A DNA stretch of 64,000 nucleotides, taken from assembly GCA_965223865.1 (NCBI GenBank), contig OZ245020.1, forward strand, positions 320,001 through 384,000, written 5' to 3'. Position numbers and translations under genes: made by a program. This DNA comes from Nitrosarchaeum sp. GTDB taxonomy: Archaea > Thermoproteota > Nitrososphaeria > Nitrososphaerales > Nitrosopumilaceae. Under the pieces are notes generated by a model, which was not told the DNA's origin, ran no database searches, and saw nothing but the letters and a program-made list of their open reading frames with translations. Positions within the stretch are counted from its first letter, which is position 1. Every line of letters starts with the position of its first letter. Positions 1 to 64,000 of this stretch are shown here, piece after piece.

Positions 1-302
1 GTCAACAGATTATTAAAAAAGGATTAGAAGAAATGTTAGCCAAAAAAAATATTGATGTTATAACCTTATCAAGTACACATCTACCATTTTTAAAAACTAT
101 GTTAGAAAGACAATTTCCAAAAATAACTTTTATTGATCCAGCAAATTCAATCGCGAAGAAAGTTTATCAAAAAATTAAAAGTAATCAAGAAAACCAAAAT
201 AAATTAAAAATATTTAGTTCAGGAGATGTAAAAAAATTTCAAAAAAATCTTTACAAACTCGGAATAAAAAACAAAGTTAACTTTTTGTCGATTTCGTCTT
301 AG
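1..302 (+). CDS. murI: Glutamate/aspartate racemase family protein, C-terminal part (runs off the window start)
   Basis: IDVITLSSTHLPFL...FIDPA resembles the racemase D-x-LILGCTHYP...IDS motif; the frame is open to the window edge. Confidence 0.7.
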   Translation, partial: QQIIKKGLEEMLAKKNIDVITLSSTHLPFLKTMLERQFPKITFIDPANSIAKKVYQKIKSNQENQNKLKIFSSGDVKKFQKNLYKLGIKNKVNFLSISS

Positions 303-1053
303 ATTTTCTATGTCCATGACTAAATGTTTTATCATAGAGCTTAGAATACTCATACGATTTTGGCTGAATTACATCACTAATTATTATAATTGCAGTTCGG
401 GTAATTTTTTCATCATAAATTTTTTTTACAATGTCATTTAATGTTCCTTTGATTATCTTTTGATCATCCCAGGATGCTCTATAAACTACAGCTACTGGAG
501 TTGATTTTTTGTAACCTCCAGATATTGCTTCAGTTACAAGCTTGGGCAGGAGATGTACGCTAAGATAGAAGATCAATGTTGCTTTGTGTTTAGCAAGCTC
601 TGAAATTTTTTCACGTTTTGGTACTTTAGTTCTAGATTCTGCTCTTGTTAGAATTATTGTTTGAGTTATACCAGGAAGTGTTAACTGGGTCCCAAGTGCA
701 GCAGCCGAGGCCAAAAATGCTGTAACTCCAGGAACAACTGTGGATTTGATGCCTTTTTTCTCTAAATTATCAATCTGTTCTTTAATTGCCCCATAAATTG
801 ACGGATCACCGTCGTGTAATCTTACAACTATTTTTTCTTTTTTTGCATTTTTGTACAGCAAATCAAAAATTTCCTCTCTTACCAATTTTGCAGCATCATA
901 GAGTTTGCCCTTTTTACAAAGTTTCAAAATAGGTTGAGGAATTAATGAACCTGAATAAACTACAACATCTGCTTTTTGAATCAGTTTTTTGGCCTTAATT
1001 GTGATAAGTTCAGGATCGCCAGGACCACATCCAACAAAAAAAACATTAGACAC
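277..1053 (-). CDS. cbiF: Precorrin-4/cobalt-precorrin-4 C11-methyltransferase
   Basis: VGCGPGDPELIT, RLHDGDPSIYG and VVYRASW motifs; adjacent to other cbi genes. Confidence 0.93.
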   Translation of the reverse strand: MSNVFFVGCGPGDPELITIKAKKLIQKADVVVYSGSLIPQPILKLCKKGKLYDAAKLVREEIFDLLYKNAKKEKIVVRLHDGDPSIYGAIKEQIDNLEKKGIKSTVVPGVTAFLASAAALGTQLTLPGITQTIILTRAESRTKVPKREKISELAKHKATLIFYLSVHLLPKLVTEAISGGYKKSTPVAVVYRASWDDQKIIKGTLNDIVKKIYDEKITRTAIIIISDVIQPKSYEYSKLYDKTFSHGHRKSKTKSTKS

Positions 1054-1768
1054 GCTTTATCACCAATATTGAAAAATATTTTGTAGTTAATGTGTCATCA
1101 TTAACTTCACCTAGCTTCATTTTTTTAATAACCTCATTTTCAGTCCCAAGATCCTGTCCTATCGCAAATATTGAATCATTTGGAAAACCTGATTCTTTTA
1201 ACAACTCTATTACTTGATCAAAATATCTACCATCTTTAAGAAATATCATAGTCTCAGAATTTTTTGCAATTTCTTTTACTGTAGTTAAGTCATAACAAGA
1301 GGGAATTATTGATACTTTTTCTGCACCTTCAGCAATACTGACTCCAACTTTGGAGGCAAAAGTAAACATTGAAACAATTCCAGGGATAACACTAATTTTC
1401 ATTTTTGGGTATTTTTCTTCAATTTCTCTATGCATGTATATCCATGTGCTGTATAGATATGGATCACCAACAGTAAGATAAACAACATTGTTACCAGACA
1501 AAACTTTTTCAGCCATTATCTTTGCATTTTTTTTCCAAGTTTTGACTAGAATATCTTTGTCTTTGGTCATTGGAAAAATTAGTTTAATGATTTTTTGATT
1601 TTTTGATTTTTCAATTAATGAAGAAACCACAGAGAGAGCTATACTCGGTCTATCTTCTTTAGAAGCTGGACACATAATGACATCAGCATTTTGGATTGCC
1701 TTTACTGCCTTGACAGTAAGAAGTTCAGGATCGCCAGGACCAACACCAATTCCAACTAATTCAGGCAT
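1046..1768 (-). CDS. cbiL: Precorrin-2/cobalt-factor II C20-methyltransferase
   Basis: GIGVGPGDPELLTVKA, FPMTKD and GDPYLYST motifs. Confidence 0.92.
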   Translation of the reverse strand: MPELVGIGVGPGDPELLTVKAVKAIQNADVIMCPASKEDRPSIALSVVSSLIEKSKNQKIIKLIFPMTKDKDILVKTWKKNAKIMAEKVLSGNNVVYLTVGDPYLYSTWIYMHREIEEKYPKMKISVIPGIVSMFTFASKVGVSIAEGAEKVSIIPSCYDLTTVKEIAKNSETMIFLKDGRYFDQVIELLKESGFPNDSIFAIGQDLGTENEVIKKMKLGEVNDDTLTTKYFSILVIKRV

Positions 1769-1804
1769 GAAAAGTATGATTTTCTTCCCAATTAAAAAGC
1801 TAGA

Positions 1805-2395
1805 TTATTTTTTTGTGGCAGAAATAATAGTTACTGGATTACGTGATAGCATCATAGTTCCAGTAGATGTTTTTCGGCTTTTTGATATTGTTACTTGTGT
1901 GATATCTACTGAATCAAAATCAAATTTGTTAAGAATTTGTAAAATTGAGTATAATGTTTCAATTAAAATTATTCCAATAACTATTCTGCCACCAGATTTC
2001 AATTTACTCTGGCATTTTTCTACAATTTCTTGTGAATCTCCCCCTGTGCCCCCAACAAAAATTACATCTGCCTTTTCTAAGTTCAAAATTTTTTCGGTTG
2101 CATTTCCATAAATCACTGTAACATTTGTTAGACCAAATTTTTCGATGTTTTTCTTTGTAAGATTCACTGCATTAGTATCATAATCGATTGCAACTACTTT
2201 TCCAGAACTTTCAACCTGTAAAGCAGATTCAATAGAAATAGAACCACTTCCACAACCAATATCATAAACAGTTTGTCCTGGACGTAATCTCCCTTTGCTG
2301 ATTTGAATAGTTCGAACTTCTTCTTTGGTGATTGGAACCTTCTCTGTTCGTTCAAATGCCTCATCTGGTATTCCGGGAGTTTTAAAATTCCACAT
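1805..2395 (-). CDS. cbiT: Cobalt-precorrin-6B C15-methyltransferase (decarboxylating)
   Basis: PGIPDEAF, PITKEEVR and DIGCGSGSISIE motifs. Confidence 0.93.
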   Translation of the reverse strand: MWNFKTPGIPDEAFERTEKVPITKEEVRTIQISKGRLRPGQTVYDIGCGSGSISIESALQVESSGKVVAIDYDTNAVNLTKKNIEKFGLTNVTVIYGNATEKILNLEKADVIFVGGTGGDSQEIVEKCQSKLKSGGRIVIGIILIETLYSILQILNKFDFDSVDITQVTISKSRKTSTGTMMLSRNPVTIISATKK

Positions 2396-2419
2396 AAGAT
2401 TAGACCAACATTATTAGGA

Positions 2420-2908
2420 CTATGGCAGAGGCGAAGGAATTACTGTAGCTACATTACTTCCATGAACTAATGTATTAGTCAAAACCCAGACGAACAGGTA
2501 AATGAAAATATAACTTCCAATTGCTTGAGTAACAATTTTCTTCCTATCTGAAGATGGTAATTGTATTTTCATTCCTTTTGCAATTACTATAGTTACCATA
2601 AAGACTATAATCATAAATCCAATGGATGTCCATCTTTTTTCTTCCATGTTTGCTATATCATCAAAGATAAAAGTTGCAGCAGTACCTGCAATTACTGCAA
2701 AACCTACACGTAGCCAAAATAATTTGTTTAATTTTTTGTCTTTTTCACTCTTTTCAGCCTGATTTTCAACGGGTACAGAGGGTGGATTATCAGGTTCTTT
2801 GGATTCTATAGGCTCTGTTTCAGGAATTTCTTTTTCCTCAACTGGTTCTTTTTTAGAGTCATCAGGTCCAGGAGTGGGTTTGGATTTTTTCTTTTTGAAT
2901 TTGGCCAA
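2420..2908 (-). CDS. Hypothetical membrane protein (charged N-terminus, about 3 TM helices)
   Basis: 162-aa ORF with hydrophobic C-terminal segments. Confidence 0.7.
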   Translation of the reverse strand: MAKFKKKKSKPTPGPDDSKKEPVEEKEIPETEPIESKEPDNPPSVPVENQAEKSEKDKKLNKLFWLRVGFAVIAGTAATFIFDDIANMEEKRWTSIGFMIIVFMVTIVIAKGMKIQLPSSDRKKIVTQAIGSYIFIYLFVWVLTNTLVHGSNVATVIPSPLP

Positions 2909-3007
2909 GTGAATTTCTAGCCTGACTCAACCAAGCCTCGTTTAAAATCTTTGGTCACTAATGAAACCATAATTATAGCAAGAGTATAATTTCAGTCACA
3001 AAAAAAC

Positions 3008-4930
3008 TTGGTTATGCCACTTGCGGGAATTGAACTTCGTTATCTAGTGGATCAAATCACAAAAGAGGTTCAAGATTACTATGTAAGTAACATTTATGGA
3101 ATTACAAAAGACAGTATTCTATTCAAGTTACATCATACTGAAAAACCAGATATTTTCATGATGGTCTCAACCGTTGGAGTTTGGCTAACCTCAGTTAAAA
3201 TAGATCAGATGGAGCCAAACCGACTACAAAAAAGATTAAGAAATGATCTTCTCCGATTAAAATTAAAGAAGATAGAGCAAATAGGTGCAGAAAGGGTAGC
3301 ATATTTTACTTTTGCAGGATTTGATAAAGAATTCGTTATTGTTGGAGAATTTTTTGGCGATGGAAATATTTTACTCTGTAACAACAAAATGAAGATTTTA
3401 GCATTACAACATTCAATTGATGTAAGACATAGAAAATTGGGAGTGGGTTTAGAATATGTCCCTCCACCAACAATCGGATTAGATATTTTTAATATTTCTG
3501 AATCAGATTTTGATGAAGTTAGAACATCTGATTTGGTTTGTGTAAAATGGATCGGAAGAACATTAGGTTTGCCTAAAAAATATGCAGAAGGAATTTTTGA
3601 AATTGCCAAAATTGATTCAAAAAAATTGTGCAATGAGTTGACTGATGAAGAAATAAAAAAAATTTATGAGGTTACAAAAAAAATTGTTACAGACGTTAAA
3701 ACAGGAAAACATGAACCAATCATAGTTCAAAATGAAAAAACAGAAGTTTTGCCTATTAATTTAAGTAAATTAGGAGAAAATGTAACTCGAGTCAATAGTT
3801 TCATTGAGGGATTAGATACTGTTTTTACAGAAAATCTTGTTGAAGCAGGAAAATCAATCCAATCAAGTAGTTCTGAAAAAAAGATAAAAGAACTTGAAAG
3901 TCAAATTGCAGAACAAGAAAAGGCAGTTGAAACGGTTAAAGAAAAATCTAATCACATAACAAAAGTTGCAAATTCACTTTTTGAGATGGTATCAAAGGGA
4001 ATTTTGTCCATAGAAGATCCCAAGGCTCAGGATATACTAACGAATGTTAATTCAAAATTTACCAAAGAAAAAGGGATTTCATTAATTATTATTAATGACC
4101 AAAAAATTCAGATAAACTCTAAATCTCCATTACAATCTATTGCCTCAATTTTATTCAATGAGGCAAAGCGTCAATCTGGAGCAATAAAATCAATTGAACA
4201 AATTAAAGAAAAAACACTAGCAAAATTAGAAAAATTGCAAAATAAAAAAGAATTGGAAAAAAATATGATAATAGTATCTGATATTAGGAAAAAAAATTGG
4301 TATGAAAGATACAGGTGGTTTTTTACATCAGATGGATTGCTAGCAATTGGAGGCCGTGACGCAGCGTCAAATTCTGCTGTTGTAAGGAAACATCTTGGAA
4401 AAAATGATAAAATTTTTCATGGTGAGATTCATGGTTCTCCATTTTTTATTTTAAAGAATGCAGAAGAGCCTCCCATTTCAAGCATGAATGAAGTTGCACA
4501 TGCGACAGCATGTTTTAGCAGAGCATGGAGAGAGGGTATGCATGGTCTTAAAACATATTGGGTAAATCCAGACCAAGTAAAAAAATCAGCCCCAAGTGGA
4601 CAATTTCTTCCTAAGGGATCATTTACCATTGAAGGAAAAAGAAACTTTATTGGAGTTCCATCTTTAAAATTGGCGGTAGGAATAATTCCTCAGGAAGAAC
4701 ATTATCTCCTAACGTGCGGGCCTCCAGAACCAATCAAGATGAAATCAATATGTTATGCAATAATTGAACCACATGGTTCTGAGATGGTAGAGGTGGCAAA
4801 AAAGATCAAGATGGAATTTTCAAAGTTAGAAGAAGAAATTTCTAAAAATATTACGATAGATGATTTTGTTAGAGTTCTTCCTGCAGGACAAAGTCAAATT
4901 AAAGAAGTTGCTTTAGGAAATGCTTCGTAA
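3008..4930 (+). CDS. rqcH: Ribosome quality-control protein RqcH/aRqcH (NEMF/NFACT family)
   Basis: N-terminal NFACT-N (EFFGDGNILL), coiled coil, NFACT-R motif WYERYRWFFTSDGLLAIGGRDA and KSAPSGQFLPKGSF. Confidence 0.9.
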   Translation: MVMPLAGIELRYLVDQITKEVQDYYVSNIYGITKDSILFKLHHTEKPDIFMMVSTVGVWLTSVKIDQMEPNRLQKRLRNDLLRLKLKKIEQIGAERVAYFTFAGFDKEFVIVGEFFGDGNILLCNNKMKILALQHSIDVRHRKLGVGLEYVPPPTIGLDIFNISESDFDEVRTSDLVCVKWIGRTLGLPKKYAEGIFEIAKIDSKKLCNELTDEEIKKIYEVTKKIVTDVKTGKHEPIIVQNEKTEVLPINLSKLGENVTRVNSFIEGLDTVFTENLVEAGKSIQSSSSEKKIKELESQIAEQEKAVETVKEKSNHITKVANSLFEMVSKGILSIEDPKAQDILTNVNSKFTKEKGISLIIINDQKIQINSKSPLQSIASILFNEAKRQSGAIKSIEQIKEKTLAKLEKLQNKKELEKNMIIVSDIRKKNWYERYRWFFTSDGLLAIGGRDAASNSAVVRKHLGKNDKIFHGEIHGSPFFILKNAEEPPISSMNEVAHATACFSRAWREGMHGLKTYWVNPDQVKKSAPSGQFLPKGSFTIEGKRNFIGVPSLKLAVGIIPQEEHYLLTCGPPEPIKMKSICYAIIEPHGSEMVEVAKKIKMEFSKLEEEISKNITIDDFVRVLPAGQSQIKEVALGNAS

Positions 4931-5411
4931 AAAAGAAATAACTTTTTTTGTTGATGCAATGTTAGGAAATATTGCTAAAAAATTAAGGCTGTTAGGATAT
5001 GATTCTAAATATTTTTCAGATATTGATGATGAACAACTTATTGGTATTGCAAAAAAAGAAGATAGAATAATAATTTCAAAAGATGAAAATCTTATCAAAA
5101 AGGCCAAAAAATTGGGGTTGAAACCCATCTTTATAATGGAAAACAAAGAGATAGAGCAGTTTCTTGAAATAATTAACCAAGTGAATTTGAATATTTCTCA
5201 AATAAGTGGCGATACTGCAAGATGTCCAAAATGTAATTCTTATACTGAACTAGTAGACAAAGAATTCATAAAAGAAAAAGTTCCACAGGGAGTATATCAA
5301 ATAAATGGAAAATTTTGGAGATGTGGTACCTGTAATCAAGTATATTGGGAAGGCACACATATTAAAAATCTTCAAAAATTTCTAGGTAAGATAAATGAAA
5401 GACTACAATAA
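4920..5411 (+). CDS. Mut7-C (PIN-like) RNase domain protein with Zn ribbon
   Basis: FFVDAMLGNIAKKLRLLGYD, RCPKCN and CGTCNQVYWEGTH motifs. Confidence 0.88.
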   Translation: MLRKKEITFFVDAMLGNIAKKLRLLGYDSKYFSDIDDEQLIGIAKKEDRIIISKDENLIKKAKKLGLKPIFIMENKEIEQFLEIINQVNLNISQISGDTARCPKCNSYTELVDKEFIKEKVPQGVYQINGKFWRCGTCNQVYWEGTHIKNLQKFLGKINERLQ

Positions 5412-6006
5412 TCTATCAACAGAAGATGGTACGGTTCTAGTAAAAACCGCAAGAGATGTAGTTACTATGTATCTAAATACTGATTCGAAACTAAATCTAG
5501 AAAAACAATTCCAAGAAGATTTTTCTTTTAATTCTGGAATATTTGTAACATTGAATAACTCTTCGGGTTTAAGAGGTTGTATTGGATATCCTCTTCCTGA
5601 CAAAAAATTATTCAACGCATTAGAAGAAGCTGCAATTGCTGCTGCGACAGAAGATCCAAGATTTCCCCCGGTAAAATCTGAAGAACTAAAATCAATAAAA
5701 TTTGAAGTAACTATTCTAACTCCACCTGAAACAATTTTAGTTGATGAACCTGAAGAATATATTTCCAAGATAAAAGTAGGAAGAGATGGTCTTATTGTAA
5801 GAAATGGATTTAATTCAGGATTGCTTTTGCCTCAAGTGCCAGTAGAATACAATTGGAATGAAAAAGAGTTTTTGGAACACACATGTGAAAAAGCAGGATT
5901 ACCAAAAGATTATTGGAAGAACCCCAATACAGAAATTCAAAAATTTGAAGGAATTGTTTTCAAAGAAGAAAAACCAAATGGTCAAGTTATTCAAGAAAAG
6001 ATATAG
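5395..6006 (+). CDS. AMMECR1 domain protein
   Basis: GIFVTL, LRGCIG, AATEDPRFPPV and GLLLPQV motifs. Confidence 0.92.
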   Translation: MKDYNNLSTEDGTVLVKTARDVVTMYLNTDSKLNLEKQFQEDFSFNSGIFVTLNNSSGLRGCIGYPLPDKKLFNALEEAAIAAATEDPRFPPVKSEELKSIKFEVTILTPPETILVDEPEEYISKIKVGRDGLIVRNGFNSGLLLPQVPVEYNWNEKEFLEHTCEKAGLPKDYWKNPNTEIQKFEGIVFKEEKPNGQVIQEKI

Positions 6007-6379
6007 GATTTGAAGATTCTGTATCTATAGAGACTTTTTGTCCATTTTGAAATGAAGAAAATTCTTCATCATTTATTAAAACAAGTGGAATATTTGCAAG
6101 AGCACATCCTGTTGCAACAGTAAGATCAGCTTTTTGGCAAATCATTGCAAGAGGAGCAGAATTATTGGATTTAACAGAATAGATAGTATATGCACCTACA
6201 CTACTTCCTATACCAGAAGGAAAAACTAGGACAGTGTTTTTGATTGATTTTTCATATAATTCATGATTTTTATCGCTAATTATTCCGGTTTTTTTGTCAA
6301 CCGTGCCTAGAAAATTAATGGGATCATTAGATTTGAGAATAATTCCTTGAGTTTTTCCTTTTACAAGAATTTTTTTCAT
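5987..6379 (-). CDS. Aconitase X swivel subunit (DUF126; probable phosphomevalonate dehydratase small subunit)
   Basis: FLGTVDKKTGII and GIGSSVGAY motifs; overlaps its DUF521 partner. Confidence 0.85.
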   Translation of the reverse strand: MKKILVKGKTQGIILKSNDPINFLGTVDKKTGIISDKNHELYEKSIKNTVLVFPSGIGSSVGAYTIYSVKSNNSAPLAMICQKADLTVATGCALANIPLVLINDEEFSSFQNGQKVSIDTESSNPISFLE

Positions 6380-7536
6380 TTTGTTTCGTCTTCAACTATT
6401 TGCGAAAGTGGTTTAAGATTTACACCTACACCATTTGAATTGTTGAGGTAAAATGCACCTTTGATGCTGTTAGTAGTTACTGCATCAATATCATCTTTAC
6501 TAATTAATGGGGTAAGACAAGTACAACAATCAGAAAGAATTTCACATCCTGCTCTTTCAAGCTCATTTGTATAACCAATTTTTCTTGCTTGTTCTTTAAC
6601 AGATCTTGGGCAAAATATCATACATCTCTTTTTGAAAGATCTTCCTTTGAGTTTGCTGGCAAGATCAGAAATTTCTTCAATTCCTAATTGAGGACTGCCA
6701 AGTGTAATTAGATCACCTTTTTCAGCAGTATTTAGTTCATCATGAACATTCTGCATCTCCTTTTGGTCAAAATCTACTTTTTCACAATTAGTATCACCAT
6801 CATCAAAAATGAATTTTGCACATGTGCCAGATGTCCCCATTCCACCACATATGGCTTTACAACTTCGCCTATCCATTTCTCCAACTCCAGAAATGTTCAC
6901 TGAATTGTTTCCTACTTTGCCAGCAAAGAATCCGAGCATTCCGTAAGTTAACTCATTTGGATTGTCCACTCTCATTCTAATTGTAAGGTTAGGTGAGTCT
7001 TCCTTTCGTAGTGAAGAGTAGGGACTCTTTCCTGTAATTGCACTGGCAAGTGCGCTAAAGGCACTTTCTTTGTTTGTTTTTAGATTATCAAAAGAGTTTG
7101 CATGAATTGCGGCATTGCTTTCTGCAAATGATACTTGAGTTCCTTCTTTTGGAATATCAAAAATTTCATATGGAATACATGAGAATGAAGGAGTTACCCC
7201 CATTGTTTCATATGAATTTTTGATAGATAATTGCTTTGAGATAAAATTTTCATCTAAACCATAATTGGAGACATTGTCAATATCAAATCCCATGGGATTT
7301 AGAGTGGTCTTTACCTTAACTCTAGCCTCTTTACTTATACTTGCCAAAAATTCTTCACCCGCATCACCAATTGTGTTGTAATTTACGCCTGAAAGATGAG
7401 CCCACTCTATAGGAATTAGTTTCTCAGCGTCAGTTGCCTCTCCTGTTGCAACCAATATTCTATAGGCCATCTGCATAATTTCACCTTGCTCACCTTTTAG
7501 TGCAGATTCTTCTTCTCTTGTTAGCTCCACTAGCAC
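6376..7536 (-). CDS. Aconitase X catalytic subunit (DUF521; probable phosphomevalonate dehydratase large subunit)
   Basis: AHLSGVNY, SCIPY, ESNA, LGSPQ and TNSIKG motifs. Confidence 0.88.
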   Translation of the reverse strand: MLVELTREEESALKGEQGEIMQMAYRILVATGEATDAEKLIPIEWAHLSGVNYNTIGDAGEEFLASISKEARVKVKTTLNPMGFDIDNVSNYGLDENFISKQLSIKNSYETMGVTPSFSCIPYEIFDIPKEGTQVSFAESNAAIHANSFDNLKTNKESAFSALASAITGKSPYSSLRKEDSPNLTIRMRVDNPNELTYGMLGFFAGKVGNNSVNISGVGEMDRRSCKAICGGMGTSGTCAKFIFDDGDTNCEKVDFDQKEMQNVHDELNTAEKGDLITLGSPQLGIEEISDLASKLKGRSFKKRCMIFCPRSVKEQARKIGYTNELERAGCEILSDCCTCLTPLISKDDIDAVTTNSIKGAFYLNNSNGVGVNLKPLSQIVEDETK

Positions 7537-7583
7537 TAGTTGATTATTACAGATATAATACTTGTACGTAAAATTTCATAGAG

Positions 7584-8237
7584 ATGAAAAAGATTCTGCG
7601 AGGAATGATAGATACTATGAATTCTGTAAAACCACCTAGGATGACTGCATTAAGAGAACTTCATGAAGCTGAAACAGGAAATCCATTTAGTATTTTAATT
7701 GGTACAATTTTATCTGCTAGAACTAAGGATGAAAATACCACAAAAGTTGTCAAAGTATTATTTGTAAAATACAAGAATGCAAAAGAACTTGCGGAGGCTA
7801 AAATTAGAGATGTTGAGAAAATTATAAAGTCAATTGGTTTCTATCATGTTAAATCAAAGAGAATAATTGAAGTTGCAAAGATTATTGATTCAAAATATAA
7901 TGGTAAAGTTCCAGATAACATGGATGAATTAGTAGAATTACCAGGAGTTGGACGAAAGACTGCAAACTGTGTATTAGTCTACGCATTTGAAAAACCTGCA
8001 ATACCTGTTGATATTCATGTGCATAGAATTTCAAATAGACTAGGTTTGGTTGAAACAAAAACACCAGAAGAAACGGAACAAGATCTTATGAAGAAAATTC
8101 CGAAAAAATATTGGATTGATATTAATGATACATTTGTGATGTATGGCCAAAATATTTGCAAGCCAGTCTCTCCAATGTGTGATGTTTGTAAAATAAAAAA
8201 GAACTGTAAATTCTACAAAACTAGGAACGTTTCTTAG
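7584..8237 (+). CDS. nth: Endonuclease III
   Basis: HhH motif LPGVGRKTA, VDIHVHR, and 4Fe-4S motif CxxxxxxCxxCxxxxxC. Confidence 0.95.
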   Translation: MKKILRGMIDTMNSVKPPRMTALRELHEAETGNPFSILIGTILSARTKDENTTKVVKVLFVKYKNAKELAEAKIRDVEKIIKSIGFYHVKSKRIIEVAKIIDSKYNGKVPDNMDELVELPGVGRKTANCVLVYAFEKPAIPVDIHVHRISNRLGLVETKTPEETEQDLMKKIPKKYWIDINDTFVMYGQNICKPVSPMCDVCKIKKNCKFYKTRNVS

Positions 8238-8901
8238 TTAGGTATAAGGCTCCAACTAGAATGCCAATCCCGGCAGCTACATAAAATGGAACTAATGCAA
8301 ATACGTTTCTTGCAGGATCACCTGAAAGAAATTCTACTGTCATTATTCCAGAGTTTACTGCAAAGGGATCAGAATAACTCTCCATTCCATATACGGAGTA
8401 GGAATCAAATGAAAATTTACCAATATCAAGATTAGAGACTACGATTCTGGCACCGTTATTTACTGTCAATCCTGCCCTTTCAGTATAAGAAACGATTACT
8501 TTGGCTTCTGGAAACCATCCACGCTCTAGATTACTATGAACTACAATATACCCTTCTTTTGGAGTCTGAACTGCAACCCAGAATTTATGTTCTGGTTGAG
8601 CACCCATACCTACTTCGACTATTTTGTAGGGATCTTCTACATCATAAATTCTCAAAACTGCATTACCATTAGGATTTGCATATAGAAGATTGTTGTCAAT
8701 GGTTGCCTGCCAACTTACAGCATGTTCCTTTTCCATTTGAACTATAGTGGTATCTCGTGAAATTTTATTAAATTCATCAGCAGGAATATCAATTGTTTCT
8801 ATAAGTAGTGATGGATTTTTTTGTTCTTGAGCCATTGCAGGATAAACAAAAAATGCTGAAAATACAATCAACATAATTAGATATTTCACAAGCAAAGTCA
8901 C
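8221..8901 (-). CDS. Hypothetical secreted, C-terminally anchored protein
   Basis: Signal peptide plus C-terminal TM helix and basic tail. Confidence 0.7.
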   Translation of the reverse strand: MTLLVKYLIMLIVFSAFFVYPAMAQEQKNPSLLIETIDIPADEFNKISRDTTIVQMEKEHAVSWQATIDNNLLYANPNGNAVLRIYDVEDPYKIVEVGMGAQPEHKFWVAVQTPKEGYIVVHSNLERGWFPEAKVIVSYTERAGLTVNNGARIVVSNLDIGKFSFDSYSVYGMESYSDPFAVNSGIMTVEFLSGDPARNVFALVPFYVAAGIGILVGALYLTKKRS

Positions 8902-8919
8902 ATCAAAGTGAATAAAAAT

Positions 8920-10062
8920 CTAATCAACAAATGGATGAGTCGAATCCAAAATTACTTTTGATACTTCAGGTCTCAAGATAAATTCAGATGGAGCTTGACC
9001 ATTTTGAATCATCTCTCGTAATTTTGTACCGCTTATCTGTTCTTTTGCATCATCATCATGTGGACATGCTTTAGGGTTTGTGTATGTCAAACATTTTCTG
9101 CAATAGAAAAATGCTGGGAAGAAAACTGGGGAAATTTCTAATTCTGGGTAATTATCAAAGATTTTCTGTGCAGCAAATGGATCATAGAATTTTCCAACTC
9201 CAGCATGATCTCTACCTATTATAATGTGTGTGCATCCATAGTTTTGTCTCATAATTGCGTGATGAATTGCTTCTTTCGGTCCTGCATATTTCATTTCAGT
9301 ATGTAAAGTTCCTAATTGACATCTATTTTCTGGATAATAATGCTTAATCATTGTTTCATAACATTTTACAATCACTTCATCAACAAAATCACCAGATTTC
9401 TTCTTTCCAATGATTGGATTTACAAACACTCCATCTCTTGTAGTAATAGATGTCTTTTGTAGCATTTCATGTGCTACATGTGGTGGATTTCGTGTTTGAA
9501 ATGCTACAATAGTCTTCCATCCAGCTTTTGCAAATCTTTCCCTAGTTTCTAGAGGCGAAAGTCGATATTTTCTAATTTCTGTTTCTTCTGGTCTTTGAAT
9601 AAAGTCAATTTTTCCACTTACTAGATAGTCTTGCATAGAAAATGTTTTTGCTACACCAGGATGTGAGGAATCAGTTGTTCCATAAACTCCTTTTGCAGTG
9701 TTTTCTTTATCGAAAGTAAAGGTCTCCTCAACATATAAAATTGCAACGCCGACTCCTTGAGGATTTTTTAATAAAATATCTCCAGATTCTTTAATTTTGG
9801 AAGCAGTTCCTTCATCAACATCTAACACCGTAGGAATGGTCCATGCTAGATCGTTTGATAATCTACCTTTTGAAACTACATTCTCAAAATCTTGTTGTCC
9901 TAAGAATCCTTCAAGTGGGCTAAAAATTCCATCAGCTATGTTTTCAACATCATTTGCAAGATCTTCTGTAATTGTAATAGATGATAATCCTGTTGGATCG
10001 GCTTTTGTTATTCTGTTAACTAGATTTCCACCATGTGGTTTAATTGAATAATTTTCTGACAT
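8920..10062 (-). CDS. sat: Sulfate adenylyltransferase (ATP sulfurylase)
   Basis: [20 protein letters not shown] and ISGTKLR motifs. Confidence 0.96.
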
Positions 10063-10071
10063 ACTAACCCC

Positions 10072-10788
10072 TTACTTATGGTCTATATGAAGGCCACACT
10101 CTTTATGTTCACCTTGTTCCCACCACCAACGACCTGCTCTAAGATCTTCTCCTGGTTTGATTGGTCTAGTACAAGGTTCACAGCCAATACTTGGATATCC
10201 CTTGTCTAGAAGACTGTTGTATGGAAGATCATTTTCTTTGATATAATCTTGAATATTTTTCCAAGTCCAATCAATAATTGGATTAATTTTCAAAATTCCT
10301 CCGTGTCCGTGATCAATTTGAAAGATATTCACCTCTTTTCTAACTTCAGTTTGGTCGCGTCTTAATCCAGTAATCCAACCATCAAGTGTACTCAGCATTC
10401 GATTAATAGGATGAACTTTTCGAATTTCACAGCATAATTTTCTATTCTCAATGCTCTCATAGAAGAGATTCATGCCTTTTTCTTTAACCATATCTTCAAC
10501 TTCTTTAGTATCAGGAAATAAAACCTCGATTGAAATATTGTACTTTTTTCTCACCGTATCCATAATGTCATAAGTCTCTTGGGGCAGTCTACCAGTATCT
10601 AAGGTAAAAAATCTAAATTTTGGGTTAATCTTTAGCATAATGTCCATAATTACTGCATCCTCAGCTCCAAAACTAGATGCCTTGGCAACTTTGGGATGAA
10701 GATTATCAGATGTCCATTGAAGAGCTTCTTCAGTAGTCTTTATTTTTGCATTTAGCTCATCAACCTCATCTTGGGTAAATTTTGTCAT
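10072..10788 (-). CDS. cysH: APS/PAPS reductase, Fe-S-binding (APS) type
   Basis: LDTGRL, CCEIRK, SIGCEPCT and C-terminal ECGLH motifs. Confidence 0.93.
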   Translation of the reverse strand: MTKFTQDEVDELNAKIKTTEEALQWTSDNLHPKVAKASSFGAEDAVIMDIMLKINPKFRFFTLDTGRLPQETYDIMDTVRKKYNISIEVLFPDTKEVEDMVKEKGMNLFYESIENRKLCCEIRKVHPINRMLSTLDGWITGLRRDQTEVRKEVNIFQIDHGHGGILKINPIIDWTWKNIQDYIKENDLPYNSLLDKGYPSIGCEPCTRPIKPGEDLRAGRWWWEQGEHKECGLHIDHK

Positions 10789-10872
10789 AAAAACAATTGA
10801 TTGATTTGTTTTATATTGATTACCCGAAGTTTTGACCTAAATTATAAACAGGGATGTTGGAAAAAAGAAAAG

Positions 10873-12000
10873 ATGGACGAAGTTTCTTATGTAGTGGTTT
10901 TCCCAAACGATTTTTCAAAAAATAAAATATCTCAATTAATTTTTAATATTAAAAAAATCTTGAAAATCAAAAATCAACAGTTCCGTTCGGTAAAAAGAGA
11001 TGGAGATGTAATTCTAGTAGATACTAATGATCCTGTTTTTTCCTCATCTGCAATAAATCTACTTTTTGGAATTAAAAAAGTTGCAATTGCAAGAAAAATT
11101 AAAAATAATTTTCAAGATATTGTATCTGAAATTACATCAGTAGGAGGAAATCTGCTTCTAAAGGGTGAAAGATTTTTGGTAAGAGTTGAGGGAACATCAA
11201 AAGGATTTTTTACCAAAGATGTAGAGCTTTCAGCAACCTCATCAATTATAGAAAAAAAATCAAATATTGATGCTAAACCTGGTACAGATGAAGACTATGA
11301 TAAAATACTATACACCTATCTTACAAAAAATAATGCCTACGTTTGTATATTTTCAGATATTGGACAAGGTGGAATACCATACCAATCACAAAATCAAAAT
11401 GTAATCTGCAGTGTTTATGATGAAATTTCTGCTGTATCTTGTTTTGAAACAATAAAACAAGGATTTAATCCAAAAATTATCGTATGCTATCAAAAAAAAT
11501 CTGAATTGATGAATTTGGTAAAAATGATTAATCAGATTATTCCAAGATTAGTAAAACAACAAATTGATATTGAATTTTTTCATATTAATACTACTGGTTC
11601 AGGATTTAAAAATTATCTTTTAATTCATTATTATGTATTAGAGATTATGCTTCGTTTATCTAAAGTAAACAAGATCAATCATGTTTCTATTGCATTGTCT
11701 CCATTGATATTTTCTGTTGATTTGATTGATAATTCAATACAACATGTGTTTGAAAATGGTTTAATTCCAATAGTTCCTTTGACAGGTATAGATTCCAATC
11801 TTTTTGAAGAACTCAAAGAGATTGGAATGGAAAAGAACATTCCAAAAACAAAAAAACTGATTTCAATGAATGCAAGAGATGTACCAGAGCCTTCAAACAG
11901 AATAATAGATGAGGTAATAAAATCTAGAAAAATAGTCAGTATTAATGTTGGACCAAATAATGTTCATGATATACTAGATTCACTAGATAAAAATCATTGA
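10873..12000 (+). CDS. ThiI-like THUMP-domain protein with degenerate PP-loop
   Basis: THUMP-like region (FLVRVEG...GQGGIP) followed by an adenine-nucleotide hydrolase-like region lacking SGGxDS; start placed at ATG 10873. Confidence 0.6.
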   Translation: MDEVSYVVVFPNDFSKNKISQLIFNIKKILKIKNQQFRSVKRDGDVILVDTNDPVFSSSAINLLFGIKKVAIARKIKNNFQDIVSEITSVGGNLLLKGERFLVRVEGTSKGFFTKDVELSATSSIIEKKSNIDAKPGTDEDYDKILYTYLTKNNAYVCIFSDIGQGGIPYQSQNQNVICSVYDEISAVSCFETIKQGFNPKIIVCYQKKSELMNLVKMINQIIPRLVKQQIDIEFFHINTTGSGFKNYLLIHYYVLEIMLRLSKVNKINHVSIALSPLIFSVDLIDNSIQHVFENGLIPIVPLTGIDSNLFEELKEIGMEKNIPKTKKLISMNARDVPEPSNRIIDEVIKSRKIVSINVGPNNVHDILDSLDKNH

Positions 12001-12030
12001 AAATTTAAACAGCATACACTGGTTTGATCT

Positions 12031-13266
12031 ATGTACAAAATAGGTGAGTTTATCTATCCTTGGGGAAGTGGTCACTATTCTAGAATGATGAGACTCAATT
12101 CCGTTTTGGGAGACCATATCAAAGGAGAATTAGAGATTCATTATTCTAGCAAAGATCATGTTTATCAAAAATTATTAGAAAAATTTCCTGAAAATAAAGA
12201 ACAGATTCACGAAATTTTGATGCCAACTCCTATTGATGGAAAATTTGGTCCTAGTGTTTCTTTATCTATGTTCAATTTGTTATTACCAGTTTCACAAAAT
12301 CCTCCACTGATTAAACAGATTGCAAGTTATTTGAGACAAGAAAGGAAGTTGTATGATACTGAAAAATTTGATCTTGTGATTAATGATGGAGATATGGGTT
12401 CCAATATTTTAGCTAATAATCGTAATATTCCAAGTTTGTTTGTAACAAATCAGTTTATGCCAAAATTATATAAATCAAGATCTTATTTTTATCCATCACT
12501 GATTTTTGTTGCTAAACAGATTGCAAAAGCTTCAAAAATTCTTGTAGCAGATTCTCCACCACCATACACTTTATGTGAATATAATCTAAATTTTACAAAA
12601 GAAGTAAAACATAAAGTAATCTATGTAGGCCATTTTACAAATTCAAAAATAATTAAGAGAAAATCATTATCGGATCTTGAAAAATTAATTCATAATTCAG
12701 AATTTGGTTATTGGATGAGAACAGGAAATAAATCAACAAATGATGGAACAGGTCAAAGATATGAGGAGGTTTTTCAAAAAGACGAAATGAAAAATGAAAA
12801 GAGAATCATATCACACGCAAGAAATAATTCATCAATTGATTCAGTAATTGGAGTAGATGGAGAAAGATATTCCGTGTCAGATGCGCTAGAGAAAAAAATT
12901 GATTGGATTCAGATAGATATTGGCTTTCTATCTGAACAAGAAAAAGAAACGGTACTTGATCTTTGTAAATACGCAGTTGTTAATGGTTCTCATACTGTTA
13001 TGGGAGAGATACTAGGTGGAAAGGCAAAACCAATAATTGGAATTCCAATTTATGATGAGCACACAAATAATATCAAATGGGCTGAAGAGAAGAATCTAGG
13101 GGTTTTAGCCGTCAAAACAAAACAAGTAGTAGTGGCTATATCAAAAATCAAAAATAATTATAATAAATTCGAAGAAAATCTTGCCGAATTTTCAAAAAAT
13201 TTTGTTCCTAATGGAGCAGAAAGTTCAGCAAAAATAATAGCCGAAATATTAGAAGAAAAGAGATAA
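12031..13266 (+). CDS. Glycosyltransferase (GT-B, MurG/GT28-like)
   Basis: GSGHYSR N-terminal motif, DLVIND, and C-terminal GSHTVMGE...KPIIGIP...EH. Confidence 0.8.
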   Translation: MYKIGEFIYPWGSGHYSRMMRLNSVLGDHIKGELEIHYSSKDHVYQKLLEKFPENKEQIHEILMPTPIDGKFGPSVSLSMFNLLLPVSQNPPLIKQIASYLRQERKLYDTEKFDLVINDGDMGSNILANNRNIPSLFVTNQFMPKLYKSRSYFYPSLIFVAKQIAKASKILVADSPPPYTLCEYNLNFTKEVKHKVIYVGHFTNSKIIKRKSLSDLEKLIHNSEFGYWMRTGNKSTNDGTGQRYEEVFQKDEMKNEKRIISHARNNSSIDSVIGVDGERYSVSDALEKKIDWIQIDIGFLSEQEKETVLDLCKYAVVNGSHTVMGEILGGKAKPIIGIPIYDEHTNNIKWAEEKNLGVLAVKTKQVVVAISKIKNNYNKFEENLAEFSKNFVPNGAESSAKIIAEILEEKR

Positions 13267-13290
13267 TACATAATTTTGACATCTTTTTTG

Positions 13291-13361
13291 TATCTGGCAC
13301 GCGGGAAGTTCGATGGGCGAACGGACCGCAAGGGATGACGATAAAATCCGCGTGTCAGATA
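13291..13361 (+). ncRNA. Candidate structured RNA (multi-stem), family unknown
   Basis: GC-rich island in an AT-rich spacer; 14-bp closing stem TATCTGGCACGCGG/CCGCGTGTCAGATA with one G-U pair on +, enclosing a GTTCG/CGAAC hairpin and a CC-GCAA-GG hairpin. Confidence 0.5.
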
Positions 13362-13421
13362 GAATCGATCAGAAAATTAATGTGGGAACGCTTTTATGGA
13401 AAAAATTAGGCCAAATCATCA

Positions 13422-13730
13422 GTGCCTAACTGTCCTGAATGTACCGCAAGAGAAAAAAAGAAAATTCAAGAAAAGTATGAAGCAGAAACTCCAGAAGAAG
13501 AAAGAGGGAGAGATGATTTGTATAAATTATTTGATCAAATAGATATTCCTATGAAATTAGATACTGCAACAAAACATTTCATTTGCAAGCGATGTGGACT
13601 ATATGCAACAAGAGAACAAGTTTCTGACATTAGATACAAACTCAACCAAAGGGAAAAAACACGTGAAGATAAGCAAGATGATTATCTTGATTGGTGGCAA
13701 AAAAGCAAAAAAGAAAAACAAGAAAATTAG
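13422..13730 (+). CDS. Small Zn-binding hypothetical protein
   Basis: CPEC and CKRC pairs; GTG start. Confidence 0.75.
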   Translation: MPNCPECTAREKKKIQEKYEAETPEEERGRDDLYKLFDQIDIPMKLDTATKHFICKRCGLYATREQVSDIRYKLNQREKTREDKQDDYLDWWQKSKKEKQEN

Positions 13731-13738
13731 TGGTATTT

Positions 13739-14137
13739 ATGGCAAAAAAGAAAGATGACATACCAAGTTGGGTTACTGATGAGATTCAAAATGCAAAGTT
13801 TGGAAAACCGGAGGAACTAAAAAGATCTGGATACATTCTCGAAATTTATGATGCTGATAATAAAATAGATGCTCAATTGTATGATCCAGTTGAGGATGGT
13901 AGACATATTGTAACAATGGATTTACCAAAAAAAATCAAAGTATCAGATTTGGAAAAAGGAGTAGTATACGAATTTACTTTTGATCAACACAAGGCTCCAT
14001 TAAGTAAAAAAGTTTCAGAATACCTTCAAAAAGAAAAAGAGATTGATATGAATGCAATATATCAATTTGAGTTAAAATCTATGGAATTGCTAGATGTAGG
14101 GTCTAGCGAATCTGCAGATGATAATATGGATGAATAA
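13739..14137 (+). CDS. Hypothetical protein (possible OB-like fold)
   Basis: ORF directly after the previous gene; start placed at ATG 13739. Confidence 0.7.
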   Translation: MAKKKDDIPSWVTDEIQNAKFGKPEELKRSGYILEIYDADNKIDAQLYDPVEDGRHIVTMDLPKKIKVSDLEKGVVYEFTFDQHKAPLSKKVSEYLQKEKEIDMNAIYQFELKSMELLDVGSSESADDNMDE

Positions 14138-14139
14138 AA

Positions 14140-14940
14140 CTAATCACTGTTTTTAGAGTTTAATTGTTTTTTAAAAGCTGAACCTAGTATGGGGTTTATG
14201 AAATATGGAAATGTGCTCTTCAACCATACTACACCACGAACAGCAGAAGGTACAATAATTTCTAATCTTGGAGAATTTGCTGCTCTTAAAATTGCCTTTG
14301 TAACTGTTTTTGCATTAAGAGATGTTGGTGAATATTTTGGCATTTTTTCAAAAGAAGGATGATCAAAAAAATCCGTACGGACCATAATTGGGCTTACGAC
14401 TGTAACCCCAACACCAGATTCATTTAGTTCATGTTTGAGACCCTCAGAAAATCCCAACATAGCAAATTTCGAAGCACAATATGAAGCAATTCCTGGTAAA
14501 CCAAAACTTGCAGCAACTGAAGCTACATTTACAATATGACCTGATTTTCTTTCAAGCATAGATGGAAGAAAATTTTTGACACAATAAATCATTCCAAAGT
14601 AATTTGTTGCCATTTGAGATTCAATCTCTTCAATAGTTAAATCAGACACAGAACCATAAATTGCAAATCCAGCATTATTAATCAAAATATCAACATGACC
14701 AAACTTTTCTAAAACAGTTTCAGACATTCTTGAAACTTGGGATTTATCTGAAACATCACATTCGCAAATCATGGTTGATACTTTGAATTTTTGTAATTCT
14801 TTTTCAAGTTCTTCTAGCTTTTGTTTTCTTCGTGCAATTAGAACTATTTTGGCATCCTTTTTTGCAAATTCTATTGCAGTCTCTTTTCCAATTCCTGACG
14901 ATGCTCCGGTGATTAGTACAATTTTATTTTTAAAATCCAT
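14140..14940 (-). CDS. Short-chain dehydrogenase/reductase
   Basis: TGASSGIG, NNAG and YCASK motifs. Confidence 0.93.
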   Translation of the reverse strand: MDFKNKIVLITGASSGIGKETAIEFAKKDAKIVLIARRKQKLEELEKELQKFKVSTMICECDVSDKSQVSRMSETVLEKFGHVDILINNAGFAIYGSVSDLTIEEIESQMATNYFGMIYCVKNFLPSMLERKSGHIVNVASVAASFGLPGIASYCASKFAMLGFSEGLKHELNESGVGVTVVSPIMVRTDFFDHPSFEKMPKYSPTSLNAKTVTKAILRAANSPRLEIIVPSAVRGVVWLKSTFPYFINPILGSAFKKQLNSKNSD

Positions 14941-14975
14941 AAATCAAAAAAATTCATTAAAAGATAAAGTGGTTT

Positions 14976-15992
14976 CTATGAAGCCTTAGGTTTTGATATC
15001 TTGCTTAGGGCCAGCTTGACAAGCAATAACCAAGTGATTGCTATTGGTACATAATAGGTTGCAATTCTCCAACCAATCACTGCATCCCAGGCAACTGCAC
15101 CTTCAGGTATGTCAAAGTTGAATGGATCCAAGTCATTAAGGTACGCAACTATGCCAAATTCGGCCAATCCAGAGCCACCAACAGTAATTGGCAAGTTTCC
15201 AATTGCATTTGCACCCATCACTGCCATTATGGACTCAAAGGCGCTGATGAAATATCCTGTTCCAAATGCAATTATCATAAATGAGATCCCATAAAATGCC
15301 CAAGACGCAAGTGAGAAGAAGAACGAAACAGTAAAGACTTTCTTGGATTCTGTTGTTCTAAGATTTTTTCTACTCATCATGCAGACTTCTGCCATCCAGC
15401 CATTTGTCTGCTCTATGTACTTTGCACCTTTCTCCTTTCCAAATCGTTGTACAAGTGTGGATAATACAGATGGCACTTGGAATGTTCTTTTGGATGATAA
15501 AAAGAACAGAACCATCCACAGTGATGTTACGGTGATGCTTGTTCCTAAGATTACACCTGCAACAATGTATGCACCATGCATCAAAGCTATAATTCCAGCC
15601 ATGATTGACAGTAAACCCCCTGCAAAAACCTCAGTTACTATATCCATTATTGCAATCCAAGTGGACTTTGATGGTGAGACGCCTTTTTTGTGCAGATAGT
15701 AAATTACAATAAATTCTGCCCCAACAAACATTGGGGTTGTAAACTTGATGAACTCACTTCCTACCCTTACACCAGTAAGCTTCCAAACAGAGTCAAACTT
15801 TCCAAGATAATTCTGAGCAATGTATGCAAACTTTACGCCTTGAAGACCAAGCTTTATCATCATTGCAACAACGGCACCAACAAATGGGAGGATTCCAATA
15901 GCCAAAACATCTTCTGGCTTTATGTCAAACTGGATGGCAATGATAATAATTGGAATCAGCGTAGCGGGGATGGCAACGGCTCTCCAGTTCAT
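14976..15992 (-). CDS. Flippase-like / lysylphosphatidylglycerol synthase TM-domain protein (UPF0104)
   Basis: Multi-TM protein with TPMFVGAE, LPITVGGSGLAE and WRIATYY motifs. Confidence 0.8.
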   Translation of the reverse strand: MNWRAVAIPATLIPIIIIAIQFDIKPEDVLAIGILPFVGAVVAMMIKLGLQGVKFAYIAQNYLGKFDSVWKLTGVRVGSEFIKFTTPMFVGAEFIVIYYLHKKGVSPSKSTWIAIMDIVTEVFAGGLLSIMAGIIALMHGAYIVAGVILGTSITVTSLWMVLFFLSSKRTFQVPSVLSTLVQRFGKEKGAKYIEQTNGWMAEVCMMSRKNLRTTESKKVFTVSFFFSLASWAFYGISFMIIAFGTGYFISAFESIMAVMGANAIGNLPITVGGSGLAEFGIVAYLNDLDPFNFDIPEGAVAWDAVIGWRIATYYVPIAITWLLLVKLALSKISKPKAS

Positions 15993-16167
15993 TTGATGAT
16001 TTCTTTTTAGATACAAATATGAAAGTTGAGTGGTCTTTTCTAGATGATGGTTTTGTGTTTAGGCACAGAATTTCAAAAATTGATCAAATTCAAGTCGATT
16101 ATAGAATAAAATATTCTGAGTAGATTTAAGTTTGAAATATAAGCAAAAAAGGAAGATCCAGAAAGGG

Positions 16168-16926
16168 ATGAAAACAATTTTTATTTCTGGAACTGCTGGT
16201 TCAGGAAAATCTCTTCTTTCATCAAAACTAAATGAATATTATACAAAAAATGGTGCATTTACTGCTGTCTTGAATCTAGATCCAGGTGTTGAAAACTTGC
16301 CATACACATGTGATATTGATGTCAGGGATTACGTAGACATTGTATCGATAATGAATCAGTATGACTTGGGACCTAATGGTGCACTTGTCATGGCAAATGA
16401 TCTAATAGCTTCTAAAATTGATGATATTCAAAATGAAGTTAATAGAGTTAATCCAGATTATCTGATAGTTGATACGCCAGGTCAGATAGAATTATTTGCA
16501 TATCGTTCTAGTGGTAGATTTCTTGTGGAAAATATTACCTCTGAAGAAAAGACAAGTCTTTTTCTCTTTGATGGTGCATTAATTACCACTCCAGTAAATT
16601 TTGTATCTATTGCACTTTTAGCTACATCCATTAGACTACGTTTGAATTTGCCTACAGTTAATGTGGTTACTAAAGCAGATCTGATTGGCTCAAAGATTAA
16701 AGATATTCTTCAGTGGTCTACTAGTATTAGAACTCTTGAGAATGCAATTGCTAATGAGGCAGATGGTGAAACCTACTCACTAACTACAAATATTTTACGA
16801 GGTTTAAACTTGAGTGGATTTGCGCAAGGATTAATTCCGATTTCTAATGTAACAGGTGAAGGATTGGTGAATTTAGAAGGGGCATTAAGCAGAATTCTTA
16901 ATTTGGGTGAAGAGGTAGAAGACTAG
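16168..16926 (+). CDS. GPN-loop GTPase
   Basis: GTAGSGKS, NLDPG, LGPNG and DTPGQIE motifs. Confidence 0.93.
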   Translation: MKTIFISGTAGSGKSLLSSKLNEYYTKNGAFTAVLNLDPGVENLPYTCDIDVRDYVDIVSIMNQYDLGPNGALVMANDLIASKIDDIQNEVNRVNPDYLIVDTPGQIELFAYRSSGRFLVENITSEEKTSLFLFDGALITTPVNFVSIALLATSIRLRLNLPTVNVVTKADLIGSKIKDILQWSTSIRTLENAIANEADGETYSLTTNILRGLNLSGFAQGLIPISNVTGEGLVNLEGALSRILNLGEEVED

Positions 16927-17853
16927 ATGACTTCAAAAGTTACTGTTACAGCTCCATCATCTACTGCAAACTTGGGCCCTGGATTCGATGTGTTTGGATT
17001 GGCAGTTGATGCATTTTTTGATCAGATTACATTAACAAAAAAGAAGCAAAAAGGAATCAGTATTGTTACTGAAGATAAGATTCCAACTAATCCTGAGAAT
17101 AATACTGCAGGATTAGTTGTAAAAAACATGATGAAAAGATTCAAAATCAAAGATGGTATTGAAGTCAGAATCAAAAAAGGAGTTCCCGCAGGATTTGGAA
17201 TGGGTAGTAGTGCAGCATCAGCTGCTGCAACAGCAGTTGCCTTTGACAAATTGTATGGATTGAAGCTTGATGGAAGTTCCTTGGTAGAATTTGCAGGATC
17301 AGGAGAGAAAGCTAGTGCAGGATCTGTTCACTATGATAATGTTGCTGCATCTGTATTAGGTGGATTTGTTATTGTTAAAACAAACCCATTAGAAATAATC
17401 CAAATTGTACCTCCAACAAATCTAAAGATGTGTGTCGCAATTCCAAAATTAATAGTTCCAAAAAAAAAGACCAAGGTTTCAAGAGGAGTAATTCCTAGTA
17501 AAGTGAATTTGGGTGATAGTGTTTTGAATTTATCAAATGCAGCAGCAATTGTGGCAGGATTTATGAAAAAAGACCCTGAATTGATCGGAAGATCAATTCA
17601 AGATGTTATTGTTGAACCTGCGCGGCAACATATGATTCCTGGATTTGTAAAAGTAAAAGAAAATGCACTAAAATCAGGTGCACTAGGTGTAACTATCAGT
17701 GGAGCGGGACCCTCAGTTATTGCATTTTCAAAAAGTTCGGCCAATTTGAAGGGAATCTGTATGGCAATGACTAGAGGGTTTTCATCTGCAAATACTAAAT
17801 GCCAGACTGTTATTTGTAAACCAAGTAAGGGTGCTACAGTAATAAGAAAATAA
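16927..17853 (+). CDS. thrB: Homoserine kinase
   Basis: APSSTANLGPGFD, GMGSSAAS, HYDNVA and SGAGPS motifs. Confidence 0.95.
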   Translation: MTSKVTVTAPSSTANLGPGFDVFGLAVDAFFDQITLTKKKQKGISIVTEDKIPTNPENNTAGLVVKNMMKRFKIKDGIEVRIKKGVPAGFGMGSSAASAAATAVAFDKLYGLKLDGSSLVEFAGSGEKASAGSVHYDNVAASVLGGFVIVKTNPLEIIQIVPPTNLKMCVAIPKLIVPKKKTKVSRGVIPSKVNLGDSVLNLSNAAAIVAGFMKKDPELIGRSIQDVIVEPARQHMIPGFVKVKENALKSGALGVTISGAGPSVIAFSKSSANLKGICMAMTRGFSSANTKCQTVICKPSKGATVIRK

Positions 17854-17868
17854 TTTGAAGGGAGGTCT

Positions 17869-18543
17869 ATGAAAAAAGCTGTAATTGTATTTAGTGGAGG
17901 AATAGATTCTGTTTGTTCAGCATCATTTTTAAAACCAAAATACGATCTTTATGGAATTTCGTTTTCGTATGGTCAAAAAGCTAGTCAGGAAATTGTTACG
18001 GCAAAAAGGTTTGTAAAAAAACTAGGATTAAAACAACATAAGATTATCGATATTAATTTTATGAAAAATTTGTATGGAGATTCAAACGTCTTAACAAGTA
18101 ATAAAAAGAAAATACCAAGTGAATTTGACTATTCAATTGTGGTGCCTATTAGAAACGCAGTTTTTCTGTCTATAGCCTCTGCATGGGCTTACACTTTGAA
18201 TGCTTCTCTTGTAGCATATGGAGCACATACTGGTGACAAACAATATCCTGATTGTAGACCAGTTTTTGCAAAAAAATTAGAATCAGCATTCAATCAAGGT
18301 GAAATTGATGGAATAAACTCAGGATTACGAAAAAATATTGAAATATGGTCGCCTTATCGTAATGGTTTATCAAAAAGTGATTTGTTAAAAGAGGGAATAA
18401 GAAATTTGGGAGATTCGATTTTTGGTACATGGAGTTGTTATTCTAATAAAAAATTTCATTGTGGTATTTGTGAATCTTGTAATAATAGAAAAAGTGCATT
18501 TGACAAGGCTGGAATAAAAGACAAAACAAAATACATAAAATAA
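17869..18543 (+). CDS. queC: 7-cyano-7-deazaguanine synthase
   Basis: SGGIDS, VPIRN, YPDCRP and WSCY...CGICESC motifs. Confidence 0.94.
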   Translation: MKKAVIVFSGGIDSVCSASFLKPKYDLYGISFSYGQKASQEIVTAKRFVKKLGLKQHKIIDINFMKNLYGDSNVLTSNKKKIPSEFDYSIVVPIRNAVFLSIASAWAYTLNASLVAYGAHTGDKQYPDCRPVFAKKLESAFNQGEIDGINSGLRKNIEIWSPYRNGLSKSDLLKEGIRNLGDSIFGTWSCYSNKKFHCGICESCNNRKSAFDKAGIKDKTKYIK

Positions 18544-18544
18544 T

Positions 18545-18808
18545 TTAGTATTTGTTACTAAGGATCTTCTTTTTAAGAATAAAACTTCTAATTATAATAT
18601 ACCAAATAAAGAAAATTGCTCCAACAATTCCCATAAACACCCAATTTTGTATTTCAGGAGTCAATCCTTCAAAGGAATTTGTTATTTCTCGTGAAACTAA
18701 CATTGAAATTGCAATAACAATTCCAAATTCTATTGCATACCATGTCCAGTTAGGCCATGATTCTTTTGGAACATGAACATTTGGATGTGCCCCCATGAAT
18801 GTTGTCAA
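18545..18808 (-). CDS. Small membrane protein (2 TM)
   Basis: 87-aa ORF with two hydrophobic helices. Confidence 0.65.
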   Translation of the reverse strand: MTTFMGAHPNVHVPKESWPNWTWYAIEFGIVIAISMLVSREITNSFEGLTPEIQNWVFMGIVGAIFFIWYIIIRSFILKKKILSNKY

Positions 18809-18837
18809 AAAGATTGATTATTTAATTTTTCACTACA

Positions 18838-19395
18838 TTATAGTAGGTTATCAGAAGGGCGTCTTCTAATCATAGCCATAATGTTCTCTTTTTCTTCCTT
18901 GTTTTCGTAAACCCCTCTATATGCTGATGAAGAAAGCATTGCATCATTTCTGACTCCACGCATCTTCATGCACAAATGTTCTGCATCTGCTAAAACTACC
19001 ACACCTTTTACTCCCTGAGCATACAACTCATCAGCAATATCTTTGGTGAGTCTTTCTTGAATTTGCAGTCTCTTTGAGAATTTTTCTACTAATCTTACTA
19101 GTTTTGATATTCCAAAAACCCTTCCATTGGGGGAGTAGGCAATGTGAATTTTGCCAAAAAACGGAAGCATGTGATGTTCACACATTGAATAAAACTGAAT
19201 ATTTCTGGCAACAACTACGTCAGAATCTTCTGAAAACTGTACAGATAGACCCGAATCTGATTCATATCCACTAAATATTTCCTTGTACATATCTGCAATC
19301 CTCTCAGGAGTATCCCTTAATCCCTCTCGAGTGGGATCTTCTCCGATTTCAATAATTAATTCCCTAACAAGTTTTTTAACACGTTCTTTGTCCAT
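18838..19395 (-). CDS. folE: GTP cyclohydrolase I (FolE type)
   Basis: REGLRDTPER, SMCEHH, RLQIQER and HLCMKMRG motifs. Confidence 0.95.
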   Translation of the reverse strand: MDKERVKKLVRELIIEIGEDPTREGLRDTPERIADMYKEIFSGYESDSGLSVQFSEDSDVVVARNIQFYSMCEHHMLPFFGKIHIAYSPNGRVFGISKLVRLVEKFSKRLQIQERLTKDIADELYAQGVKGVVVLADAEHLCMKMRGVRNDAMLSSSAYRGVYENKEEKENIMAMIRRRPSDNLL

Positions 19396-19458
19396 TTTAT
19401 GATCACAGAGATTTATGCTAGTATTTGAACCTAATCGATTTTTTTACGCTAGAGATAA

Positions 19459-20172
19459 CTATGGAGCGCCAATTAATTTATGAAGTTGTGGTACTACTTT
19501 GACATCACGATAATGTGGATAGACAGAATCATAAAATTCTAAAAGTAGCTCCAAGGAGGGTTCAGCTACTCCAAAAGTTGGTTGTATAATAAATCCATCA
19601 ATCTCTTTTTTTGAAATAGTATTGAAGATTTTAGTTACGAGAAACTTGAAATCAGCTAATTTTGTTTTAGAGCTTACAACAATTTTGATATATGTTGTTT
19701 TTTTAGCTGATACTGATAACTCTAGGCATTTAATAGCATTTTCAATGAGTGTATCATAGTGTTTAGAATCAACAAAATTAGAATCTCTTGTCTTAAATTC
19801 TATTTTTACAATATCAATATGTGGTAAAACAATGCTGAATCTTTTTGAATCAAAACAGGATGATTCAAGGTAGGTAGGAATTTTTTTTGATTGAACATAT
19901 TTTGCAAGTTCAGCTACAGCTTGATGTTGAATTAATGGATCACCACCTGTAAAATTTACTTTGAATGTTTTATCTTTGAGATTACCGTCAATAAGTTTGA
20001 ATACCTCCTCCAATGAATATTCACTGCCTGAATCTAGAGGTAAAGATTCTTTTGTATCGCAATAAAAACAAGTAAAGGGACATCCAGCTAACCTGACAAA
20101 AAGAGTCTTTGTACCAAAAAGAATTCCTTCTCCTTCAACTGAAGTGAATATCTCAAATAATCTAACTTTCAA
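19459..20172 (-). CDS. queE: 7-carboxy-7-deazaguanine synthase (radical SAM)
   Basis: EIFTSVEGEG, CPFTCFYCDT, TGGDP and PQLHK motifs; clustered with folE and queC. Confidence 0.9.
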   Translation of the reverse strand: MKVRLFEIFTSVEGEGILFGTKTLFVRLAGCPFTCFYCDTKESLPLDSGSEYSLEEVFKLIDGNLKDKTFKVNFTGGDPLIQHQAVAELAKYVQSKKIPTYLESSCFDSKRFSIVLPHIDIVKIEFKTRDSNFVDSKHYDTLIENAIKCLELSVSAKKTTYIKIVVSSKTKLADFKFLVTKIFNTISKKEIDGFIIQPTFGVAEPSLELLLEFYDSVYPHYRDVKVVPQLHKLIGAP

Positions 20173-20215
20173 TAATTTGTAGAAATTGTTTTCATTATTT
20201 ATTCAATGAGTCTTT

Positions 20216-20416
20216 TCAATGCATAACAGGTTCTTTTGTATAAAATAAGCCTGAAATAAAGATAACAACGCCTAGAATACCAATTAGACTTCCAACGAAT
20301 TCCACAGTATTTCGCATTTCTCCTTCAACAGGAGCCCAAAGCCACGCCATAAGAGCTCCAACTACAATCATTGGAATGCCTACTCCAACAGTAATTGCTT
20401 TAGAAGCCATGCTCAC
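20216..20416 (-). CDS. Small membrane protein (2 TM)
   Basis: 66-aa hydrophobic hairpin ORF. Confidence 0.65.
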   Translation of the reverse strand: MSMASKAITVGVGIPMIVVGALMAWLWAPVEGEMRNTVEFVGSLIGILGVVIFISGLFYTKEPVMH

Positions 20417-20451
20417 TCTGTTTTGAAAATGTATATGAAGTTTATGATAAT

Positions 20452-21459
20452 TTATGAGCTAGATTTTATGGCTTGCTTAAGTTGATCTATTAAACTGCTA
20501 AGAAGTTCTTTTGCATTATCAACTTCACCGTCTGATAATTGAAGTTTGATTTTTTGCAGATTTTCTTTGGCATTTTCTATAATTTCTGGATCTACTTTAT
20601 CCGAATTATCTAATTTGGATATGGTTCTTTCAACTATTATGATTTTTGATTCCAATGCATTATTTTGGTTTAGTTTGTGCTCATTCTTTAAAGAAATAAT
20701 TTCTCGTACTTGTTGGATTATTTGCGTAGAAGTTGAGGCAGAAGAAAGTTTTTCTCTTGCATCCTCTAGTTTTTTGATTACATCATCAGGTACTCCTTGA
20801 TTTTTTACACTTTGAATTAGTCTATCTAGTTGTTCAAGGTATTGCTGAGCATATCTCTTTGCATGTTCAGATTTTTGTTGTGAGGATTGATCACCAAGTT
20901 GTTTCTTAATATCATTAACTGCTAGTTTGATTGCACTGATTGTCTCCTGAGCATCACCAAATTGTTTGGAGATAATCTGTTCTCTTGCTTTAGTAAATAG
21001 ATTATTTATCTCAGTAGAGTCAAATGACATGTTATTTTTTTCAGCTATTGTTTTCAGAGTAGAATAATACCTATGGAGTTTTAGTAAATCGCTTGTAGGA
21101 TTATTTGTTGCTGCTTTTGTTGAAGCAATTTCAGCTTTAGGAGTGTCATTCTGAGTTAACAATTGCGATATCTGTTTGAAGATTTTCATAGCAGAAAAGA
21201 AATTTTTCTTTGAAGACTCACTATCGTTTTTACTAAGCGCTGTACTTAGAGCATCTACATGATTAGAGCCTTCTTGGAATAATTTCTTTATTTGATTTGA
21301 AGAGTCATCTGAAATATGGTTTTTAATTTGATCTTGTGCTTTTTTAGCAATTTTAAGTAAAATTCCAGATTCATCTTCAGCTGCTGCAGGAGCTGTCATT
21401 CCTCCTAACATCATAATTGCAACTAAAACTGACAAACCAAATAATGCTATTTTTTTCAT
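20452..21459 (-). CDS. Secreted all-helical hypothetical protein
   Basis: Signal peptide ending APAAA followed by repeated amphipathic helices; overlaps the upstream gene stop. Confidence 0.75.
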   Translation of the reverse strand: MKKIALFGLSVLVAIMMLGGMTAPAAAEDESGILLKIAKKAQDQIKNHISDDSSNQIKKLFQEGSNHVDALSTALSKNDSESSKKNFFSAMKIFKQISQLLTQNDTPKAEIASTKAATNNPTSDLLKLHRYYSTLKTIAEKNNMSFDSTEINNLFTKAREQIISKQFGDAQETISAIKLAVNDIKKQLGDQSSQQKSEHAKRYAQQYLEQLDRLIQSVKNQGVPDDVIKKLEDAREKLSSASTSTQIIQQVREIISLKNEHKLNQNNALESKIIIVERTISKLDNSDKVDPEIIENAKENLQKIKLQLSDGEVDNAKELLSSLIDQLKQAIKSSS

Positions 21460-22457
21460 TCCTCTTCCTCCAATTCTTTTTTTATCTTAACCATGTTTTG
21501 TAGATCTTTTTTAGTGATTTCAACTACTCCTAATCTTTCTAATCTCTTTACAGCTCTCCACATAGTTGTTCTAGGTTGAAGAAACTTTTTTCTGAGTTCA
21601 CTCTCAAGTACTTGACCACCATTTTGTGAGATGAATTTTACAATTTCTTTATCATCTTCTCTCATATCCGGTCTAAGATTGAAAATTGACTCTACATCTA
21701 CAGTTTCGGTTTTTTGTTTTTCAATAATTGATTCATCTTTTGTTACTGTGGATATTGACTTTGACTGTTTTTTCTTAAGAATTAATGAGATGCCAGCTAC
21801 TGCAGCAATGATTGGACCTGCAATCATTGCTGCAGTGGAGTAATCAAGAGAGGATTCGGGTGGATTGGTTGGTGGATTGGTTGGTGGATTGGTTGGTGGA
21901 TTGGTTGGTGGATTGGTTGGTGGATTGGTTGGTGGATTGGTTGGTGGAATTGTTACAGAGCTAAAAATGTAATTTATCTCTGAAGAACCACTAGCGAAAT
22001 CTAATCTTGTTTGTTCATCCACTAATTCCATGTTTGTAGGTAATGCACTCATACCGACAATTACGGAATTTTCAGGCATAAATAAAGAATAGTCAGAAGG
22101 AGAATCAAATGAAAAGGTCCAAACCCGTCCTTCTTTAGAAACTAAATCATGAATATCATAATCAATAGTAATACTAGATGAGCCAAAAGTGTCAATAATT
22201 ACATTATTTTCTATTATTTCACTAGATAAAAGAAAGCCATTTTCTCCTATCGCCACAAAATTATCAATTGATGGACCAAAGAGATTAACTTCAAAATCAG
22301 GGTCTAATGGATCAACCTCTATCTCAGAGAATACATGTGTCGAACCATCAGAATAAACGATAAGTTCAAGAGTACGAGTAGAGCCGAATGAGGTTTGAGT
22401 GGGCATCGCAATAGCCACAACAAGTAAGCCTACAATAATCAAAGGGGCTTTAGTCAT
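21456..22457 (-). CDS. Membrane-anchored winged-HTH transcription regulator (extracellular domain, PPTN linker, TM helix, cytoplasmic wHTH)
   Basis: Signal-like N-terminus, (PPTN)7 linker, TM helix, then EIVKFISQNGGQVLESELRKKFLQPRTTMWRAVKRLERLGVVEITK; start uncertain (22457 or upstream). Confidence 0.8.
   Translation of the reverse strand: MTKAPLIIVGLLVVAIAMPTQTSFGSTRTLELIVYSDGSTHVFSEIEVDPLDPDFEVNLFGPSIDNFVAIGENGFLLSSEIIENNVIIDTFGSSSITIDYDIHDLVSKEGRVWTFSFDSPSDYSLFMPENSVIVGMSALPTNMELVDEQTRLDFASGSSEINYIFSSVTIPPTNPPTNPPTNPPTNPPTNPPTNPPTNPPESSLDYSTAAMIAGPIIAAVAGISLILKKKQSKSISTVTKDESIIEKQKTETVDVESIFNLRPDMREDDKEIVKFISQNGGQVLESELRKKFLQPRTTMWRAVKRLERLGVVEITKKDLQNMVKIKKELEEEE
21859..21948. repeat. 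Perfect 12-bp tandem repeat (GGTGGATTGGTT) x7.5 encoding PPTN
   Basis: Read directly; no synonymous variation between units. Confidence 0.97.
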
Positions 22458-22550
22458 TGTTTCGAGGATACTCCCATTCCTTACAAAAAGCATTCCATCT
22501 TCTCGAAGAGACTCTTCAATAGAGATCAGGGCCAGTTTAGAGTTCATTGG

Positions 22551-22838
22551 CTAATACCTGAGGTTCATGCTTTCTACGAGTCCCTGAAACCTCTTGAATT
22601 CCTGGAAAAATTGCAGTCCCTTTTCTGTAATCAAAAAGACTCTATTTCTATCATTTTTGACGGACTCGACTAAGCCTGCTTCTACCAGTTTCTCACATTT
22701 GTCTAGTACTGCATAGTGAGATAGGTTAGCTTTGCGAGAAATTGCAGATACAATGACTCCATTACGTCCGCCATCAGCGGTTACGTCTAAGATATCACCC
22801 ATTATGCCCATTTCGGACCTGTATTGTTGTTTTGACAT
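22551..22838 (-). CDS. Small winged-HTH transcription regulator
   Basis: YRSEMGIMGDIL...ISRKANLS...LVEAGLV...FLITEKG, typical archaeal wHTH pattern. Confidence 0.85.
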   Translation of the reverse strand: MSKQQYRSEMGIMGDILDVTADGGRNGVIVSAISRKANLSHYAVLDKCEKLVEAGLVESVKNDRNRVFLITEKGLQFFQEFKRFQGLVESMNLRY

Positions 22839-22887
22839 GTGTTAGTGTATAACTCGTTGATTAATGAGGAATATTTTGAAACTTTAT

Positions 22888-22908
22888 AGCGGAACGCAAA
22901 GCGGAACG
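22888..22908. promoter_or_regulatory. Direct repeat AGCGGAACG x2 (12-bp period), candidate operator upstream of the wHTH operon
   Basis: GC-rich 9-mer twice in an AT-rich spacer about 50 bp before the 22838 start. Confidence 0.45.
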
Positions 22909-23318
22909 GGTATTTCATAGTAAAAAATTATCCAAAATTATGATTTTTAAATGAAGGAAAGGAAATTCTGATATTTATGACGCCTAGAAATTTTATAAAG
23001 AAATCTCATTTTTTGGATATTCTTTCAAGTTTTAGAAATTAGCTAAAAGTGAGAAATTTTGACGATTTTTTGGTTTTTTAGTATATAAGGAACAGGGCAA
23101 CTTTTGTTGTTTCTACATGAAAATTATTGAAAATGTGTTTAATGTAAGAATTTACAAAGAAATTATTGATTTTGTTAATTCAAACCATTCAGATACATTG
23201 TCCTAGAAGCATCCTATGATGATATTAGAATGAAAATTTGGAGGGAAATAATGATCAAAAAATCAACTTTTGAGACTCATAATAACTTTTTATTCTTACT
23301 TTAGAAAAGTAATCATAA

Positions 23319-23786
23319 ATGTTTGATAAATTCAAAAAAGAGGATGGAGAAATGGTAGAAGAAATGAAAGAAGAGTCAAATGTTGAGTCAGAGCCATCTA
23401 CATCTACAGAATCATCAAGTGAGATCGGAATTGGTAATCTAATGGATAAGCGTGCCAAATTAGAAGAGGCGATAGATTATGTTGGATTAATGATTAAGAA
23501 TCTTAAGGACAAGAGAACAAATCTAGAAAAAGAGATTGAAGAAGAGTCAGTAGATATTAAAAATCTCAAAGAAAAACTTCAAAAAGTAAGTGAGTATATT
23601 GAGGAGGAAAATCAAGGAATTAAACAATTAGCAAATAAGAGAAATCAAGTCGAAAAAGAGGCTGACGAGGTAGGTTCTATAATCAATAGTCTGAGGGATA
23701 GATTATCTGGAATTGATAGAATAATTGACAATGAAGGTAATAGAGTTAAAAAAATTAAGGAATCCAGAGAATCCCTAGAAAGGTAA
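23319..23786 (+). CDS. Coiled-coil hypothetical protein
   Basis: Heptad-rich E/K/L sequence; convergent with the ESCRT-III gene. Confidence 0.75.
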   Translation: MFDKFKKEDGEMVEEMKEESNVESEPSTSTESSSEIGIGNLMDKRAKLEEAIDYVGLMIKNLKDKRTNLEKEIEEESVDIKNLKEKLQKVSEYIEEENQGIKQLANKRNQVEKEADEVGSIINSLRDRLSGIDRIIDNEGNRVKKIKESRESLER

Positions 23787-23789
23787 AAT

Positions 23790-24437
23790 TTAGTAAAATT
23801 TTGAAGAATTTGTAGTTGTTGCGTGTGCATCAGCAGGCACTGAAGGGAACATTTGGCCAGTTGAACTCTCTGCAACAGCTGCTGCTTCTTGAAGAATTTT
23901 ATCAGATTCGGAGTTTGTTGAATCATCTATTCCAAATGATCCTTCACTTGAGAAACTATCAGTCATGAATCCTCCTAGCATTTCTGCCATTTGGCTGATT
24001 TCTTGGTCAGCTCCAGGCATGAATTTTGCCAGTGATGATTTTAGATTTTTCATCAAGCCCAGTGTAGGCATGATGGTTACAACAGTATCTCCAAGATCAT
24101 GATATGTTGTTAATCTCAATTCAATTTGTTCTAAGGCAATTCTTGCATTACCTAAAATTTTTAACACTTTTCTTACTTCAGCTAATTCTTTTGATAAGAC
24201 TCTGCTTGTACTTACATCATGTGATTGAGTAGCCTCGACAATTCTCTGGAAAAGCTTCCCATCTCTCTCTTTTAATTTGGTAATCATTGAATCTAGTTTA
24301 GCAATTTGAGTTTGTAATCGCTTAATTCCACTTTGAACTTTAGGTTTTAATGGACCCTTTGGTTTAATAGCATCATTAATCTTATCACCAATTCCTGGTT
24401 GATATTGCTTTGTCCATTTATTTTGGAAGTTTGGCAA
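23790..24437 (-). CDS. cdvB: ESCRT-III / CdvB paralogue (Snf7 family)
   Basis: ELAEVRK...ALEQIELRLTT...GD and SDKILQEAAAVAE, typical of archaeal CdvB paralogues. Confidence 0.85.
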   Translation of the reverse strand: MPNFQNKWTKQYQPGIGDKINDAIKPKGPLKPKVQSGIKRLQTQIAKLDSMITKLKERDGKLFQRIVEATQSHDVSTSRVLSKELAEVRKVLKILGNARIALEQIELRLTTYHDLGDTVVTIMPTLGLMKNLKSSLAKFMPGADQEISQMAEMLGGFMTDSFSSEGSFGIDDSTNSESDKILQEAAAVAESSTGQMFPSVPADAHATTTNSSKFY

Positions 24438-24998
24438 TGGTTTTGGTCATAGAGTTTATACTTAATTTCAAGTGTGAATATTGCTTCACAGTTCATAAAA
24501 TTTGTCTAACAAGAAGATAAGGTAAATATGTAAAATAATCAAATTTTGAGAAAAAGTTTTTGTAAAATGATTGAGGAGATAAAGTTATTATTCATTAATT
24601 CTTTGCAAAAAAACATTTTTTCATTTTATAAAAAAAGGTTGTTAAAATTCATTGAAATATTTAGCCAAAATTAAAGATTCTTCAATTAACTAAAATTTGC
24701 TTTCCCGTATATTTTTGCGTTTACATCTATCTTAATCTGTATTATGTTGCTTTAATTTTGTAATATTATTTAAAAATGAGATCTAGAACCAATTTATTAA
24801 CATATGATCTTATTGGGTTTTTTCTGATGTGTTGAGGTTAATGCATCAATTCTTTTACAATTCTAAAAAAATTGATTAGAATAAACAATTATTAAAAATC
24901 AGAATTTTTAAAGGAATATTATTTCATTTGAATACTTCTATATTCATTTAATAATTTAATTTCATTGAACTTAGAAATTTATTTTTATTAGATAATTA

Positions 24999-25442
24999 TT
25001 GGATTTTTTGTTGAATAAAAAAATTGTAATTATACCCATCATAATTCTGGCTATTAGTTTAGTAATTCTTTCTTCTTCTAATGATAATGAGAAAATTGAC
25101 AAAACCATTTTTCATGTAACATTGGCAGATCCTAAAATGTATCACGAAGGGATATTTTCCGATGTTTTTTCGGTAGAAGCAGGAAAATATTTTTTTAGAT
25201 TTGTTCCAAATGGAGACAGCCCTAAATCTCTATCAATTTCATTAAAAGGAGAAAATTTTGATTTTAATGAAAATTTCAAATTAAATGGCACATCACATGA
25301 AACGGGTATTTCACAATATTATACTTGGGATTATGATGGACAAAAAGAAATTAACATTTTTGAATCTCAAGATGTTATTATTCAAATCAATCCAAATGGA
25401 AATTATTTGGGAACCGTATCAGTTGATATTATAGAAAATTAA
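24999..25442 (+). CDS. Hypothetical N-terminally anchored beta-rich protein
   Basis: Hydrophobic N-terminus; FHVTLADP and FVPNGDSP segments. Confidence 0.7.
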   Translation: MDFLLNKKIVIIPIIILAISLVILSSSNDNEKIDKTIFHVTLADPKMYHEGIFSDVFSVEAGKYFFRFVPNGDSPKSLSISLKGENFDFNENFKLNGTSHETGISQYYTWDYDGQKEINIFESQDVIIQINPNGNYLGTVSVDIIEN

Positions 25443-25575
25443 GAAAGGCGCAAACCCCTTAAACTGCAGAACTCTGAGAGATTTCCTCTCGTTGTCAGGT
25501 CGTCATTACGCCTGATTGCCTTTTTCGTTCTGCGGGGCCACGCAGTTTTAGTCGATGAGATTTGTATCCATCGGC
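25441..25575. ncRNA. Candidate ~135-nt structured RNA with alternative/pseudoknot pairings, family unknown
   Basis: GC-rich island with several complementary segments; TATA-like TTAAATA about 25-30 nt upstream on the minus strand. Confidence 0.5.
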
Positions 25576-25795
25576 ATTAATTTCTATAGGAAGTTTAACT
25601 ATTTAACATTTAGTATAAAAAATTATAAAAAAAATCTAGTTTTATAAGAAAATTTATGACTTAATTTGTAATTGTTTATCATTGACAAAAAAAATTCCGA
25701 AGATTTGAAAAATTAGATTTTGTAATTTAGTAAAAGTGAGAGTTTGGTAAAAAAAATCACTGATCTATAAATTACGACCTTGATGAAAAAAGCAG

Positions 25796-26539
25796 GTGAG
25801 TCTTTCAGGCAAGGTTGCTTTGGTAACTGGTGGGAGTAGGGGTATTGGGTTTTCTACCGCAAAGATATTTTCAGAAAATGGTGCTAGTGTTGTTATCACA
25901 TCCAAGGATTCTTCTAGACTTGAAAATTCGGTACAAAATCTATCCAATACTATAGGATTGGCAGCTGATATTAGAAATGAAAATAGTGTAAGAAAAGTAG
26001 TAGAGAAAACAGTAGAGATTTTTGGAAAAATAGATATTTTAGTAAATAATGCTGGAATATTTCCGAAAATAAAGCCATTACATGAAATTGATGAATCTGA
26101 ATGGCAAGAAATTTTAGATGTAAATCTTACAGGACAATTTAGATTTACTAAAGCTTCTATTCCCTATTTGAAAAAAACTTCAGGTTCAATAATTAATATT
26201 TCATCAGATGCAGGTTTAAAGGCATATGAGGGGTTTAATGCAGATGCATATTCTGCCTCCAAAGCAGCATTAATCATACTTACAAAATGTTGGGCATTAG
26301 AATATGCAAAAAATAAGATTCGAGTTAATTGTATTTGTCCAGGGGTAGTTGATACTGATATGACAAAACCATTTTTGAAGACCAATAAAGATAGAGAATT
26401 TATGGACAATGAACATCCAATTGGACGAATTGGTAAGCCGGAGGAAGTAGCCAAAGCAATCTTGTATTTTGCCTCAGATGATGCAGCATGGACTACAGGC
26501 GCGGTGTTAACAGTTGATGGAGGAGAATCTATCAAGTAA
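25796..26539 (+). CDS. Short-chain dehydrogenase/reductase (FabG-like)
   Basis: TGGSRGIG, NNAG, YSASK and VDGG motifs. Confidence 0.93.
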   Translation: MSLSGKVALVTGGSRGIGFSTAKIFSENGASVVITSKDSSRLENSVQNLSNTIGLAADIRNENSVRKVVEKTVEIFGKIDILVNNAGIFPKIKPLHEIDESEWQEILDVNLTGQFRFTKASIPYLKKTSGSIINISSDAGLKAYEGFNADAYSASKAALIILTKCWALEYAKNKIRVNCICPGVVDTDMTKPFLKTNKDREFMDNEHPIGRIGKPEEVAKAILYFASDDAAWTTGAVLTVDGGESIK

Positions 26540-26580
26540 ATTCACATGGATTTAATACAGCAAAATGAGTAGCTAGAATA

Positions 26581-26787
26581 ATGACTGACAAGAAGAAAAA
26601 AGCAAAACTGATAATCCTTTTGGGGGTGATTTGGGTAGTGATAACCTTGCCTTTACCATGGATAATTAATAACCCGGAAGTTTCAAGTGAGCAATTTAAC
26701 ATAATTTTGTCAATTATTGGAGTAATGTCAGTTCCATTTATTGTCCTAGGGGTAGTATGGACGTTAAAGCCGGAATTAACTACCTAG
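26581..26787 (+). CDS. Small membrane protein (2 TM)
   Basis: 68-aa hydrophobic hairpin ORF. Confidence 0.7.
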   Translation: MTDKKKKAKLIILLGVIWVVITLPLPWIINNPEVSSEQFNIILSIIGVMSVPFIVLGVVWTLKPELTT

Positions 26788-26795
26788 GATATCAG

Positions 26796-27611
26796 TTGAA
26801 CAGTATTCCAATTAAGGACAAGATTCCCGAATTAGATGTAGCTATAGAGGCTGTGATTGAAGCAGGAAAGGCAATTTTGGAGATTTATGGTGGAAATTAT
26901 GAATCCTCTACTAAGAGCGATGATTCTCCTATAACTGAAGCTGATCTAAAAAGTAATGAAGTAATTAAAAATATTCTAGCAAAAACAAATCATATTATTT
27001 TGTCTGAAGAAGATGAGGATGATCAAAGTAGATTATCAAAAGAAATAGTTTGGATAGTAGACCCACTTGATGGGACTTCAGATTTTATTGACAAGACCGG
27101 TGAATTTACTGTAATGATAGCTCTTGTAAAAAACAAAAAACCAATTGTAGGAGTTATTGGTTGGCCAACTGAAAAAACTATTTTTGCTGCACAAAAAGAT
27201 AGTGGAGCCTTTAGATATTCAAATGGTAAATGGGGAAAAATTCAAGTTACTAAAATTTTAGAACTATCAAAATGTAGAGTTGTTGGATCTAGACATCATC
27301 TATCAGATACCGAGAAAATGTTTATCGAAAAATTAGGAGTTGTTGATTTTACCAGTATTGGAAGTTCTTTAAAGGTAGGAAAGATTAGTTCAGGTGAAGC
27401 AGAGGCATACATTACTACAACAAACAAGATGAAGGAATGGGATTCAGCTGCATCATATTGTATTGTAAATGAGGCCGGAGGTAAAATGACAGATATGTCA
27501 GGAAGTGACCTTTCATACAACAACAAAATTGTAAATCATCTGAATGGAATTCTTGTAACAAATGGTTTAATCCATGAAAAAATAGTAAATGAATTTAAAA
27601 AATTATGCTAG
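26796..27611 (+). CDS. cysQ: 3'(2'),5'-bisphosphate nucleotidase
   Basis: SPITEAD, LSEE, WIVDPLDGT, SRHH, GSSLK and EWDSAA motifs; next to cysC; start uncertain (TTG 26796). Confidence 0.9.
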   Translation: MNSIPIKDKIPELDVAIEAVIEAGKAILEIYGGNYESSTKSDDSPITEADLKSNEVIKNILAKTNHIILSEEDEDDQSRLSKEIVWIVDPLDGTSDFIDKTGEFTVMIALVKNKKPIVGVIGWPTEKTIFAAQKDSGAFRYSNGKWGKIQVTKILELSKCRVVGSRHHLSDTEKMFIEKLGVVDFTSIGSSLKVGKISSGEAEAYITTTNKMKEWDSAASYCIVNEAGGKMTDMSGSDLSYNNKIVNHLNGILVTNGLIHEKIVNEFKKLC

Positions 27612-28118
27612 ATTTCTTTCTTTGAGAAATACCTTGACTTTGTTTGCACTATCTGAGAGAGATTCGTGTTCTGTATCAATTACTAAATCTGCATTGGGTG
27701 GTGCTTCATATGGATCATCAATTCCTGTAAATCCTTTAATCTCTCCTTTTCTTGCTTTGGTATACATACCTTTGACATCTCTTTCTTCGCATTTTTCTAC
27801 TGAACACTTTACATAGCATTCTGCAAACTGGTCTCCTGCATCAATGATTTTTCTTGCATTTTCTCTATTCTCAATGTATGGTGAGACTAGTGATACTGCA
27901 CTTGGAACGCCGTGTTTTAGCAACAGTTTGGCCAGGTGAGCAACTTTTTTGTTGTGTTCATCTCTTCCTGCTTTTGAAAAGTCTTTAGGAGAAAACCATT
28001 CTCTTAGCTCATCACCGTCAAGCATAGCCAAATTAGGAATATCTTTTTGCAAATCTTTTACGATTGTAGTCTTACCTGAGCAGGGAAGACCAGTCATCCA
28101 CAGAACAAAAGGTTTCAT
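27603..28118 (-). CDS. cysC: Adenylyl-sulfate kinase
   Basis: WMTGLPCSGKTT, LDGDELR, RDVKGMY and FTGIDDPYEAP motifs. Confidence 0.95.
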   Translation of the reverse strand: MKPFVLWMTGLPCSGKTTIVKDLQKDIPNLAMLDGDELREWFSPKDFSKAGRDEHNKKVAHLAKLLLKHGVPSAVSLVSPYIENRENARKIIDAGDQFAECYVKCSVEKCEERDVKGMYTKARKGEIKGFTGIDDPYEAPPNADLVIDTEHESLSDSANKVKVFLKERNLA

Positions 28119-28154
28119 AAATCAATTTTTAGATTAGGCCATAAAGAGCTTGCG

Positions 28155-28703
28155 TTAATTTTGAAACCAAGGTTGATTTTCAAGAAATTCAATTTCTTTA
28201 ATCATGTCATCTACTTTTTTTGTAATGGCAGTAATGGATCTATATTGTTCATACATTTCAATTTCTTCTTCTTTTGAAAGAACTTCAGCTTCTGATTTAT
28301 CAAAGAAAGCATTTTCTTTATTCAAGTGATCATATAGGTAAATTCCATAGGTTTTCAAAAATCTAGACACAGGTTCTCTTTCATCGTGACCTTGTCTCCA
28401 TCGCTGTAAATGTTTTGAAATTTGTCGTGCAATATTTCTACCAAATTCATGTTCTATCATAAACCCACGAATTTCTTCTTTTAGTGTATCATAACTTGCT
28501 ACACAGGGAAAATAAGAATTTTCTTCCCTTGGATGATGAATTGCATCTACAAAATCAGAGATTATTATCATTATCTTTTCAATATCTGAAAATGGTATAT
28601 TGCCACCTTTAGCAATTTCTTCAGAGCATTTCAGAACAACTTTTTCTAAGCGTCTTACTTGAACATGATCTTTTCGAAGTTGATCAGTTGCACTCATTAT
28701 CAT
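28155..28703 (-). CDS. Hemerythrin-like (HHE) domain protein
   Basis: H...HHPREE...EHEFGR...HLNKEN ligand pattern. Confidence 0.88.
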   Translation of the reverse strand: MIMSATDQLRKDHVQVRRLEKVVLKCSEEIAKGGNIPFSDIEKIMIIISDFVDAIHHPREENSYFPCVASYDTLKEEIRGFMIEHEFGRNIARQISKHLQRWRQGHDEREPVSRFLKTYGIYLYDHLNKENAFFDKSEAEVLSKEEEIEMYEQYRSITAITKKVDDMIKEIEFLENQPWFQN

Positions 28704-28822
28704 ATATTGAAAAAAGGCTGATTTAATGTGTTATGAGTTTAAAAAAGATGGTCTATAATCAATGAATCAATCTAGCTTGACTAAATTGGCTTTTATCTAT
28801 AGTAAAACAATTCTTTTCAATA

Positions 28823-30205
28823 ATGAATTCTGTTTTATTTTCCATATTGAGTTTATTCAAAGGACAGATTCAAGATATTACAATGTTTGAAAATATTGAT
28901 ACTAGGTTAATTTTAGAAAAGGTTTTTGAGATTCAGGAATCTATAGGGACTTTATCAATTCAAGATGGACCGATTGCAAGTGCGCATGTAGTTTTACTTG
29001 CTGCAGGTGTAGTAGTTTTTCTTGGAGTAGCAGGCGAGGCATTCTTTAAAAAAACTGGAATTCCTGATGTAGCATTTTTAATGATATTGGGGGTGATTAT
29101 TGGACCAGTACTTGGAATCATTCAGCCTGAAGCAGTGATTCAAGTTGTTCCTTATTTTGCTGCACTTGCACTAATTATCATTATGTTTGATGGTGGGTTA
29201 AATCTTGACATTAAGCACATAGTAAGAACCGCACATTTTGCATTTACTCTTGCAATTCTTGGATTTATTTTATCCGTTGTTTTAGTAACATTTGGCGCTC
29301 ATTATGTTTTGGGATGGCTTTGGCTAGAAAGTATTCTTTTAGGAGCTATTGTTGGTGGAAGTAGTTCAGCAATTGTTTTTGGCCTTGTTCGAAACATTAG
29401 AATTTCTGAAGAAACAAAATCCATGTTAAGCTTTGAATCAGCATTAACAGATATTTTATCCACAATTGTAGCTTTTATTTTATTTGAGGCTGTGCTTGTA
29501 GGTCAATTTGATCTACAAACATTACAAGAGACATTGGGTCGAGCTATTGTTGTTGGATTAGTTTTAGGTTTTGGAGTCGGAATACCATGGATGTATGTAT
29601 CAACAAAGCTTGCAAATGCACAGCATGGATATATGCTGACTTTAGGAATATTGTTTGTACTGTTCTTTTTGGCAAATTCATTTGGAGAATCTGGTGCACT
29701 TACAGCATTAGTATTTGGTTTGATGTTAGGAAACAAAAGCCATCTTTCAAAAATACTGCGATTTAAACTACCAAAGATTGAGATGGATGATCCAACACAT
29801 AATCAGCTTACATTTTTGGTGAGATCTTTTTTCTTTGTGTTTGTAGGATTAATGGCTAGTTTTGGTAAAATTGAATATGTGATTTTTGGAGTTTTAATTA
29901 CAATAGCCATTTATTTTGGAAGAACTATTATTGGAAAAATTACACTAACTAAGAAATTTTCTAGGTTGGATAGAAAAGTTACCTATGTTATGATTCCACG
30001 GGGATTGGCAGCAGCAGTTCTTGCAACGTATCCAATAACTATGGGTTTACCAAATTCAGATGCATATCCTCAAATTGTATTTTTCATAATTTTATCATCA
30101 GTAATAATTACGACGATTGGTTTAGGAAGAACAAAAAACATTCCTCCTCCAGAATCTGTTGAGGGTGGATTTGTCAAACCGCCAAATAACCCACAAAATC
30201 CCTAA
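28823..30205 (+). CDS. Cation:proton antiporter (CPA1/NhaP-like)
   Basis: FDGG, ESALTD and PRGLAAAVLA motifs; many TM helices; start may be downstream. Confidence 0.9.
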   Translation: MNSVLFSILSLFKGQIQDITMFENIDTRLILEKVFEIQESIGTLSIQDGPIASAHVVLLAAGVVVFLGVAGEAFFKKTGIPDVAFLMILGVIIGPVLGIIQPEAVIQVVPYFAALALIIIMFDGGLNLDIKHIVRTAHFAFTLAILGFILSVVLVTFGAHYVLGWLWLESILLGAIVGGSSSAIVFGLVRNIRISEETKSMLSFESALTDILSTIVAFILFEAVLVGQFDLQTLQETLGRAIVVGLVLGFGVGIPWMYVSTKLANAQHGYMLTLGILFVLFFLANSFGESGALTALVFGLMLGNKSHLSKILRFKLPKIEMDDPTHNQLTFLVRSFFFVFVGLMASFGKIEYVIFGVLITIAIYFGRTIIGKITLTKKFSRLDRKVTYVMIPRGLAAAVLATYPITMGLPNSDAYPQIVFFIILSSVIITTIGLGRTKNIPPPESVEGGFVKPPNNPQNP

Positions 30206-30426
30206 TGAATAATTTTAGTTCTATGATCTTCTTACATTCAAAATATAATTAAATTAATAGAAATCTTAAACAATTAAGAAAAATTATTTGAAGACAATTC
30301 TTCATGAAGAAATATTCATTGTTTGATTTAGATTTTATTTGAGGAATTTAGTAACAGATCAATTAAGAAAACTACTTACGCTTGTGTGAAAGTTATTTTT
30401 GTTTTTTTAATCAAGAGAAAAAGAGA

Positions 30427-31341
30427 TTATAGATCTAATGAGTCTTTAAGACCTTTGTATCTATTTCGGATAGTTACTTCAGTTACATTTGCAGCTTCTG
30501 CTATATCTCTTTGAGTTTTATCCTCACCATTTTTGACACAAGACAAGTATAATGCTGCTGCAGCCAGCCCCATAGGATCTTTTCCTGCTGAAACTTCGTT
30601 TTCTTGTGCTTGCTTTAGTACTTTGATTGCATATCTTTTTGTTTTTTCTGCAATTCCAATTCTACTTGCAATTCTTGCAACACATTGAATGGAATCAGTT
30701 ACAGGCATCTTTAAATCAAGTTCTTTTACTAATAATCTGTAGCATCGAGCAATATCTTTTCTTTTTATGTTTGCTGCTTGCTCTACATCTTTGAGGTTTC
30801 TTGGTGTTTCAGTGTCTCGACATGCAGCATATAACGCAGATGCCATCAATGCGGAAATAGAACGTCCTCTGACAAGGCCCTTATCAAGAGCTTTTCTATA
30901 GATGTAAGCTGCTTTTTCGATTACAGCATCAGAAATTGCGAGTTTGTCTTTTAATCTATTTAATTCACTAAATGCTTGCCTAAAGTTTCTATCAACTGGT
31001 TCATGAACTTGACTTCTACTGTCCCAGGTTCTAAGTCTTTCAATGGTGCTTTTCATTGATGCAGTTAACGGACGACCTGAGGCGTCCTTGTTGACAGGAT
31101 TAATGATTGTAGCCAATCCCATATCATGCATAGTTAAAGATGTTGGTGCACCTGCTCGAGCTCGATCGCCATGTTCATCTTGGGTAAAGGATCTCCATTC
31201 TGGTCCCGATTCTTGTAATTTCTCAGTAATAACAAAGCCACATTTAGAGCAAAACATTTCTCCAGATTCATTGTCTGTGACTAGTTTACCCTGAGCGCAT
31301 CTTGGACACAATTCTTTTGGGTTTTTAGATTGATTTACCAT
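30427..31341 (-). CDS. tfb: Transcription initiation factor IIB
   Basis: Zn ribbon CPRC...CSKCG, B-reader GPEWR, cyclin repeats, VTEVTIRNRY. Confidence 0.96.
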   Translation of the reverse strand: MVNQSKNPKELCPRCAQGKLVTDNESGEMFCSKCGFVITEKLQESGPEWRSFTQDEHGDRARAGAPTSLTMHDMGLATIINPVNKDASGRPLTASMKSTIERLRTWDSRSQVHEPVDRNFRQAFSELNRLKDKLAISDAVIEKAAYIYRKALDKGLVRGRSISALMASALYAACRDTETPRNLKDVEQAANIKRKDIARCYRLLVKELDLKMPVTDSIQCVARIASRIGIAEKTKRYAIKVLKQAQENEVSAGKDPMGLAAAALYLSCVKNGEDKTQRDIAEAANVTEVTIRNRYKGLKDSLDL

Positions 31342-31469
31342 CTCACGATTCTAGGTTCTTGAGTTTGTTGGTATTTATGAATCATCAACTTTTATGCTTA
31401 AATTTTGGGCGTGTGAACCTGATAATAACACAGAATAGTCATTATGGAGATATTATTTTAGGAAAAACC

Positions 31470-32426
31470 ATGAAGTTATACGGGATTATCTCTTTGATGG
31501 TATTTGCGATCATTGTTTTGCTTCCAAGTGCATTTGCAGATACAAAAAACCTAACCATGGAAGGGAGCATGGACATTACTATTACATATCCAAATGAAGT
31601 TGTAATTGACAGAATTGTCTCGGTATCGATACTAGTAGAAAACAAGGGTTGGGAAGATAAACAAGACATTTCCTTTGTGTTTACTAGCCAAGATAATGCA
31701 TTAGTTCCTCTAATATCAAATAGTGTAATAATAGAAAAACTGTCACAAGGAGGTTCGTTTGGAGGAAATATCGATTTTCAAGTATCAGAAAATGCCAATC
31801 CTGGAACTAACTTTCTAAATGTAAAATATTCTCAAATTCTTGTTGCAAATAATGAAAATCCTCAAGAGAAAATGTTTCAAGATATTGCAATTCCAATTAC
31901 AATAAAAGAAAAGCCAAATGTTATAGTATATACAAAGACACCAGAATCAATTTTTGCAAAGGCGGAATTTCCAATAGAGGTGGAAGTAATTTCTGAGGAT
32001 ATCAACATTTCAGATGTTATCATAAAAGTAATCCCACCAAAAGACATAGAGTTTAGAGGAGAGACGCTTCATAGATTCTCAACAATCGAAAAAAATACTC
32101 CAGTTGGGATTACGTCAAGAATTATTACAACAAATGAAGAAGTAAATACAGAGTATAAAATACCATTTGAGATAATTGTAGAGTATACAGATGATGAGGG
32201 AGAGAGAAATATGGATTCAAAAACAGTATCTTTGATTTTAAGACCTCGTACATTTATGGAGCTTACGACAGATGGAGGAATTTGGATTGGTAACTTTTTC
32301 ATAGCACCATACGTCTCACTTGGCACTATCATTGGAATTCCAGCTGGGGCAATAATATCCCTAATTATAAGAAAAAAAACATCAAAACCCAAGAAGAGAA
32401 AAACTAAAAGAAAATCTGGTGCCTAA
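31470..32426 (+). CDS. Secreted Ig-like (COG1361/S-layer-like) protein with C-terminal TM anchor
   Basis: Signal peptide, two beta-sandwich-like repeats, TM helix and basic tail. Confidence 0.7.
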   Translation: MKLYGIISLMVFAIIVLLPSAFADTKNLTMEGSMDITITYPNEVVIDRIVSVSILVENKGWEDKQDISFVFTSQDNALVPLISNSVIIEKLSQGGSFGGNIDFQVSENANPGTNFLNVKYSQILVANNENPQEKMFQDIAIPITIKEKPNVIVYTKTPESIFAKAEFPIEVEVISEDINISDVIIKVIPPKDIEFRGETLHRFSTIEKNTPVGITSRIITTNEEVNTEYKIPFEIIVEYTDDEGERNMDSKTVSLILRPRTFMELTTDGGIWIGNFFIAPYVSLGTIIGIPAGAIISLIIRKKTSKPKKRKTKRKSGA

Positions 32427-32722
32427 GCTTGGAGTTTTTCATGAATTGAGTTAATGTATTTTTGGCTATATTCAGTATACATTTGGATTTTGTCTTGTGC
32501 TAATGCCATGGCTCCAGGTCTACTATTTACTAATTTTTCAGCAGTTTGTTGTTCTTCTAAGAGTTTTTTTAAGTTCTCTTTGCTTTGAGAATCAAGTTGT
32601 AAGAGTAATGTATGAAGTTCGTTTTCAAGCAAGTTTTTAGTGTCAGGAATTGCTGGAGGATCAGCTCCAATGATTTCTTTTGTTGTAATTTTTCCAAATA
32701 CTTTTTTGTCTAGTTCGGTCAA
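32423..32722 (-). CDS. Hypothetical protein
   Basis: 99-aa helical ORF. Confidence 0.7.
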   Translation of the reverse strand: MTELDKKVFGKITTKEIIGADPPAIPDTKNLLENELHTLLLQLDSQSKENLKKLLEEQQTAEKLVNSRPGAMALAQDKIQMYTEYSQKYINSIHEKLQA

Positions 32723-32799
32723 TAATGAAAAACTCCATATGGTGTTATAAATTCAATTTGGATTTCTAATTTTATCAAATCTTGTATTAGAATAGTTTT

Positions 32800-32889
32800 T
32801 TAAAAAATAAAGGCTAAGATTGCAATGCAATTACTTTCTCAGATTTGATATGAGTGCTCTGATTTAATTAGAATTTATAAAGAAAATTA
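32800..32889. repeat. Left arm of exact 90-bp inverted repeat (partner 33820-33909)
   Basis: TTAAAAAATAAAGGCTAAGATTGCAATGC...TTTATAAAGAAAATTA is the exact reverse complement of 33820-33909. Confidence 0.95.
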
Positions 32890-32895
32890 GGTTTA

Positions 32896-33021
32896 ATGAT
32901 TCAGGTAAAAAATGACTCTTTTGATATATGTCAGTGTGATGTTTGTGAAAATTGTAATTTTGACACTGAAAAGAACAAGAAATTATGTCAAGCTTGTATC
33001 AAGAATATTCATAAATTCTAG
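32896..33021 (+). CDS. Cys-rich micro-protein (41 aa; CxCxxCxxC...CxxC...H), absent from the ORF track
   Basis: Manual translation MIQVKNDSFDICQCDVCENCNFDTEKNKKLCQACIKNIHKF. Confidence 0.6.
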   Translation: MIQVKNDSFDICQCDVCENCNFDTEKNKKLCQACIKNIHKF

Positions 33022-33605
33022 TAATCATGTTCGCTAAAATCTGATCCTAATGAGATTGTTGCAATGATAGTACTTTTTGTAGTTTGGAATTTAAGATTTT
33101 TGTCAGGTACAAATTGATGAAATATTTCTTTAAGTAGTTGTTCTGTAAACAATGACCAATTCATTCCTAATTCATGTTGAATAATAAAGTGGTGTAATTC
33201 TCCCTCTGTTCTATGGTCGGATTTCATTCCAGATGCTCTGATATAGTCTTCTAATGTTTCAATACAACGTTTAAGATCATACTGACCTTTCATGAAAAGA
33301 ACAGTATCTTTAATCAGAGGAAGAACTGCTTTGATTATTTCGTTAATATCTGTACCATCCATTTCTTCGCCAAGTGAATCCAAAATTCCTTTTGGAACAG
33401 GAATCATACCAATTTTATCGCCAAAGCGATCCCATTTTACATACTTTTCAAGAATTTGTTTTACCAAAACATTTTGTGAGATATTTTTATGCATTGCTTC
33501 GGTTTCAAGCTCCTCTACAACTTTTGCAGGAAGACGATAAGTAATACTACGGGTCTTTTCTTTTTTTGGCGGATGAGTTTGTCTACTTGTTGGAGCTGAT
33601 TTCAA
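33018..33605 (-). CDS. Ribbon-helix-helix regulator with C-terminal sensor-like domain
   Basis: TRSITYRLPAKVVEELETEAMHKNISQNVLVKQILEKY is an RHH pattern; paralogue of 44666-45187. Confidence 0.75.
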   Translation of the reverse strand: MKSAPTSRQTHPPKKEKTRSITYRLPAKVVEELETEAMHKNISQNVLVKQILEKYVKWDRFGDKIGMIPVPKGILDSLGEEMDGTDINEIIKAVLPLIKDTVLFMKGQYDLKRCIETLEDYIRASGMKSDHRTEGELHHFIIQHELGMNWSLFTEQLLKEIFHQFVPDKNLKFQTTKSTIIATISLGSDFSEHDY

Positions 33606-33819
33606 TATGCTTTATTCCAATAGTCGATATACCTAGTATTAATGTCATATTTTAGTTTAAAAGGAAAAAAGGTAAAAAAACTATTTTTTCTTAAAGAAGA
33701 ATTCGTCTTTTTCTTCTAGATCCTTGTTCTACCTCAGAAATTTACACAAATTAGAACAAATCTACAATGAAAATGAAGAAAAATTTCAAACTTGGATGAA
33801 TATATCAAGATAATAGCCG

Positions 33820-33909
33820 TAATTTTCTTTATAAATTCTAATTAAATCAGAGCACTCATATCAAATCTGAGAAAGTAATTGCATTGCAATCTTAGCCTTT
33901 ATTTTTTAA
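33820..33909. repeat. Right arm of exact 90-bp inverted repeat (partner 32800-32889)
   Basis: Read directly. Confidence 0.95.
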
Positions 33910-33927
33910 TCAGAATAATATCATCCA

Positions 33928-34257
33928 ATGAATGGTAAGATTTTGGTTTTATTGACTGCTGTCGTCTTCACCATGGGTTACTATGCAGAAAATACAGTTG
34001 CATTTGCACAGTATATGGGTAACGTAGGCAGTGGAGGAGAAACCGGAGCATATACCTTAGAAGAAGCACTCGAAATTCAAAGAAGAAGAATTGATGCAGC
34101 AGAAGCAAATCCAGCATCTGGTTCAGGCACACCCTATCTTGATGCAAGTGGTGTAGTTGGTGCATCAGTTATTGCAGGTGCAGTCTTTGGTGGTATTGCA
34201 GCAGCCTTCTTCATTAGAGGAAGATCTGGAAAATACGCAGCAATGGGACGTGGTTAA
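33928..34257 (+). CDS. Small secreted, membrane-anchored protein
   Basis: Signal peptide (VAFA), Gly/Ala-rich C-terminal TM helix, basic tail. Confidence 0.75.
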   Translation: MNGKILVLLTAVVFTMGYYAENTVAFAQYMGNVGSGGETGAYTLEEALEIQRRRIDAAEANPASGSGTPYLDASGVVGASVIAGAVFGGIAAAFFIRGRSGKYAAMGRG

Positions 34258-34320
34258 GATGAATCATTCCCAGAATTTTATAATATATTTAGAAAATGTG
34301 CAAAAAAAGGGAGGTAGAAT

Positions 34321-34530
34321 ATGACATATTGTATTGGTGAATGTAAGAAATACAAAGCAGCAAAGCCAGCTCAAATTGGTAGATATGCAGCAGGACAAAA
34401 GAGATGCAATTACTGTGAAATCTTTGTAGATTATGATGGGATTACTTGTCCATGTTGCAATAGACAATTAAGATGTCTTCCACGTAGCAGAAAAGGTAAA
34501 GAGAAGTATCTAGAACAAATAGTGCTCTAA
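34321..34530 (+). CDS. Small Cys-rich Zn-finger protein
   Basis: CIGEC, CNYC and CPCC motifs. Confidence 0.8.
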   Translation: MTYCIGECKKYKAAKPAQIGRYAAGQKRCNYCEIFVDYDGITCPCCNRQLRCLPRSRKGKEKYLEQIVL

Positions 34531-34545
34531 TAAGATAAAAAGGAA

Positions 34546-35025
34546 TTATTGTACTGATACTGACTTTTTCTTTTGTGTTCTAGTTGGTTTTGCTTTAGGC
34601 AGTGTAATATCTAATACACCATCAGTAAGTTTTGCCTTTACTTTTCCTGACACCACATCTTCAGACATTGGTAATGTTCTGTAGTATGAAATATGACTTC
34701 TCTCCTTTCTGAGAAAGTTTTTTTTCTTTTCTTCAGATTCCTCTTTATGCTCAGCTGATACTTCCAAGGAATTATCAGTTACGTTTAGGTTGATCTCATT
34801 TTTCTTTACTCCAGGAACATCCATTTTTACACGGAATTGGTTGCCTTCATCTATGACATCACAAGATGTTTCTGGCATTTTTGGCATAGATAATGAGGGA
34901 AATGATGAAAATGCTTTCTCCATATCCTTTCTTAGGTTTTCAATTGATCTGTCAATATCTGTCCAGCTAGATGTCCAAAATGTAGTAGGTTTTGATTCCT
35001 TTTTTACCGGTTTTTTTGTTGCCAT
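34546..35025 (-). CDS. Small heat-shock protein (Hsp20/alpha-crystallin)
   Basis: DVPGVKK, ERS...YYRTLPM, AKLTDGVLDITLPK and terminal VSV motif. Confidence 0.93.
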   Translation of the reverse strand: MATKKPVKKESKPTTFWTSSWTDIDRSIENLRKDMEKAFSSFPSLSMPKMPETSCDVIDEGNQFRVKMDVPGVKKNEINLNVTDNSLEVSAEHKEESEEKKKNFLRKERSHISYYRTLPMSEDVVSGKVKAKLTDGVLDITLPKAKPTRTQKKKSVSVQ

Positions 35026-35145
35026 GATAAAAAATTTTTAAAAAATAATTTAAAATGTTAAGATAATTCCCAAAAACTGAAATAAGCAATAATCATGCGT
35101 GAAAATAAAACGTCTATTTATAAGAAAATAATTCTAGGTAATTAT

Positions 35146-35418
35146 ATGGTAATTCCAGTAGATATCCAAGATTATGTTGAAAAACATATCAAATTAATGA
35201 TTTCTCAAACTGAAACTTATCTTCCGTTCATCAAGATGGCATATCCTTACTCCAAAAATTTAGCTGATGGAGTTTACAGTTTAATAGTTGGTAGTGCACT
35301 TTCTGTATTTGTTAATCAGTATGCAATGAGAATGAAAAACCCTACAGCAGATGATTTTTCAGAATTTGGCAAGATTACACTAAAGTATAGAGATCAAGTA
35401 GAACAGTTTTTTACCTAA
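35146..35418 (+). CDS. Hypothetical protein
   Basis: ORF from ATG 35146. Confidence 0.7.
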   Translation: MVIPVDIQDYVEKHIKLMISQTETYLPFIKMAYPYSKNLADGVYSLIVGSALSVFVNQYAMRMKNPTADDFSEFGKITLKYRDQVEQFFT

Positions 35419-35814
35419 TCAATCGATTTTGATTTTTTGGCCGGAGAACTTCTTTGGTATTACAATGTTTAAACGTCCGTTTTCAAATTTTGCAGTAGTT
35501 TTGTTTTTGTTTATGTTTCCTGGAAGAGTAATTGTTTTTTTAAAATACTGAAATTTTGTTTGTACACCTAATTTTTCTTCAGAATATATTTCTCTTAGTT
35601 TTGCTTCTACACTTATTGATCTTTCATCAAAAGTTATTTTGATATCTTTTTTGTTTACTAGAGGAAGATCAAATTCTAGTAACCAATGAGTTCCAAATTC
35701 TCTTAGGCAAGAAAGTGGAGAAAGGATTTGACTATCCATATCATCACTAAATAACGAAGTCATTGAGGGCTGAATTATTCTGATTTCAAATTTATCATTA
35801 TTTATTTTGGTCAT
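35419..35814 (-). CDS. Small heat-shock protein (Hsp20 family)
   Basis: DLPLVNKKDI, AKFENGRLNIVIPK and terminal IKI motif. Confidence 0.88.
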   Translation of the reverse strand: MTKINNDKFEIRIIQPSMTSLFSDDMDSQILSPLSCLREFGTHWLLEFDLPLVNKKDIKITFDERSISVEAKLREIYSEEKLGVQTKFQYFKKTITLPGNINKNKTTAKFENGRLNIVIPKKFSGQKIKID

Positions 35815-35818
35815 TTAA

Positions 35819-36544
35819 TCACCGATAAATTTGAGGAGCTCTTGTAGGTTGTTTTTCCTGTTTCTGTTGTTGTAAAGCACGAATAGTTTCTTCCATTAGA
35901 TTTCTATGTTGTATTCTTAGTCGTTCCATTTTCTTTTGAATATCAGTTGTATCTACTTTGATATTCAAAACTTTGGCCAGGGTTGTTATGGCTAAAATTG
36001 ATGCTTCTGGATCTGGAAAGAAAGGATGACATTCTGCATATAAAATTAATGCAGGAATTTTTGATTTTCTAAAAACTGAAATTATTGCAGCGTCAGTACC
36101 AAAAATTGAACCTGCAAGAAATTTTGAGATTTGATTTATGTATAGAAGTTCTTCTAGTGATTTGTGTGTAACTAATCCATAGATTTTAGGTGATTTTGGA
36201 CTTTGGTTTATTGTTTCCATTCCACTTACTATAATGATTTTTTGAATATCGTTATTTTTGCAGTATTGTAAAATTGATTCAGAAAAATCATACGCACGAT
36301 ATGGATCAAATGGAAGGTCAGATATTATTACAAAAATATTATTTTTTTTGTAAATCCGAATTGGTGGTAAAATTTCTCCATCTTCTACAAATAAGGTAGG
36401 AGGTAAATCAGGATGTTCAATTTCTCCAATTTGTTTCATACCTAAGTAATGGATTAGATAGGATATTGAAAAGGTTCCAACTAGACCATTACTTGGAAAA
36501 CCTACTAACAAAATATTTTCTTTAGATAATTTACTAATTTTCAT
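35819..36544 (-). CDS. Proteasome assembly chaperone family protein (PAC2/PbaA-like)
   Basis: VGFPSNGLVG, PPIRIY and PDPEAS motifs; C-terminal IYR resembles an HbYX motif. Confidence 0.85.
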   Translation of the reverse strand: MKISKLSKENILLVGFPSNGLVGTFSISYLIHYLGMKQIGEIEHPDLPPTLFVEDGEILPPIRIYKKNNIFVIISDLPFDPYRAYDFSESILQYCKNNDIQKIIIVSGMETINQSPKSPKIYGLVTHKSLEELLYINQISKFLAGSIFGTDAAIISVFRKSKIPALILYAECHPFFPDPEASILAITTLAKVLNIKVDTTDIQKKMERLRIQHRNLMEETIRALQQQKQEKQPTRAPQIYR

Positions 36545-36546
36545 AA

Positions 36547-37713
36547 CTAGAATATTGGCAATCCAATTTTTCTAACACTGGTTTTAGAACGCCTTTTTGC
36601 ACGTTTAGATAATGTCTTTAATAGCTTCTGGCTTAGATCTTCTAAAACTTCACTGAGATCAAATCCAATTGAACTGTAAATAAGAGGGGCACGGTGAGGT
36701 GTTGTAATCATTATCGATACTTCATACTTTCCTTCTTTTTTATTTCCAGTTCTTTGTTGTTTGATTGAAACTCTAGCCTCTTGAATTTCAGAATATACCT
36801 TTTGTAATCTTTTAAGAGTATTCTCAAATTTTTTGCTAATCAAATTTGTATTTTTTTGGTCTTCTGGTAATCCAACAATGTATAATGGAATTGGAGTTTC
36901 TATTTTTGATGCGAGTAATCCAAGAATATCTCTAAAGGTAATAATTCCATGAAGATTTTCCCATAAATTAACTAAACAACAAGAAGTGTTTGTTTTAAGC
37001 ATTGAACTTACAATTTTATTAAGATCATCATTTGGCGTACATTGAGGAATTCTTGTACTTCCAATATTTCCTATTCTAGATTCTAGTTTGCGAATAGTTT
37101 TGCTTCCCATCGATTTTCGTCCTTGACTTTCTTGTGGTAATATGGATTCTAAAAGATGTGTAGACGTAAGAACTTGTTTAATTTTTCCTTGATTCATGAC
37201 AGGTAAATGATCCAATTTTTTTGAGGTCATAATCCTTCTTGCATTGCTAAGTGATTCTTCTGAAGAGATTATTATTGGATTCTGGGTGTATATCAAATTG
37301 GCTTTTATCCATTTGTTATCTTTAGTTGAAAGTAGCTTCAAAATTCGTTTAGCGGTAACTACTCCAACGATTTTATTTTTTTGAACTACAGGTACTTCAC
37401 GAATTCTATAATGAGCAATAATATTTGCAGCCTTTTGAATTGAGTTATTTGGAGTTACAAAAGGAATTGGATAAAGAAATGGTTCTACTTTCATGGTTGT
37501 AATACTTTTGGCGTTAAGTAGTGCTCTGGTGTTCGTGGAAAGTGTTGATTTTCCATTAAGACAAAAAACGTCATATGAGTTATTTTTTGAAATTTTACTA
37601 ATAACACTTGAAAGAGTATCTGTTGGTTTAATTATAGTTGCTTTAGAAATTAGAGATTTTACTTTAGTAAATTGAATATCTTGGAGATGCTCATAAATTG
37701 TATCACTAATCAT
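36547..37713 (-). CDS. 4xCBS protein with C-terminal HPF/RaiA-like domain (Hib-like ribosome hibernation factor candidate)
   Basis: Four CBS repeats, then YIVGL-helix-EARVSIK-YEVSIMI-LIYSSIGFDLSEVLEDL-basic helix, matching the HPF beta-alpha-beta-beta-beta-alpha order. Confidence 0.7.
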   Translation of the reverse strand: MISDTIYEHLQDIQFTKVKSLISKATIIKPTDTLSSVISKISKNNSYDVFCLNGKSTLSTNTRALLNAKSITTMKVEPFLYPIPFVTPNNSIQKAANIIAHYRIREVPVVQKNKIVGVVTAKRILKLLSTKDNKWIKANLIYTQNPIIISSEESLSNARRIMTSKKLDHLPVMNQGKIKQVLTSTHLLESILPQESQGRKSMGSKTIRKLESRIGNIGSTRIPQCTPNDDLNKIVSSMLKTNTSCCLVNLWENLHGIITFRDILGLLASKIETPIPLYIVGLPEDQKNTNLISKKFENTLKRLQKVYSEIQEARVSIKQQRTGNKKEGKYEVSIMITTPHRAPLIYSSIGFDLSEVLEDLSQKLLKTLSKRAKRRSKTSVRKIGLPIF

Positions 37714-37801
37714 TTTGTTCTATCTAATTGGATTTCTTCCTAGTTTTAAATTAAAAGAAAATGCCAGATTTTCAGAGTTGATTTTCATGGATGATATTTG
37801 A

Positions 37802-38701
37802 ATGGATATATTTAACGAATTAAATCAACATGGTGTATTGCAATTAAAAAATGCAGATCTTAATCAGATCATAATCAAGAGGACTATAACTGTAAATCCC
37901 GATACCATACTTTTGGATGCAAGAGATATCTTACTTCGACATAATTTGAAAAGATTGGTAGTTATTGACTCAAAGAATAAACCAGTTGGAATTATCACTG
38001 AAAAAGATATTGCCAAGACAATTTATGCACTTGGAGACAAACCAATCAAATCTGTGAAAGTTTCAGGGTTTATGTCAAAGAAATTAATCACAATTAAAAA
38101 GACAGATACAATTTATGATTGCGCAAAATTGATGGAAAAAAATCATATCAGTTCCATTGTAGTTCTTGGTAAAAATGGTGTTTTAGAAGGCCTAATAACA
38201 AAAACAGACCTGGCCTCAATTTTTTTAACTCATGCTATAGCACCGCTCAAAGTTTCAAAAATAATGACTAGAAAAGTGATTACAGCAATGCCTGGTGATT
38301 CTCTGCTTTATGTTGAAAGTCTGTTAATTCATAACAGGATAGCAAGAATTGTTGTTCAAAGGAACAGAATTCCTGTTGGTGTGATAACTTTTAGAGATTT
38401 TGTTCCAGCAAAGTTACCATATTGGATTACACAGTCAGCAGATCCTAAGGAAGTTCAAGAATACAAAATGAGAAGTAATTTTGATGGTTTTCGTGTAAAT
38501 CAAATGAGTCATCTGTTACATTTCAAAGCAGTAGATATAATGTCTTCAAATCCAATTACAGTAGATGCAGATGAGGATGTTGGAGTAGCTGTTTTGTTAA
38601 TGATAAGAAATAACATTAGTGGCATTCCTGTTGTAAAAAAATCAAAACTTGTTGGAATAATTACCAAAACAGACATTGTAAAAGCTATTGCAGAGGCTTA
38701 A
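37802..38701 (+). CDS. 4xCBS domain protein
   Basis: VGIITEKDI, GLITKTDL, GVITFRDF and VGIITKTDI repeats. Confidence 0.9.
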   Translation: MDIFNELNQHGVLQLKNADLNQIIIKRTITVNPDTILLDARDILLRHNLKRLVVIDSKNKPVGIITEKDIAKTIYALGDKPIKSVKVSGFMSKKLITIKKTDTIYDCAKLMEKNHISSIVVLGKNGVLEGLITKTDLASIFLTHAIAPLKVSKIMTRKVITAMPGDSLLYVESLLIHNRIARIVVQRNRIPVGVITFRDFVPAKLPYWITQSADPKEVQEYKMRSNFDGFRVNQMSHLLHFKAVDIMSSNPITVDADEDVGVAVLLMIRNNISGIPVVKKSKLVGIITKTDIVKAIAEA

Positions 38702-38703
38702 GA

Positions 38704-39114
38704 CTATTTTACAATAAGAATAGAACAAGGTGAATTGTTTGCGAGTTTATTTGAAGTGCTTCCAAGAAAGAATCGTGCTGTAGCACCAAGTCCTTTATTT
38801 CCTACAATAATCAAATTACATTGTTCTTTTTTTGCAAGTTTGATAATCTCGTTTGTAACATTTCCTTCCTTCATAACTATTTTAGAATCAACACCTCTTC
38901 GAATGGCGGTTTCTTTTGCTTTAACCAAAACTTTGTTTCCAAATTTTCTTAAAATTTCAAGATAGTCTTTTCTATCTAATAGATTAATAGGAATTGATTT
39001 TTCTACAACATACAAAATTATTAGTCTAGCCCGGTAATTTTTTGATATATCACATGCGTGTAATAGAGCTTTATCTGAATATTTTGAGCCATCAAGTGGA
39101 ACCAAAATATTCAT
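38704..39114 (-). CDS. Universal stress protein
   Basis: ILVPLDGS and IVGNKG...LGSTS motifs. Confidence 0.92.
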   Translation of the reverse strand: MNILVPLDGSKYSDKALLHACDISKNYRARLIILYVVEKSIPINLLDRKDYLEILRKFGNKVLVKAKETAIRRGVDSKIVMKEGNVTNEIIKLAKKEQCNLIIVGNKGLGATARFFLGSTSNKLANNSPCSILIVK

Positions 39115-39295
39115 GTAAAATGATTTTCTCATGCAAAAATTTACAGATTATGAATATTTAACTAAACTCTTTGAAATTTATGTTATTAGACAGATATCAA
39201 TTAATTTTATAATAAAATAATGAAATTAAAAGATGATTATTATTATTGATAATCTTAATTCGGTATTAAATCGTAAAAATTGAGGCTAAAAGCAA

Positions 39296-39724
39296 ATGAT
39301 CAGAAAAAACATAAAAAAAATTCTAGTCCCACTTGATGGCTCTAAAAATTCCATGAGAGGATTAAATGAGGCAATTTATCTTGCAAGACAATGTTATGCT
39401 ACTATTACAGGATTGTATGTAATCCCAATTTATCCAAGAAATTTTGCTGATGCAATTATACCATATCAAATTCATCTTACAAAATCAGCTAAGACATTTA
39501 TGAATAATGCAAAAAATATCTGTGCAAAAAAAGGAATAATGTTTAAATCAAAAATAATTTTTGGTAGTCCAATTGTAGAAATTAATGATATGGTAAATAC
39601 CAAAAAATTTGATCTTATTGTAATAGGTTCAAGGGGTCAAAGTGGATTAAAGGAACTATTTTTGGGTAGTGTGGCAAAAGCTATAGTTCATAAATCAAAA
39701 GTTCCTGTGTTAGTAATAAAATAG
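39296..39724 (+). CDS. Universal stress protein
   Basis: ILVPLDGS and IGSRG...FLGSVA motifs. Confidence 0.93.
   Translation: MIRKNIKKILVPLDGSKNSMRGLNEAIYLARQCYATITGLYVIPIYPRNFADAIIPYQIHLTKSAKTFMNNAKNICAKKGIMFKSKIIFGSPIVEINDMVNTKKFDLIVIGSRGQSGLKELFLGSVAKAIVHKSKVPVLVIK
39308..39423. repeat. Left arm of exact 116-bp inverted repeat (5' coding part of a USP gene; partner 41255-41370)
   Basis: AACATAAAAAAAATTCTAGTCCC...GGATTGTATGTAAT is identical to the reverse complement of 41255-41370. Confidence 0.95.
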
Positions 39725-39732
39725 GTGTAAAG

Positions 39733-40200
39733 ATGTTTTCTAAAATGTTAACAAGAATTCTTGTACCATATGATGGTTCAAAATATTCTGAAAAAGCATT
39801 ATCAAGGGCAATGGAACTATCACATAATTTGGATTCTCAAGTGTTTTTGTTTTCAGTAATCAATGTAGATTACATTTCACCTCCTGGAATACTTGGACTA
39901 GCCAGAGCAAAATCTGAAAAAGAGTCCATGAAAAAATGGGAAAAAACAGTCAAAGATGATTCCGAAAAAATGCTAAAATCTGCTGCAAAGAAATGTGAAG
40001 AAAAAGGAATTGTAGTATCTTATAGTATTGGTAAAGGCAATATTGCAAATGAAATACTAAATTTTTCAAAAAAGAAAAAAATTTCATTAATAGTTATTGG
40101 AAGCCAAGGTCTTCATGGAATAAAAAAATTCAAGACTCTAGGAAGTGTAAGTAGAAGAGTTTCAGAGCATGCGATTTGTCCTGTACTTATAGTTAGATAG
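39733..40200 (+). CDS. Universal stress protein
   Basis: ILVPYDGS and IGSQG...LGSVS motifs. Confidence 0.92.
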   Translation: MFSKMLTRILVPYDGSKYSEKALSRAMELSHNLDSQVFLFSVINVDYISPPGILGLARAKSEKESMKKWEKTVKDDSEKMLKSAAKKCEEKGIVVSYSIGKGNIANEILNFSKKKKISLIVIGSQGLHGIKKFKTLGSVSRRVSEHAICPVLIVR

Positions 40201-40202
40201 AA

Positions 40203-40433
40203 TTAAGCTAATTCGCCTAAAAAGTGTACAATACCTTGATCTACTAGAACAGTTCTATCTTTAGGAACATGAAATAGTTTTTTTGAATTATTTGTTGATT
40301 GAACAATAAGTTTTGAAAAAGGATCATTGAGGGATTTGTACAAAATTCCTTGTTCACCAATAGATTGTGACCAATGGGTGCCTTGAATAAATGAAATAGT
40401 TTGAAATTTAATTATTTGATAAGAATAAACCAT
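40203..40433 (-). CDS. Small hypothetical protein
   Basis: 76-aa ORF co-oriented with and 6 bp behind the CBS gene. Confidence 0.65.
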   Translation of the reverse strand: MVYSYQIIKFQTISFIQGTHWSQSIGEQGILYKSLNDPFSKLIVQSTNNSKKLFHVPKDRTVLVDQGIVHFLGELA

Positions 40434-40439
40434 GGTAAA

Positions 40440-40880
40440 TCATTTGTTTTGTTTCATGCGAGTAATAATTTGATCAGAGATATTTCTCATCTCTGAATCA
40501 GAACCAAGGCTGCAAATTTTCACTAAATCTGTTGTAGTTATTATTCCAATTATTTTGTTATCTTGTTTTACAGGTAGCTTGTGAATGTTTTTGGTTTTCA
40601 TAATTTGTGCGGCTTCCCATACTGTTTGATCTGAATCAATTTCAATAAGTGGAGAAGTCATTACTTTTTCTATGGAAGAAGTTAATGATATTTCTTTGGA
40701 GGCTATTTTTTTTACAAAATCTCTTTCTGTCAAGATTCCAATAGGATGACTGTCTTTAGTTGCAATTATGCATCCAATATTTTTTTCATCCATCATCTTT
40801 GCTGCTTCACTTATTGTAGTTGATATATCTAAGGTAGCTAAATTATCGATCATGGCATCTTTTACAGATGTGTATCCCAT
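40440..40880 (-). CDS. CBS domain pair protein
   Basis: IGILTERDF and IGIITTTDL motifs. Confidence 0.9.
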   Translation of the reverse strand: MGYTSVKDAMIDNLATLDISTTISEAAKMMDEKNIGCIIATKDSHPIGILTERDFVKKIASKEISLTSSIEKVMTSPLIEIDSDQTVWEAAQIMKTKNIHKLPVKQDNKIIGIITTTDLVKICSLGSDSEMRNISDQIITRMKQNK

Positions 40881-40953
40881 ACAATTAATTTAAAATTTAT
40901 TCTAATAAAGGAGATCCTTATTTTCATGAAAAGAACTTAAATTTCTAAAATCA

Positions 40954-41373
40954 TTATTTTACTATTAAAATAGGGATTGTTGATTTGTGCAAAACATAAT
41001 TTGATGTGCTTCCAAGAAAAGTTTCTTTTATTGAACTCATTCCTCTTGAACCTATTACAATAAGATCAAATTTTTTGGTATTTGCATAATTGACAATTTT
41101 GACTCCTTCATCTCCGTAAATCACATCATCAAAAAAATCAATTCCATTTTGAGCTGAACATTTTTTTGCCTTTGACATAAATTTTGAAGCATTTTCAAGA
41201 AGATGTTTCTCTATGTAAGAGATTTGTGAGCTAGTCTTCGGTTTAGATAATGGAATTACATACAATCCTGTAATAGTAGCATAACATTGTCTTGCAAGAT
41301 AAATTGCCTCATTTAATCCTCTCATGGAATTTTTAGAGCCATCAAGTGGGACTAGAATTTTTTTTATGTTCAT
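40954..41373 (-). CDS. Universal stress protein
   Basis: ILVPLDGS and IGSRG...FLGSTS motifs. Confidence 0.93.
   Translation of the reverse strand: MNIKKILVPLDGSKNSMRGLNEAIYLARQCYATITGLYVIPLSKPKTSSQISYIEKHLLENASKFMSKAKKCSAQNGIDFFDDVIYGDEGVKIVNYANTKKFDLIVIGSRGMSSIKETFLGSTSNYVLHKSTIPILIVK
41255..41370. repeat. Right arm of exact 116-bp inverted repeat (partner 39308-39423)
   Basis: Read directly. Confidence 0.95.
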
Positions 41374-41483
41374 AATCGGTTTGATGCTTGACCAAATTTA
41401 AGGTGTTTCTATAGCATTATCGTTTTTGATTTTCAGTAGTGAGATTATGCAAACATCATAATATATGGAAAATAGGAAGTTAA

Positions 41484-41954
41484 TTGAAAATGGTCAAGGA
41501 TGCAAAGGAAATTACAGTGGGAGACGTAATGACAAAGTCTGTTATTGCAGTTGATGCGTCAATTACAGTAAATGAGGCAGCAAAAATGATGGAGGATTCA
41601 AAAGTTGGCTCAGTTATAGTTATGGAGAACAATAAGCCTTTAGGAATAGTTACAGATAGAGATTTTGCAGTTAAAGTTGCAGCTCATGCATATCAGATCT
41701 CAACTCCAGTAAAGAGGATTATGTCAACGCCATTAATCGCAATAAATCCAGATGAGACAGTATGGATGATTTCTGATATAATGTATACAAGGGGGGTAAG
41801 AAAATTGCCTGTGATTGAGAATGATCAAGTGGTAGGAATAGTTACTGCTACAGATCTTGTAAATCAACTTGCGATATCAACTGAAGAAGATCTGCAAAAA
41901 ATGTTCCATGAATCAGTAATCAAAGTATACAAACAATATAGTCCATACAATTAG
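41484..41954 (+). CDS. CBS domain pair protein
   Basis: LGIVTDRDF and VGIVTATDL motifs. Confidence 0.9.
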   Translation: MKMVKDAKEITVGDVMTKSVIAVDASITVNEAAKMMEDSKVGSVIVMENNKPLGIVTDRDFAVKVAAHAYQISTPVKRIMSTPLIAINPDETVWMISDIMYTRGVRKLPVIENDQVVGIVTATDLVNQLAISTEEDLQKMFHESVIKVYKQYSPYN

Positions 41955-42335
41955 TCATCCATTAACAATAGCATTCATCAATGATTTTCCACCAATTAGG
42001 GCTCCAATAGATAATCCAATATTTGTTAAAAGATTCACTGCTAATGCAAAATAATGATGGTTATCTAAGAGATTACTTGAATCTAGAGCAAATGAAGACA
42101 TCGTAGTAAGTGAACCACAAAATCCAATTGCTGCAAACAACGAATATCGGCCATCAAGATTCCAATGTTCGGACAAGATTACAAACATTCCAAGTATAAA
42201 TGCCCCAAGAACATTAACAATCAGAACATTTAGCGGTAATGTATTGAAAATGATTGGTGTTTCTGTTATTTTATATCTTAGAAAAGCTCCAAGAACAGAT
42301 CCGCCTGCCAGAAATACAAATTCTAAACCTTTCAT
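41955..42335 (-). CDS. crcB: Fluoride efflux channel CrcB/Fluc
   Basis: GGSVLGAFLRY, NVLGAFILG and GFCGSLTTMSSF motifs. Confidence 0.93.
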   Translation of the reverse strand: MKGLEFVFLAGGSVLGAFLRYKITETPIIFNTLPLNVLIVNVLGAFILGMFVILSEHWNLDGRYSLFAAIGFCGSLTTMSSFALDSSNLLDNHHYFALAVNLLTNIGLSIGALIGGKSLMNAIVNG

Positions 42336-42362
42336 TGTCTACCTTTATTCTTTTCATTGTGG

Positions 42363-42413
42363 GTAGATATTATTAGTGTCATTTAACACGGTTCAGGCTT
42401 TCATATCAAGGCT
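42363..42413 (-). promoter_or_regulatory. Candidate variant fluoride (crcB) riboswitch
   Basis: Minus strand AGCCTT-GATAT-GAAAGCCT-GAACC-GTGTT-AAAT-GACAC-TAATA-ATATC-TAC follows the fluoride aptamer layout, 27 nt upstream of the crcB start. Confidence 0.6.
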
Positions 42414-42493
42414 AATGTCATTCAACTAAGTTTCAAATTATGGTTATCCATCTAGTCATGAACATTTTTCTAAAAATATTTTATGAGAGATGC

Positions 42494-43234
42494 TTATCTG
42501 CAATCTAATACCAATTCATGTACAGATTTTTGTTCAATCTCTACTACATGTTGCTGACCAAACAAACTTAATCCATCAAATTCTAAAGTTTTGACATCAC
42601 TTGGAATAACAAATGGAATTGTCATGTAGTCACCTTTTATCATGATTTGTCCTGCTAGTCTTCCATCAAGCTCAAGATTTCCTGGAGGCATCATAATAAT
42701 TTCAGATGTGTTTGTAGCAATTTCAAGTGGCAAGTCTACAAACAGTGTGATATCCTCAAATCGTTCATCAAGATTGACTAACGGTGACAATACTGGAATA
42801 TCTTCACATCCATAGTTTGTTACAGTCAGCTCAGCAAAGACAAAAGACGAGGCAATGACTAAACCACCTATGGCAACAGCAATTGCGATTGAAGTACCTA
42901 TGACAGTGGAAGCAGGCAAGCCTACTGCAGGTAAGATAGCATTAGCTGCCTTAATCTCTAAACTTAAAATTTTAGAGGCAGCTTTTATTCCTCGGAAGGT
43001 TTTATCTGTTAAGTTGATGGAATCTTTTAATTTGAGATATACGTCTCTTGGCAAATCGTTTTTATAATTATCTAAAATTATTTCAAGATCTTTTACCTTT
43101 TCGTACCATTCTTCTGCATTTTCAATTTTATTATTGAACCTTTCAAATTTTCTTAAAAAGGATGCCATTTCTTTTCTTGCTTTTCTCTGTCTTTCTTTTT
43201 TATTTGAAAAAGGAAAAACACTAGATGACATCAC
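42494..43234 (-). CDS. Hypothetical single-pass membrane protein (helical N-domain, beta-rich C-domain with two Cys)
   Basis: 246-aa ORF with a central TM helix. Confidence 0.7.
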   Translation of the reverse strand: MMSSSVFPFSNKKERQRKARKEMASFLRKFERFNNKIENAEEWYEKVKDLEIILDNYKNDLPRDVYLKLKDSINLTDKTFRGIKAASKILSLEIKAANAILPAVGLPASTVIGTSIAIAVAIGGLVIASSFVFAELTVTNYGCEDIPVLSPLVNLDERFEDITLFVDLPLEIATNTSEIIMMPPGNLELDGRLAGQIMIKGDYMTIPFVIPSDVKTLEFDGLSLFGQQHVVEIEQKSVHELVLDCR

Positions 43235-43390
43235 TATTATTTTCCTAGCAAATAGGATAAGATCTGGTTACCTTGAATTTGAAATAATAAGCTGATTTGT
43301 TAAATAAGAATAATTAAGGTGAGATTCTCATTTTACAAGTTTCAAATTATAGTTACCTGATCAGCCATAATTTGAGAATTAATTACTCAT

Positions 43391-43885
43391 CTAATCATCC
43401 CCTGTTATTACATGTAGGATGATTAACAGAACTAGTAGAATAACCAGACCAAACTGTCCATGTAGTAACCTGTTGAAAACTTTGGTGTTTCTGGATGAGG
43501 TATATCTCAGTAAAATTCCACTTATCATCAAAACTGTCATAGTAATTGCAAGTGATAATGAGATTGAATTTAGTTCACTTACTAGAAGTAAGCCATGAGT
43601 CATTCCTGCAAAGTATCCAATTGAATTAAGAATTATGTGAAAGTTTAGAACTGGTTTGTAAAATTGAACTGCCTGCCTTGCCATCTGGAGCGATTGACCT
43701 CCTGCACGTACAGCATATTTTCTCCATTTGTTAAACAAGATAAATGGTAAATTTGCAATAACACCTGCTCCAATTGCCACCCATCCCAAACTTTCTATTG
43801 CATCTTCTGCGTCATCATCATCTGCAAAAGCTGGTACTGGTGCTAAAAATAATAGAAAAATGATTGGAATGATCTTTGTATTCAT
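43391..43885 (-). CDS. Membrane protein with four TM histidines (possible di-heme cytochrome b)
   Basis: FHIIL..MTHG and LLHG..ILHV pairs in TM helices; GGTGAT RBS before ATG 43885. Confidence 0.65.
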   Translation of the reverse strand: MNTKIIPIIFLLFLAPVPAFADDDDAEDAIESLGWVAIGAGVIANLPFILFNKWRKYAVRAGGQSLQMARQAVQFYKPVLNFHIILNSIGYFAGMTHGLLLVSELNSISLSLAITMTVLMISGILLRYTSSRNTKVFNRLLHGQFGLVILLVLLIILHVITGDD

Positions 43886-43889
43886 AAAA

Positions 43890-44204
43890 TCACCTTGCTG
43901 CTGGGATTTTTGGCCTTCTAGTCTTGTAGATTTTAAATCCAGTATAGGCAACAGATCCTACAATTACTGCAATTGTTCCATAAAGGATTGCATCAGAGAT
44001 TCCTCCCCCTAGTGCTAGTTCTTCGTCATCGTCATGTTCCCTTTCTCGCTCTCTTTCCATATCACCGAATCCTCTTTGTTCGTGTTCTCTTTCATCTTCG
44101 TATTCTTCCCATTCATCTTCATCTGCAAAAGCTACTTCCACACTTGAGACAGTCAAGACAAGTATTGCACCGAGAACAAGTACAAAGATTGATTTTTGTT
44201 TCAT
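43890..44204 (-). CDS. Secreted acidic (E/D/R/H-rich) peptide with C-terminal TM anchor
   Basis: Signal peptide identical to that of 47497-47748; start at ATG 44204. Confidence 0.75.
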   Translation of the reverse strand: MKQKSIFVLVLGAILVLTVSSVEVAFADEDEWEEYEDEREHEQRGFGDMEREREREHDDDEELALGGGISDAILYGTIAVIVGSVAYTGFKIYKTRRPKIPAAR

Positions 44205-44236
44205 GAGTATAGTATGTGTGATTTTAGATATAATCA
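44125..44236. repeat. Left arm of exact 112-bp inverted repeat (TATA, start and signal peptide; partner 47465-47576)
   Basis: Reverse complement equals TGATTATATCTAAAATCACAC...GTAGCTTTTGC at 47465-47576. Confidence 0.95.
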
Positions 44237-44263
44237 GCAAGTATACATTGCAATCAGCTGCAA
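44227..44263 (-). promoter_or_regulatory. Promoter with TGCA-N6-TGCA site and TTATATC TATA box (copy 1)
   Basis: Minus strand TTGCAGCTGATTGCAATGTATACTTGCTGATTATATC. Confidence 0.55.
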
Positions 44264-44288
44264 TTAACAAATTCATGATAGAAGGTGC

Positions 44289-44311
44289 TTGCAAATAATT
44301 GCAGTATAAAC
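44289..44311 (+). promoter_or_regulatory. TGCA-N6-TGCA site (copy 2)
   Basis: TTGCAAATAATTGCAGTATAAAC, identical to 47438-47460. Confidence 0.6.
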
Positions 44312-44355
44312 ATCTCTTTCTTATGCAATTTTCTCATATTAAATTTTGAGAATAC

Positions 44356-44655
44356 ATGAGTGCAGTACAACCAAAAAAACAAAAATCAAGCACAAAATCG
44401 CTTGTTATTGTTGGGGGTATTATTGCAGCTGTTGCAATCTCACTTCTTGTATACCTAATGTGGTATACAGCAGGTGAAGAAGTAGTTGAGGTTGTCAAAG
44501 TGGTCGCAGTAACTGGACAGGGATGTGTGGTCGAAACATTTGATGGTTATGCATTTACTATTGAGCAATGTAGTGCAGAACCAGGAGAGGTTATTTCTAC
44601 ACCTATTGATCAAAAAGTCAAAGAACGAGCTCTGTTAATGAACCCAACATCTTAA
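44356..44655 (+). CDS. Small membrane-anchored hypothetical protein (two Cys, beta-rich)
   Basis: N-terminal TM helix followed by VKVVAVTGQGCVVET...C. Confidence 0.7.
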   Translation: MSAVQPKKQKSSTKSLVIVGGIIAAVAISLLVYLMWYTAGEEVVEVVKVVAVTGQGCVVETFDGYAFTIEQCSAEPGEVISTPIDQKVKERALLMNPTS

Positions 44656-44665
44656 TTTTTTAATT

Positions 44666-45187
44666 TTAAAATTTTAGTGTAACTGAATTATCAGTTATTG
44701 TAACAGTACTATCCTTTTCTAACGAAGATTGTACAATAGCTTCTAAGAATGCTTTTAAGAATATTGAACCTTTTTTGCCAAAGTCATGATGAATACTTAC
44801 ATTACTTGTTCCATCGTCTACTTGCATGTCACACATCCCATAACCACATCGCTCAAAGTACATCTTGATAAATTCTGAAATGCTATCTGAAGTTAGCTCC
44901 TTCCATTTGAACAAAATAAAGTCTTTTGGCTCTTTGGATCCTATTGATTTTGCAAAGTTTATGATGTTTTTTTCATCAAGGGAATTTAACAGATCCTTAA
45001 AGGAGCCCTTACTCATTTCAACCATGCCAAACTTCTTCATAAACTGATCAAACTCTACATGATCACCAAAAATCTGGTTTGCCAAAGTGTTCATACTAAT
45101 GCGTTTTTCTTCAGCTTCTTTTCTTAGACCTTTTTCATATTCCTCATCAATCCTAAATGTAATCGTTGAAGTCTTTTTGGCCTTCAT
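44666..45187 (-). CDS. Ribbon-helix-helix regulator with C-terminal sensor-like domain
   Basis: TSTITFRIDEEYEKGLRKEAEEKRISMNTLANQI RHH pattern; Cys pair CGYGMC; divergent from the rhodanese operon. Confidence 0.75.
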   Translation of the reverse strand: MKAKKTSTITFRIDEEYEKGLRKEAEEKRISMNTLANQIFGDHVEFDQFMKKFGMVEMSKGSFKDLLNSLDEKNIINFAKSIGSKEPKDFILFKWKELTSDSISEFIKMYFERCGYGMCDMQVDDGTSNVSIHHDFGKKGSIFLKAFLEAIVQSSLEKDSTVTITDNSVTLKF

Positions 45188-45201
45188 ATTCTAAAGATGA
45201 G

Positions 45202-45237
45202 TGCATCTAATTGCAGTATAAACTTCTTGATTATATC
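45202..45237 (+). promoter_or_regulatory. Promoter with TGCA-N6-TGCA site and TTATATC TATA box (copy 3)
   Basis: TGCATCTAATTGCAGTATAAACTTCTTGATTATATC; TATA about 28 nt before ATG 45259. Confidence 0.6.
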
Positions 45238-45258
45238 AAATAAATCCAAATACTAGGC

Positions 45259-46659
45259 ATGAGTCAAAGTACAAAAAACTATGAAATATCAGCTAAGCAG
45301 CTAAACGAAGAATTATCACAACAAAAACCATTACTCGTTTTTGATTTAAGGCCAAAAGACCAGTTCGAAAAGGACCACATCAAAGGTTCGGTTCATGCAG
45401 TATGTGATACTCAGGCAAAAGAGAAGATCATGCCCAAAATACCAAAAAATGCCAAGATTGTGCTTATTTCTGAGCCTGAAAAAATTGCTAAAGAGACTGC
45501 ACAAATGATGAATTCATTTGGTTTGGATGCCCATTATTTGCAAGGAGGATTCCGTTCTTGGGAGGGTAAAACAGAGCAGGGTAAAACAGGAAAAATCATT
45601 ACAGCGCAGCAATTAGAGGCTCAATTAGATAGGGTATTTCTTTTAGATGTCAGAAGTGAAGACGAATTTTCAGAATATCAAATTCCTGGAAGCATAAACA
45701 TTCCCTTAGATAACCTCTTTGATGCAAAGACGCTAGAAAAGATTCCAAAAGACAAACCTGTAGTAACAATATGTCCACATGGAAACCGAGCAATGGTTGC
45801 AAGTTTTGCATTGACAAGAGGAGGAATTAATTCACATACGCTTGCAGGAGGACTAGCTGAATGGAATCAGATTCTCAAACCAATAACCGTAACACACAAA
45901 CCAAGAGTAATCCAAGTTCAAAAAGTTGGTAAAGGCTGTCTATCTCATATTGTAGAATCTGATGGAGAAGCTATTGTAATTGATCCGCTTTACCCATTTG
46001 AAAAATATATTGAAATTGCAAAAGAACTAGGATTTACAATAACTAAAGTATTTGATACACACCAGCATGCAGATCATGTATCTGCAGCTCGAAAGCTTGC
46101 AAAGGAAGCAAATACACAACTCTACCTCTCAAAATATGAAGGATATGATTATGATGCAACCTTTGTTGGAGATAATGACACTATATCTTTTGGAAAATCA
46201 ATGCTTAGAGTAATTCATACTCCAGGACATACACCAGGGAGTCTTAGCTTTGTTGTTGATGAAAAATATATTTTCACAGGAGATATATTGTTTGTAGAAT
46301 CTATTGGAAGGCCAGATCTAAGAGATAAGGCTGAAGAATTTACAGAACAGCTTTACAATACACTTCATGAAAAACTTCTTGTTCTACCTAATGAAACATT
46401 GGTGTTTCCAACTCATCATAGTGAGAATGTAGATTCGATTGATGGCGCATATTATTCCACTATAGGAAATTCAAGAAAACTTCCCTGGCTTGATATCCCA
46501 AAACAAGAATTTGTCAAAAAGGTAATAGCAATTACACTTCCAAGACCCATGAACTATCGTAAGATAATTGCTGTAAACAAGGGAGAGTTAGAATTGGTGC
46601 AGTATGAGATTCCTGATTTGGAGATTGGTCCAAACAGGTGTGCAGTAGATGTTAGTTGA
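45259..46659 (+). CDS. Tandem rhodanese plus metallo-beta-lactamase (persulfide dioxygenase/CstB-like) fusion
   Basis: Two rhodanese domains (HIKGS, IPGS, active loop CPHGNR), then THQHADHVS, HTPGHT, GD...GRPDL and terminal PNRC. Confidence 0.88.
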   Translation: MSQSTKNYEISAKQLNEELSQQKPLLVFDLRPKDQFEKDHIKGSVHAVCDTQAKEKIMPKIPKNAKIVLISEPEKIAKETAQMMNSFGLDAHYLQGGFRSWEGKTEQGKTGKIITAQQLEAQLDRVFLLDVRSEDEFSEYQIPGSINIPLDNLFDAKTLEKIPKDKPVVTICPHGNRAMVASFALTRGGINSHTLAGGLAEWNQILKPITVTHKPRVIQVQKVGKGCLSHIVESDGEAIVIDPLYPFEKYIEIAKELGFTITKVFDTHQHADHVSAARKLAKEANTQLYLSKYEGYDYDATFVGDNDTISFGKSMLRVIHTPGHTPGSLSFVVDEKYIFTGDILFVESIGRPDLRDKAEEFTEQLYNTLHEKLLVLPNETLVFPTHHSENVDSIDGAYYSTIGNSRKLPWLDIPKQEFVKKVIAITLPRPMNYRKIIAVNKGELELVQYEIPDLEIGPNRCAVDVS

Positions 46660-47437
46660 GGTACTAGATCCCCTCATCATTTTTCTTTCAATCATTTCAG
46701 GGACGATAGTGGGGTTTAGTCTAGGTTTGGTTGGTGGAGGTGGATCTGTTCTAGCAGTGCCTCTATTGTTGTATGTTGTAGGCGTAAAAGACACACACAT
46801 AGCCATAGGCACATCCGCGCTTGCTGTTGGAATTGTTGCTGGAATTAGTCTACTAAACTACAAAAAATTAGGAAGAATCAGAATTAGAAAAGGCCTCATG
46901 TTTGCCATACCTGGAATTGCAGGAACATTATTGGGTGCCCAGCTAGGATTATGGACTCCTGCTGAGCATCTCTTGATCTTCTTTGCTGGATTCATGATAG
47001 TAGTGGGTCTTTTGATGCTAAGGAAAAAGAGTGCAACACATGAGGTATCAAATGAAAACATGAGTTTAATTTTGCTAAAAAGAAATGTTTCCTTTTCAGG
47101 TTTCTTGGTTGGAGTACTTGCAGGATATTTTGGGATAGGTGGAGGTTTTTTGATTGTTCCAACAATAATGTATTCAGGAGGACTCAGTATCATACATGCA
47201 ATAGGTACATCACTGGTTTCTGTAAGCTCATTTGGTATTACCACTGCTGCAAGATACCTAGTTGCAGGACAAGTTGACATTCTATTGGCTGCATTGCTAA
47301 TTGTTGGAGGAATAATAGGTGGATATTTTGGATCAAAGACATCTGAAAAAATTCCAAAAGAATTCTTAGTCAAAATATTTGCAGTATTACTATTTACAGT
47401 AGCAGTTTACATAATGATTCAAACTATCATATCATAA
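46649..47437 (+). CDS. TauE/SafE family sulfite exporter
   Basis: GLVGGGGSVLAVP, AIGTS and GIGGGFLIVP repeats; overlaps the rhodanese gene. Confidence 0.92.
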   Translation: MLVEVLDPLIIFLSIISGTIVGFSLGLVGGGGSVLAVPLLLYVVGVKDTHIAIGTSALAVGIVAGISLLNYKKLGRIRIRKGLMFAIPGIAGTLLGAQLGLWTPAEHLLIFFAGFMIVVGLLMLRKKSATHEVSNENMSLILLKRNVSFSGFLVGVLAGYFGIGGGFLIVPTIMYSGGLSIIHAIGTSLVSVSSFGITTAARYLVAGQVDILLAALLIVGGIIGGYFGSKTSEKIPKEFLVKIFAVLLFTVAVYIMIQTIIS

Positions 47438-47474
47438 TTGCAAATAATTGCAGTATAAACTTCTTGATTATATC
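47438..47474 (+). promoter_or_regulatory. Promoter with TGCA-N6-TGCA site and TTATATC TATA box (copy 4)
   Basis: TTGCAAATAATTGCAGTATAAACTTCTTGATTATATC; TATA about 29 nt before ATG 47497. Confidence 0.6.
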
Positions 47475-47576
47475 TAAAATCACACATACTATACTCATGA
47501 AACAAAAATCAATCTTTGTACTTGTTCTCGGTGCAATACTTGTCTTGACTGTCTCAAGTGTGGAAGTAGCTTTTGC
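47465..47576. repeat. Right arm of exact 112-bp inverted repeat (partner 44125-44236)
   Basis: Read directly. Confidence 0.95.
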
Positions 47577-47748
47577 CGATTCTAACAGTTATGATGACGA
47601 TAAAGATGATGATCATGAAAAAGAATATGATAGAAATGATGACAGAGATGATCATGATGATGATCATGATAATGATCATGATAAAGATGACAGAGATAAC
47701 GACAAAGACGATTCAAACGACAAGTCAGAAAAAGAGAGAAAAAGCTAG
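47497..47748 (+). CDS. Secreted Asp/His-rich low-complexity peptide
   Basis: Signal peptide followed by DDDKDDDHEKEYDRNDDRDDHDDDHDNDHDKDD. Confidence 0.7.
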   Translation: MKQKSIFVLVLGAILVLTVSSVEVAFADSNSYDDDKDDDHEKEYDRNDDRDDHDDDHDNDHDKDDRDNDKDDSNDKSEKERKS

Positions 47749-47756
47749 AAATCAAA

Positions 47757-47788
47757 TTGTCTGAAAAGACAAAATCATTTTTTATTTA
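47757..47788 (+). terminator. Hairpin TTGTCT-GAAA-AGACAA followed by a T-rich tract
   Basis: Directly after the 47748 stop codon. Confidence 0.4.
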
Positions 47789-47900
47789 ATTCAACAAGAA
47801 ATTATGAATTTTTGAACTTACAGAGCCTGAAATTACATAGGGAATAACTGGTATCTCTACATATCTCAATACCAAACTAGGAAAAATTTTGATTATAGAA

Positions 47901-48446
47901 TTATGTGTTATTAGTATCAATTTGTATGATATTTTGATTTATCAGAAACTCTATAGCACCTAACAATTCCTCTTCTGATACCTTGTCTTGAGCATACCAT
48001 ACGAAGATATTTTTGATCCAATCTGGGATTTTCTTGTTTTGATTTGAATCATTTCCTACAGTAATAGAAATTGTTTCACTTTGATGTGTACAGATCTCTC
48101 GATGAACTTCCCTACATTGACTGATTATCTGTACTGCATAGTTTCCCACTTCAGCGTTCTCTGCTATTGGAATCTCTGTGGAAAATGTTCCGTCAGGATT
48201 ACTGGTTACATATTCATCAAAAATTTTTACTTCTAGAGGATTTGTTGCAATTATTCTTAATAATACATCTGATGTTGGTTCTTCATTGTAGTTTACCCAA
48301 CCTGAAATTATGACTTTCTCTCCTTGCATGTAGTTAGTCTTGTCTAGTATAATCACTGGACTTGAGACATGGGTTTGATATGATTCTAAAATTATGGTGT
48401 TAACACAAAATGAAATAGCACAAAAGATCAGGACAAGCTTAATCAT
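47901..48446 (-). CDS. Secreted Ig-like protein with thaumarchaeal IPxWIKN C-terminal domain
   Basis: LDKTNY..GE.V.ISG, DGTFS and KIPDWIKNIFVWYAQDKVSEEELLGAIEFLINQNII. Confidence 0.78.
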   Translation of the reverse strand: MIKLVLIFCAISFCVNTIILESYQTHVSSPVIILDKTNYMQGEKVIISGWVNYNEEPTSDVLLRIIATNPLEVKIFDEYVTSNPDGTFSTEIPIAENAEVGNYAVQIISQCREVHREICTHQSETISITVGNDSNQNKKIPDWIKNIFVWYAQDKVSEEELLGAIEFLINQNIIQIDTNNT

Positions 48447-48622
48447 GTTCTTATCTTACTGAACTACTATTTCAATAAGGATACAAAAAACATCTAGTTA
48501 TCTCCTGTCACAATATAACTCAGAATAACTAACAGAAAAATTTCTTAATAGTAGATATGAAGATTTTCTAGATAATCTGATCAACCTCAAGTTTTTTATT
48601 CTTACTTTGAGTCAACTCAGCA

Positions 48623-49003
48623 ATGAAAATAACAAAAACAATGACTTTCTCTATACTTGCAATAATAGCAGGTCTAATGACTGCAATTCCAACTGTTTCT
48701 GCAGAAACTATGGTAAGCTTACCTCCTGGTTCTGCAGTTCCAGGATGTGAAGAAACAAACGAATGCTACATCCCATACGAAGTAACAGTAGATGTTGGCA
48801 GTACTGTAACGTGGAGTAATGATGACACTGCAGCACATACAGTAACATCTGGAAGTGCATCTGATGGACCAGATGGAATTTTTGATAGTGGATTAATATC
48901 ACCTGGAGACACATACACAAATCAGTTTAATGAAGAAGGGAATTTTGATTATTACTGTATAGCTCATCCTTGGATGACTGGAAAAGTAATAGTAAGTGAA
49001 TGA
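48623..49003 (+). CDS. Blue copper (plastocyanin/cupredoxin) protein
   Basis: Signal peptide, AHTVTSG and YYCIAHPWMTG type-1 copper ligands. Confidence 0.92.
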   Translation: MKITKTMTFSILAIIAGLMTAIPTVSAETMVSLPPGSAVPGCEETNECYIPYEVTVDVGSTVTWSNDDTAAHTVTSGSASDGPDGIFDSGLISPGDTYTNQFNEEGNFDYYCIAHPWMTGKVIVSE

Positions 49004-49049
49004 TTACAGAATTGAGTAAAACTAGCCACAAGATCTATGTGCTAATGTC
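48941..49049. repeat. First copy of 109-bp direct repeat (cupredoxin 3' end plus trailer; partner 51301-51409)
   Basis: Identical to 51301-51409 except G48981 vs A51341. Confidence 0.95.
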
Positions 49050-49176
49050 GTAGCCTTTACTCATAATTATAGCTAAATATTTGAAATATACAAAATGGAT
49101 CATGACATTTCTGTAGAACTCAAGAGGTATCAATTATTTTAAAAAGATCAAAACAATAGTAGACTAGAGATCTAGT

Positions 49177-49317
49177 CTATACCTTATGGATATGAGGTCT
49201 GACCTTATGGACTATTTTTTGTAGATTGGATTCTATCTCATCTGACGGTTTATTATCGATCTGGTTAATCACATCTACAAAGTCATTTATGATTTCGTCT
49301 TTTGTTGATGTTTTCAT
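49177..49317 (-). CDS. Micro-protein (46 aa; alternative start 49335), absent from the ORF track
   Basis: MKTSTKDEIINDFVDVINQIDNKPSDEIESNLQKIVHKVRPHIHKV; resembles the neighbouring micro-ORF. Confidence 0.5.
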   Translation of the reverse strand: MKTSTKDEIINDFVDVINQIDNKPSDEIESNLQKIVHKVRPHIHKV

Positions 49318-49410
49318 CAAGCTAAAGATAGTCATTCGTGGCTAAAAATATCACTATTGAATATACTGTATACCTAGTATGAGTTATAATTTGACCTGAT
49401 TCTATATAAT

Positions 49411-49557
49411 TTAGTCATCTCTGCCAGCAGGATGTGATTTTCTTACATTTTTGATGATTTCTACTAATCTTGCATTTATCTCGTTGTAATCGCAGTTATC
49501 CATATCTAGAATAGATCTGAATTCTTGAATGAGTTTTTCTTTATCTTGAACTGTCAA
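49411..49557 (-). CDS. Micro-protein (48 aa, TTG start), absent from the ORF track
   Basis: MTVQDKEKLIQEFRSILDMDNCDYNEINARLVEIIKNVRKSHPAGRDD. Confidence 0.5.
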   Translation of the reverse strand: MTVQDKEKLIQEFRSILDMDNCDYNEINARLVEIIKNVRKSHPAGRDD

Positions 49558-49699
49558 GATGGTAATACAACAATTCATGAAATTGATAAATTTTAGTAAT
49601 TTACAAATTTACATGTATGATTGATATTTTTTGACAATACAAAAAATTGTGAAAATTATGGTGTTATCTATATAGCAGTTTACTAGAATCTAATGTTGA

Positions 49700-50176
49700 C
49701 TAAATTTCTTGTAAAGCATCAGATTCTTTAATTCTCTTATTAAAAAATAGGCAGGCAGTTAGATCTCCTGTAACATTTACCATAGTTCTTGTCATATCTA
49801 AGATTCTATCTACTCCAAGTAATAATACAACTTCAACAGCTGGAACTCCTGCTGCAATCAAAATAGTTGATAATATTATAATTCCAGTCCCTGGAGCTGA
49901 AGGTGCTCCAATGGATGCAGCAAGAGATGACAATGCAATTAGAATAATTGTAGTAAAACCCAAATCAATATTGAATAGTTGAGCTAGGAAAAATACTGCA
50001 ATTATTTGATACATAGCGGTTCCATCCATATTGATTGTGGCACCCAATGGAATAATGAACTGAGAAACTCTTGGTTTTACTTTCATCTTTTCTTCTGCTG
50101 TTTTTATAGAGAGTGGCATTACAGCAGCTGAGCTAGATGTAGAAAATGCAAGTAATTGAGATCTTTCCTTAATCAA
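49700..50176 (-). pseudogene. 5'-truncated dicarboxylate/amino-acid:cation symporter (GltP family) remnant
   Basis: AFSTSSSAA, PLGATINMDG and DRILDMTRTMVNVTGD are present, but the N-terminal TM scaffold is missing and a divergent gene starts 60 bp away. Confidence 0.85.
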
Positions 50177-50236
50177 AAGTCTTTGAGATAAGTTTTCAGT
50201 AGAAAAAATGCAACAATTGAAATTGTTCTAAAAATA

Positions 50237-50806
50237 ATGTCAAGTATGGGATTTTTTGATACTAAACAAGGTGTTAATGAATACATAAAGCTGGCTGAAG
50301 GTTATGATGGAACAGAATTAATTAAAATATTACAAGAAGTGTTGCCTGAAAAATCTACGGTATTAGAGCTAGGAATGGGTCCTGGAAAGGATCTGGATAT
50401 TTTAAGCAAGTTCTTCAAAGTTACGGGGTCTGATTCTTCTCAAATTTTCTTGGATAGGTACAAACAAGAAAATCCAAATGTAGATTTGCTAAAACTTGAT
50501 GCAGTAACTATTTCTACTAGTAGGACCTTTGATTGTATTTATTCTAACAAAGTCTTACATCATCTAACAAGAAAAGAATTGAAAGAATCATTTCAAAGGC
50601 AAAAAGAAGTATTAAATTCTGATGGAATTGCATTTCATTCCTTTTGGAAAGGAGACAAGGATGAAAATTATGATGGGCTTTTGTTTACAAAATATCAAAT
50701 TGATGGTTTGAGAGCAATTATTGGAGATGTTTTTGATATTTTGAATATTAACGAATACACAGAAATGGAAAAGGATGATTCTATCTATGTGGTTTTGAGA
50801 AAATAA
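50237..50806 (+). CDS. Class I SAM-dependent methyltransferase
   Basis: VLELGMGPGKD and FDCIYSNKVLHHL motifs. Confidence 0.88.
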   Translation: MSSMGFFDTKQGVNEYIKLAEGYDGTELIKILQEVLPEKSTVLELGMGPGKDLDILSKFFKVTGSDSSQIFLDRYKQENPNVDLLKLDAVTISTSRTFDCIYSNKVLHHLTRKELKESFQRQKEVLNSDGIAFHSFWKGDKDENYDGLLFTKYQIDGLRAIIGDVFDILNINEYTEMEKDDSIYVVLRK

Positions 50807-50844
50807 ACGATTAATCAAAAATTAATGATTATTTGTGAGGATTG

Positions 50845-51027
50845 TTATGAAGACTGTTGTAATTTTCTTTCCTTAAATGGACATGATTTTCCTTCTTTGT
50901 GTTCTCCTTCGCCATCTGGTATTACCTCACCAGTAGTTTGTGCAACTGCAATGTCAAAAGGAGTTGCCAGTGCAAAGACTGCTACCAATATGATTACAAT
51001 AGTAAAAGCGGTTGTAGTCTTGTTCAT
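50845..51027 (-). CDS. Small secreted peptide
   Basis: Signal peptide (AVAQ) followed by GEGEHKEGKSCP. Confidence 0.55.
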   Translation of the reverse strand: MNKTTTAFTIVIILVAVFALATPFDIAVAQTTGEVIPDGEGEHKEGKSCPFKERKLQQSS

Positions 51028-51089
51028 ATAACCTACTGATTATTCTTTTTATGATTTAATGTTTGTTCATAATTAATTAAAATGGAATT

Positions 51090-51212
51090 TTATTCTAGTG
51101 GAAAATCAGTTTTACAAATCACACAGCGCCCTCTAAACCCTGCATATCCTTTATTATAATATTGAATAATTTCACTATGGCAAATAAAGCAAGTTATTTT
51201 TGTTTCAGACAA
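51090..51212 (-). CDS. Zn-ribbon micro-protein (40 aa, TTG start), absent from the ORF track
   Basis: MSETKITCFICHSEIIQYYNKGYAGFRGRCVICKTDFPLE with two CxxC motifs. Confidence 0.65.
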   Translation of the reverse strand: MSETKITCFICHSEIIQYYNKGYAGFRGRCVICKTDFPLE

Positions 51213-51300
51213 TATTCATAATACGTTATGATTTGTTATAAAGTGGATCATCATTTCTGGATTATCACTAGATTTGTTAAATTAAATCAAATTAGCCATA

Positions 51301-51409
51301 AATTTTGATTATTACTGTATAGCTCATCCTTGGATGACTGAAAAAGTAATAGTAAGTGAATGATTACAGAATTGAGTAAAACTAGCCACAAGATCTATGT
51401 GCTAATGTC
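51301..51409. repeat. Second copy of 109-bp direct repeat (orphan cupredoxin 3' end)
   Basis: Read directly; no upstream cupredoxin coding sequence. Confidence 0.95.
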
Positions 51410-51472
51410 ATACTGCTCATTATGATTTACGTACCTAGAATTTTTATAGGTTTATTATTTTTGCCAGACTAT

Positions 51473-51667
51473 ATGACCCTTAAATTACGATGTGCAGATT
51501 ACGGTTTTGAGTGTGACTTTATTCTAGAAGGAGAAAAAAATGTAGGATTACTCGAACAGTTAAGAAAACATTTTGAGGAGGAACATGGAATTGATTATGC
51601 TACTGAGGTAATAACCCAAATGATTATGAATCGTGGTTATTCTTTAGAGTCAATCAAAAAAGAATAA
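51473..51667 (+). CDS. DUF1059-like small metal-binding protein
   Basis: LRCADYGFECDF...HFEEEHG pattern. Confidence 0.8.
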   Translation: MTLKLRCADYGFECDFILEGEKNVGLLEQLRKHFEEEHGIDYATEVITQMIMNRGYSLESIKKE

Positions 51668-51834
51668 TTTTTTAAAAATTTTATTTTTAACATTTAATAT
51701 AATCTAGGTTGTATGATAATTAGATAATTTTCTCATTTAACAGTAGGAATTTTTTGTTTTCCAAGTTTTGTTTTCATTACAAAATTACCTGTTACAATTT
51801 ATTTTTATTTGATAAATGAGTCTACTAATTAGTA

Positions 51835-52752
51835 GTGGTAGAAAATTATTGTAATGATTCTGATGTAAAGTGTCAACTAGATACTTGCAAAACCTACCCT
51901 GTCATAACAGATTCTGATAGAGGAGAAATGTTTTGTGGGGGATGCGGGTTAGTTCTTGTTCAAAATATAGCTGATACTTCTCATGAGAGTAGTGGTTATT
52001 CTCAGGAAGAATACATGAAATTAGCAAGAACTGGTCCAGCAACTTCTTTAACAATGCATGATAAGGGATTATCTACGGTTATTGGAACAAACAAAGATTC
52101 CGCTGGAAATGCGTTATCTAGTAAAACTAAATTTGAATTTAATAGACTTAGAACTTGGGATCAAAGAAGCAAATCAAGAAAAACATCAACTCTAAGCAAG
52201 GCATTTACAATATTACATGGAATTAAAACAAAACTTGGAGTTCCAGACAATGTGGTTGAAAATGCTGCCTACATATACAGAAAGATAGTTAATGCAAAGC
52301 TCACTAGAGGAAGAACAATGACTTCATTGGTTTCAGCTGCATTATATGCTGCATGTCGAGAAAATAATATTCCTAGAACTTTGGATGATATTGCAGATGC
52401 TGGAAATGTTGAAAGACGAATTTTATCTAGAGACTTGAGAACAATTATCAAGAAATTAGGATTAAATCTAAATCAGTATAATACAACATCATTTATCTCA
52501 AAGATTTCGAATAACATGAATTTAAAGGAAAAAACCAAAAGAGATGCATTTGACATTCTAAAAAGATGTGAAAATGAAAAGATAACTGCCGGAAAGCATC
52601 CCGTGGCTCAAGCTGCTGCATCTTTGTATATTTCATGTATTCTTAATGGAGAAAAAATTAGTCAGAAGAAATTTTCAGTTGAATCAGGAGTTAGCGACGT
52701 TACTATTAGAAATAGAGCTGTTCTTATCAAAAAGACACTAAAAATTCTTTAG
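51835..52752 (+). CDS. tfb: Transcription initiation factor IIB paralogue (divergent)
   Basis: GEMFCGGCG, SLTMHDKGLST, RLRTWD, cyclin repeats, VSDVTIRNR. Confidence 0.92.
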   Translation: MVENYCNDSDVKCQLDTCKTYPVITDSDRGEMFCGGCGLVLVQNIADTSHESSGYSQEEYMKLARTGPATSLTMHDKGLSTVIGTNKDSAGNALSSKTKFEFNRLRTWDQRSKSRKTSTLSKAFTILHGIKTKLGVPDNVVENAAYIYRKIVNAKLTRGRTMTSLVSAALYAACRENNIPRTLDDIADAGNVERRILSRDLRTIIKKLGLNLNQYNTTSFISKISNNMNLKEKTKRDAFDILKRCENEKITAGKHPVAQAAASLYISCILNGEKISQKKFSVESGVSDVTIRNRAVLIKKTLKIL

Positions 52753-52792
52753 AAAAAATTTAGTCAAACTCATCAAATATTGTATAAAATGA

Positions 52793-53230
52793 TTAGGAAG
52801 TATAGAAATTAGTTATTGATGATGTATTTTCAAAAATCACTTCTAGTCTGTTAACTAGATCCATAATTACTTTAATTTGTTCCAAAGTAATTTCATAGAG
52901 CTTTTCAATTCGGTCTTTTAGTGTTGCAATCTCTACTTTTAGATTTGAGTTTTGTTCTTTTAATTCTGTAATTTGATCTTGAAGTTTTGAGTTTTGTTCT
53001 TTTAATTTGATATTTTCTTCAGTAAGTCTTTGAATTTTTTCAGATTCTGTTTCTCCTGGAAATGGTTCTGGGACCGGTTCAGGTTCTGGTAATTTTATTG
53101 GTTCAGGTTCTGGTGTAGGTTCTGGAATTTGTGGTGGCTCAGGTTCTTGGCTATTTTCTAGTGCAAAAATATTTTGAATACTAAATAATGATACTAGTAA
53201 AACTATAGTTAATATTGGAATTTTTTTCAT
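52793..53230 (-). CDS. Secreted protein with PE-rich linker and coiled coil
   Basis: Signal peptide, EPEP repeats and heptad pattern. Confidence 0.7.
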   Translation of the reverse strand: MKKIPILTIVLLVSLFSIQNIFALENSQEPEPPQIPEPTPEPEPIKLPEPEPVPEPFPGETESEKIQRLTEENIKLKEQNSKLQDQITELKEQNSNLKVEIATLKDRIEKLYEITLEQIKVIMDLVNRLEVIFENTSSITNFYTS

Positions 53231-53323
53231 TTTATGAAATTACTCCATTTATTGAATTAATTTTTTGTATATGAATATGATTACTGATTTTTAAAAATGA
53301 TTTAAACAAAATATGAAAAAGAG

Positions 53324-53542
53324 TTATTTGAAGAAATCAAACTCTTGATCTCTTTTTTGTTTGGGTAGGTCTTCCATAACTGCCTGAACTACCTCATTGT
53401 GATTATAGGTTAGATGCCTAAGGAATTTTGCAGATTCATCAGCTCTTGTTTGTGCGTCTGCAAACAACATCTCTGGACTGCTTAATGAGCTCATCATTGT
53501 ATTGCATTCACTACAAGGCTCAAAATCAAGACAGAGTTTCAT
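53324..53542 (-). CDS. Small hypothetical protein (CxxC...HxxxxH, probable Zn binder)
   Basis: CSEC and HLTYNH motifs; lies downstream of cdc48. Confidence 0.7.
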   Translation of the reverse strand: MKLCLDFEPCSECNTMMSSLSSPEMLFADAQTRADESAKFLRHLTYNHNEVVQAVMEDLPKQKRDQEFDFFK

Positions 53543-53572
53543 AATTCATGTCATCTTTTCTTAGTATTTAGA

Positions 53573-54904
53573 CTATTTTATGGAATAAGTCATGGGTGCT
53601 TCTTTTTCTCTCGGCTTGATCTTGTCAATGGCAGTAAGAATATCTTGTTGAGTAATATTGATATCTTTGACATTCTCGGACTTTCCACTTACATATCTCT
53701 TCAAAGCAGTAACTGCAGATCTATTAGCAACAGCAGCAATTTCAGCTCCACTAAAACCACTAGTTAGTTCAACAATTTTTGAAATGTTAACATCAGTTGC
53801 AAGTGGTTTCTTTTTGGAATGAATCTTAAAGATATGTTCTCTTCCTTTTGCATCAGGTTTTGGAACTTCTATGATTCGATCAAATCTTCCTGGTCTTAAT
53901 AATGCCTCATCAACAATATCGAGTCTATTTGTTGCTCCAATTATCAAGACATTATGTAGTTCTTCTAAACCATCAATTTCTGTAAGAATCTGTGAAACCA
54001 CATTTTCTGAAACGTGTGATGATTCGCTGCCACTTCTTCTTGGCACAAGGGCATCTATTTCATCAAAGAAAATGATACACGGTGCTGCCTGGCGAGCTTT
54101 TCTAAAGATTTCTCTTACTCCTTTTTCTGATTCACCAACCCATTTTGAGAGTAACTCAGGACCTTTAATGCTGATAAAATTAGAATCAGTCATTTTTGCT
54201 AATGCTTTTGCAATCAAAGTTTTTCCAGTCCCTGGTGGGCCATGTAACAAAACGCCTTTTGGTGCTTCAACACCAATTTTTTCAAATAGTTCTGGGTGCC
54301 TCATTGGTAATTCTACCATCTCACGGATCTTTTGGACTTCATTTTTCAAACCACCTAATTCATCATATGTGATTCGTGGAACAGTTGTATCTACTGTCTT
54401 AGTCATATTGCCTAGTTTGAATACAGTTTGCTCCGTAACTATGACTGGTTTTGATGGTTTTGTGCTAGTTACAACAAATTGAACTCTTCCTCCCATTTGG
54501 GTATTAAGAGAAATAGTATCTCCAGTTGTAAATACATGATTAAGATAATTGTAAATCATATATTCTTGTAAACCTTCGGCTGCAATTTTTTCAGTTGGAG
54601 ATAAGACAATTTGTTCGGCATTTACAGCTTCGACTGATTTTACGGTAATTTTATCTCCAATACCAGCCCCAATATTTTGTCTGGTGATTCCATCTATTTT
54701 GATAATACCTGTCCCGTATTCTTCAGGTGATCCTGGCCAAAGTTTTACATGTGTCTTTTTGTTATATGTTAATTCTAAAATTTGACCAGTATTCCATTTT
54801 TCATCTTCAAGAATTTTAGGATCGACTATTGCTCTTCCTCTTCCAACATGTTGTTTGGGGATTTCATCAACTTTTAAAATAATTTCATTCATTTTTTTCA
54901 CCAT
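53573..54904 (-). CDS. cdc48: Cdc48/VAT AAA+ ATPase with an internal deletion (N-domain plus one hybrid D1/D2 AAA domain)
   Basis: N-domain, D1 leader ITYDELGGL...ELPMRHPELF, then one Walker A followed by D2-type KGPELLSKWVGESEKG; only 443 aa. Confidence 0.85.
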   Translation of the reverse strand: MVKKMNEIILKVDEIPKQHVGRGRAIVDPKILEDEKWNTGQILELTYNKKTHVKLWPGSPEEYGTGIIKIDGITRQNIGAGIGDKITVKSVEAVNAEQIVLSPTEKIAAEGLQEYMIYNYLNHVFTTGDTISLNTQMGGRVQFVVTSTKPSKPVIVTEQTVFKLGNMTKTVDTTVPRITYDELGGLKNEVQKIREMVELPMRHPELFEKIGVEAPKGVLLHGPPGTGKTLIAKALAKMTDSNFISIKGPELLSKWVGESEKGVREIFRKARQAAPCIIFFDEIDALVPRRSGSESSHVSENVVSQILTEIDGLEELHNVLIIGATNRLDIVDEALLRPGRFDRIIEVPKPDAKGREHIFKIHSKKKPLATDVNISKIVELTSGFSGAEIAAVANRSAVTALKRYVSGKSENVKDINITQQDILTAIDKIKPREKEAPMTYSIK

Positions 54905-54919
54905 AAAATTTTGTGGAGA

Positions 54920-55423
54920 TTAATCCACCTCCACCGTTTTGCCTTTTGGCTTTTCTTCTTTAACCAGTTTGAAAACTAGTTCAAGAATTCCATTTTTGTA
55001 GGAAGCTTTTGTAGAGTTCTCATCAACTTTGTATTGAACTGGAACTTTGGCATGGTATTTCTTTTCACCATGTTCTGCAGAAATGTCTACAATCTTGTTT
55101 TGTACGACAATTTTTACATCTGTTTTTTCGACTCCAGGCATTTCAGCTACAAGTTTTACTAGTTTTTCTTTTTCATCGACAATTGTATCTACAATTGGAT
55201 CTCTAACATCTGCTGTTGGAAGCAGGCCTGGTTTAACATTTCCATACTCCTTTACTACAGGTTTTCCGTCAGGACCAACAGTCATCGTATAACCATAATA
55301 AAATGGACCTGCAGATTCCTTTCCTTTGAATTCTTCAAGCATGTCATCTATATTGAAAAAAGATTGTGACATTCTCTTGAAGATTCTATCAAATTCATCA
55401 TCAAAGAACATTGTCATATTCAC
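54920..55423 (-). CDS. hsp20: Archaeal small heat-shock protein Hsp20
   Basis: GPFYYGYTMTVGPDGKPVVKEYGN, AEMPGVEK and ASYKNGILE motifs; directly upstream of cdc48. Confidence 0.93.
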   Translation of the reverse strand: MNMTMFFDDEFDRIFKRMSQSFFNIDDMLEEFKGKESAGPFYYGYTMTVGPDGKPVVKEYGNVKPGLLPTADVRDPIVDTIVDEKEKLVKLVAEMPGVEKTDVKIVVQNKIVDISAEHGEKKYHAKVPVQYKVDENSTKASYKNGILELVFKLVKEEKPKGKTVEVD

Positions 55424-55430
55424 CTATGTG

Positions 55431-55448
55431 ATGTAATATATATTACAT
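55431..55448. promoter_or_regulatory. Perfect 18-bp palindrome ATGTAATATATATTACAT, candidate operator of hsp20-cdc48
   Basis: Lies between a minus-strand TTTATA box and the hsp20 start. Confidence 0.5.
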
Positions 55449-55550
55449 TATATAAATATTATTAAAATTAAACTAATATTTTACAAAATCCTATTATAAC
55501 TGACATTAAATAATATAGTTTAATGAGAGTTTCTAACATTTGTTCCTGAA

Positions 55551-56186
55551 GTGGTTAGAGAATTAATCACTCGAAACCGCTCGATTTATGATTGCATGAA
55601 AATGGATTTGATAAATTATACGGCATTGGCAGTAAAGATACAGCCTGAAGTTGAAAAAATTTTAGGAAATTCAGTTAATCTCAATACTATTGTAGTTGCA
55701 ATAAAGCGATATGCTGATTCTTTTGAGATTAAAGAGGAGGTAAAAGAAGAGTCTGTACTAAAAAATGCCAGACTGGCATTAACAGATGGAATTATGGATA
55801 TCAAATTTTCAGTAAAGGACTCAAATATGAACCCAATAGATATTTTGGATAAATTCTCAAAAATTACTAGTAACTATGAATTCTTTAGATTATCTGATTC
55901 TTTTAGATTTTTAACAGAAGATATTGATGATATTAGAGAAATTTTTGAAAATATTCCTAATAGAGATGAATTTTTTAGTACTGGTCTTGCAAAAATTCGA
56001 ATTTCAATTCCTCCAAATCATAATCAATCAGATGTAGTATCTTATGTTGCAGAAGTATTACATGCAAATGGAATTGAACTTGTTAATGCCTTTTTCAGTC
56101 AAGACAGTATTATCATAGTTCTTCATGGAGCAGATGCTTCAAGGGCATATGAGATACTTCATTCTGATATTACCCGAGCAAGATAA
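55551..56186 (+). CDS. Conserved archaeal HTH plus ACT-domain protein
   Basis: INYTALA...NTIVVAIKRY N-terminus and a C-terminal ACT-like segment. Confidence 0.75.
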   Translation: MVRELITRNRSIYDCMKMDLINYTALAVKIQPEVEKILGNSVNLNTIVVAIKRYADSFEIKEEVKEESVLKNARLALTDGIMDIKFSVKDSNMNPIDILDKFSKITSNYEFFRLSDSFRFLTEDIDDIREIFENIPNRDEFFSTGLAKIRISIPPNHNQSDVVSYVAEVLHANGIELVNAFFSQDSIIIVLHGADASRAYEILHSDITRAR

Positions 56187-56255
56187 ACACCTTTTTTAGT
56201 ATTTTTTAAAAATGAACTCATAGGATATATTCAGTTATTTTTAGGGTACAGATAA

Positions 56256-57611
56256 TTGATAAGAAATAAGAAGAAAATCGTCATTTTGGGAGGAGGTTTT
56301 GCAGGTTTAGAATGCACTAGGAAACTAGAGGAGTATTTTAAGGATGATTCTGAAATAGAGATTGTACTTGTAAGTGAAGATAATTTCTTGTTATTTACTC
56401 CAATGTTACCACAAGTTGCATCTGGAATGATAGAAACAAGACATATTGTAATGCCAATTAGAACAATCACCAAAAAGGCCATTTTTTATGAGGGTCGAGT
56501 CAAAAATATAGATCCCTATGGAAAAATTGTAAATTTGTGGGGAAGTGGAAATAAAAGAGGAATTTCACTTCATTATGATTTTTTGATAGTTGCTTTAGGA
56601 AGTGAAACTAATTTTTTTGGAATGAGTGATCTTGAAAAGAATGCCTTTCAGATGAAGACTCTCAATGATGCAGTTATGGTAAGAAATAGGATTATTGATA
56701 TGCTTGAGCAAGCAGAAAATGAGACTAATCCAATTCTTAAAAAGAGTCTTCTAACCTTTGTGATTGTAGGAGGAGGTTTTGCAGGAATTGAGACTGCAGG
56801 AGAACTCATGGATCTTCTTTTGGATGTTAGAAAATACTATCCTAATATCAAAAGAGATGATATTCGTGTAATTGTATTAGAGGCATTACCAAACATTTTG
56901 CCTGGTTTTACTGAGAGTCTTGCAAGTTTTGCACAGGAAAAATTAACGGATCGTGGAATTGAAATTAAGTTGCAAACTGCAGTAACTAGTTTTGATGGAG
57001 ATGAAGTAATGATAAAGAAATTGAATGTTGATAAAGATAAAGTAGATAATTCAGTAATTAGTTCAATTCAGTCAAAGACTGTAATCTGGACTGCCGGAGT
57101 TACTCCAGTAAATACAATCAAAAGATCACTTTTCAAAACAGATAAGGGAAAAATCGTAGTTGATAAAAATTTGGAAGTAATAGATTTTCCAGGGGTGTTT
57201 GCTATTGGAGATTGTGCACTATTTTTTGATCCTAAAACAATGAAACCTTATGCACCAACTGCTCAGATTGCAGAAGCGCAAGCAAAAGTTGCAGCCATTA
57301 ATCTATATTCGATAATAAAAAATAAAGAGAAAACGGAATTTGTCTACGAGTCTAAGGGCCAGATGGCAATTATTGGAAAACGAACTGGAATTGCATCATT
57401 TATGGGAATGAATATTCACGGTCTTTTGGCATGGATTCTTTGGAGAAATGTGTACTTATCTAAAATTCCAACGTGGGACAAAAGATTTAGAGTCTTTCTT
57501 GATTGGGCAGCTGATACTCTGTTTGATAGGGACATATCAAGATTGAAGTTCATGAGACGTGAGCCAGAAAAAGAATACAAAGTTCTAGATGAAGTAGATG
57601 ATGTTTGGTAA
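56256..57611 (+). CDS. ndh: Type II NADH dehydrogenase-like FAD oxidoreductase
   Basis: Two GGGFAG Rossmann motifs, IWTAGV, AIGDC, APTAQIA and YESKGQMA. Confidence 0.88.
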   Translation: MIRNKKKIVILGGGFAGLECTRKLEEYFKDDSEIEIVLVSEDNFLLFTPMLPQVASGMIETRHIVMPIRTITKKAIFYEGRVKNIDPYGKIVNLWGSGNKRGISLHYDFLIVALGSETNFFGMSDLEKNAFQMKTLNDAVMVRNRIIDMLEQAENETNPILKKSLLTFVIVGGGFAGIETAGELMDLLLDVRKYYPNIKRDDIRVIVLEALPNILPGFTESLASFAQEKLTDRGIEIKLQTAVTSFDGDEVMIKKLNVDKDKVDNSVISSIQSKTVIWTAGVTPVNTIKRSLFKTDKGKIVVDKNLEVIDFPGVFAIGDCALFFDPKTMKPYAPTAQIAEAQAKVAAINLYSIIKNKEKTEFVYESKGQMAIIGKRTGIASFMGMNIHGLLAWILWRNVYLSKIPTWDKRFRVFLDWAADTLFDRDISRLKFMRREPEKEYKVLDEVDDVW

Positions 57612-57613
57612 GA

Positions 57614-59152
57614 TTATTTTCTAATTTTATAAATAATCATAGCAGGTGCGACAAAATACATTCCAATATTCATCAAAATTATTCCAATTCCATATCCTAG
57701 CATTTCTTGTTCGGAATTAATGTCAACATGATTTAGAAGAGATAAGCTGGTTAGCATTGGAGTCAGTACAATTTTTACAGTTTCTTTGAATAAAGGATTT
57801 TGGCGTTCTATATCTGCAATTGTTGGTGAGAATGAATAGTATAGTTGATTGAATTCTGTCATAAATACAGAACCTGATTTTGTTGAAAGTATTACATTAT
57901 CTCTTAATTCTCGTAGTTGTTGAATTTGAGGAGCTAACTCAGAGCCAAATGCCGCAGTAGCTATAAGACATCCACCGCCTTCCTCTTCATTTAGTATAGT
58001 TGCAGTTTCTTCTGAGAGAATTGAAAAAGAGTTTACAGATTCTTCGAATTTAGAAATTTCATTATCAAAATTTTCAATTCCATTACTGTATGCAAACGTA
58101 TAAAATTTTTCAGGAGTTGAAATTACAACTTCTCTGAATTTTACCTCAACTGATTGGCCATTGCTTTGAAACATACCTTGTGCATTTGTTACATAGGAAT
58201 CCTTGTTATTGATTTTGATTTTTTCTTGTGAAATTATTTCGAGATTACCAGATTCAATCGCACTCTTTAAAGATTCACCTTTTTCTAAAATTAGATCATC
58301 AAGGTTTTTTCCATTTGAATCACTTACTGCTAGAGATATTACTGGATTTACTGATCCGATTTTTGGTCCTACTGCAACTACATCAGGTATATTCTCATCC
58401 GTTTTCTCAGGTTCTTGTAGTAACCATCCAGCAGGTGCCTTAAAACCAATTCCTAAAGATTCGTTTTCAAAGAATTGGCTTTCAGGAGGTGTAGAAACTA
58501 TCGATTCAGTTCTTTGAGGTTCGCCAAGTTCAAGTAAATTTGATACTTCTGAACGATTAATGACTTCAGCCTTGGTGATTCTAACTTGTTCTATATCAAC
58601 TGGAATGTCTCGGGCTTTTGTTTCAACTGAGGCAATTTTATCAAGAGTATCAAAGCTTTCTTGTGTTACAATCCTGCCAAATACGGTATATTGTTCATCA
58701 AGATTTGTCCAATCTTGCATATTTGGTTGATCTGGTTTATCTTTGTGAACTATGAAAAATTGAGAACCTGCACTGTTAGGATCTGCCGCTCTTGCCATAG
58801 AAACAATTCCGCGTTTATGCTTTATGTTGTTAAATTCAGCATTTATAGAATCTCCCGGTCCTCCAGTTCCCCATGTGCTTTCATCTCCACTTTTTGTGTT
58901 AGGATCTCCTCCCTGAATCATAAATCCAGAAATTATTCGGTGAAAAAGAGTACCATCATAAAATCCAGTATTAGCTAATTCAATAAAATTAGTGACATGA
59001 TTAGGAGATTCGTCTGGGAAAAATTCTATTGTAATATTTCCTAGGTTAGTGTGCAAGATTACAAGTTTGTCATCAGTCTGGGCAAATGACTGGTTTTCAA
59101 GTCCGATAAATAGTAAAGATAACGTAATAATTGCAAAAACTACTTTCAACAA
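57614..59152 (-). CDS. Secreted cyclophilin-type PPIase with PsbP-like domain and CFI-box C-terminal domain
   Basis: FHRIISGFMIQGGDP, SMARA..PNSAGSQFFI and GGGCLIATAAFGSELAPQ motifs. Confidence 0.9.
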   Translation of the reverse strand: MLKVVFAIITLSLLFIGLENQSFAQTDDKLVILHTNLGNITIEFFPDESPNHVTNFIELANTGFYDGTLFHRIISGFMIQGGDPNTKSGDESTWGTGGPGDSINAEFNNIKHKRGIVSMARAADPNSAGSQFFIVHKDKPDQPNMQDWTNLDEQYTVFGRIVTQESFDTLDKIASVETKARDIPVDIEQVRITKAEVINRSEVSNLLELGEPQRTESIVSTPPESQFFENESLGIGFKAPAGWLLQEPEKTDENIPDVVAVGPKIGSVNPVISLAVSDSNGKNLDDLILEKGESLKSAIESGNLEIISQEKIKINNKDSYVTNAQGMFQSNGQSVEVKFREVVISTPEKFYTFAYSNGIENFDNEISKFEESVNSFSILSEETATILNEEEGGGCLIATAAFGSELAPQIQQLRELRDNVILSTKSGSVFMTEFNQLYYSFSPTIADIERQNPLFKETVKIVLTPMLTSLSLLNHVDINSEQEMLGYGIGIILMNIGMYFVAPAMIIYKIRK

Positions 59153-59217
59153 AAAAATCTCTTTATCCCTTACTTAAAAGCCAATTGTATTAGTTTTTAA
59201 CAAGTATTTGAAAATAG

Positions 59218-59715
59218 TTGGATATGGAACCTGATGAAAAAATTCAGGCACATTTAGTTTCTGTTTGGAGGGAATCAAAAAAGATCTTCTCAATTGGTGG
59301 AAGAGAAGGCATGTTGATTTTGACAGATAGGCATTTGATGTTTGTTCATAAAACTGAAGCAAAGATGAAGTGGTGGCAAGCAGTTACTCAAAGACAAGTT
59401 GTGAGTTTTATTAGATCAAAAAATACGATGATTATTCATGATGGATATGATGAGACTAATCTCATGAAAGATTTAGAAAATAAAAAAAATGTAGAGATTT
59501 CATTTGATGATATTACAAGTATTTCTCATGAAGAAAAACCATGGGGAAGTGTTTTAATGCTAGAATACAAAAAAGATGAAAAGAAGGAAAAATTCCAATA
59601 TTCAATAGTCCAAGATTGGGTGAAATATCCAGCTAAGGATCCAACCAAACGCATGAGAGTTGATTGGGAGCCTTTTGTTCAATATATTAAAGACAGACAG
59701 AAATTTACAAGATAA
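59218..59715 (+). CDS. Hypothetical protein (PH-like pattern)
   Basis: GMLILTDRHLMFV...ISFDDITSI. Confidence 0.7.
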   Translation: MDMEPDEKIQAHLVSVWRESKKIFSIGGREGMLILTDRHLMFVHKTEAKMKWWQAVTQRQVVSFIRSKNTMIIHDGYDETNLMKDLENKKNVEISFDDITSISHEEKPWGSVLMLEYKKDEKKEKFQYSIVQDWVKYPAKDPTKRMRVDWEPFVQYIKDRQKFTR

Positions 59716-59717
59716 AA

Positions 59718-60434
59718 TTGGGAAAAATTTATGCAGTAGGTGTGGGTCCAGGTTCACCAAAATTTGTAACAGAAATTGTAAGAGAAGTCATACAAAATTG
59801 TCATGTTGTAATTGGCTACAAGTATACACTAAAAACAATTGAGCATTTGTTAGAAGGAAAAGAAGTTTACGAAATTACTATGAATAATCAAGAAGAGTCT
59901 TATCAAAAAATTCTACCAGAATTAGGAGAACGAACTTTGGTAATTCCTTTTACAGGCGATGTTAATTTTTCAGAATCTGAAGTTGTTGATAGACTAATCG
60001 AGGTTTTTGGTCAAATAGAAATTATACCTGGAATAAGTTCTATTCAGGTTGCAGCTGCAAAAGCCAAGATTCCTTTAGACAAATCCAAAGTTATTACAAT
60101 GCATGTTACAACATCGATTGAGGAAAAAAAATTAGAACTACAAAAGGCGTTGATTGATGGATTCAGTGTTATTTTGATTCCAAGGCCATGGCCAAAGCAA
60201 CCTGATAAGCACTTTATGCCATCTGAAATTGCAATTTATCTTAAAAATAATGGATTTGATACTAAAAAAATGAAAGTTCATGTCTTTGAGGCATTAACTA
60301 CTGAAAAGGAAACAAGTTTCGTTGGCAATGTAAAAGATTTGGAAGGAAAAGAATTTTCAGATCTATCTGTAATGGTTTTCAATCAATCTATTTTAGATTC
60401 ATATATAAATTACAAATGGCAGTGGAAAAACTAA
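59718..60434 (+). CDS. cbiE: Cobalt-precorrin-7 C5-methyltransferase
   Basis: AVGVGPGS, TGDVNFS, PGISSIQVAAA and FSDLSVMV motifs. Confidence 0.85.
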   Translation: MGKIYAVGVGPGSPKFVTEIVREVIQNCHVVIGYKYTLKTIEHLLEGKEVYEITMNNQEESYQKILPELGERTLVIPFTGDVNFSESEVVDRLIEVFGQIEIIPGISSIQVAAAKAKIPLDKSKVITMHVTTSIEEKKLELQKALIDGFSVILIPRPWPKQPDKHFMPSEIAIYLKNNGFDTKKMKVHVFEALTTEKETSFVGNVKDLEGKEFSDLSVMVFNQSILDSYINYKWQWKN

Positions 60435-61366
60435 TTGCCCAAATTTTGACCTTGGCCTAGAATTAAACTATCTACATCTGGGAATACATATGCCACAATT
60501 TTCATCCATTGATAATCTGGATCATAAAGTCTGTAGAATCCTGCTTCATCTAATGATATTGTTATTGATTCTCCTGGGGAAATATCTCCTGTTGATATTC
60601 TGCCATCTGGAGTAAATTGATTATAGCGGTCTCCATAGTTTTCTTTACCACTTTGAATACTATGAGAAACAACATCATCATTTACAATAGTGATGGTGGT
60701 TCCTGGCTCAACTGAAATCCTATCTTGTGAAAAGTATCTTAGTCTAAATGGATCAGATGAGCTTTGAGATGTTGCTTGTTCTGTAATGGAGCTTCCTTCA
60801 ATGTAACTACTAATAATTCCCTGGGATGATGAGCCTTCAAGAATATGGATAATTATTTGATCCTCAGATACTGTTGATTCGGTTGGAATTGGCTCAATTG
60901 TTGATAAATTAGAAAGTTTTGTTGTATAGATAATTTTGTAGGAATCATCACCATTTGTAACCCTGCCAGTAAATCCATACACCGAGGCAGACTTGCTCTC
61001 TTCAACTAGTCTTCCAAATAATCCTAATGATGCCTTAATGCCTGATTCGTCTTCAATATTACCATTAATTCTAATGTACTTTCCTTCTCGTAAAAATGTG
61101 GCCTGTAATTCTGTAGCAAGAAAGTCTTGATTATCTAAGGTGATGAATCCATCTTTAACTGTTGAATTAATTGAACTTCCAATCTGTTGTTGTGAAAATA
61201 TTGCCAAGTCCATTTCAGAAATTCTAATAATTTCTTCACTAACTGCAAATCCAGCTCCCTCTAAGATGAAGGTATTATTTGGTGTGATTTCTCCAAATGC
61301 CGTTGAAAATGAGAATCCTAGTGAAATTACTAGTAATGTAAATAATCCTGTTGTTAAAATTCTCAC
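60431..61366 (-). CDS. Secreted protein with a C-terminal cupredoxin-fold domain lacking Cys/His copper ligands
   Basis: VEPGTTITIVNDDVVSHSIQSG...ISPGES...AGFYRLYDPDYQWM. Confidence 0.75.
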   Translation of the reverse strand: MRILTTGLFTLLVISLGFSFSTAFGEITPNNTFILEGAGFAVSEEIIRISEMDLAIFSQQQIGSSINSTVKDGFITLDNQDFLATELQATFLREGKYIRINGNIEDESGIKASLGLFGRLVEESKSASVYGFTGRVTNGDDSYKIIYTTKLSNLSTIEPIPTESTVSEDQIIIHILEGSSSQGIISSYIEGSSITEQATSQSSSDPFRLRYFSQDRISVEPGTTITIVNDDVVSHSIQSGKENYGDRYNQFTPDGRISTGDISPGESITISLDEAGFYRLYDPDYQWMKIVAYVFPDVDSLILGQGQNLGN

Positions 61367-61475
61367 ATTAGATTTTTAGTGTGATTTGGTTTATAATTTG
61401 CTACTAAATAATTTTAGATGTAAGATATAGTATATCTAAACACCTTTTTCACAAAAAATTCTGTCTATTATAATA

Positions 61476-62012
61476 TTAGAAACCAGGCATCTCAAAACCT
61501 TCATCTACTGCAAGTTTAATCATATAGTCTTCCAGAAATCCTCCTGCTAATAGAAGGCCTATTACAATGCCAACTTCTATCCCCGTTGGTTTTAGGAAAG
61601 GAATCAGGTTGATTTTTTTGCTTATTGCTCTAATCAGGATGAAACTTCTCGAGGTTGCTAAAGAATAGGCTACAAGCTCCATGATTCCAAATGGAGATAG
61701 ATAGAGTATTGCCAAAGGAGGTATCTCATTTAATTGAGGATTTATAGTCATTATTGCCGAAAAAGCAAAGCCTGTAGACCAAGCAGAAAATAATCCCCAT
61801 GCAACTCCGAATCCTGGAATAAACATTGGTAGTGAGATAGTTGTGTTATGAAGAAATATTCCAATAGCGTCAATGTCCTTTACAAGTTCTTCAAATTCGG
61901 CCATGAATGCCTCTGCTTCCTCATTGGAGACCTCAGAGAACGAACCCAATTGGTATGCTGCAGAAAATAATCCCATAAAAACAAAAAAAGCAATAATCCT
62001 AATTTTGGACAC
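61476..62012 (-). CDS. SpoIIM/DUF95 family membrane protein
   Basis: IFLHN, PFGIMELVAY and LLAGGFLE motifs. Confidence 0.8.
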   Translation of the reverse strand: MSKIRIIAFFVFMGLFSAAYQLGSFSEVSNEEAEAFMAEFEELVKDIDAIGIFLHNTTISLPMFIPGFGVAWGLFSAWSTGFAFSAIMTINPQLNEIPPLAILYLSPFGIMELVAYSLATSRSFILIRAISKKINLIPFLKPTGIEVGIVIGLLLAGGFLEDYMIKLAVDEGFEMPGF

Positions 62013-62089
62013 AAAAAAATTTGTTTAATACAATATTTGAGGCTTCGTAGTATAGGCGCAGATTTAATTAAACCACAAATTATTCCTCG

Positions 62090-63538
62090 ATGTTGAAAAA
62101 GGAATTAACCTTTGTTTTGAATTATGCGTTAAATAAGGGATTTCAAATTCATCCTGATGCTTTAAAGATTTTAGAAAATGTAGATTTGAAAAAATTAGAG
62201 AAAATTATCAAAGAAATTGTAAGAGAAAAGAGCAAACAGAAATTATTTCAAATTAGTCAGGATGACCTTGAGACCTACTTGGGAATCAAAGAGGATCAAA
62301 CCTTGCAAAATGAGCATAAGATTTTGTCTGATCCCACCTCAAAGATTACGACTGGTGAGGGTGTGAAAGGATACAATGCATTATTTTCTAGCCGATTCAA
62401 CAAGCTTAAGAGAATCATTTCTGATAGACCTGAGTCAAGGATGATCAAATCCATTGCGTCTGTAAAGGCGGCAAAATCTGAAGATGATATGTATATTTGT
62501 GGTTTAGTTTCAGCAAGAAATACTGAAAGAAATGTTACAAAATTAGTTTTGGAAGATCCTTCAGGAAGTTTTGAGGGTATTGTGTTTGATGGAGAATTAC
62601 AAAATGCTGCAGGTACCTTACTAATTGACCAGTTTGTTATGGTAAGAATTAGTATTGGGAAAAATGCAGGTTTTATCATTAAAGATTTGATTTTACCGGA
62701 TATTCCTGATCAGGCTACAAACAGGTCTGAGACAGAGACTTTTGCTGTATTTCTATCAGATCTTCATATTGGTAGTAAATACTTCATGGAAGAGGAGTTT
62801 ACAAATTTTGTTAATTGGATCTCAAGTCCTGATCCTGTGGCAAGAAAAATTCGATATGTGTTAATCGGAGGAGATATTGTAGATGGGGTAGGAATCTATC
62901 CCAATCAAGACAAGGAATTGGTTTGTAAGACAATAGAAGAACAACTAAAGAAATTGGAGGGTCTGCTAGATAAAATTCCAAAATATGTCAAAATAATCAT
63001 TATGCCAGGCAATCATGATCCTGGACGTAGGGCTTTACCCCAACCCGCAATTCCAAAAAAATACAATCCTAGTTTATGGGACAGAGATAATGTTTTCATG
63101 GTAGGAAATCCAGCCATGGTTTCTCTAAATGGGGTAAAAATTTTGATGTTTCACGGTCAAAGTATAGATGATATTGTAAAGACAACCCCAGGTCTGAGTT
63201 ATGATAATCCTGCAAATGTCATGAAACATCTTTTGAGAGCAAGACATCTTAGTCCAATTTATGGTAGCCAGACACCAATTGCTCCAGAAATAGAAGATCT
63301 TATGGTTATTGATGAAATTCCAGATATTTTTCATGTAGGTCATGTGCATAGAGCACAATTAGATATGTACAAGGGAATTTTATTGGTGAATTCAGGTTCA
63401 TGGCAAAAACAAACTCCATTTCAGGCAAGTGTAGGAATGACTCCGAATCCTGGAATTGCTTTAATGGTTAATTTGAAAACTTTTCAGGTATTTCATGAAA
63501 ACTATAATTCTAATTTAAACAATATCCTTCAAAGTTAG
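62090..63538 (+). CDS. polB: DNA polymerase D small (proofreading) subunit DP1
   Basis: OB fold plus calcineurin-like motifs SDLHIGS, GDIVDG, PGNHD, HG, RHLSP and GHVH. Confidence 0.95.
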   Translation: MLKKELTFVLNYALNKGFQIHPDALKILENVDLKKLEKIIKEIVREKSKQKLFQISQDDLETYLGIKEDQTLQNEHKILSDPTSKITTGEGVKGYNALFSSRFNKLKRIISDRPESRMIKSIASVKAAKSEDDMYICGLVSARNTERNVTKLVLEDPSGSFEGIVFDGELQNAAGTLLIDQFVMVRISIGKNAGFIIKDLILPDIPDQATNRSETETFAVFLSDLHIGSKYFMEEEFTNFVNWISSPDPVARKIRYVLIGGDIVDGVGIYPNQDKELVCKTIEEQLKKLEGLLDKIPKYVKIIIMPGNHDPGRRALPQPAIPKKYNPSLWDRDNVFMVGNPAMVSLNGVKILMFHGQSIDDIVKTTPGLSYDNPANVMKHLLRARHLSPIYGSQTPIAPEIEDLMVIDEIPDIFHVGHVHRAQLDMYKGILLVNSGSWQKQTPFQASVGMTPNPGIALMVNLKTFQVFHENYNSNLNNILQS

Positions 63539-64000
63539 GTCGTCTTTGAATGTTTTTTTAACCATTTCAGAGGAAATTGTTAGTTTGTATTTTTTGGTCC
63601 TTCCATGAATTCCTTGATGGACAAGTCTTCCAGTAATAATACCAGATAATTCGATTTCGCTTAGCATTTGAGTTATTCTTCTCTGAGTAAGTTCATCTCT
63701 TCCTACAGATTTACATAGAGATTTGTATGATGAATATATTTCACCAGTAGATGAGCCAGAGGCTTTCATTATTGCAAGAATAAGTAATTTTTCATGTAGA
63801 GGGTATGATTTTAGGGATGTTTCCTCTTTATTTTCTTCAATTTTTTGGGATGCATATCTAACATGTTCCTTTGTCACTTTGTCTGATTGTTGTCTTTCTG
63901 CAAGTTCTCCTGCAACTCGGATTAGGTCAATTGCTCGTCTTGCATCACCATGCTCACCTCCTGCTAGAGCCGCACAAAGATTTAGTGCTGATTCTTCAAC
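63515..64000 (-). CDS. cdc6: Orc1/Cdc6 replication initiator, C-terminal part (runs off the window end)
   Basis: Minus strand reads HGDARRAIDLIRVAGELAER, then wH domain LTQRRITQMLSEIELSGII...GRTK. Confidence 0.92.
   Translation of the reverse strand, partial: VEESALNLCAALAGGEHGDARRAIDLIRVAGELAERQQSDKVTKEHVRYASQKIEENKEETSLKSYPLHEKLLILAIMKASGSSTGEIYSSYKSLCKSVGRDELTQRRITQMLSEIELSGIITGRLVHQGIHGRTKKYKLTISSEMVKKTFKDDLTLKDIV

Follow-up and report, generated by a model that had tools for sequence, protein, structure and literature searches.

A conserved structured small RNA with a 5' micro-ORF in a family of ammonia-oxidising archaea

Analysis of a 64-kb window (the whole stretch of Nitrosarchaeum sp. 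DNA that was analysed) showed that positions 25434-25577 very probably hold a real minus-strand gene for a structured small RNA. The product is a stand-alone small RNA with its own promoter, it belongs to a family absent from Rfam, and covariance-model matches place it in nearly all genomes of a single family of ammonia-oxidising archaea, the clade of the host. The features of the locus are as in Table 1.

Table 1. Features of the small-RNA locus and of the adjoining convergent gene (window positions)
Feature	Position	Strand	Basis or remark
Whole small RNA, ~140 nt	25434..25577	-	Inferred ends: 5' from TATA spacing, 3' within T-tract
Archaeal TATA box TTAAATAG	25599..25606	-	Ends 21 nt before ATG
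Leaderless micro-ORF, ATG + 8 codons + TAA (MPMDTNLID, stop)	25548..25577	-	Frame conservation
P0, 5' hairpin inside micro-ORF (CGATG/CATCG)	25553..25573	-	Covariation
P1, 5' strand GCGUGGCCCC	25534..25543	-	Begins 4 nt past stop codon
P1, 3' strand	25448..25458	-	Covariation with P1 5' strand
P2, 5' strand GCAGAAC	25527..25533	-	Covariation
P2, 3' strand GUUCUGC	25466..25472	-	Covariation
Hinge, 5-7-nt purine-rich bulge, 3' strand between P2 and P1	25459..25465	-	Alignments
J2/3, A-rich junction strand GAAAAAGGCAA	25516..25526	-	Complementary to last two P1 bases and 3' tail
P3, variable hairpin of three-way junction (TCAGG..CCTGA)	25495..25515	-	Covariation
P4, near-invariant hairpin GAGAG-GAAAU-CUCUC, GAGG core	25476..25490	-	Covariation
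3' tail and T-tract, presumed terminator	25434..25447	-	Overlaps last codons and stop of convergent gene
Convergent gene, 147-aa protein, N-terminal hydrophobic segment	24999..25442	+	ORF; membrane protein of no assigned family

Transcription unit and conserved fold

The two covariance models matched the minus strand at window positions 25435-25579 (G000:C1:345435-345579) with 150.7 and 141 bits. A GC-rich block in AT-rich intergenic DNA had been noticed here in a first-pass annotation, and the GC content was indeed 0.50 across 25450-25549 against 0.15-0.26 in the flanking intergenic DNA. The block is bounded by the stop codon of ORF 24999-25442 (+) on one side and by the start codon of ORF 25796-26539 (+) on the other. 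The minus-strand TTAAATA box and T-rich end noticed at the same time were both present and both conserved. TTAAATA(G/C) formed an invariant column in a 21-sequence flank alignment, the same box preceded all three paralogues in the host's own genome, and TTAAATA-type or ATAAATA-type 8-mers stood at a spacing of 21 in 55 of 63 distinct metagenome copies. The conserved TATA box at fixed spacing and the T-tract end, found in all paralogues and in widely differing gene contexts, bear out the earlier proposal of independent transcription. At long ORFs of the host genome, TATA-like heptamers peaked at -32 to -27 relative to the ATG, which is the geometry of the small RNA. Its TATA-to-ATG spacing equals that of the leaderless genes of this genome, and its AUG stands where leaderless mRNAs start. 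Contigs of 87 and 119 nt covering only 25462-25557 were present in two metatranscriptome runs of one study (X1 and X2) with the flanking genes uncovered, a weak hint of expression given as contigs only and with DNA carry-over possible. Two runs of uncertain kind (X3 and X4) were left out of the expression evidence.

The fold consists of hairpin P0, a 10-bp P1 that a variable hinge connects to a 7-bp P2, and then P3 and P4 at a three-way junction; its support was drawn from 56 genomic and 80 metagenomic homologues. Single-sequence folding gave z = -3.66 for the plus strand and -2.29 for the minus strand. Among the 55 distinct homologues, 92.2% of cells were paired compared to 82.4% in shuffles (0 of 500 reached the observed value), pairing fell to only 31-48% of cells when partners were slid, and changes on both sides were seen at 27 of 34 pairs. 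The 72 distinct metagenome copies again showed more pairing than shuffles (96.5% vs 91.0%; 0 of 500 reached it), so that the proposed conserved structured RNA is upheld by covariation in both sets. In addition, P1, P2 and P4 were recovered by RNAalifold from a structure-blind MAFFT alignment. In P1-P4 of the homologues, G.U cells numbered 81 against 11 A.C cells, and the strand is therefore the minus strand; the earlier remark that wobble pairs do not settle the strand does not survive the comparison of homologues.

P1 was paired in 97.4% of cells with 7 of 10 pairs changed on both sides, and its G.U pairs swap with A-U, G-C and U-A. P2 was paired in 96.6% of cells and every one of its seven pairs was changed on both sides in some sequence, the sequence being otherwise near-invariant. 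For P3, 91.4% of cells were paired and both-side changes occurred at 7/7 pairs, while for P4 (97.6% of cells paired) one pair swaps A-U for G-C in 4 rows and the loop reads G-N-A-A-U. The hinge varies in both sequence and length. The three-way junction is closed by 17 bp and its junction strands are 11, 4 and 3 nt long. P0 was paired in 90-93% of cells of the 72 distinct metagenome copies, with AU/UA/UG exchanges at two pairs, and in 67-78% in the more diverse genomic set, where its register shifts between paralogue types.

All complementary segments listed in the first-pass annotation were literally present in the DNA. Among the helices that it had described as mutually exclusive, GCAGAAC/GTTCTGC corresponds to the covarying P2, and AAACTGC/GCAGTTT and CTGCG/CGCAG came without covariation. 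AAACTGC/GCAGTTT was rejected as a helix, with 65.7% of cells paired compared to 64.6% in shuffles (159 of 500 reached it) and its five outer pairs broken in 6-15 of 21 sequences. CTGCG/CGCAG is uninformative because 90.5% of its cells pair yet no both-side change was seen. The earlier idea of competing helices leans on these two, which covariation does not back. Of the two pairings read as crossing, AAAGGC/GCCTTT does cross the other helices; CCCC/GGGG turned out to be nested, continuous with P2 and the inner part of P1.

The crossing pairing would join the A-rich junction strand J2/3 (J) to the 3' tail and has two bases in common with the base of P1. Matched variants were found on the two sides (AAAGGC/GCCUUU, AAUGGC/GCCAUU, AGAGGC/GCCUCU, AAGUGG/CCACUU and AUGGCGU/ACGCCAU), and the mean duplex energy was -5.13 kcal/mol compared to -4.42 +/- 0.17 with permuted partners, a value reached by 0 of 2000 permutations. 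The column test for this pairing was weak (71.5% vs 68.2%, reached by 22 of 500 shuffles) and the pairing fades in the most divergent copies.

Distribution and the convergent gene

Model R1 matched 22 of 23 genomes of the family and none of 127 genomes from 19 sister families, and model R2 matched 23 of 24 and none of 16 from other families. Each genome holds 1-3 paralogues of the RNA. At least 120 metagenome contigs carried the exact core, with R2 confirming 80 of the 80 fetched, and a search of viral contigs with a 22-base core pattern gave no matches. The main copy lies tail-to-tail with the gene of the 147-aa membrane protein, and the 3' end of the model was overlapped or abutted by a downstream convergent ORF at 29 of 56 loci. 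The remaining loci had unrelated downstream neighbours on either strand, and a CorA gene that follows in the same orientation stands ~90 nt off with a TATA-like box of its own. Secondary copies were found between unrelated genes, namely Fur/AsnC, EPSP synthase/chorismate synthase and Tyw1/CorA.

The 147-aa protein had no match in Pfam, NCBIfam or PDB sequences. The protein was present in 22 of the 24 family genomes and in none of 16 outside the family, and a comparison of coordinates put its gene and the RNA no more than ~110 nt apart in 20 of 23 genomes holding both. The only RNA copy lies away from this gene in three genomes (G007, G011 and G012), as do the second and third paralogues elsewhere, and G015, with three copies of the RNA, gave no match to the protein. 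The tight linkage could instead indicate a cis or antisense role, which is weighed below.

The micro-ORF at the 5' end

Of the 56 genomic copies, 54 had an ATG at an identical position of the model, followed by a frame of 9 codons in 50 and of 8 codons in 4, and the distance from the stop to P1 was 3-4 nt in almost every copy. The stop codon was TAA in 43, TGA in 6 and TAG in 5 genomic copies, although URR at this position is statistically inseparable from a conserved U-purine-purine motif, UGG being expected less than one time. Stops inside frames 0, +1 and +2 were found in 0, 25 and 9 of 36 distinct ORFs, and in 0, 49 and 17 of the 63 distinct metagenome copies with an ATG. The ATG was absent in about 5 of 73 metagenome copies. 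Wherever it is lost, among genomic and metagenome copies alike, reading of the sequences showed an in-frame GTG or TTG at the ATG site or one codon after it. No ATG start was found at the 5S, RNase P and SRP RNA genes of the same genome. The 3-nt indels in the frame may be one single event.

The peptide is not conserved, because the entropy by codon position was 1.01/1.29/1.21. P0 begins ~5 nt after the AUG, and a hairpin so near would hinder leaderless initiation. Overall, it is somewhat probable that the micro-ORF is under selection or engaged by ribosomes. The reading of the locus as non-coding holds in part: about 110 nt covary, and the first 30 nt show frame-type conservation with an 8-9-codon leaderless ORF. 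A signal of this kind had been set against a structured RNA in the first-pass annotation, but it is limited to the 5' end.

Continuation of the frame into the structure was also considered. No extended frame is conserved, since in this copy a further stop is reached in 13 codons or fewer and paralogues have spacers that differ in length by 1 nt, and readthrough or frameshifting from the micro-ORF stop into the structure was rejected on inspection. An ORF starting past the GAGG of P4 was likewise rejected, as an AUG is found there in few lineages only.

Known RNA classes, rival explanations and possible function

Rfam 15 (4227 covariance models) at gathering thresholds gave no match in the window, and at E ≤ 10 the segment 25380-25680 gave three chance-level hits only, with bit scores far from threshold for snR58 (17.3/70), Entero_OriR (13.6/80) and IS605-orfB-I (12.7/94.2). 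Among 20 homologous loci, none of the RNA sites was matched, and the sole match was a tRNA elsewhere in one locus (L041). The proposed Rfam comparison thus returned no known family for the locus, the window or its homologues. A search of literature on ammonia-oxidising archaea found no description of such a small RNA. The available portion of PMC5069720 deals with euryarchaeal Tan1, RNase P and SRP RNAs; its main text, as far as available, names no thaumarchaeal ncRNA, and its thaumarchaeal TSS tables could list this RNA. Such an RNA is not mentioned in the available portions of PMC12379486, PMC13475601 and PMC13248708.

The locus had been judged by eye to match neither tRNA, 5S, SRP nor RNase P RNA, and this agreed with the searches. 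For tRNA, which would show a cloverleaf with an anticodon arm, ARAGORN called 0 genes in the window, RF00005 gave no hit at the locus and covariation supports a three-way junction. The 5S, RNase P and SRP RNA models (RF00001, RF00373 and RF01857) scored above cut-offs elsewhere in the genome (C1:59254-59373, C1:1697181-1697459 and C1:235214-235525, respectively) and gave nothing here. Archaeal C/D sRNAs have a 5' box C (RUGAUGA), a 3' box D (CUGA) and a K-turn, are ~50-70 nt long and carry guides adjoining D/D'. On inspection, the present RNA was ~140 nt long with a 5' end of UAAUGCC or UGAUGYC and without a 3'-terminal CUGA, and the sole C/D-type Rfam hit was the one with 17.3 bits against a 70-bit threshold. 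Archaeal H/ACA RNAs are built on a pseudouridylation-pocket hairpin with a K-turn or K-loop and an ACA box right past the lower stem; the alignment showed no ACA after P0, P2 or P1, and a three-way junction in place of a pocket hairpin. No Rfam model of the known self-cleaving ribozymes (hammerhead, twister, twister-sister, hatchet, pistol and HDV-like) matched either strand at E ≤ 10, and inspection of the junction strands for a hammerhead-type junction showed no CUGANGA/GAAA core. A cis-acting riboswitch, in which aptamer and expression platform precede co-oriented regulated genes in a consistent gene association, was rejected with the downstream neighbour convergent at 29/56 loci and unrelated genes on either strand elsewhere.

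Likeness to several known systems was seen. The screen of Klein, Misulovin and Eddy in 2002 reportedly yielded the Hgc RNAs of Methanocaldococcus from GC-rich islands in an AT-rich genome. The present RNA shares with them the GC-rich island in AT-rich intergenic DNA, an archaeal promoter, a stable conserved fold and a function unassigned at discovery. The Hgc families are included in Rfam, whereas the present RNA has no Rfam match, belongs to another host clade and is set apart by its junction-to-tail pairing and 5' micro-ORF. Dual-function sRNAs such as the bacterial SgrS/SgrT and RNAIII/hld also carry a short conserved frame and a conserved RNA structure on a single small transcript, and small-protein-encoding sRNAs have been reported in Methanosarcina. 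However, those RNAs encode a conserved functional peptide, while here the frame is conserved only in being present, in its length and in staying open, and at 8-9 residues it is far shorter.

A tiny ORF whose peptide sequence matters little is shared with trpL-type attenuation, erm/cat leaders and eukaryotic uORFs. As in leader-peptide attenuators, a ribosome on the frame would overlap the lower end of a helix with a competing partner, the two being P1 and the J-tail pairing in this RNA. A conserved frame was present, and P1 base and J-tail pairing share two bases, with moderate support for the latter. Main locus and most paralogues differ from attenuators in having no same-strand regulated gene, with no co-oriented gene downstream in the main locus, and the transcript ends directly past the structure. 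Finally, flaviviral exonuclease-resistant RNAs and ENE-type triple helices, which protect a transcript's end, likewise capture a terminal single strand by long-range pairing, and a three-way junction is also part of the likeness; in the present RNA, the U-rich 3' tail would be held by the A-rich junction strand. Topology and sequence differ, with a U-rich tail in Watson-Crick pairing here versus poly(A) in a triple helix.

The best explanation overall, with about an even chance of being right, is a stand-alone structured small RNA with a micro-ORF that would bind a factor and have its fold toggled by translation. A purely non-coding, trans-acting sRNA that would contact mRNAs by base pairing through a single-stranded stretch, for instance the P0-P1 segment, the P4 loop or J, is unlikely. 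This reading would fit the own promoter and terminator, the multiple copies with paralogues in unrelated contexts, the lack of peptide conservation and the covariation of P0 across the supposed coding stretch, and it takes the AUG and URR as promoter-proximal or structural motifs that mimic a frame. However, a long conserved single-stranded seed was not seen; variation affects the hinge and the loops of P0 and P3, and conservation is highest in the helices P2 and P4. Frame 0 was moreover open in every ATG-bearing copy, genomic as well as the 63 distinct metagenome ones, with the other frames often closed, and the genome's other ncRNA genes lack an ATG. The opposite reading, in which the 8-9-residue peptide is the product of a tiny mRNA and the structured domain its stabilising 3' UTR, is the least probable of the alternatives: the frame is leaderless in geometry, of conserved length and always open, but the peptide differs between paralogues and genera without a third-position excess of variation, and conservation is much stronger in the ~110-nt 'UTR' than in the frame.

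It is improbable that the RNA represents a new class that senses a ligand like a riboswitch or cleaves itself, with the J-tail pseudoknot and the three-way junction as its active core. Such a reading would suit a compact core that forms a pseudoknot and is strongly conserved, with invariant nucleotides at the junction and close by; the family is moreover near-universal in the clade, and no known class matches. Against this, a consistent same-strand downstream gene was missing (29/56 loci are convergent and the rest vary), conservation lies mostly in the helices and less in the junction loops, and the Rfam ribozyme and riboswitch models gave nothing at E ≤ 10. Equally improbable is a cis or antisense element for the convergent gene, with termination, stability or expression controlled by the RNA itself or, in the form of a 3' UTR, by its complement. 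The small RNA overlaps the 3' end of the 147-aa gene and could therefore control that mRNA: its terminator covers the stop codon at 29/56 loci, RNA and gene have the same phyletic pattern and are adjacent in 20/23 genomes holding both by coordinates, the plus strand folds well too (z = -3.66), and the complement of J is a T5 run that could terminate a plus-strand mRNA. The ratio of 81 G.U to 11 A.C cells nevertheless favours the minus strand. Second and third paralogues and the sole copies of G007, G011 and G012 lie away from the gene, and the three copies of G015 exist with no match to the protein. Synteny in streamlined genomes is often retained without functional coupling.

For the stand-alone small RNA with a micro-ORF, the proposed mechanism is as follows. 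The structured RNA would act in trans and bind a factor, for which a protein is more likely than a small ligand because sequence conservation in P2, in P4 and in some of the junction goes beyond pairing. Binding of a factor is probable, the evidence being sequence invariance within the helices. The J-tail pairing would tuck the U-rich 3' end into the fold, and the RNA would thereby be stabilised. A ribosome would start at the 5'-terminal AUG, stop 3-4 nt before P1 and open the P1 base; the two bases thus freed are those for which J competes, so that translation could toggle the fold. This combination of a ribosome-toggled switch and a bound factor is put forward tentatively and is more doubtful than the general explanation. 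A translation-sensing riboregulator, in which the terminating ribosome is the 'ligand' that flips the RNA between the closed form and the form where J captures the 3' tail, is rather unlikely. The flip would alter the stability of the RNA or its hold on a conserved partner.

The ammonia-oxidising archaea of the host family are among the most numerous cells of the sea and drive marine nitrification, and to our knowledge almost nothing is known of RNA-based regulation in them. The ~136 aligned members, two covariance models and strong covariation make a ready-made new RNA family that annotation pipelines could adopt. The leaderless micro-ORF directly before a large helix offers a simple test of the coupling of translation and RNA folding in archaea, and the pairing with an equally clade-restricted 147-aa membrane-protein gene is a second lead. 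We know of no leader-peptide attenuation of this kind described in archaea. If true, the riboregulator would be the first leader-peptide-type switch in archaea, and the switch would act on a stand-alone RNA instead of a downstream gene, in a host among the ocean's most abundant microbial groups.

Strand and fold of the RNA

The RNA locus lies in a GC-rich island (25445-25580; GC of 0.50 at 25450-25549 compared with 0.15-0.26 in the surrounding intergenic DNA), as the first-pass annotation had described, and all of the complementary segments that it listed were present in the sequence. Folding of the single sequence against shuffles gave z-scores of -3.66 for the plus strand and -2.29 for the minus strand. 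Both strands fold better than shuffles, so the strand was undecided from single-sequence folding alone. Wobble pairs had been thought unable to settle it; however, those of the homologues did. Helices P1-P4 contained 81 G.U cells (pair positions × sequences) on the minus strand against 11 A.C cells (the counterpart of plus-strand G.U), and the strand was thus assigned as minus. Alignment of the copies and their flanks in this orientation showed a TTAAATA(G/C) box that was invariant at a fixed upstream distance and common to all three paralogues of the window's own genome, while a T-rich stretch was found downstream of the fold in every copy, which bears out the minus-strand box and T-rich 3' end seen earlier. 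Of 63 distinct metagenome copies, 55 place the box 21 nt ahead of the ATG.

Homologues were collected and tested for covariation, as had been advised, and the fold was paired beyond shuffles in both the genomic and the metagenome set. RNAalifold recovered P1, P2 and P4 from a structure-blind MAFFT alignment with compensatory change in 8 of 23 pairs. In the 56-sequence alignment, which is model-fitted and leans towards the structure, 92.2% of the cells were paired compared with 82.4% in shuffles (0/500 reached the observed value), slid partners paired in 31-48% of cells and both-sided changes were found at 27 of 34 pairs. The 72 distinct metagenome copies, whose P4 and P2 3' strand were fixed by the search pattern and so could not vary, were 96.5% paired compared with 91.0% in shuffles (0/500). 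P0 was well supported in this set, being paired at 90-93% and showing AU/UA exchanges. We regard the existence of the gene, its minus-strand orientation and its fold as shown.

Features of the RNA locus, its surroundings and further copies
Feature	Position	Strand	Remarks
TATA box	25606-25599	minus	ends 21 nt ahead of ATG 25577-25575
P0	25573-25553	minus	5' hairpin
P1	25543-25534 with 25458-25448	minus	10 bp
P2	25533-25527 with 25472-25466	minus	7 bp, uninterrupted with P1 on 5' strand
J2/3 (J)	25526-25516	minus	11-nt A-rich junction strand
P3	25515-25495	minus	variable hairpin, three-way junction
P4	25490-25476	minus	near-invariant hairpin, three-way junction
Hinge	25465-25459	minus	variable 5-7-nt bulge, parts P2 from P1 on 3' strand
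Tail	25447-25434	minus	3' tail and T-tract
147-aa protein gene	24999-25442	plus	tail-to-tail with main RNA copy; island begins beyond its stop codon
Short-chain dehydrogenase gene	25796-26539	plus	Pfam adh_short_C2, E = 8.5e-70; island ends before its start
215-aa ORF	23790-24437	minus	sub-threshold Snf7 (ESCRT-III/CdvB-like) match
Acidic ORF	23319-23786	plus	coiled-coil-looking
Second RNA copy, own genome	C1:152553-152694 (L002 1472-1613)	minus	same TATA box; 9-codon frame MSLGILDFK-stop
Third RNA copy, own genome	C1:1777314-1777445 (L052 1501-1632)	minus	divergent; TATA box and 9-codon frame MEKSANFNE-stop kept
RNA copy of genome G007	L037 1440-1520	minus	sole copy of that genome

The remaining helices of the first-pass annotation fared unequally. 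AAACTGC/GCAGTTT showed no covariation (65.7% paired compared with 64.6% in shuffles) and was dropped. CTGCG/CGCAG was paired in 90.5% of cells with no both-sided change, and could be an intermediate of folding or have no significance. The CCCC/GGGG pairing forms part of P1, and is nested rather than crossing. AAAGGC/GCCTTT does cross: J2/3 is complementary to the last two P1 bases and the tail, across P1 and P2, with the matched variants AAUGGC/GCCAUU, AGAGGC/GCCUCU, AAGUGG/CCACUU and AUGGCGU/ACGCCAU. The mean duplex energy was -5.13 kcal/mol compared with -4.42 ± 0.17 for permuted partners (0/2000 reached the observed value) and -2.80 kcal/mol for shuffled J. The plain column test was weak (22/500 shuffles reached the observed value) and the pairing weakens in the most divergent copies. 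Overall, the complementarity is established, and from this sequence comparison the J-tail pairing is probably real. Since it overlaps the base of P1 by two bases, either native P1 is two pairs shorter in a static pseudoknot enabled by the hinge, or the P1 base and the J-tail pairing alternate.

Distribution and known RNA classes

A BLASTN search located the stretch in 15 of the family's 24 other genomes, as well as a second copy inside the window's own genome; 16 genomes from other families of the order gave no match. With Infernal's stricter filters, covariance model R1 (derived from 21 sequences) scored matches in 22 of 23 family genomes, and 127 genomes spanning 19 sister families gave none. 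Model R2 (derived from 56 aligned matches) detected the RNA in 23 of 24 family genomes and in none of 16 genomes from other families, and the sole family genome without a match (G009) was 0.8 Mb. Copy number was one to three per genome, with three in the window's own. The third of these retains P1 (11 bp) and still ends in CGCC; its interior differs, with no clear P2. An exact 22-base core pattern was found in at least 120 metagenome contigs and no viral contigs, and R2 confirmed all 80 of those fetched.

Two metatranscriptome runs of one study contained contigs measuring 87 nt (81 of these identical to window sequence) and 119 nt, which covered 25462-25557 only and left the flanking genes bare. 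They reveal neither strand nor ends, and weakly hint at an abundant small transcript. One 119-nt contig per run maps to 25513-25557 plus a second copy of 25513-25542, a doubling that may be an assembly artefact or a paralogue mix.

The Rfam check suggested earlier matched no family: at gathering thresholds Rfam 15 gave nothing across the 64-kb window, three chance-level matches at the locus at E ≤ 10 (all E ≥ 2, far under thresholds) and none at the RNA sites of 20 homologous loci. The earlier judgement by eye against tRNA, 5S, SRP and RNase P RNA was upheld, as ARAGORN found no tRNA and the genome's own 5S rRNA, RNase P RNA and SRP RNA genes were located elsewhere above cut-offs. By inspection, there was no C/D box pair, no ACA box behind any stem and no hammerhead core. 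The RNA could be assigned to none of the families considered. No description of it was found in the literature searched, which lay largely outside the subscription journals.

The micro-ORF

The ATG and a T 27 nt further on were invariant in the 21-sequence alignment. An ATG-initiated frame was present in 54 of 56 genomic copies (nine codons in 50, eight in four), ending in TAA (43), TGA (6) or TAG (5), and the other two read as in-frame GTG or TTG. The 63 distinct metagenome copies comprised 57 nine-codon frames, five eight-codon frames and one reading through. Among 73 metagenome copies with full upstream sequence, five were without the ATG and read as TTG one codon later (four) or GTG at its site (one). 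In 59 of the 63, 3 or 4 nt separate the stop from the first GCG, where P1 starts; in some genomic copies this gap reaches 7 nt. Interruptions in frames 0, +1 and +2 numbered 0, 25 and 9 in 36 distinct nine-codon versions, and 0, 49 and 17 in the 63 metagenome copies. The genome's 5S, RNase P and SRP RNA genes have no ATG at their start. The frame is conserved, and on balance this putative coding frame seems to be under selection. A URR at the stop was statistically indistinguishable from a U-purine-purine motif, and P0 begins about 5 nt past the AUG and would hinder initiation.

In this genome, the ATGs of long ORFs are preceded by a cluster of TATA-like heptamers at positions -32 to -27 (83 of 1358 ORFs, compared with at most 8 per position elsewhere). 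From this sharp peak many of its genes appear to be leaderless, and the box of the RNA, starting at -29, falls within that geometry.

Competing explanations and proposed working

The locus is very probably a real small-RNA gene. P2 and P4 are conserved both in sequence and in pairing, and a long conserved single-stranded stretch is missing, so we infer a structured RNA recognised by a factor in preference to a simple antisense regulator; a plain base-pairing sRNA is unlikely, and a new riboswitch or ribozyme class, into which a conserved fold might also fit, is quite improbable. A micro-peptide mRNA would explain the uninterrupted frame and is highly improbable: the peptide is unconserved (MPKDIIPID, MRKDANPID, MSLVTKSNE, MQKRANSNK) and third codon positions show no excess of variation (entropy by codon position 1.01/1.29/1.21).

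An element acting on the convergent gene in cis or as antisense would suit the tail-to-tail arrangement, found in 29 of 56 loci, in which the T-tract overlaps the last codons of the 147-aa gene. This protein combines a hydrophobic segment at the N terminus with a conserved domain at the C terminus (G62, F68, P70, W110 and Y112 are among the residues invariant in 18 homologues), had no relative in sequence searches of Pfam, NCBIfam or PDB, and shares the distribution of the RNA (present in 22 of the 24 family genomes and in none of 16 genomes of other families). By coordinate comparison it adjoins the RNA in 20 of 23 genomes having both, a linkage that may be functional or mere conserved synteny. 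On the divergent side, the neighbour is the dehydrogenase gene in 21 of 56 loci. Other copies lie amid unrelated genes. The second copy has a Fur-family gene on one side and, on the other, a small gene whose product carries an AsnC-type ligand-binding domain. The third is convergent with EPSP synthase across a gap of 17 nt and divergent from chorismate synthase, an arrangement shared with three other genomes. Further copies adjoin Tyw1 and CorA, the latter with a TATA-like box of its own where downstream on the same strand. The RNA is therefore an independent gene, and the cis or antisense explanation is improbable.

In genome G007 the RNA lies apart from the 147-aa gene, and a PAPS-reductase-domain gene follows about 1-20 nt downstream on the same strand. 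So short a gap cannot hold a second promoter, and transcription may therefore run through the T6 tract and cover both. Elsewhere in the window, the Snf7 match of the 215-aa ORF (26.1 bits, narrowly below the Pfam threshold of 27.3; E = 8e-6) stands beside the acidic ORF.

In the proposed working of the factor-recognised RNA, the J-tail pairing would fold the U-rich 3' end back into the junction, thereby shielding it. A ribosome terminating 3-4 nt ahead of P1 would cover and open the first P1 pairs, and the bases freed would be exactly those for which J competes; translation could thus toggle the fold, a mechanism that we regard as possible though rather doubtful. P4 has a GAGG core paired with CUCUC; the 16S rRNA of this genome has a CCUCC-type end, and its ORFs show a modest excess of GGAG/GAGG-type motifs 8-15 nt upstream. 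This is a lead only. The closest likeness, in proposed working, is a leader-peptide or uORF device, here joined to an orphan structured RNA. The RNA is an orphan archaeal structured sRNA that carries a conserved leaderless micro-ORF.

Follow-up and report, generated by a model that had tools for sequence, protein, structure and literature searches.

The window analysed here, a 64 kb stretch of the chromosome (C1:320001-384000), contains four inverted repeat pairs, all of which a repeat search of the entire window placed within 32.8-47.6 kb. Pair 1 (32800-32889 / 33820-33909) comprises 90 nt at 100% identity, pair 2 (39308-39427 / 41251-41370) 120 nt at 99%, and pair 3 (44121-44266 / 47435-47580) 146 nt at 94%, while a 3' inverted pair (39595-39723 / 40955-41083; 129 nt, 73%) joins the same two genes as pair 2. 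An earlier note on this DNA had described exact pairs of 90, 116 and 112 nt that end abruptly, none being noticed in the flanks, and these statements hold: the exact cores of pairs 1, 2 and 3 have these lengths without a mismatch, and the bases flanking each core differ on both sides. Shuffling the window 20 times gave exact inverted repeats (arm spacing up to 10 kb) of at most 14-17 nt, compared with 116 nt in the real window. A scan of the whole 2.0 Mb genome for inverted matches (≥50 nt, ≥97% identity, arm spacing ≤10 kb) returned only five loci (six matches), three of which are pairs 1-3, and each arm is present in only two copies in the genome. Each pair is the common start of two opposed paralogous units, the arms being promoters or gene 5' ends in all three cases, as had been proposed. 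The clustering of the three pairs would reflect the density of oppositely oriented local paralogues along this stretch, namely four USP genes, two RHH regulators that have operator words of their own, and two acidic secreted proteins.

Pair 1 encloses a compact unit of 1.1 kb. Its left arm (32800..32889, no strand assigned) is an intergenic bidirectional operator-promoter block between a 99-aa gene (-) and a 41-aa Cys-rich ORF (+), and its right arm (33820..33909, no strand assigned) lies upstream of a 109-aa gene (33928..34257, +) encoding a predicted membrane or secreted protein. The palindrome ATTGCAnTGCAAT has only two sites in the chromosome, one per arm (32819..32831 and 33878-33890, strandless), and is the predicted operator of the adjacent RHH regulator; of the five genomes of the genus that were examined, all retain it upstream of the 109-aa gene and four upstream of the 99-aa gene. 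Inside the segment, RHH-195 (195 aa; 33018..33605, -) has an N-terminal ribbon-helix-helix-like region, with weak family matches below cut-off to CopG_antitoxin and BrnA, and is paralogous to a 173-aa protein at 44666-45187 (29% identity, E 1e-15); RHH proteins of this kind would bind the operator words. Adjoining the right arm is a gene remnant (33723..33792, +) that is P-II-like by eye, a label taken from a G005 ORF and not from a family search. In relatives the gene is intact and lies the other way round: these 70 nt match G005, G003, G001 and G006 on the strand opposite to the rest of the locus, which points to a past inversion here.

Pair 2 belongs to two convergent genes, USP-A (39296-39724) and USP-B (40954-41373), and encodes the start of the USP domain: the left arm (39308..39427, +) covers codons 5-44 of USP-A and the right arm (41251..41370, -) codons 2-41 of USP-B. 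A second tract common to both genes is exact over 39 nt (39595..39633, +; partner 41045-41083). The interior (39733..40880) holds USP-C (39733-40200, +), a 76-aa ORF (40203-40433, -) and a CBS-pair protein (40440-40880, -).

The arms of pair 3 each comprise a promoter and a signal peptide, those of an acidic 103-aa protein (43890-44201) on the left (44121..44266, -; exact core 44125-44236) and those of an acidic His/Asp-rich 83-aa protein (47497-47748) on the right (47435..47580, +; exact core 47465-47576), the two genes being divergent. Between them (44356..47437) are a 99-aa ORF (44356-44655, +), the RHH-173 regulator (44666-45187, -), a rhodanese/metallo-beta-lactamase fusion (45259-46659, +) and a TauE/SafE exporter (46649-47437, +). 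The promoter word ATTGCAGTATAAAC (44298..44311, +; further copies at 45210-45223 and 47447-47460) has exactly three chromosomal copies, all in the pair-3 region and each upstream of a gene, and a degenerate copy lies in the left arm. The stretch with the three inverted pairs borders a variable island.

No recombinase had been noticed nearby, and searches of the genome bear this out: a profile search for serine recombinases (PF00239) gave no match, and tyrosine recombinase matches (PF00589) occur only at C1:860764, 865741, 866048, 1627454 and 1856771, the nearest some 476 kb from the window. A Pfam scan of 20 ORFs spanning 32423-48446 revealed no recombinase, transposase or integrase family. 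Nor do the three arm pairs have a common core, the longest word between arm pairs being 7-10 nt; GATTGCAATG, common to pairs 1 and 3 only, reads as an operator word, and pair 2 shares nothing meaningful. One could take the arms for terminal inverted repeats of mobile elements, that is of IS- or MITE-like cassettes, given the compactness of the pair-1 unit and the fact that the pair-3 segment is a module located elsewhere in G004. However, besides the absence of transposase and integrase families among the ORFs scanned, there are no target-site duplications at the arm edges of the three pairs, no arm exceeds two genome copies, the arms are functional starts of flanking or internal genes, and the left arm of pair 1 keeps its syntenic position in G004 and G005, relatives without the full right arm. 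We regard a mobile origin as extremely improbable.

Comparison across the family is most informative for pair 2. In 23 out of 23 Nitrosopumilaceae genomes aligned, the two arms within one genome are 90-100% identical (median 97.5%), compared with a median of 83.3% for arms of different genomes. The nearest sequence is the paralogue of the same genome for 42 of the 46 arms and for none of the 46 gene remainders, the rest of each USP gene following its orthologue. The pattern extends to single-contig genomes (arm identity 0.992 in G004 and G079, 0.958 in G005 and G146). The homogenised block has sharp edges at ~39305 and ~39425; outside the homogenised blocks, USP-A and USP-B are 41-52% alike in their middles and 56-80% in their tails when aligned, and at ~39602-39632, within-genome identity again exceeds orthologue identity. 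Because the arms are alike within a genome while the gene remainders track their orthologues, pair 2 appears to be an old case of concerted evolution by gene conversion, an explanation that the earlier note had listed as an alternative and that these comparative data support. The first ~40 codons would be copied repeatedly between the two convergent genes as a self-sustaining tract, and promoters, middles and tails would remain different despite this. The block edges coincide across several genera of the family, and conversion alone leaves such constant, sharp edges unexplained.

Could identity instead be held by purifying selection on a common DNA, RNA or protein function, such as an identical operator or promoter, 5' mRNA or N-terminal peptide, without copying between arms? 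The coding of the start of the USP domain by the pair-2 arm fits this, as do the regulatory-looking motifs of the pair-1 and pair-3 arms that relatives keep (ATTGCAnTGCAAT with a T-rich box, and ATTGCAGTATAAAC). Such selection does not predict, however, that 61 of the 120 arm columns vary between genomes, at codon positions in a ratio of 16/7/38 with the 38 at third positions, or that both copies of a genome carry the same, mostly third-position, changes. It also sits poorly with pair 1, which is conserved over only 30 nt in relatives and identical over 90 nt here, and with the G004 orthologue at pair 3, which works with a different 5' end. We find this explanation improbable.

Gene conversion also gives the more recent pairs a direction, as the outgroup G004 shows one copy overwritten in pair 3, in pair 1 and in the 109-aa gene. 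From these comparisons, pairs 1 and 3 both appear to be of recent origin in this lineage. The left arm of pair 3 seems to have been overwritten in the G000 lineage, because the signal peptide of the 103-aa gene's orthologue has diverged in G004, where the upstream region is unrelated and the promoter a different one. The right arm is orthologous to the arm adjoining the same module in G004, and is the likely donor copy. With the stretch 44496-47794 lying elsewhere in the G004 chromosome, one of the two acidic secreted proteins may have had its promoter and signal peptide overwritten by those of the other when the sulfur-handling module came alongside. At pair 1, the left arm is conserved in place (97% in G004, 90% in G005). 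At the right arm, G004 has the outer 30 nt only, not 90 nt, and G005, G003 and G006 have the palindrome and T-rich box only, so that the ancestral part of this arm was probably just the outer 30 nt (operator and TATA-like box). In G004, these 30 nt adjoin a fragment of ~700 nt read by eye as an ammonium-transporter gene, and both G004 copies of the block share one G004-specific base. The ancestral common operator/promoter would then have been extended from 30 to 90 nt upon loss of the neighbouring transporter-like genes. Further conversion in the same stretch is suggested by the 109-aa gene, where identity over 33952-34256 reaches 99% with a copy 334 kb distant (C1:688689-688993) against 91% for the syntenic G004 gene; its body was probably overwritten from this distant paralogue.

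Another possibility raised beforehand was that the assembler had made the arms identical, to which mis-orientation of the segments between them can be added. Short-read assemblers struggle with repeats of 90-120 nt, and this assembly does contain some artefacts, contig C2 being a self-complementary hairpin and C4 a tandem array. Yet when k=31 contigs of four sequencing runs were compared with the locus, they broke at the arms: in three of the four runs, zero-difference contigs have an end exactly 30 nt within an arm edge (33849 and 47547 in X11; 41341 in X12; 44207 in X12 and X15), as expected of a true repeat with two continuations. The pair-2 pattern moreover recurs in the 23 independently assembled genomes, single-contig ones included. 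An artefact of this sort is hardly credible.

If arms recombine, they may also flip the segments between them, and the earlier note had proposed a shufflon-like or phase-variable rewiring of promoters and genes. Among 401 family genomes searched, 47 had a strong pair-2 match and 43 could be classified for orientation. The standard orientation is found in 42 of these 43, including all four single-contig genomes (G004, G005, G079 and G146), which speaks against switching. In the exception, the MAG G128, everything between the arms is inverted in comparison with two genomes of the same genus, the flanks being colinear over 7.3 kb and 4.6 kb and the breakpoints lying within the arms. Misassembly is less likely in this case because the arms differ at 3/118 positions and their longest exact run is 69 nt. 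This clean flip indicates that crossovers between pair-2 arms do appear to occur, in line with the expectation that the arms recombine with each other. The predicted re-pairing of upstream regions with genes stands for pair 2, where the G128 flip swaps the two promoters, and fails for pair 1: its arms contain the whole bidirectional promoter, so that a flip re-pairs no promoter with a gene. Upstream type agrees with body type in 42 of 46 pair-2 genes.

Metagenomes add ambiguous cases, with flipped-type pair-2 junctions in 6 of 30 classifiable contigs, several of which show signs of misassembly. L083, at 99.8-99.95% identity to the standard contig L073, terminates within the second arm; L088 begins at an arm and has an A-type N-terminus on both genes; the identity of L097 to its nearest relative differs between the two sides of the arm (99.7% and 92.6%); and L091, L097 and L102 are only 1.0-1.5 kb long. 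Contigs spanning both arms and both flanks are all standard (8/8, with 0/8 flipped). Were the flipped contigs genuine, near-identical populations would harbour both orientations. In L123, a hybrid USP combines an A-type middle with a B-type tail, which would be the expected product of a flip between the second tracts.

These observations bear on whether the arms, chiefly those of pair 2, form invertible cassettes that need no recombinase and owe their sustained identity to a benefit of flipping by homologous recombination. Inverted paralogues with a common 5' repeat and a second internal repeat fit this architecture, as do conservation of the 120-nt block in all 23 genomes from several genera, the G128 flip, the flipped-type contigs (L083 being ~99.9% identical to L073) and the L123 hybrid. 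Programmed inversions without a nearby recombinase are reported for bacteria in the part of a survey drawn on here, in which archaea were not scanned (PMC9881135), and the 42 archaeal datasets of a long-read inverton survey are, in the portion considered, all from Euryarchaeota or Crenarchaeota (10.1101/2023.03.11.532203). Against it stand the near-constant orientation in relatives, the spanning contigs, the artefact signs in L083, L088, L091, L097 and L102, the neutral pair-1 flip, and the absence of pairs 1 and 3 from relatives; we therefore hold it to be unlikely. The proposal of a shufflon-like, phase-variable system is not supported, in view of the same orientation counts, the lack of a common core and of an invertase gene, the neutral pair-1 flip, and the youth and lineage specificity of pairs 1 and 3. 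Overall, the earlier interpretation is partly supported.

A known parallel is provided by the enterobacterial tufA and tufB genes, inversely oriented duplicates that exemplify concerted evolution by gene conversion. Conversion of the tufA/tufB type depends on general homologous recombination, with rare inversions as a by-product. As in that system, inverted paralogues of one chromosome are more alike than orthologues between genomes, and synonymous changes are common to both copies. Here, by contrast, the genes are archaeal USP genes, homogenisation is confined to a 120-nt 5' block and a 39-nt internal block, block edges coincide among several Nitrosopumilaceae genera, and in pairs 1 and 3 it is promoters and a signal peptide that become alike, not whole genes. 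Typical invertons have short repeats and an adjoining invertase gene, whereas the repeats here are 90-120 nt long and each is part of a gene start. As far as the relevant parts of the reports describe them, gene-altering programmed inversions and hsdS 'epigenetic invertons' or shufflons (PMC9881135; PMC7672463) likewise involve inverted paralogues with 5' and internal coding-sequence repeats, so placed that the two genes would trade promoters, heads and tails upon a flip; our locus differs from them in having no recombinase gene in or near it, arm pairs without a common core, and a pair-2 orientation that is constant in 42/43 relatives. Invertible promoters and intragenic invertons, as outlined in part of 10.1101/2023.03.11.532203, resemble it in that inverted repeats flank a short segment with promoters or gene parts.

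Given the observed identity patterns, their history and the orientation counts, we consider it likely that the inverted repeats are oppositely oriented paralogous gene starts kept, or recently made, identical by gene conversion, and not dedicated inversion sites. General homologous recombination, presumably of the RadA type, would make or hold the arms identical, and may occasionally resolve as a crossover that flips a segment, as G128 suggests. The standard orientation would be the form that persists, probably through selection against the flipped one. Should pair 2 nevertheless act as a recombinase-independent cassette, its flip would swap the promoters of the USP-A/USP-C and USP-B/CBS operons, giving two expression states in a population and a slow phase variation without an invertase.

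Across the whole 64-kb window, a repeat search returned four inverted pairs, every one of them within 32.8-47.6 kb: pair 1 (32800-32889 / 33820-33909; 90 nt, 100% identity), pair 2 (39308-39427 / 41251-41370; 120 nt, 99%), the 3' part of the gene pair that carries pair 2 (39595-39723 / 40955-41083; 129 nt, 73%) and pair 3 (44121-44266 / 47435-47580; 146 nt, 94%). The exact cores of 90, 116 and 112 nt claimed for pairs 1, 2 and 3 in the earlier note are all letter-perfect, and identity ends at both edges of each. When the window was shuffled 20 times, the longest exact inverted repeat with arms (the repeat copies) at most 10 kb apart was 14-17 nt. The chromosome (contig C1 of an assembly of 2.01 Mb and 34% G+C, with the window at C1:320001-384000) holds five loci with local inverted matches of at least 50 nt, at least 97% identity and arms at most 10 kb apart. 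Three of these are pairs 1-3, the other two lie at 517 kb and 637 kb, and a search of the genome found no extra copy of any arm. The clustering of the three repeat pairs is real and non-random.

Other repeats were seen along the way. At 517 kb, a near-exact inverted repeat (C1:517188-517325 / 520639-520776) falls within repeated C-terminal domains of secreted proteins, and at 637 kb a near-exact one of 175 nt (C1:636979-637153 / 640320-640494, 3167 nt apart) encloses an ORF that by eye resembles a transposase fragment. The window also carries a direct repeat of 112 nt and 98% identity (48941-49052 / 51301-51412), found at the 3' end of an ORF that is cupredoxin-like by eye and, in its second copy, just upstream of an 81-aa ORF, as well as a tandem array at 21835-21966 with about 10 copies of the 12-nt unit GGTGGATTGGTT. 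Two small contigs of the assembly are probably by-products of assembly: C2 (3969 nt) is self-complementary almost throughout, and C4 (11096 nt) repeats a ~2584-nt unit in tandem.

The arms of pair 2 lie wholly within coding sequence, covering codons 5-44 of USP-A (39296-39724, + strand) and codons 2-41 of USP-B (40954-41373, - strand), two convergent universal stress protein genes that each encode a full-length Usp domain and have a third such gene (USP-C), a 76-aa ORF and a CBS-pair gene between them. A second exact inverted tract of 39 nt lies further along the two genes (39595-39633 / 41045-41083). The six other genomes of the genus all carry a colinear copy of this 2.3-kb unit, as do members of further genera in the family. 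We aligned both genes from the 23 genomes with both arms, loci with one arm or cut by a contig end being excluded. The two arms of a genome are 90-100% identical (median 97.5%), against a median of 83.3% (range 67.5-97.5%) between genomes, and 42 of 46 arms have no closer sequence (ties allowed) than the paralogue in their own genome. Of the 46 gene remainders, 0 are nearest to that paralogue, an orthologue from another genome being closer every time. In a sliding profile, paralogues are closer than orthologues at ~39305-39425 and again at ~39602-39632, with steep edges. Among genomes, 61 of the 120 arm columns vary (16, 7 and 38 by codon position), and in a six-genome alignment the private synonymous changes of each genome are present in both copies. 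Pair 2 bears the sequence signature of recurrent gene conversion limited to a short tract, in line with what the earlier note had listed as an alternative, conversion between paralogues. That selection alone kept the arms alike, with no copying between them, is very unlikely.

The other alternative of that note, homogenization of short repeats by the assembler, fares badly. Genomes assembled as a single contig share the pattern, with arm identities of 0.992 (G004 and G079) and 0.958 (G005 and G146), so that repeat collapse in draft assemblies is not its cause. Five sequencing runs, all represented by Logan contigs (k=31), match the stretch; in the four compared with it, the contigs break at arm edges and are blind to orientation. 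Contigs with zero differences begin or break off exactly 30 nt within arm edges, at 33849 and 47547 (run X11), 41341 (X12) and 44207 (X12 and X15), a pattern that true repeats with two continuations would give and that speaks against homogenization. Over 31000-49000, runs X11, X13 and X15 also contain a second strain, similar to the congeneric genome G004, with a depth that is comparable or greater; variant letters in the runs, as well as loose ends, match G004 sequence, and this strain accounts for the loose ends at 33725, 47431 and 47480. We give an assembly artefact a very low probability.

Because the promoters and first codons of pair 2 lie outside its arms, a flip of the segment between them would swap the promoters of two operons. 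We searched 401 genomes of the family and found 47 relatives with a match at E up to 1e-120, of which 43 could be classified, four being cut by contig ends (G225, G230, G227 and G166). Forty-two have the standard orientation and one, G128, is flipped. In 38 relatives the A-type upstream region (query position ≤40), the arm and body A fall within a single alignment, and the B-side junction or the gene order shows G280, G241, G219 and G048 to be standard. Upstream type agrees with body type in 42 of 46 genes of the 23-genome set. The four exceptions are both genes of G128, which are swapped, and the diverged B-side upstream regions of G044, on a contig without flanks, and of G048, standard by gene order. 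Seven genomes of the genus had first been read as a strictly fixed orientation, a reading revised after G128. Against G114 and G105, from its own genus, G128 has flanks colinear over 7.3 kb and 4.6 kb and an inversion of 1.87 kb that comprises the inter-arm block with its arms; the colinear and inverted alignments share ~115 nt at each arm. Its genes are arranged as CBS2, flank USP, B, CBS, C, A, flank CBS, CrcB. The G128 assembly is a draft (~110 contigs), and its arms differ at 3 of 118 positions (longest exact run 69 nt), which makes a wrong turn by the assembler less likely. No second contig of this species was found among the loci fetched. G128 is probably one natural flip.

Contigs from metagenomes offer a further view of both states. 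Scanning public metagenome contigs with USP-A gave 36 loci. Judged by the neighbors of bodies A and B, the standard type accounts for 24 and the flipped type for 6, and 6 are unclassifiable. Eight contigs reach across both arms and into both flanks, and all eight are standard, with 0 flipped. Of the flipped type, L083 is 99.8-99.95% identical to the standard contig L073 on either side of the arm, and terminates within its second arm; L088 begins at an arm, its arms are only about 90% alike and its two genes both have the A-type N-terminus; L097 is 99.7% identical to its nearest relative as far as the arm and 92.6% past it. L091, L097 and L102 are 1.0-1.5 kb long, and L103 completes the set. 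Over these contig-end and chimera patterns, we held back from taking the six as proof of a population polymorphism. Contigs of species-representative genomes, which overlap with the 401-genome survey and are not independent of its genomes, gave 21 loci, one of them (L128) an unrelated 27% match that was excluded. Of the other 20, 18 are standard, one is unclassifiable and one, the MAG contig L123 (3501-3923 and 4900-5303), has a hybrid USP gene whose head and middle are A-type and whose tail is B-type, followed by CBS, the 76-aa ORF and USP-C in reversed order. This layout is the expected product of a flip between the second, 39-nt tracts, and the contig ends exactly at that repeat. Together, the contigs hint at the existence of flipped molecules and do not prove it.

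A dedicated switch would be expected to leave other traces. As the earlier note had it, no recombinase is encoded nearby: 20 ORFs at 32423-48446 gave no match to recombinase or transposase families, and a genome search placed tyrosine-recombinase domains solely at C1:860764, 865741, 866048, 1627454 and 1856771 and found no serine recombinase. The three arm pairs showed no common core, pairs 1 and 3 sharing only GATTGCAATG, and Rfam families gave no match over 31000-49000 at E up to 0.1. Target-site duplications were sought at the arm pairs and not found. With no transposase match and no extra arm copies besides, the reading of the arms as ends of a mobile element was rejected, and we leave it very little probability. 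As for the shufflon-like or phase-variable rewiring proposed by the earlier note, the relatives speak on both sides: one is flipped and 42 of 43 share one orientation. With neither a common core nor a recombinase nearby, the proposal is not supported.

Pair 1 is of a different kind. Its arms are intergenic, and the outer 30 nt of each contain the palindrome ATTGCAnTGCAAT, found at no other site in the chromosome, followed by a T-rich TATA-like box. This outer part faces outward, toward a 99-aa gene (-) at the left and a 109-aa gene (+) at the right, and within the inner 60 nt another TATA-like box faces inward. Two ORFs lie between the arms, one Cys-rich and of 41 aa (+), the other (-) with a 195-aa product that has a weak ribbon-helix-helix (RHH) match. 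A sigma-70 promoter scan was set aside, the model being inapplicable to an archaeon. With a whole bidirectional promoter inside each arm, a flip would return the same sequence to every gene and re-pair nothing; the predicted re-pairing of promoters with gene bodies thus fails for pair 1 and stands for pair 2, where the promoters lie outside the arms and are swapped in G128.

Comparison with the genus suggests how pair 1 came about. Its left arm is found at the same place in G004 (97%) and G005 (90%). At the right-arm position G004 has the outer 30 nt only, beside a ~700-nt fragment read by eye as an ammonium-transporter gene (locus L012, about 11383-12083), and one G004-specific base is common to both of its copies of the 30-nt block. 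G005 and G003 have ~2.4 kb there, between the RHH gene and the 109-aa gene, which by eye look like a transporter gene followed by or preceding a P-II-like gene (G005 locus L014, 4700-6975). Of the P-II-like gene our genome keeps a 70-nt remnant only (33723-33792), inverted relative to G005, G003, G001 and G006. We conclude that the 90-nt identity arose in the lineage of our genome, growing out of a shared 30-nt operator-promoter that was ancestral, with a deletion and an inversion step of some kind along the way. We looked for a derivation of the layout from a G005-like ancestor through a single simple inversion or two of them, and no simple route emerged. Over its body (33952-34256), the 109-aa gene is 99% identical to C1:688689-688993, 334 kb away, and matches its syntenic G004 orthologue at 91% and G004's distant copy at 96%; this looks like a conversion from the distant paralogue, beginning 43 nt right of pair 1.

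Two divergent genes for acidic proteins (43890-44201, -, 103 aa; 47497-47748, +, 83 aa) carry the arms of pair 3, which cover the proximal promoter of each gene and its signal peptide of 28 residues, so that, as the earlier note had observed, the arms of all three pairs are gene 5' ends or promoters. Four ORFs make up the interior: one of 99 aa, one whose 173-aa product is paralogous to the 195-aa RHH protein (29% identity, E 1e-15), and two that encode a rhodanese/metallo-beta-lactamase fusion and a TauE/SafE exporter. The promoter word ATTGCAGTATAAAC has exactly three chromosomal copies, all in this stretch and each upstream of a gene, and a degenerate copy lies in the left arm of pair 3. 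The pair-3 promoter word also precedes a different membrane-protein gene in G004 (locus L019, about 4960-5070), a sign that the cassette is reused ahead of unrelated genes. In pairs 1 and 3, then, the arms duplicate an operator-promoter in local use, to which the RHH proteins may bind.

Among five other genomes of the genus compared, synteny with four (G001, G003, G005 and G006) stops at about 42421, and beyond that point only G004 has common pieces, in rearranged form: the stretch 44496-47794 with the right-arm orthologue lies elsewhere in its chromosome. In the G004 orthologue of the 103-aa gene the signal-peptide sequence has diverged and the upstream region is unrelated, which indicates that in our genome the 103-aa gene had its promoter and 5' end overwritten from the 83-aa gene. 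G004 did not yield a reconstruction of the rearrangement that placed the sulfur module beside the 103-aa gene.

We consider it likely that all three pairs reflect general homologous recombination between inverted paralogous starts, resolved mostly as non-crossover gene conversion. Pair 2 would be a long-lived conversion island, where the conserved start of the USP domain stays similar enough for continued recombination and the tract edges are set where promoters and middles have diverged. Recent conversion tracts, seeded by shared operator-promoter words, would account for pairs 1 and 3. An occasional crossover would flip a segment, as in G128, and the standard order would persist, perhaps through selection against the flipped form. 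The main rival holds that the flip itself is the function, a slow promoter swap that needs no recombinase. It could draw on G128, on L083 with its near-identity to a standard contig, on the L123 hybrid gene and on the constancy of the pair-2 tract edges, otherwise unexplained; the near-uniform orientation of relatives, the absence of flips among fully spanning metagenome contigs and the artefact signs in flipped-type contigs weigh against it, and we judge it rather improbable. Unlikely, too, is its fullest form, that the USP pair is a family-wide invertible cassette independent of any recombinase, whose 120-nt and 39-nt blocks are kept for a reversible swap of promoters, and possibly protein tails, between two stress operons, with pairs 1 and 3 as new instances. 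Both states would then coexist in natural populations, as G128, the six metagenome contigs and the hybrid gene hint.

Concerted evolution of inverted duplicate genes has a textbook example in tufA/tufB, and the preferred reading, conversion between local paralogues, invokes the same mechanism. The architecture is also like that of gene-altering programmed inversions such as hsdS loci, from which ours differs in having neither a nearby recombinase nor a common core. According to a scan of programmed inversions, which did not extend to archaea, a nearby recombinase is the usual catalyst, with exceptions (PMC9881135). A second study reports 12 putative invertons from 42 archaeal long-read datasets, all of Euryarchaeota or Crenarchaeota (10.1101/2023.03.11.532203). 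Searches of open full text for Nitrosopumilus gene conversion or Nitrosarchaeum universal stress protein, with subscription journals outside their scope, found no title treating the locus.

Taken together, the appealing idea of a shufflon in an ammonia-oxidizer stress regulon gives way to a better-supported exchange of gene starts, by homologous recombination, among local paralogues of these small genomes. That explanation is ordinary in kind, and the USP pair is an unusually clean, family-wide example of it; were the invertible-cassette reading true, it would be the first known invertible regulatory cassette in ammonia-oxidizing archaea. For annotators and assemblers, exact inverted repeats of 90-120 nt in Nitrosopumilaceae can yield false or real flips. 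The same 120-nt block evolves in concert in every genome examined, across several genera, which points to intrachromosomal recombination that is active and long-lived in Nitrosopumilaceae.
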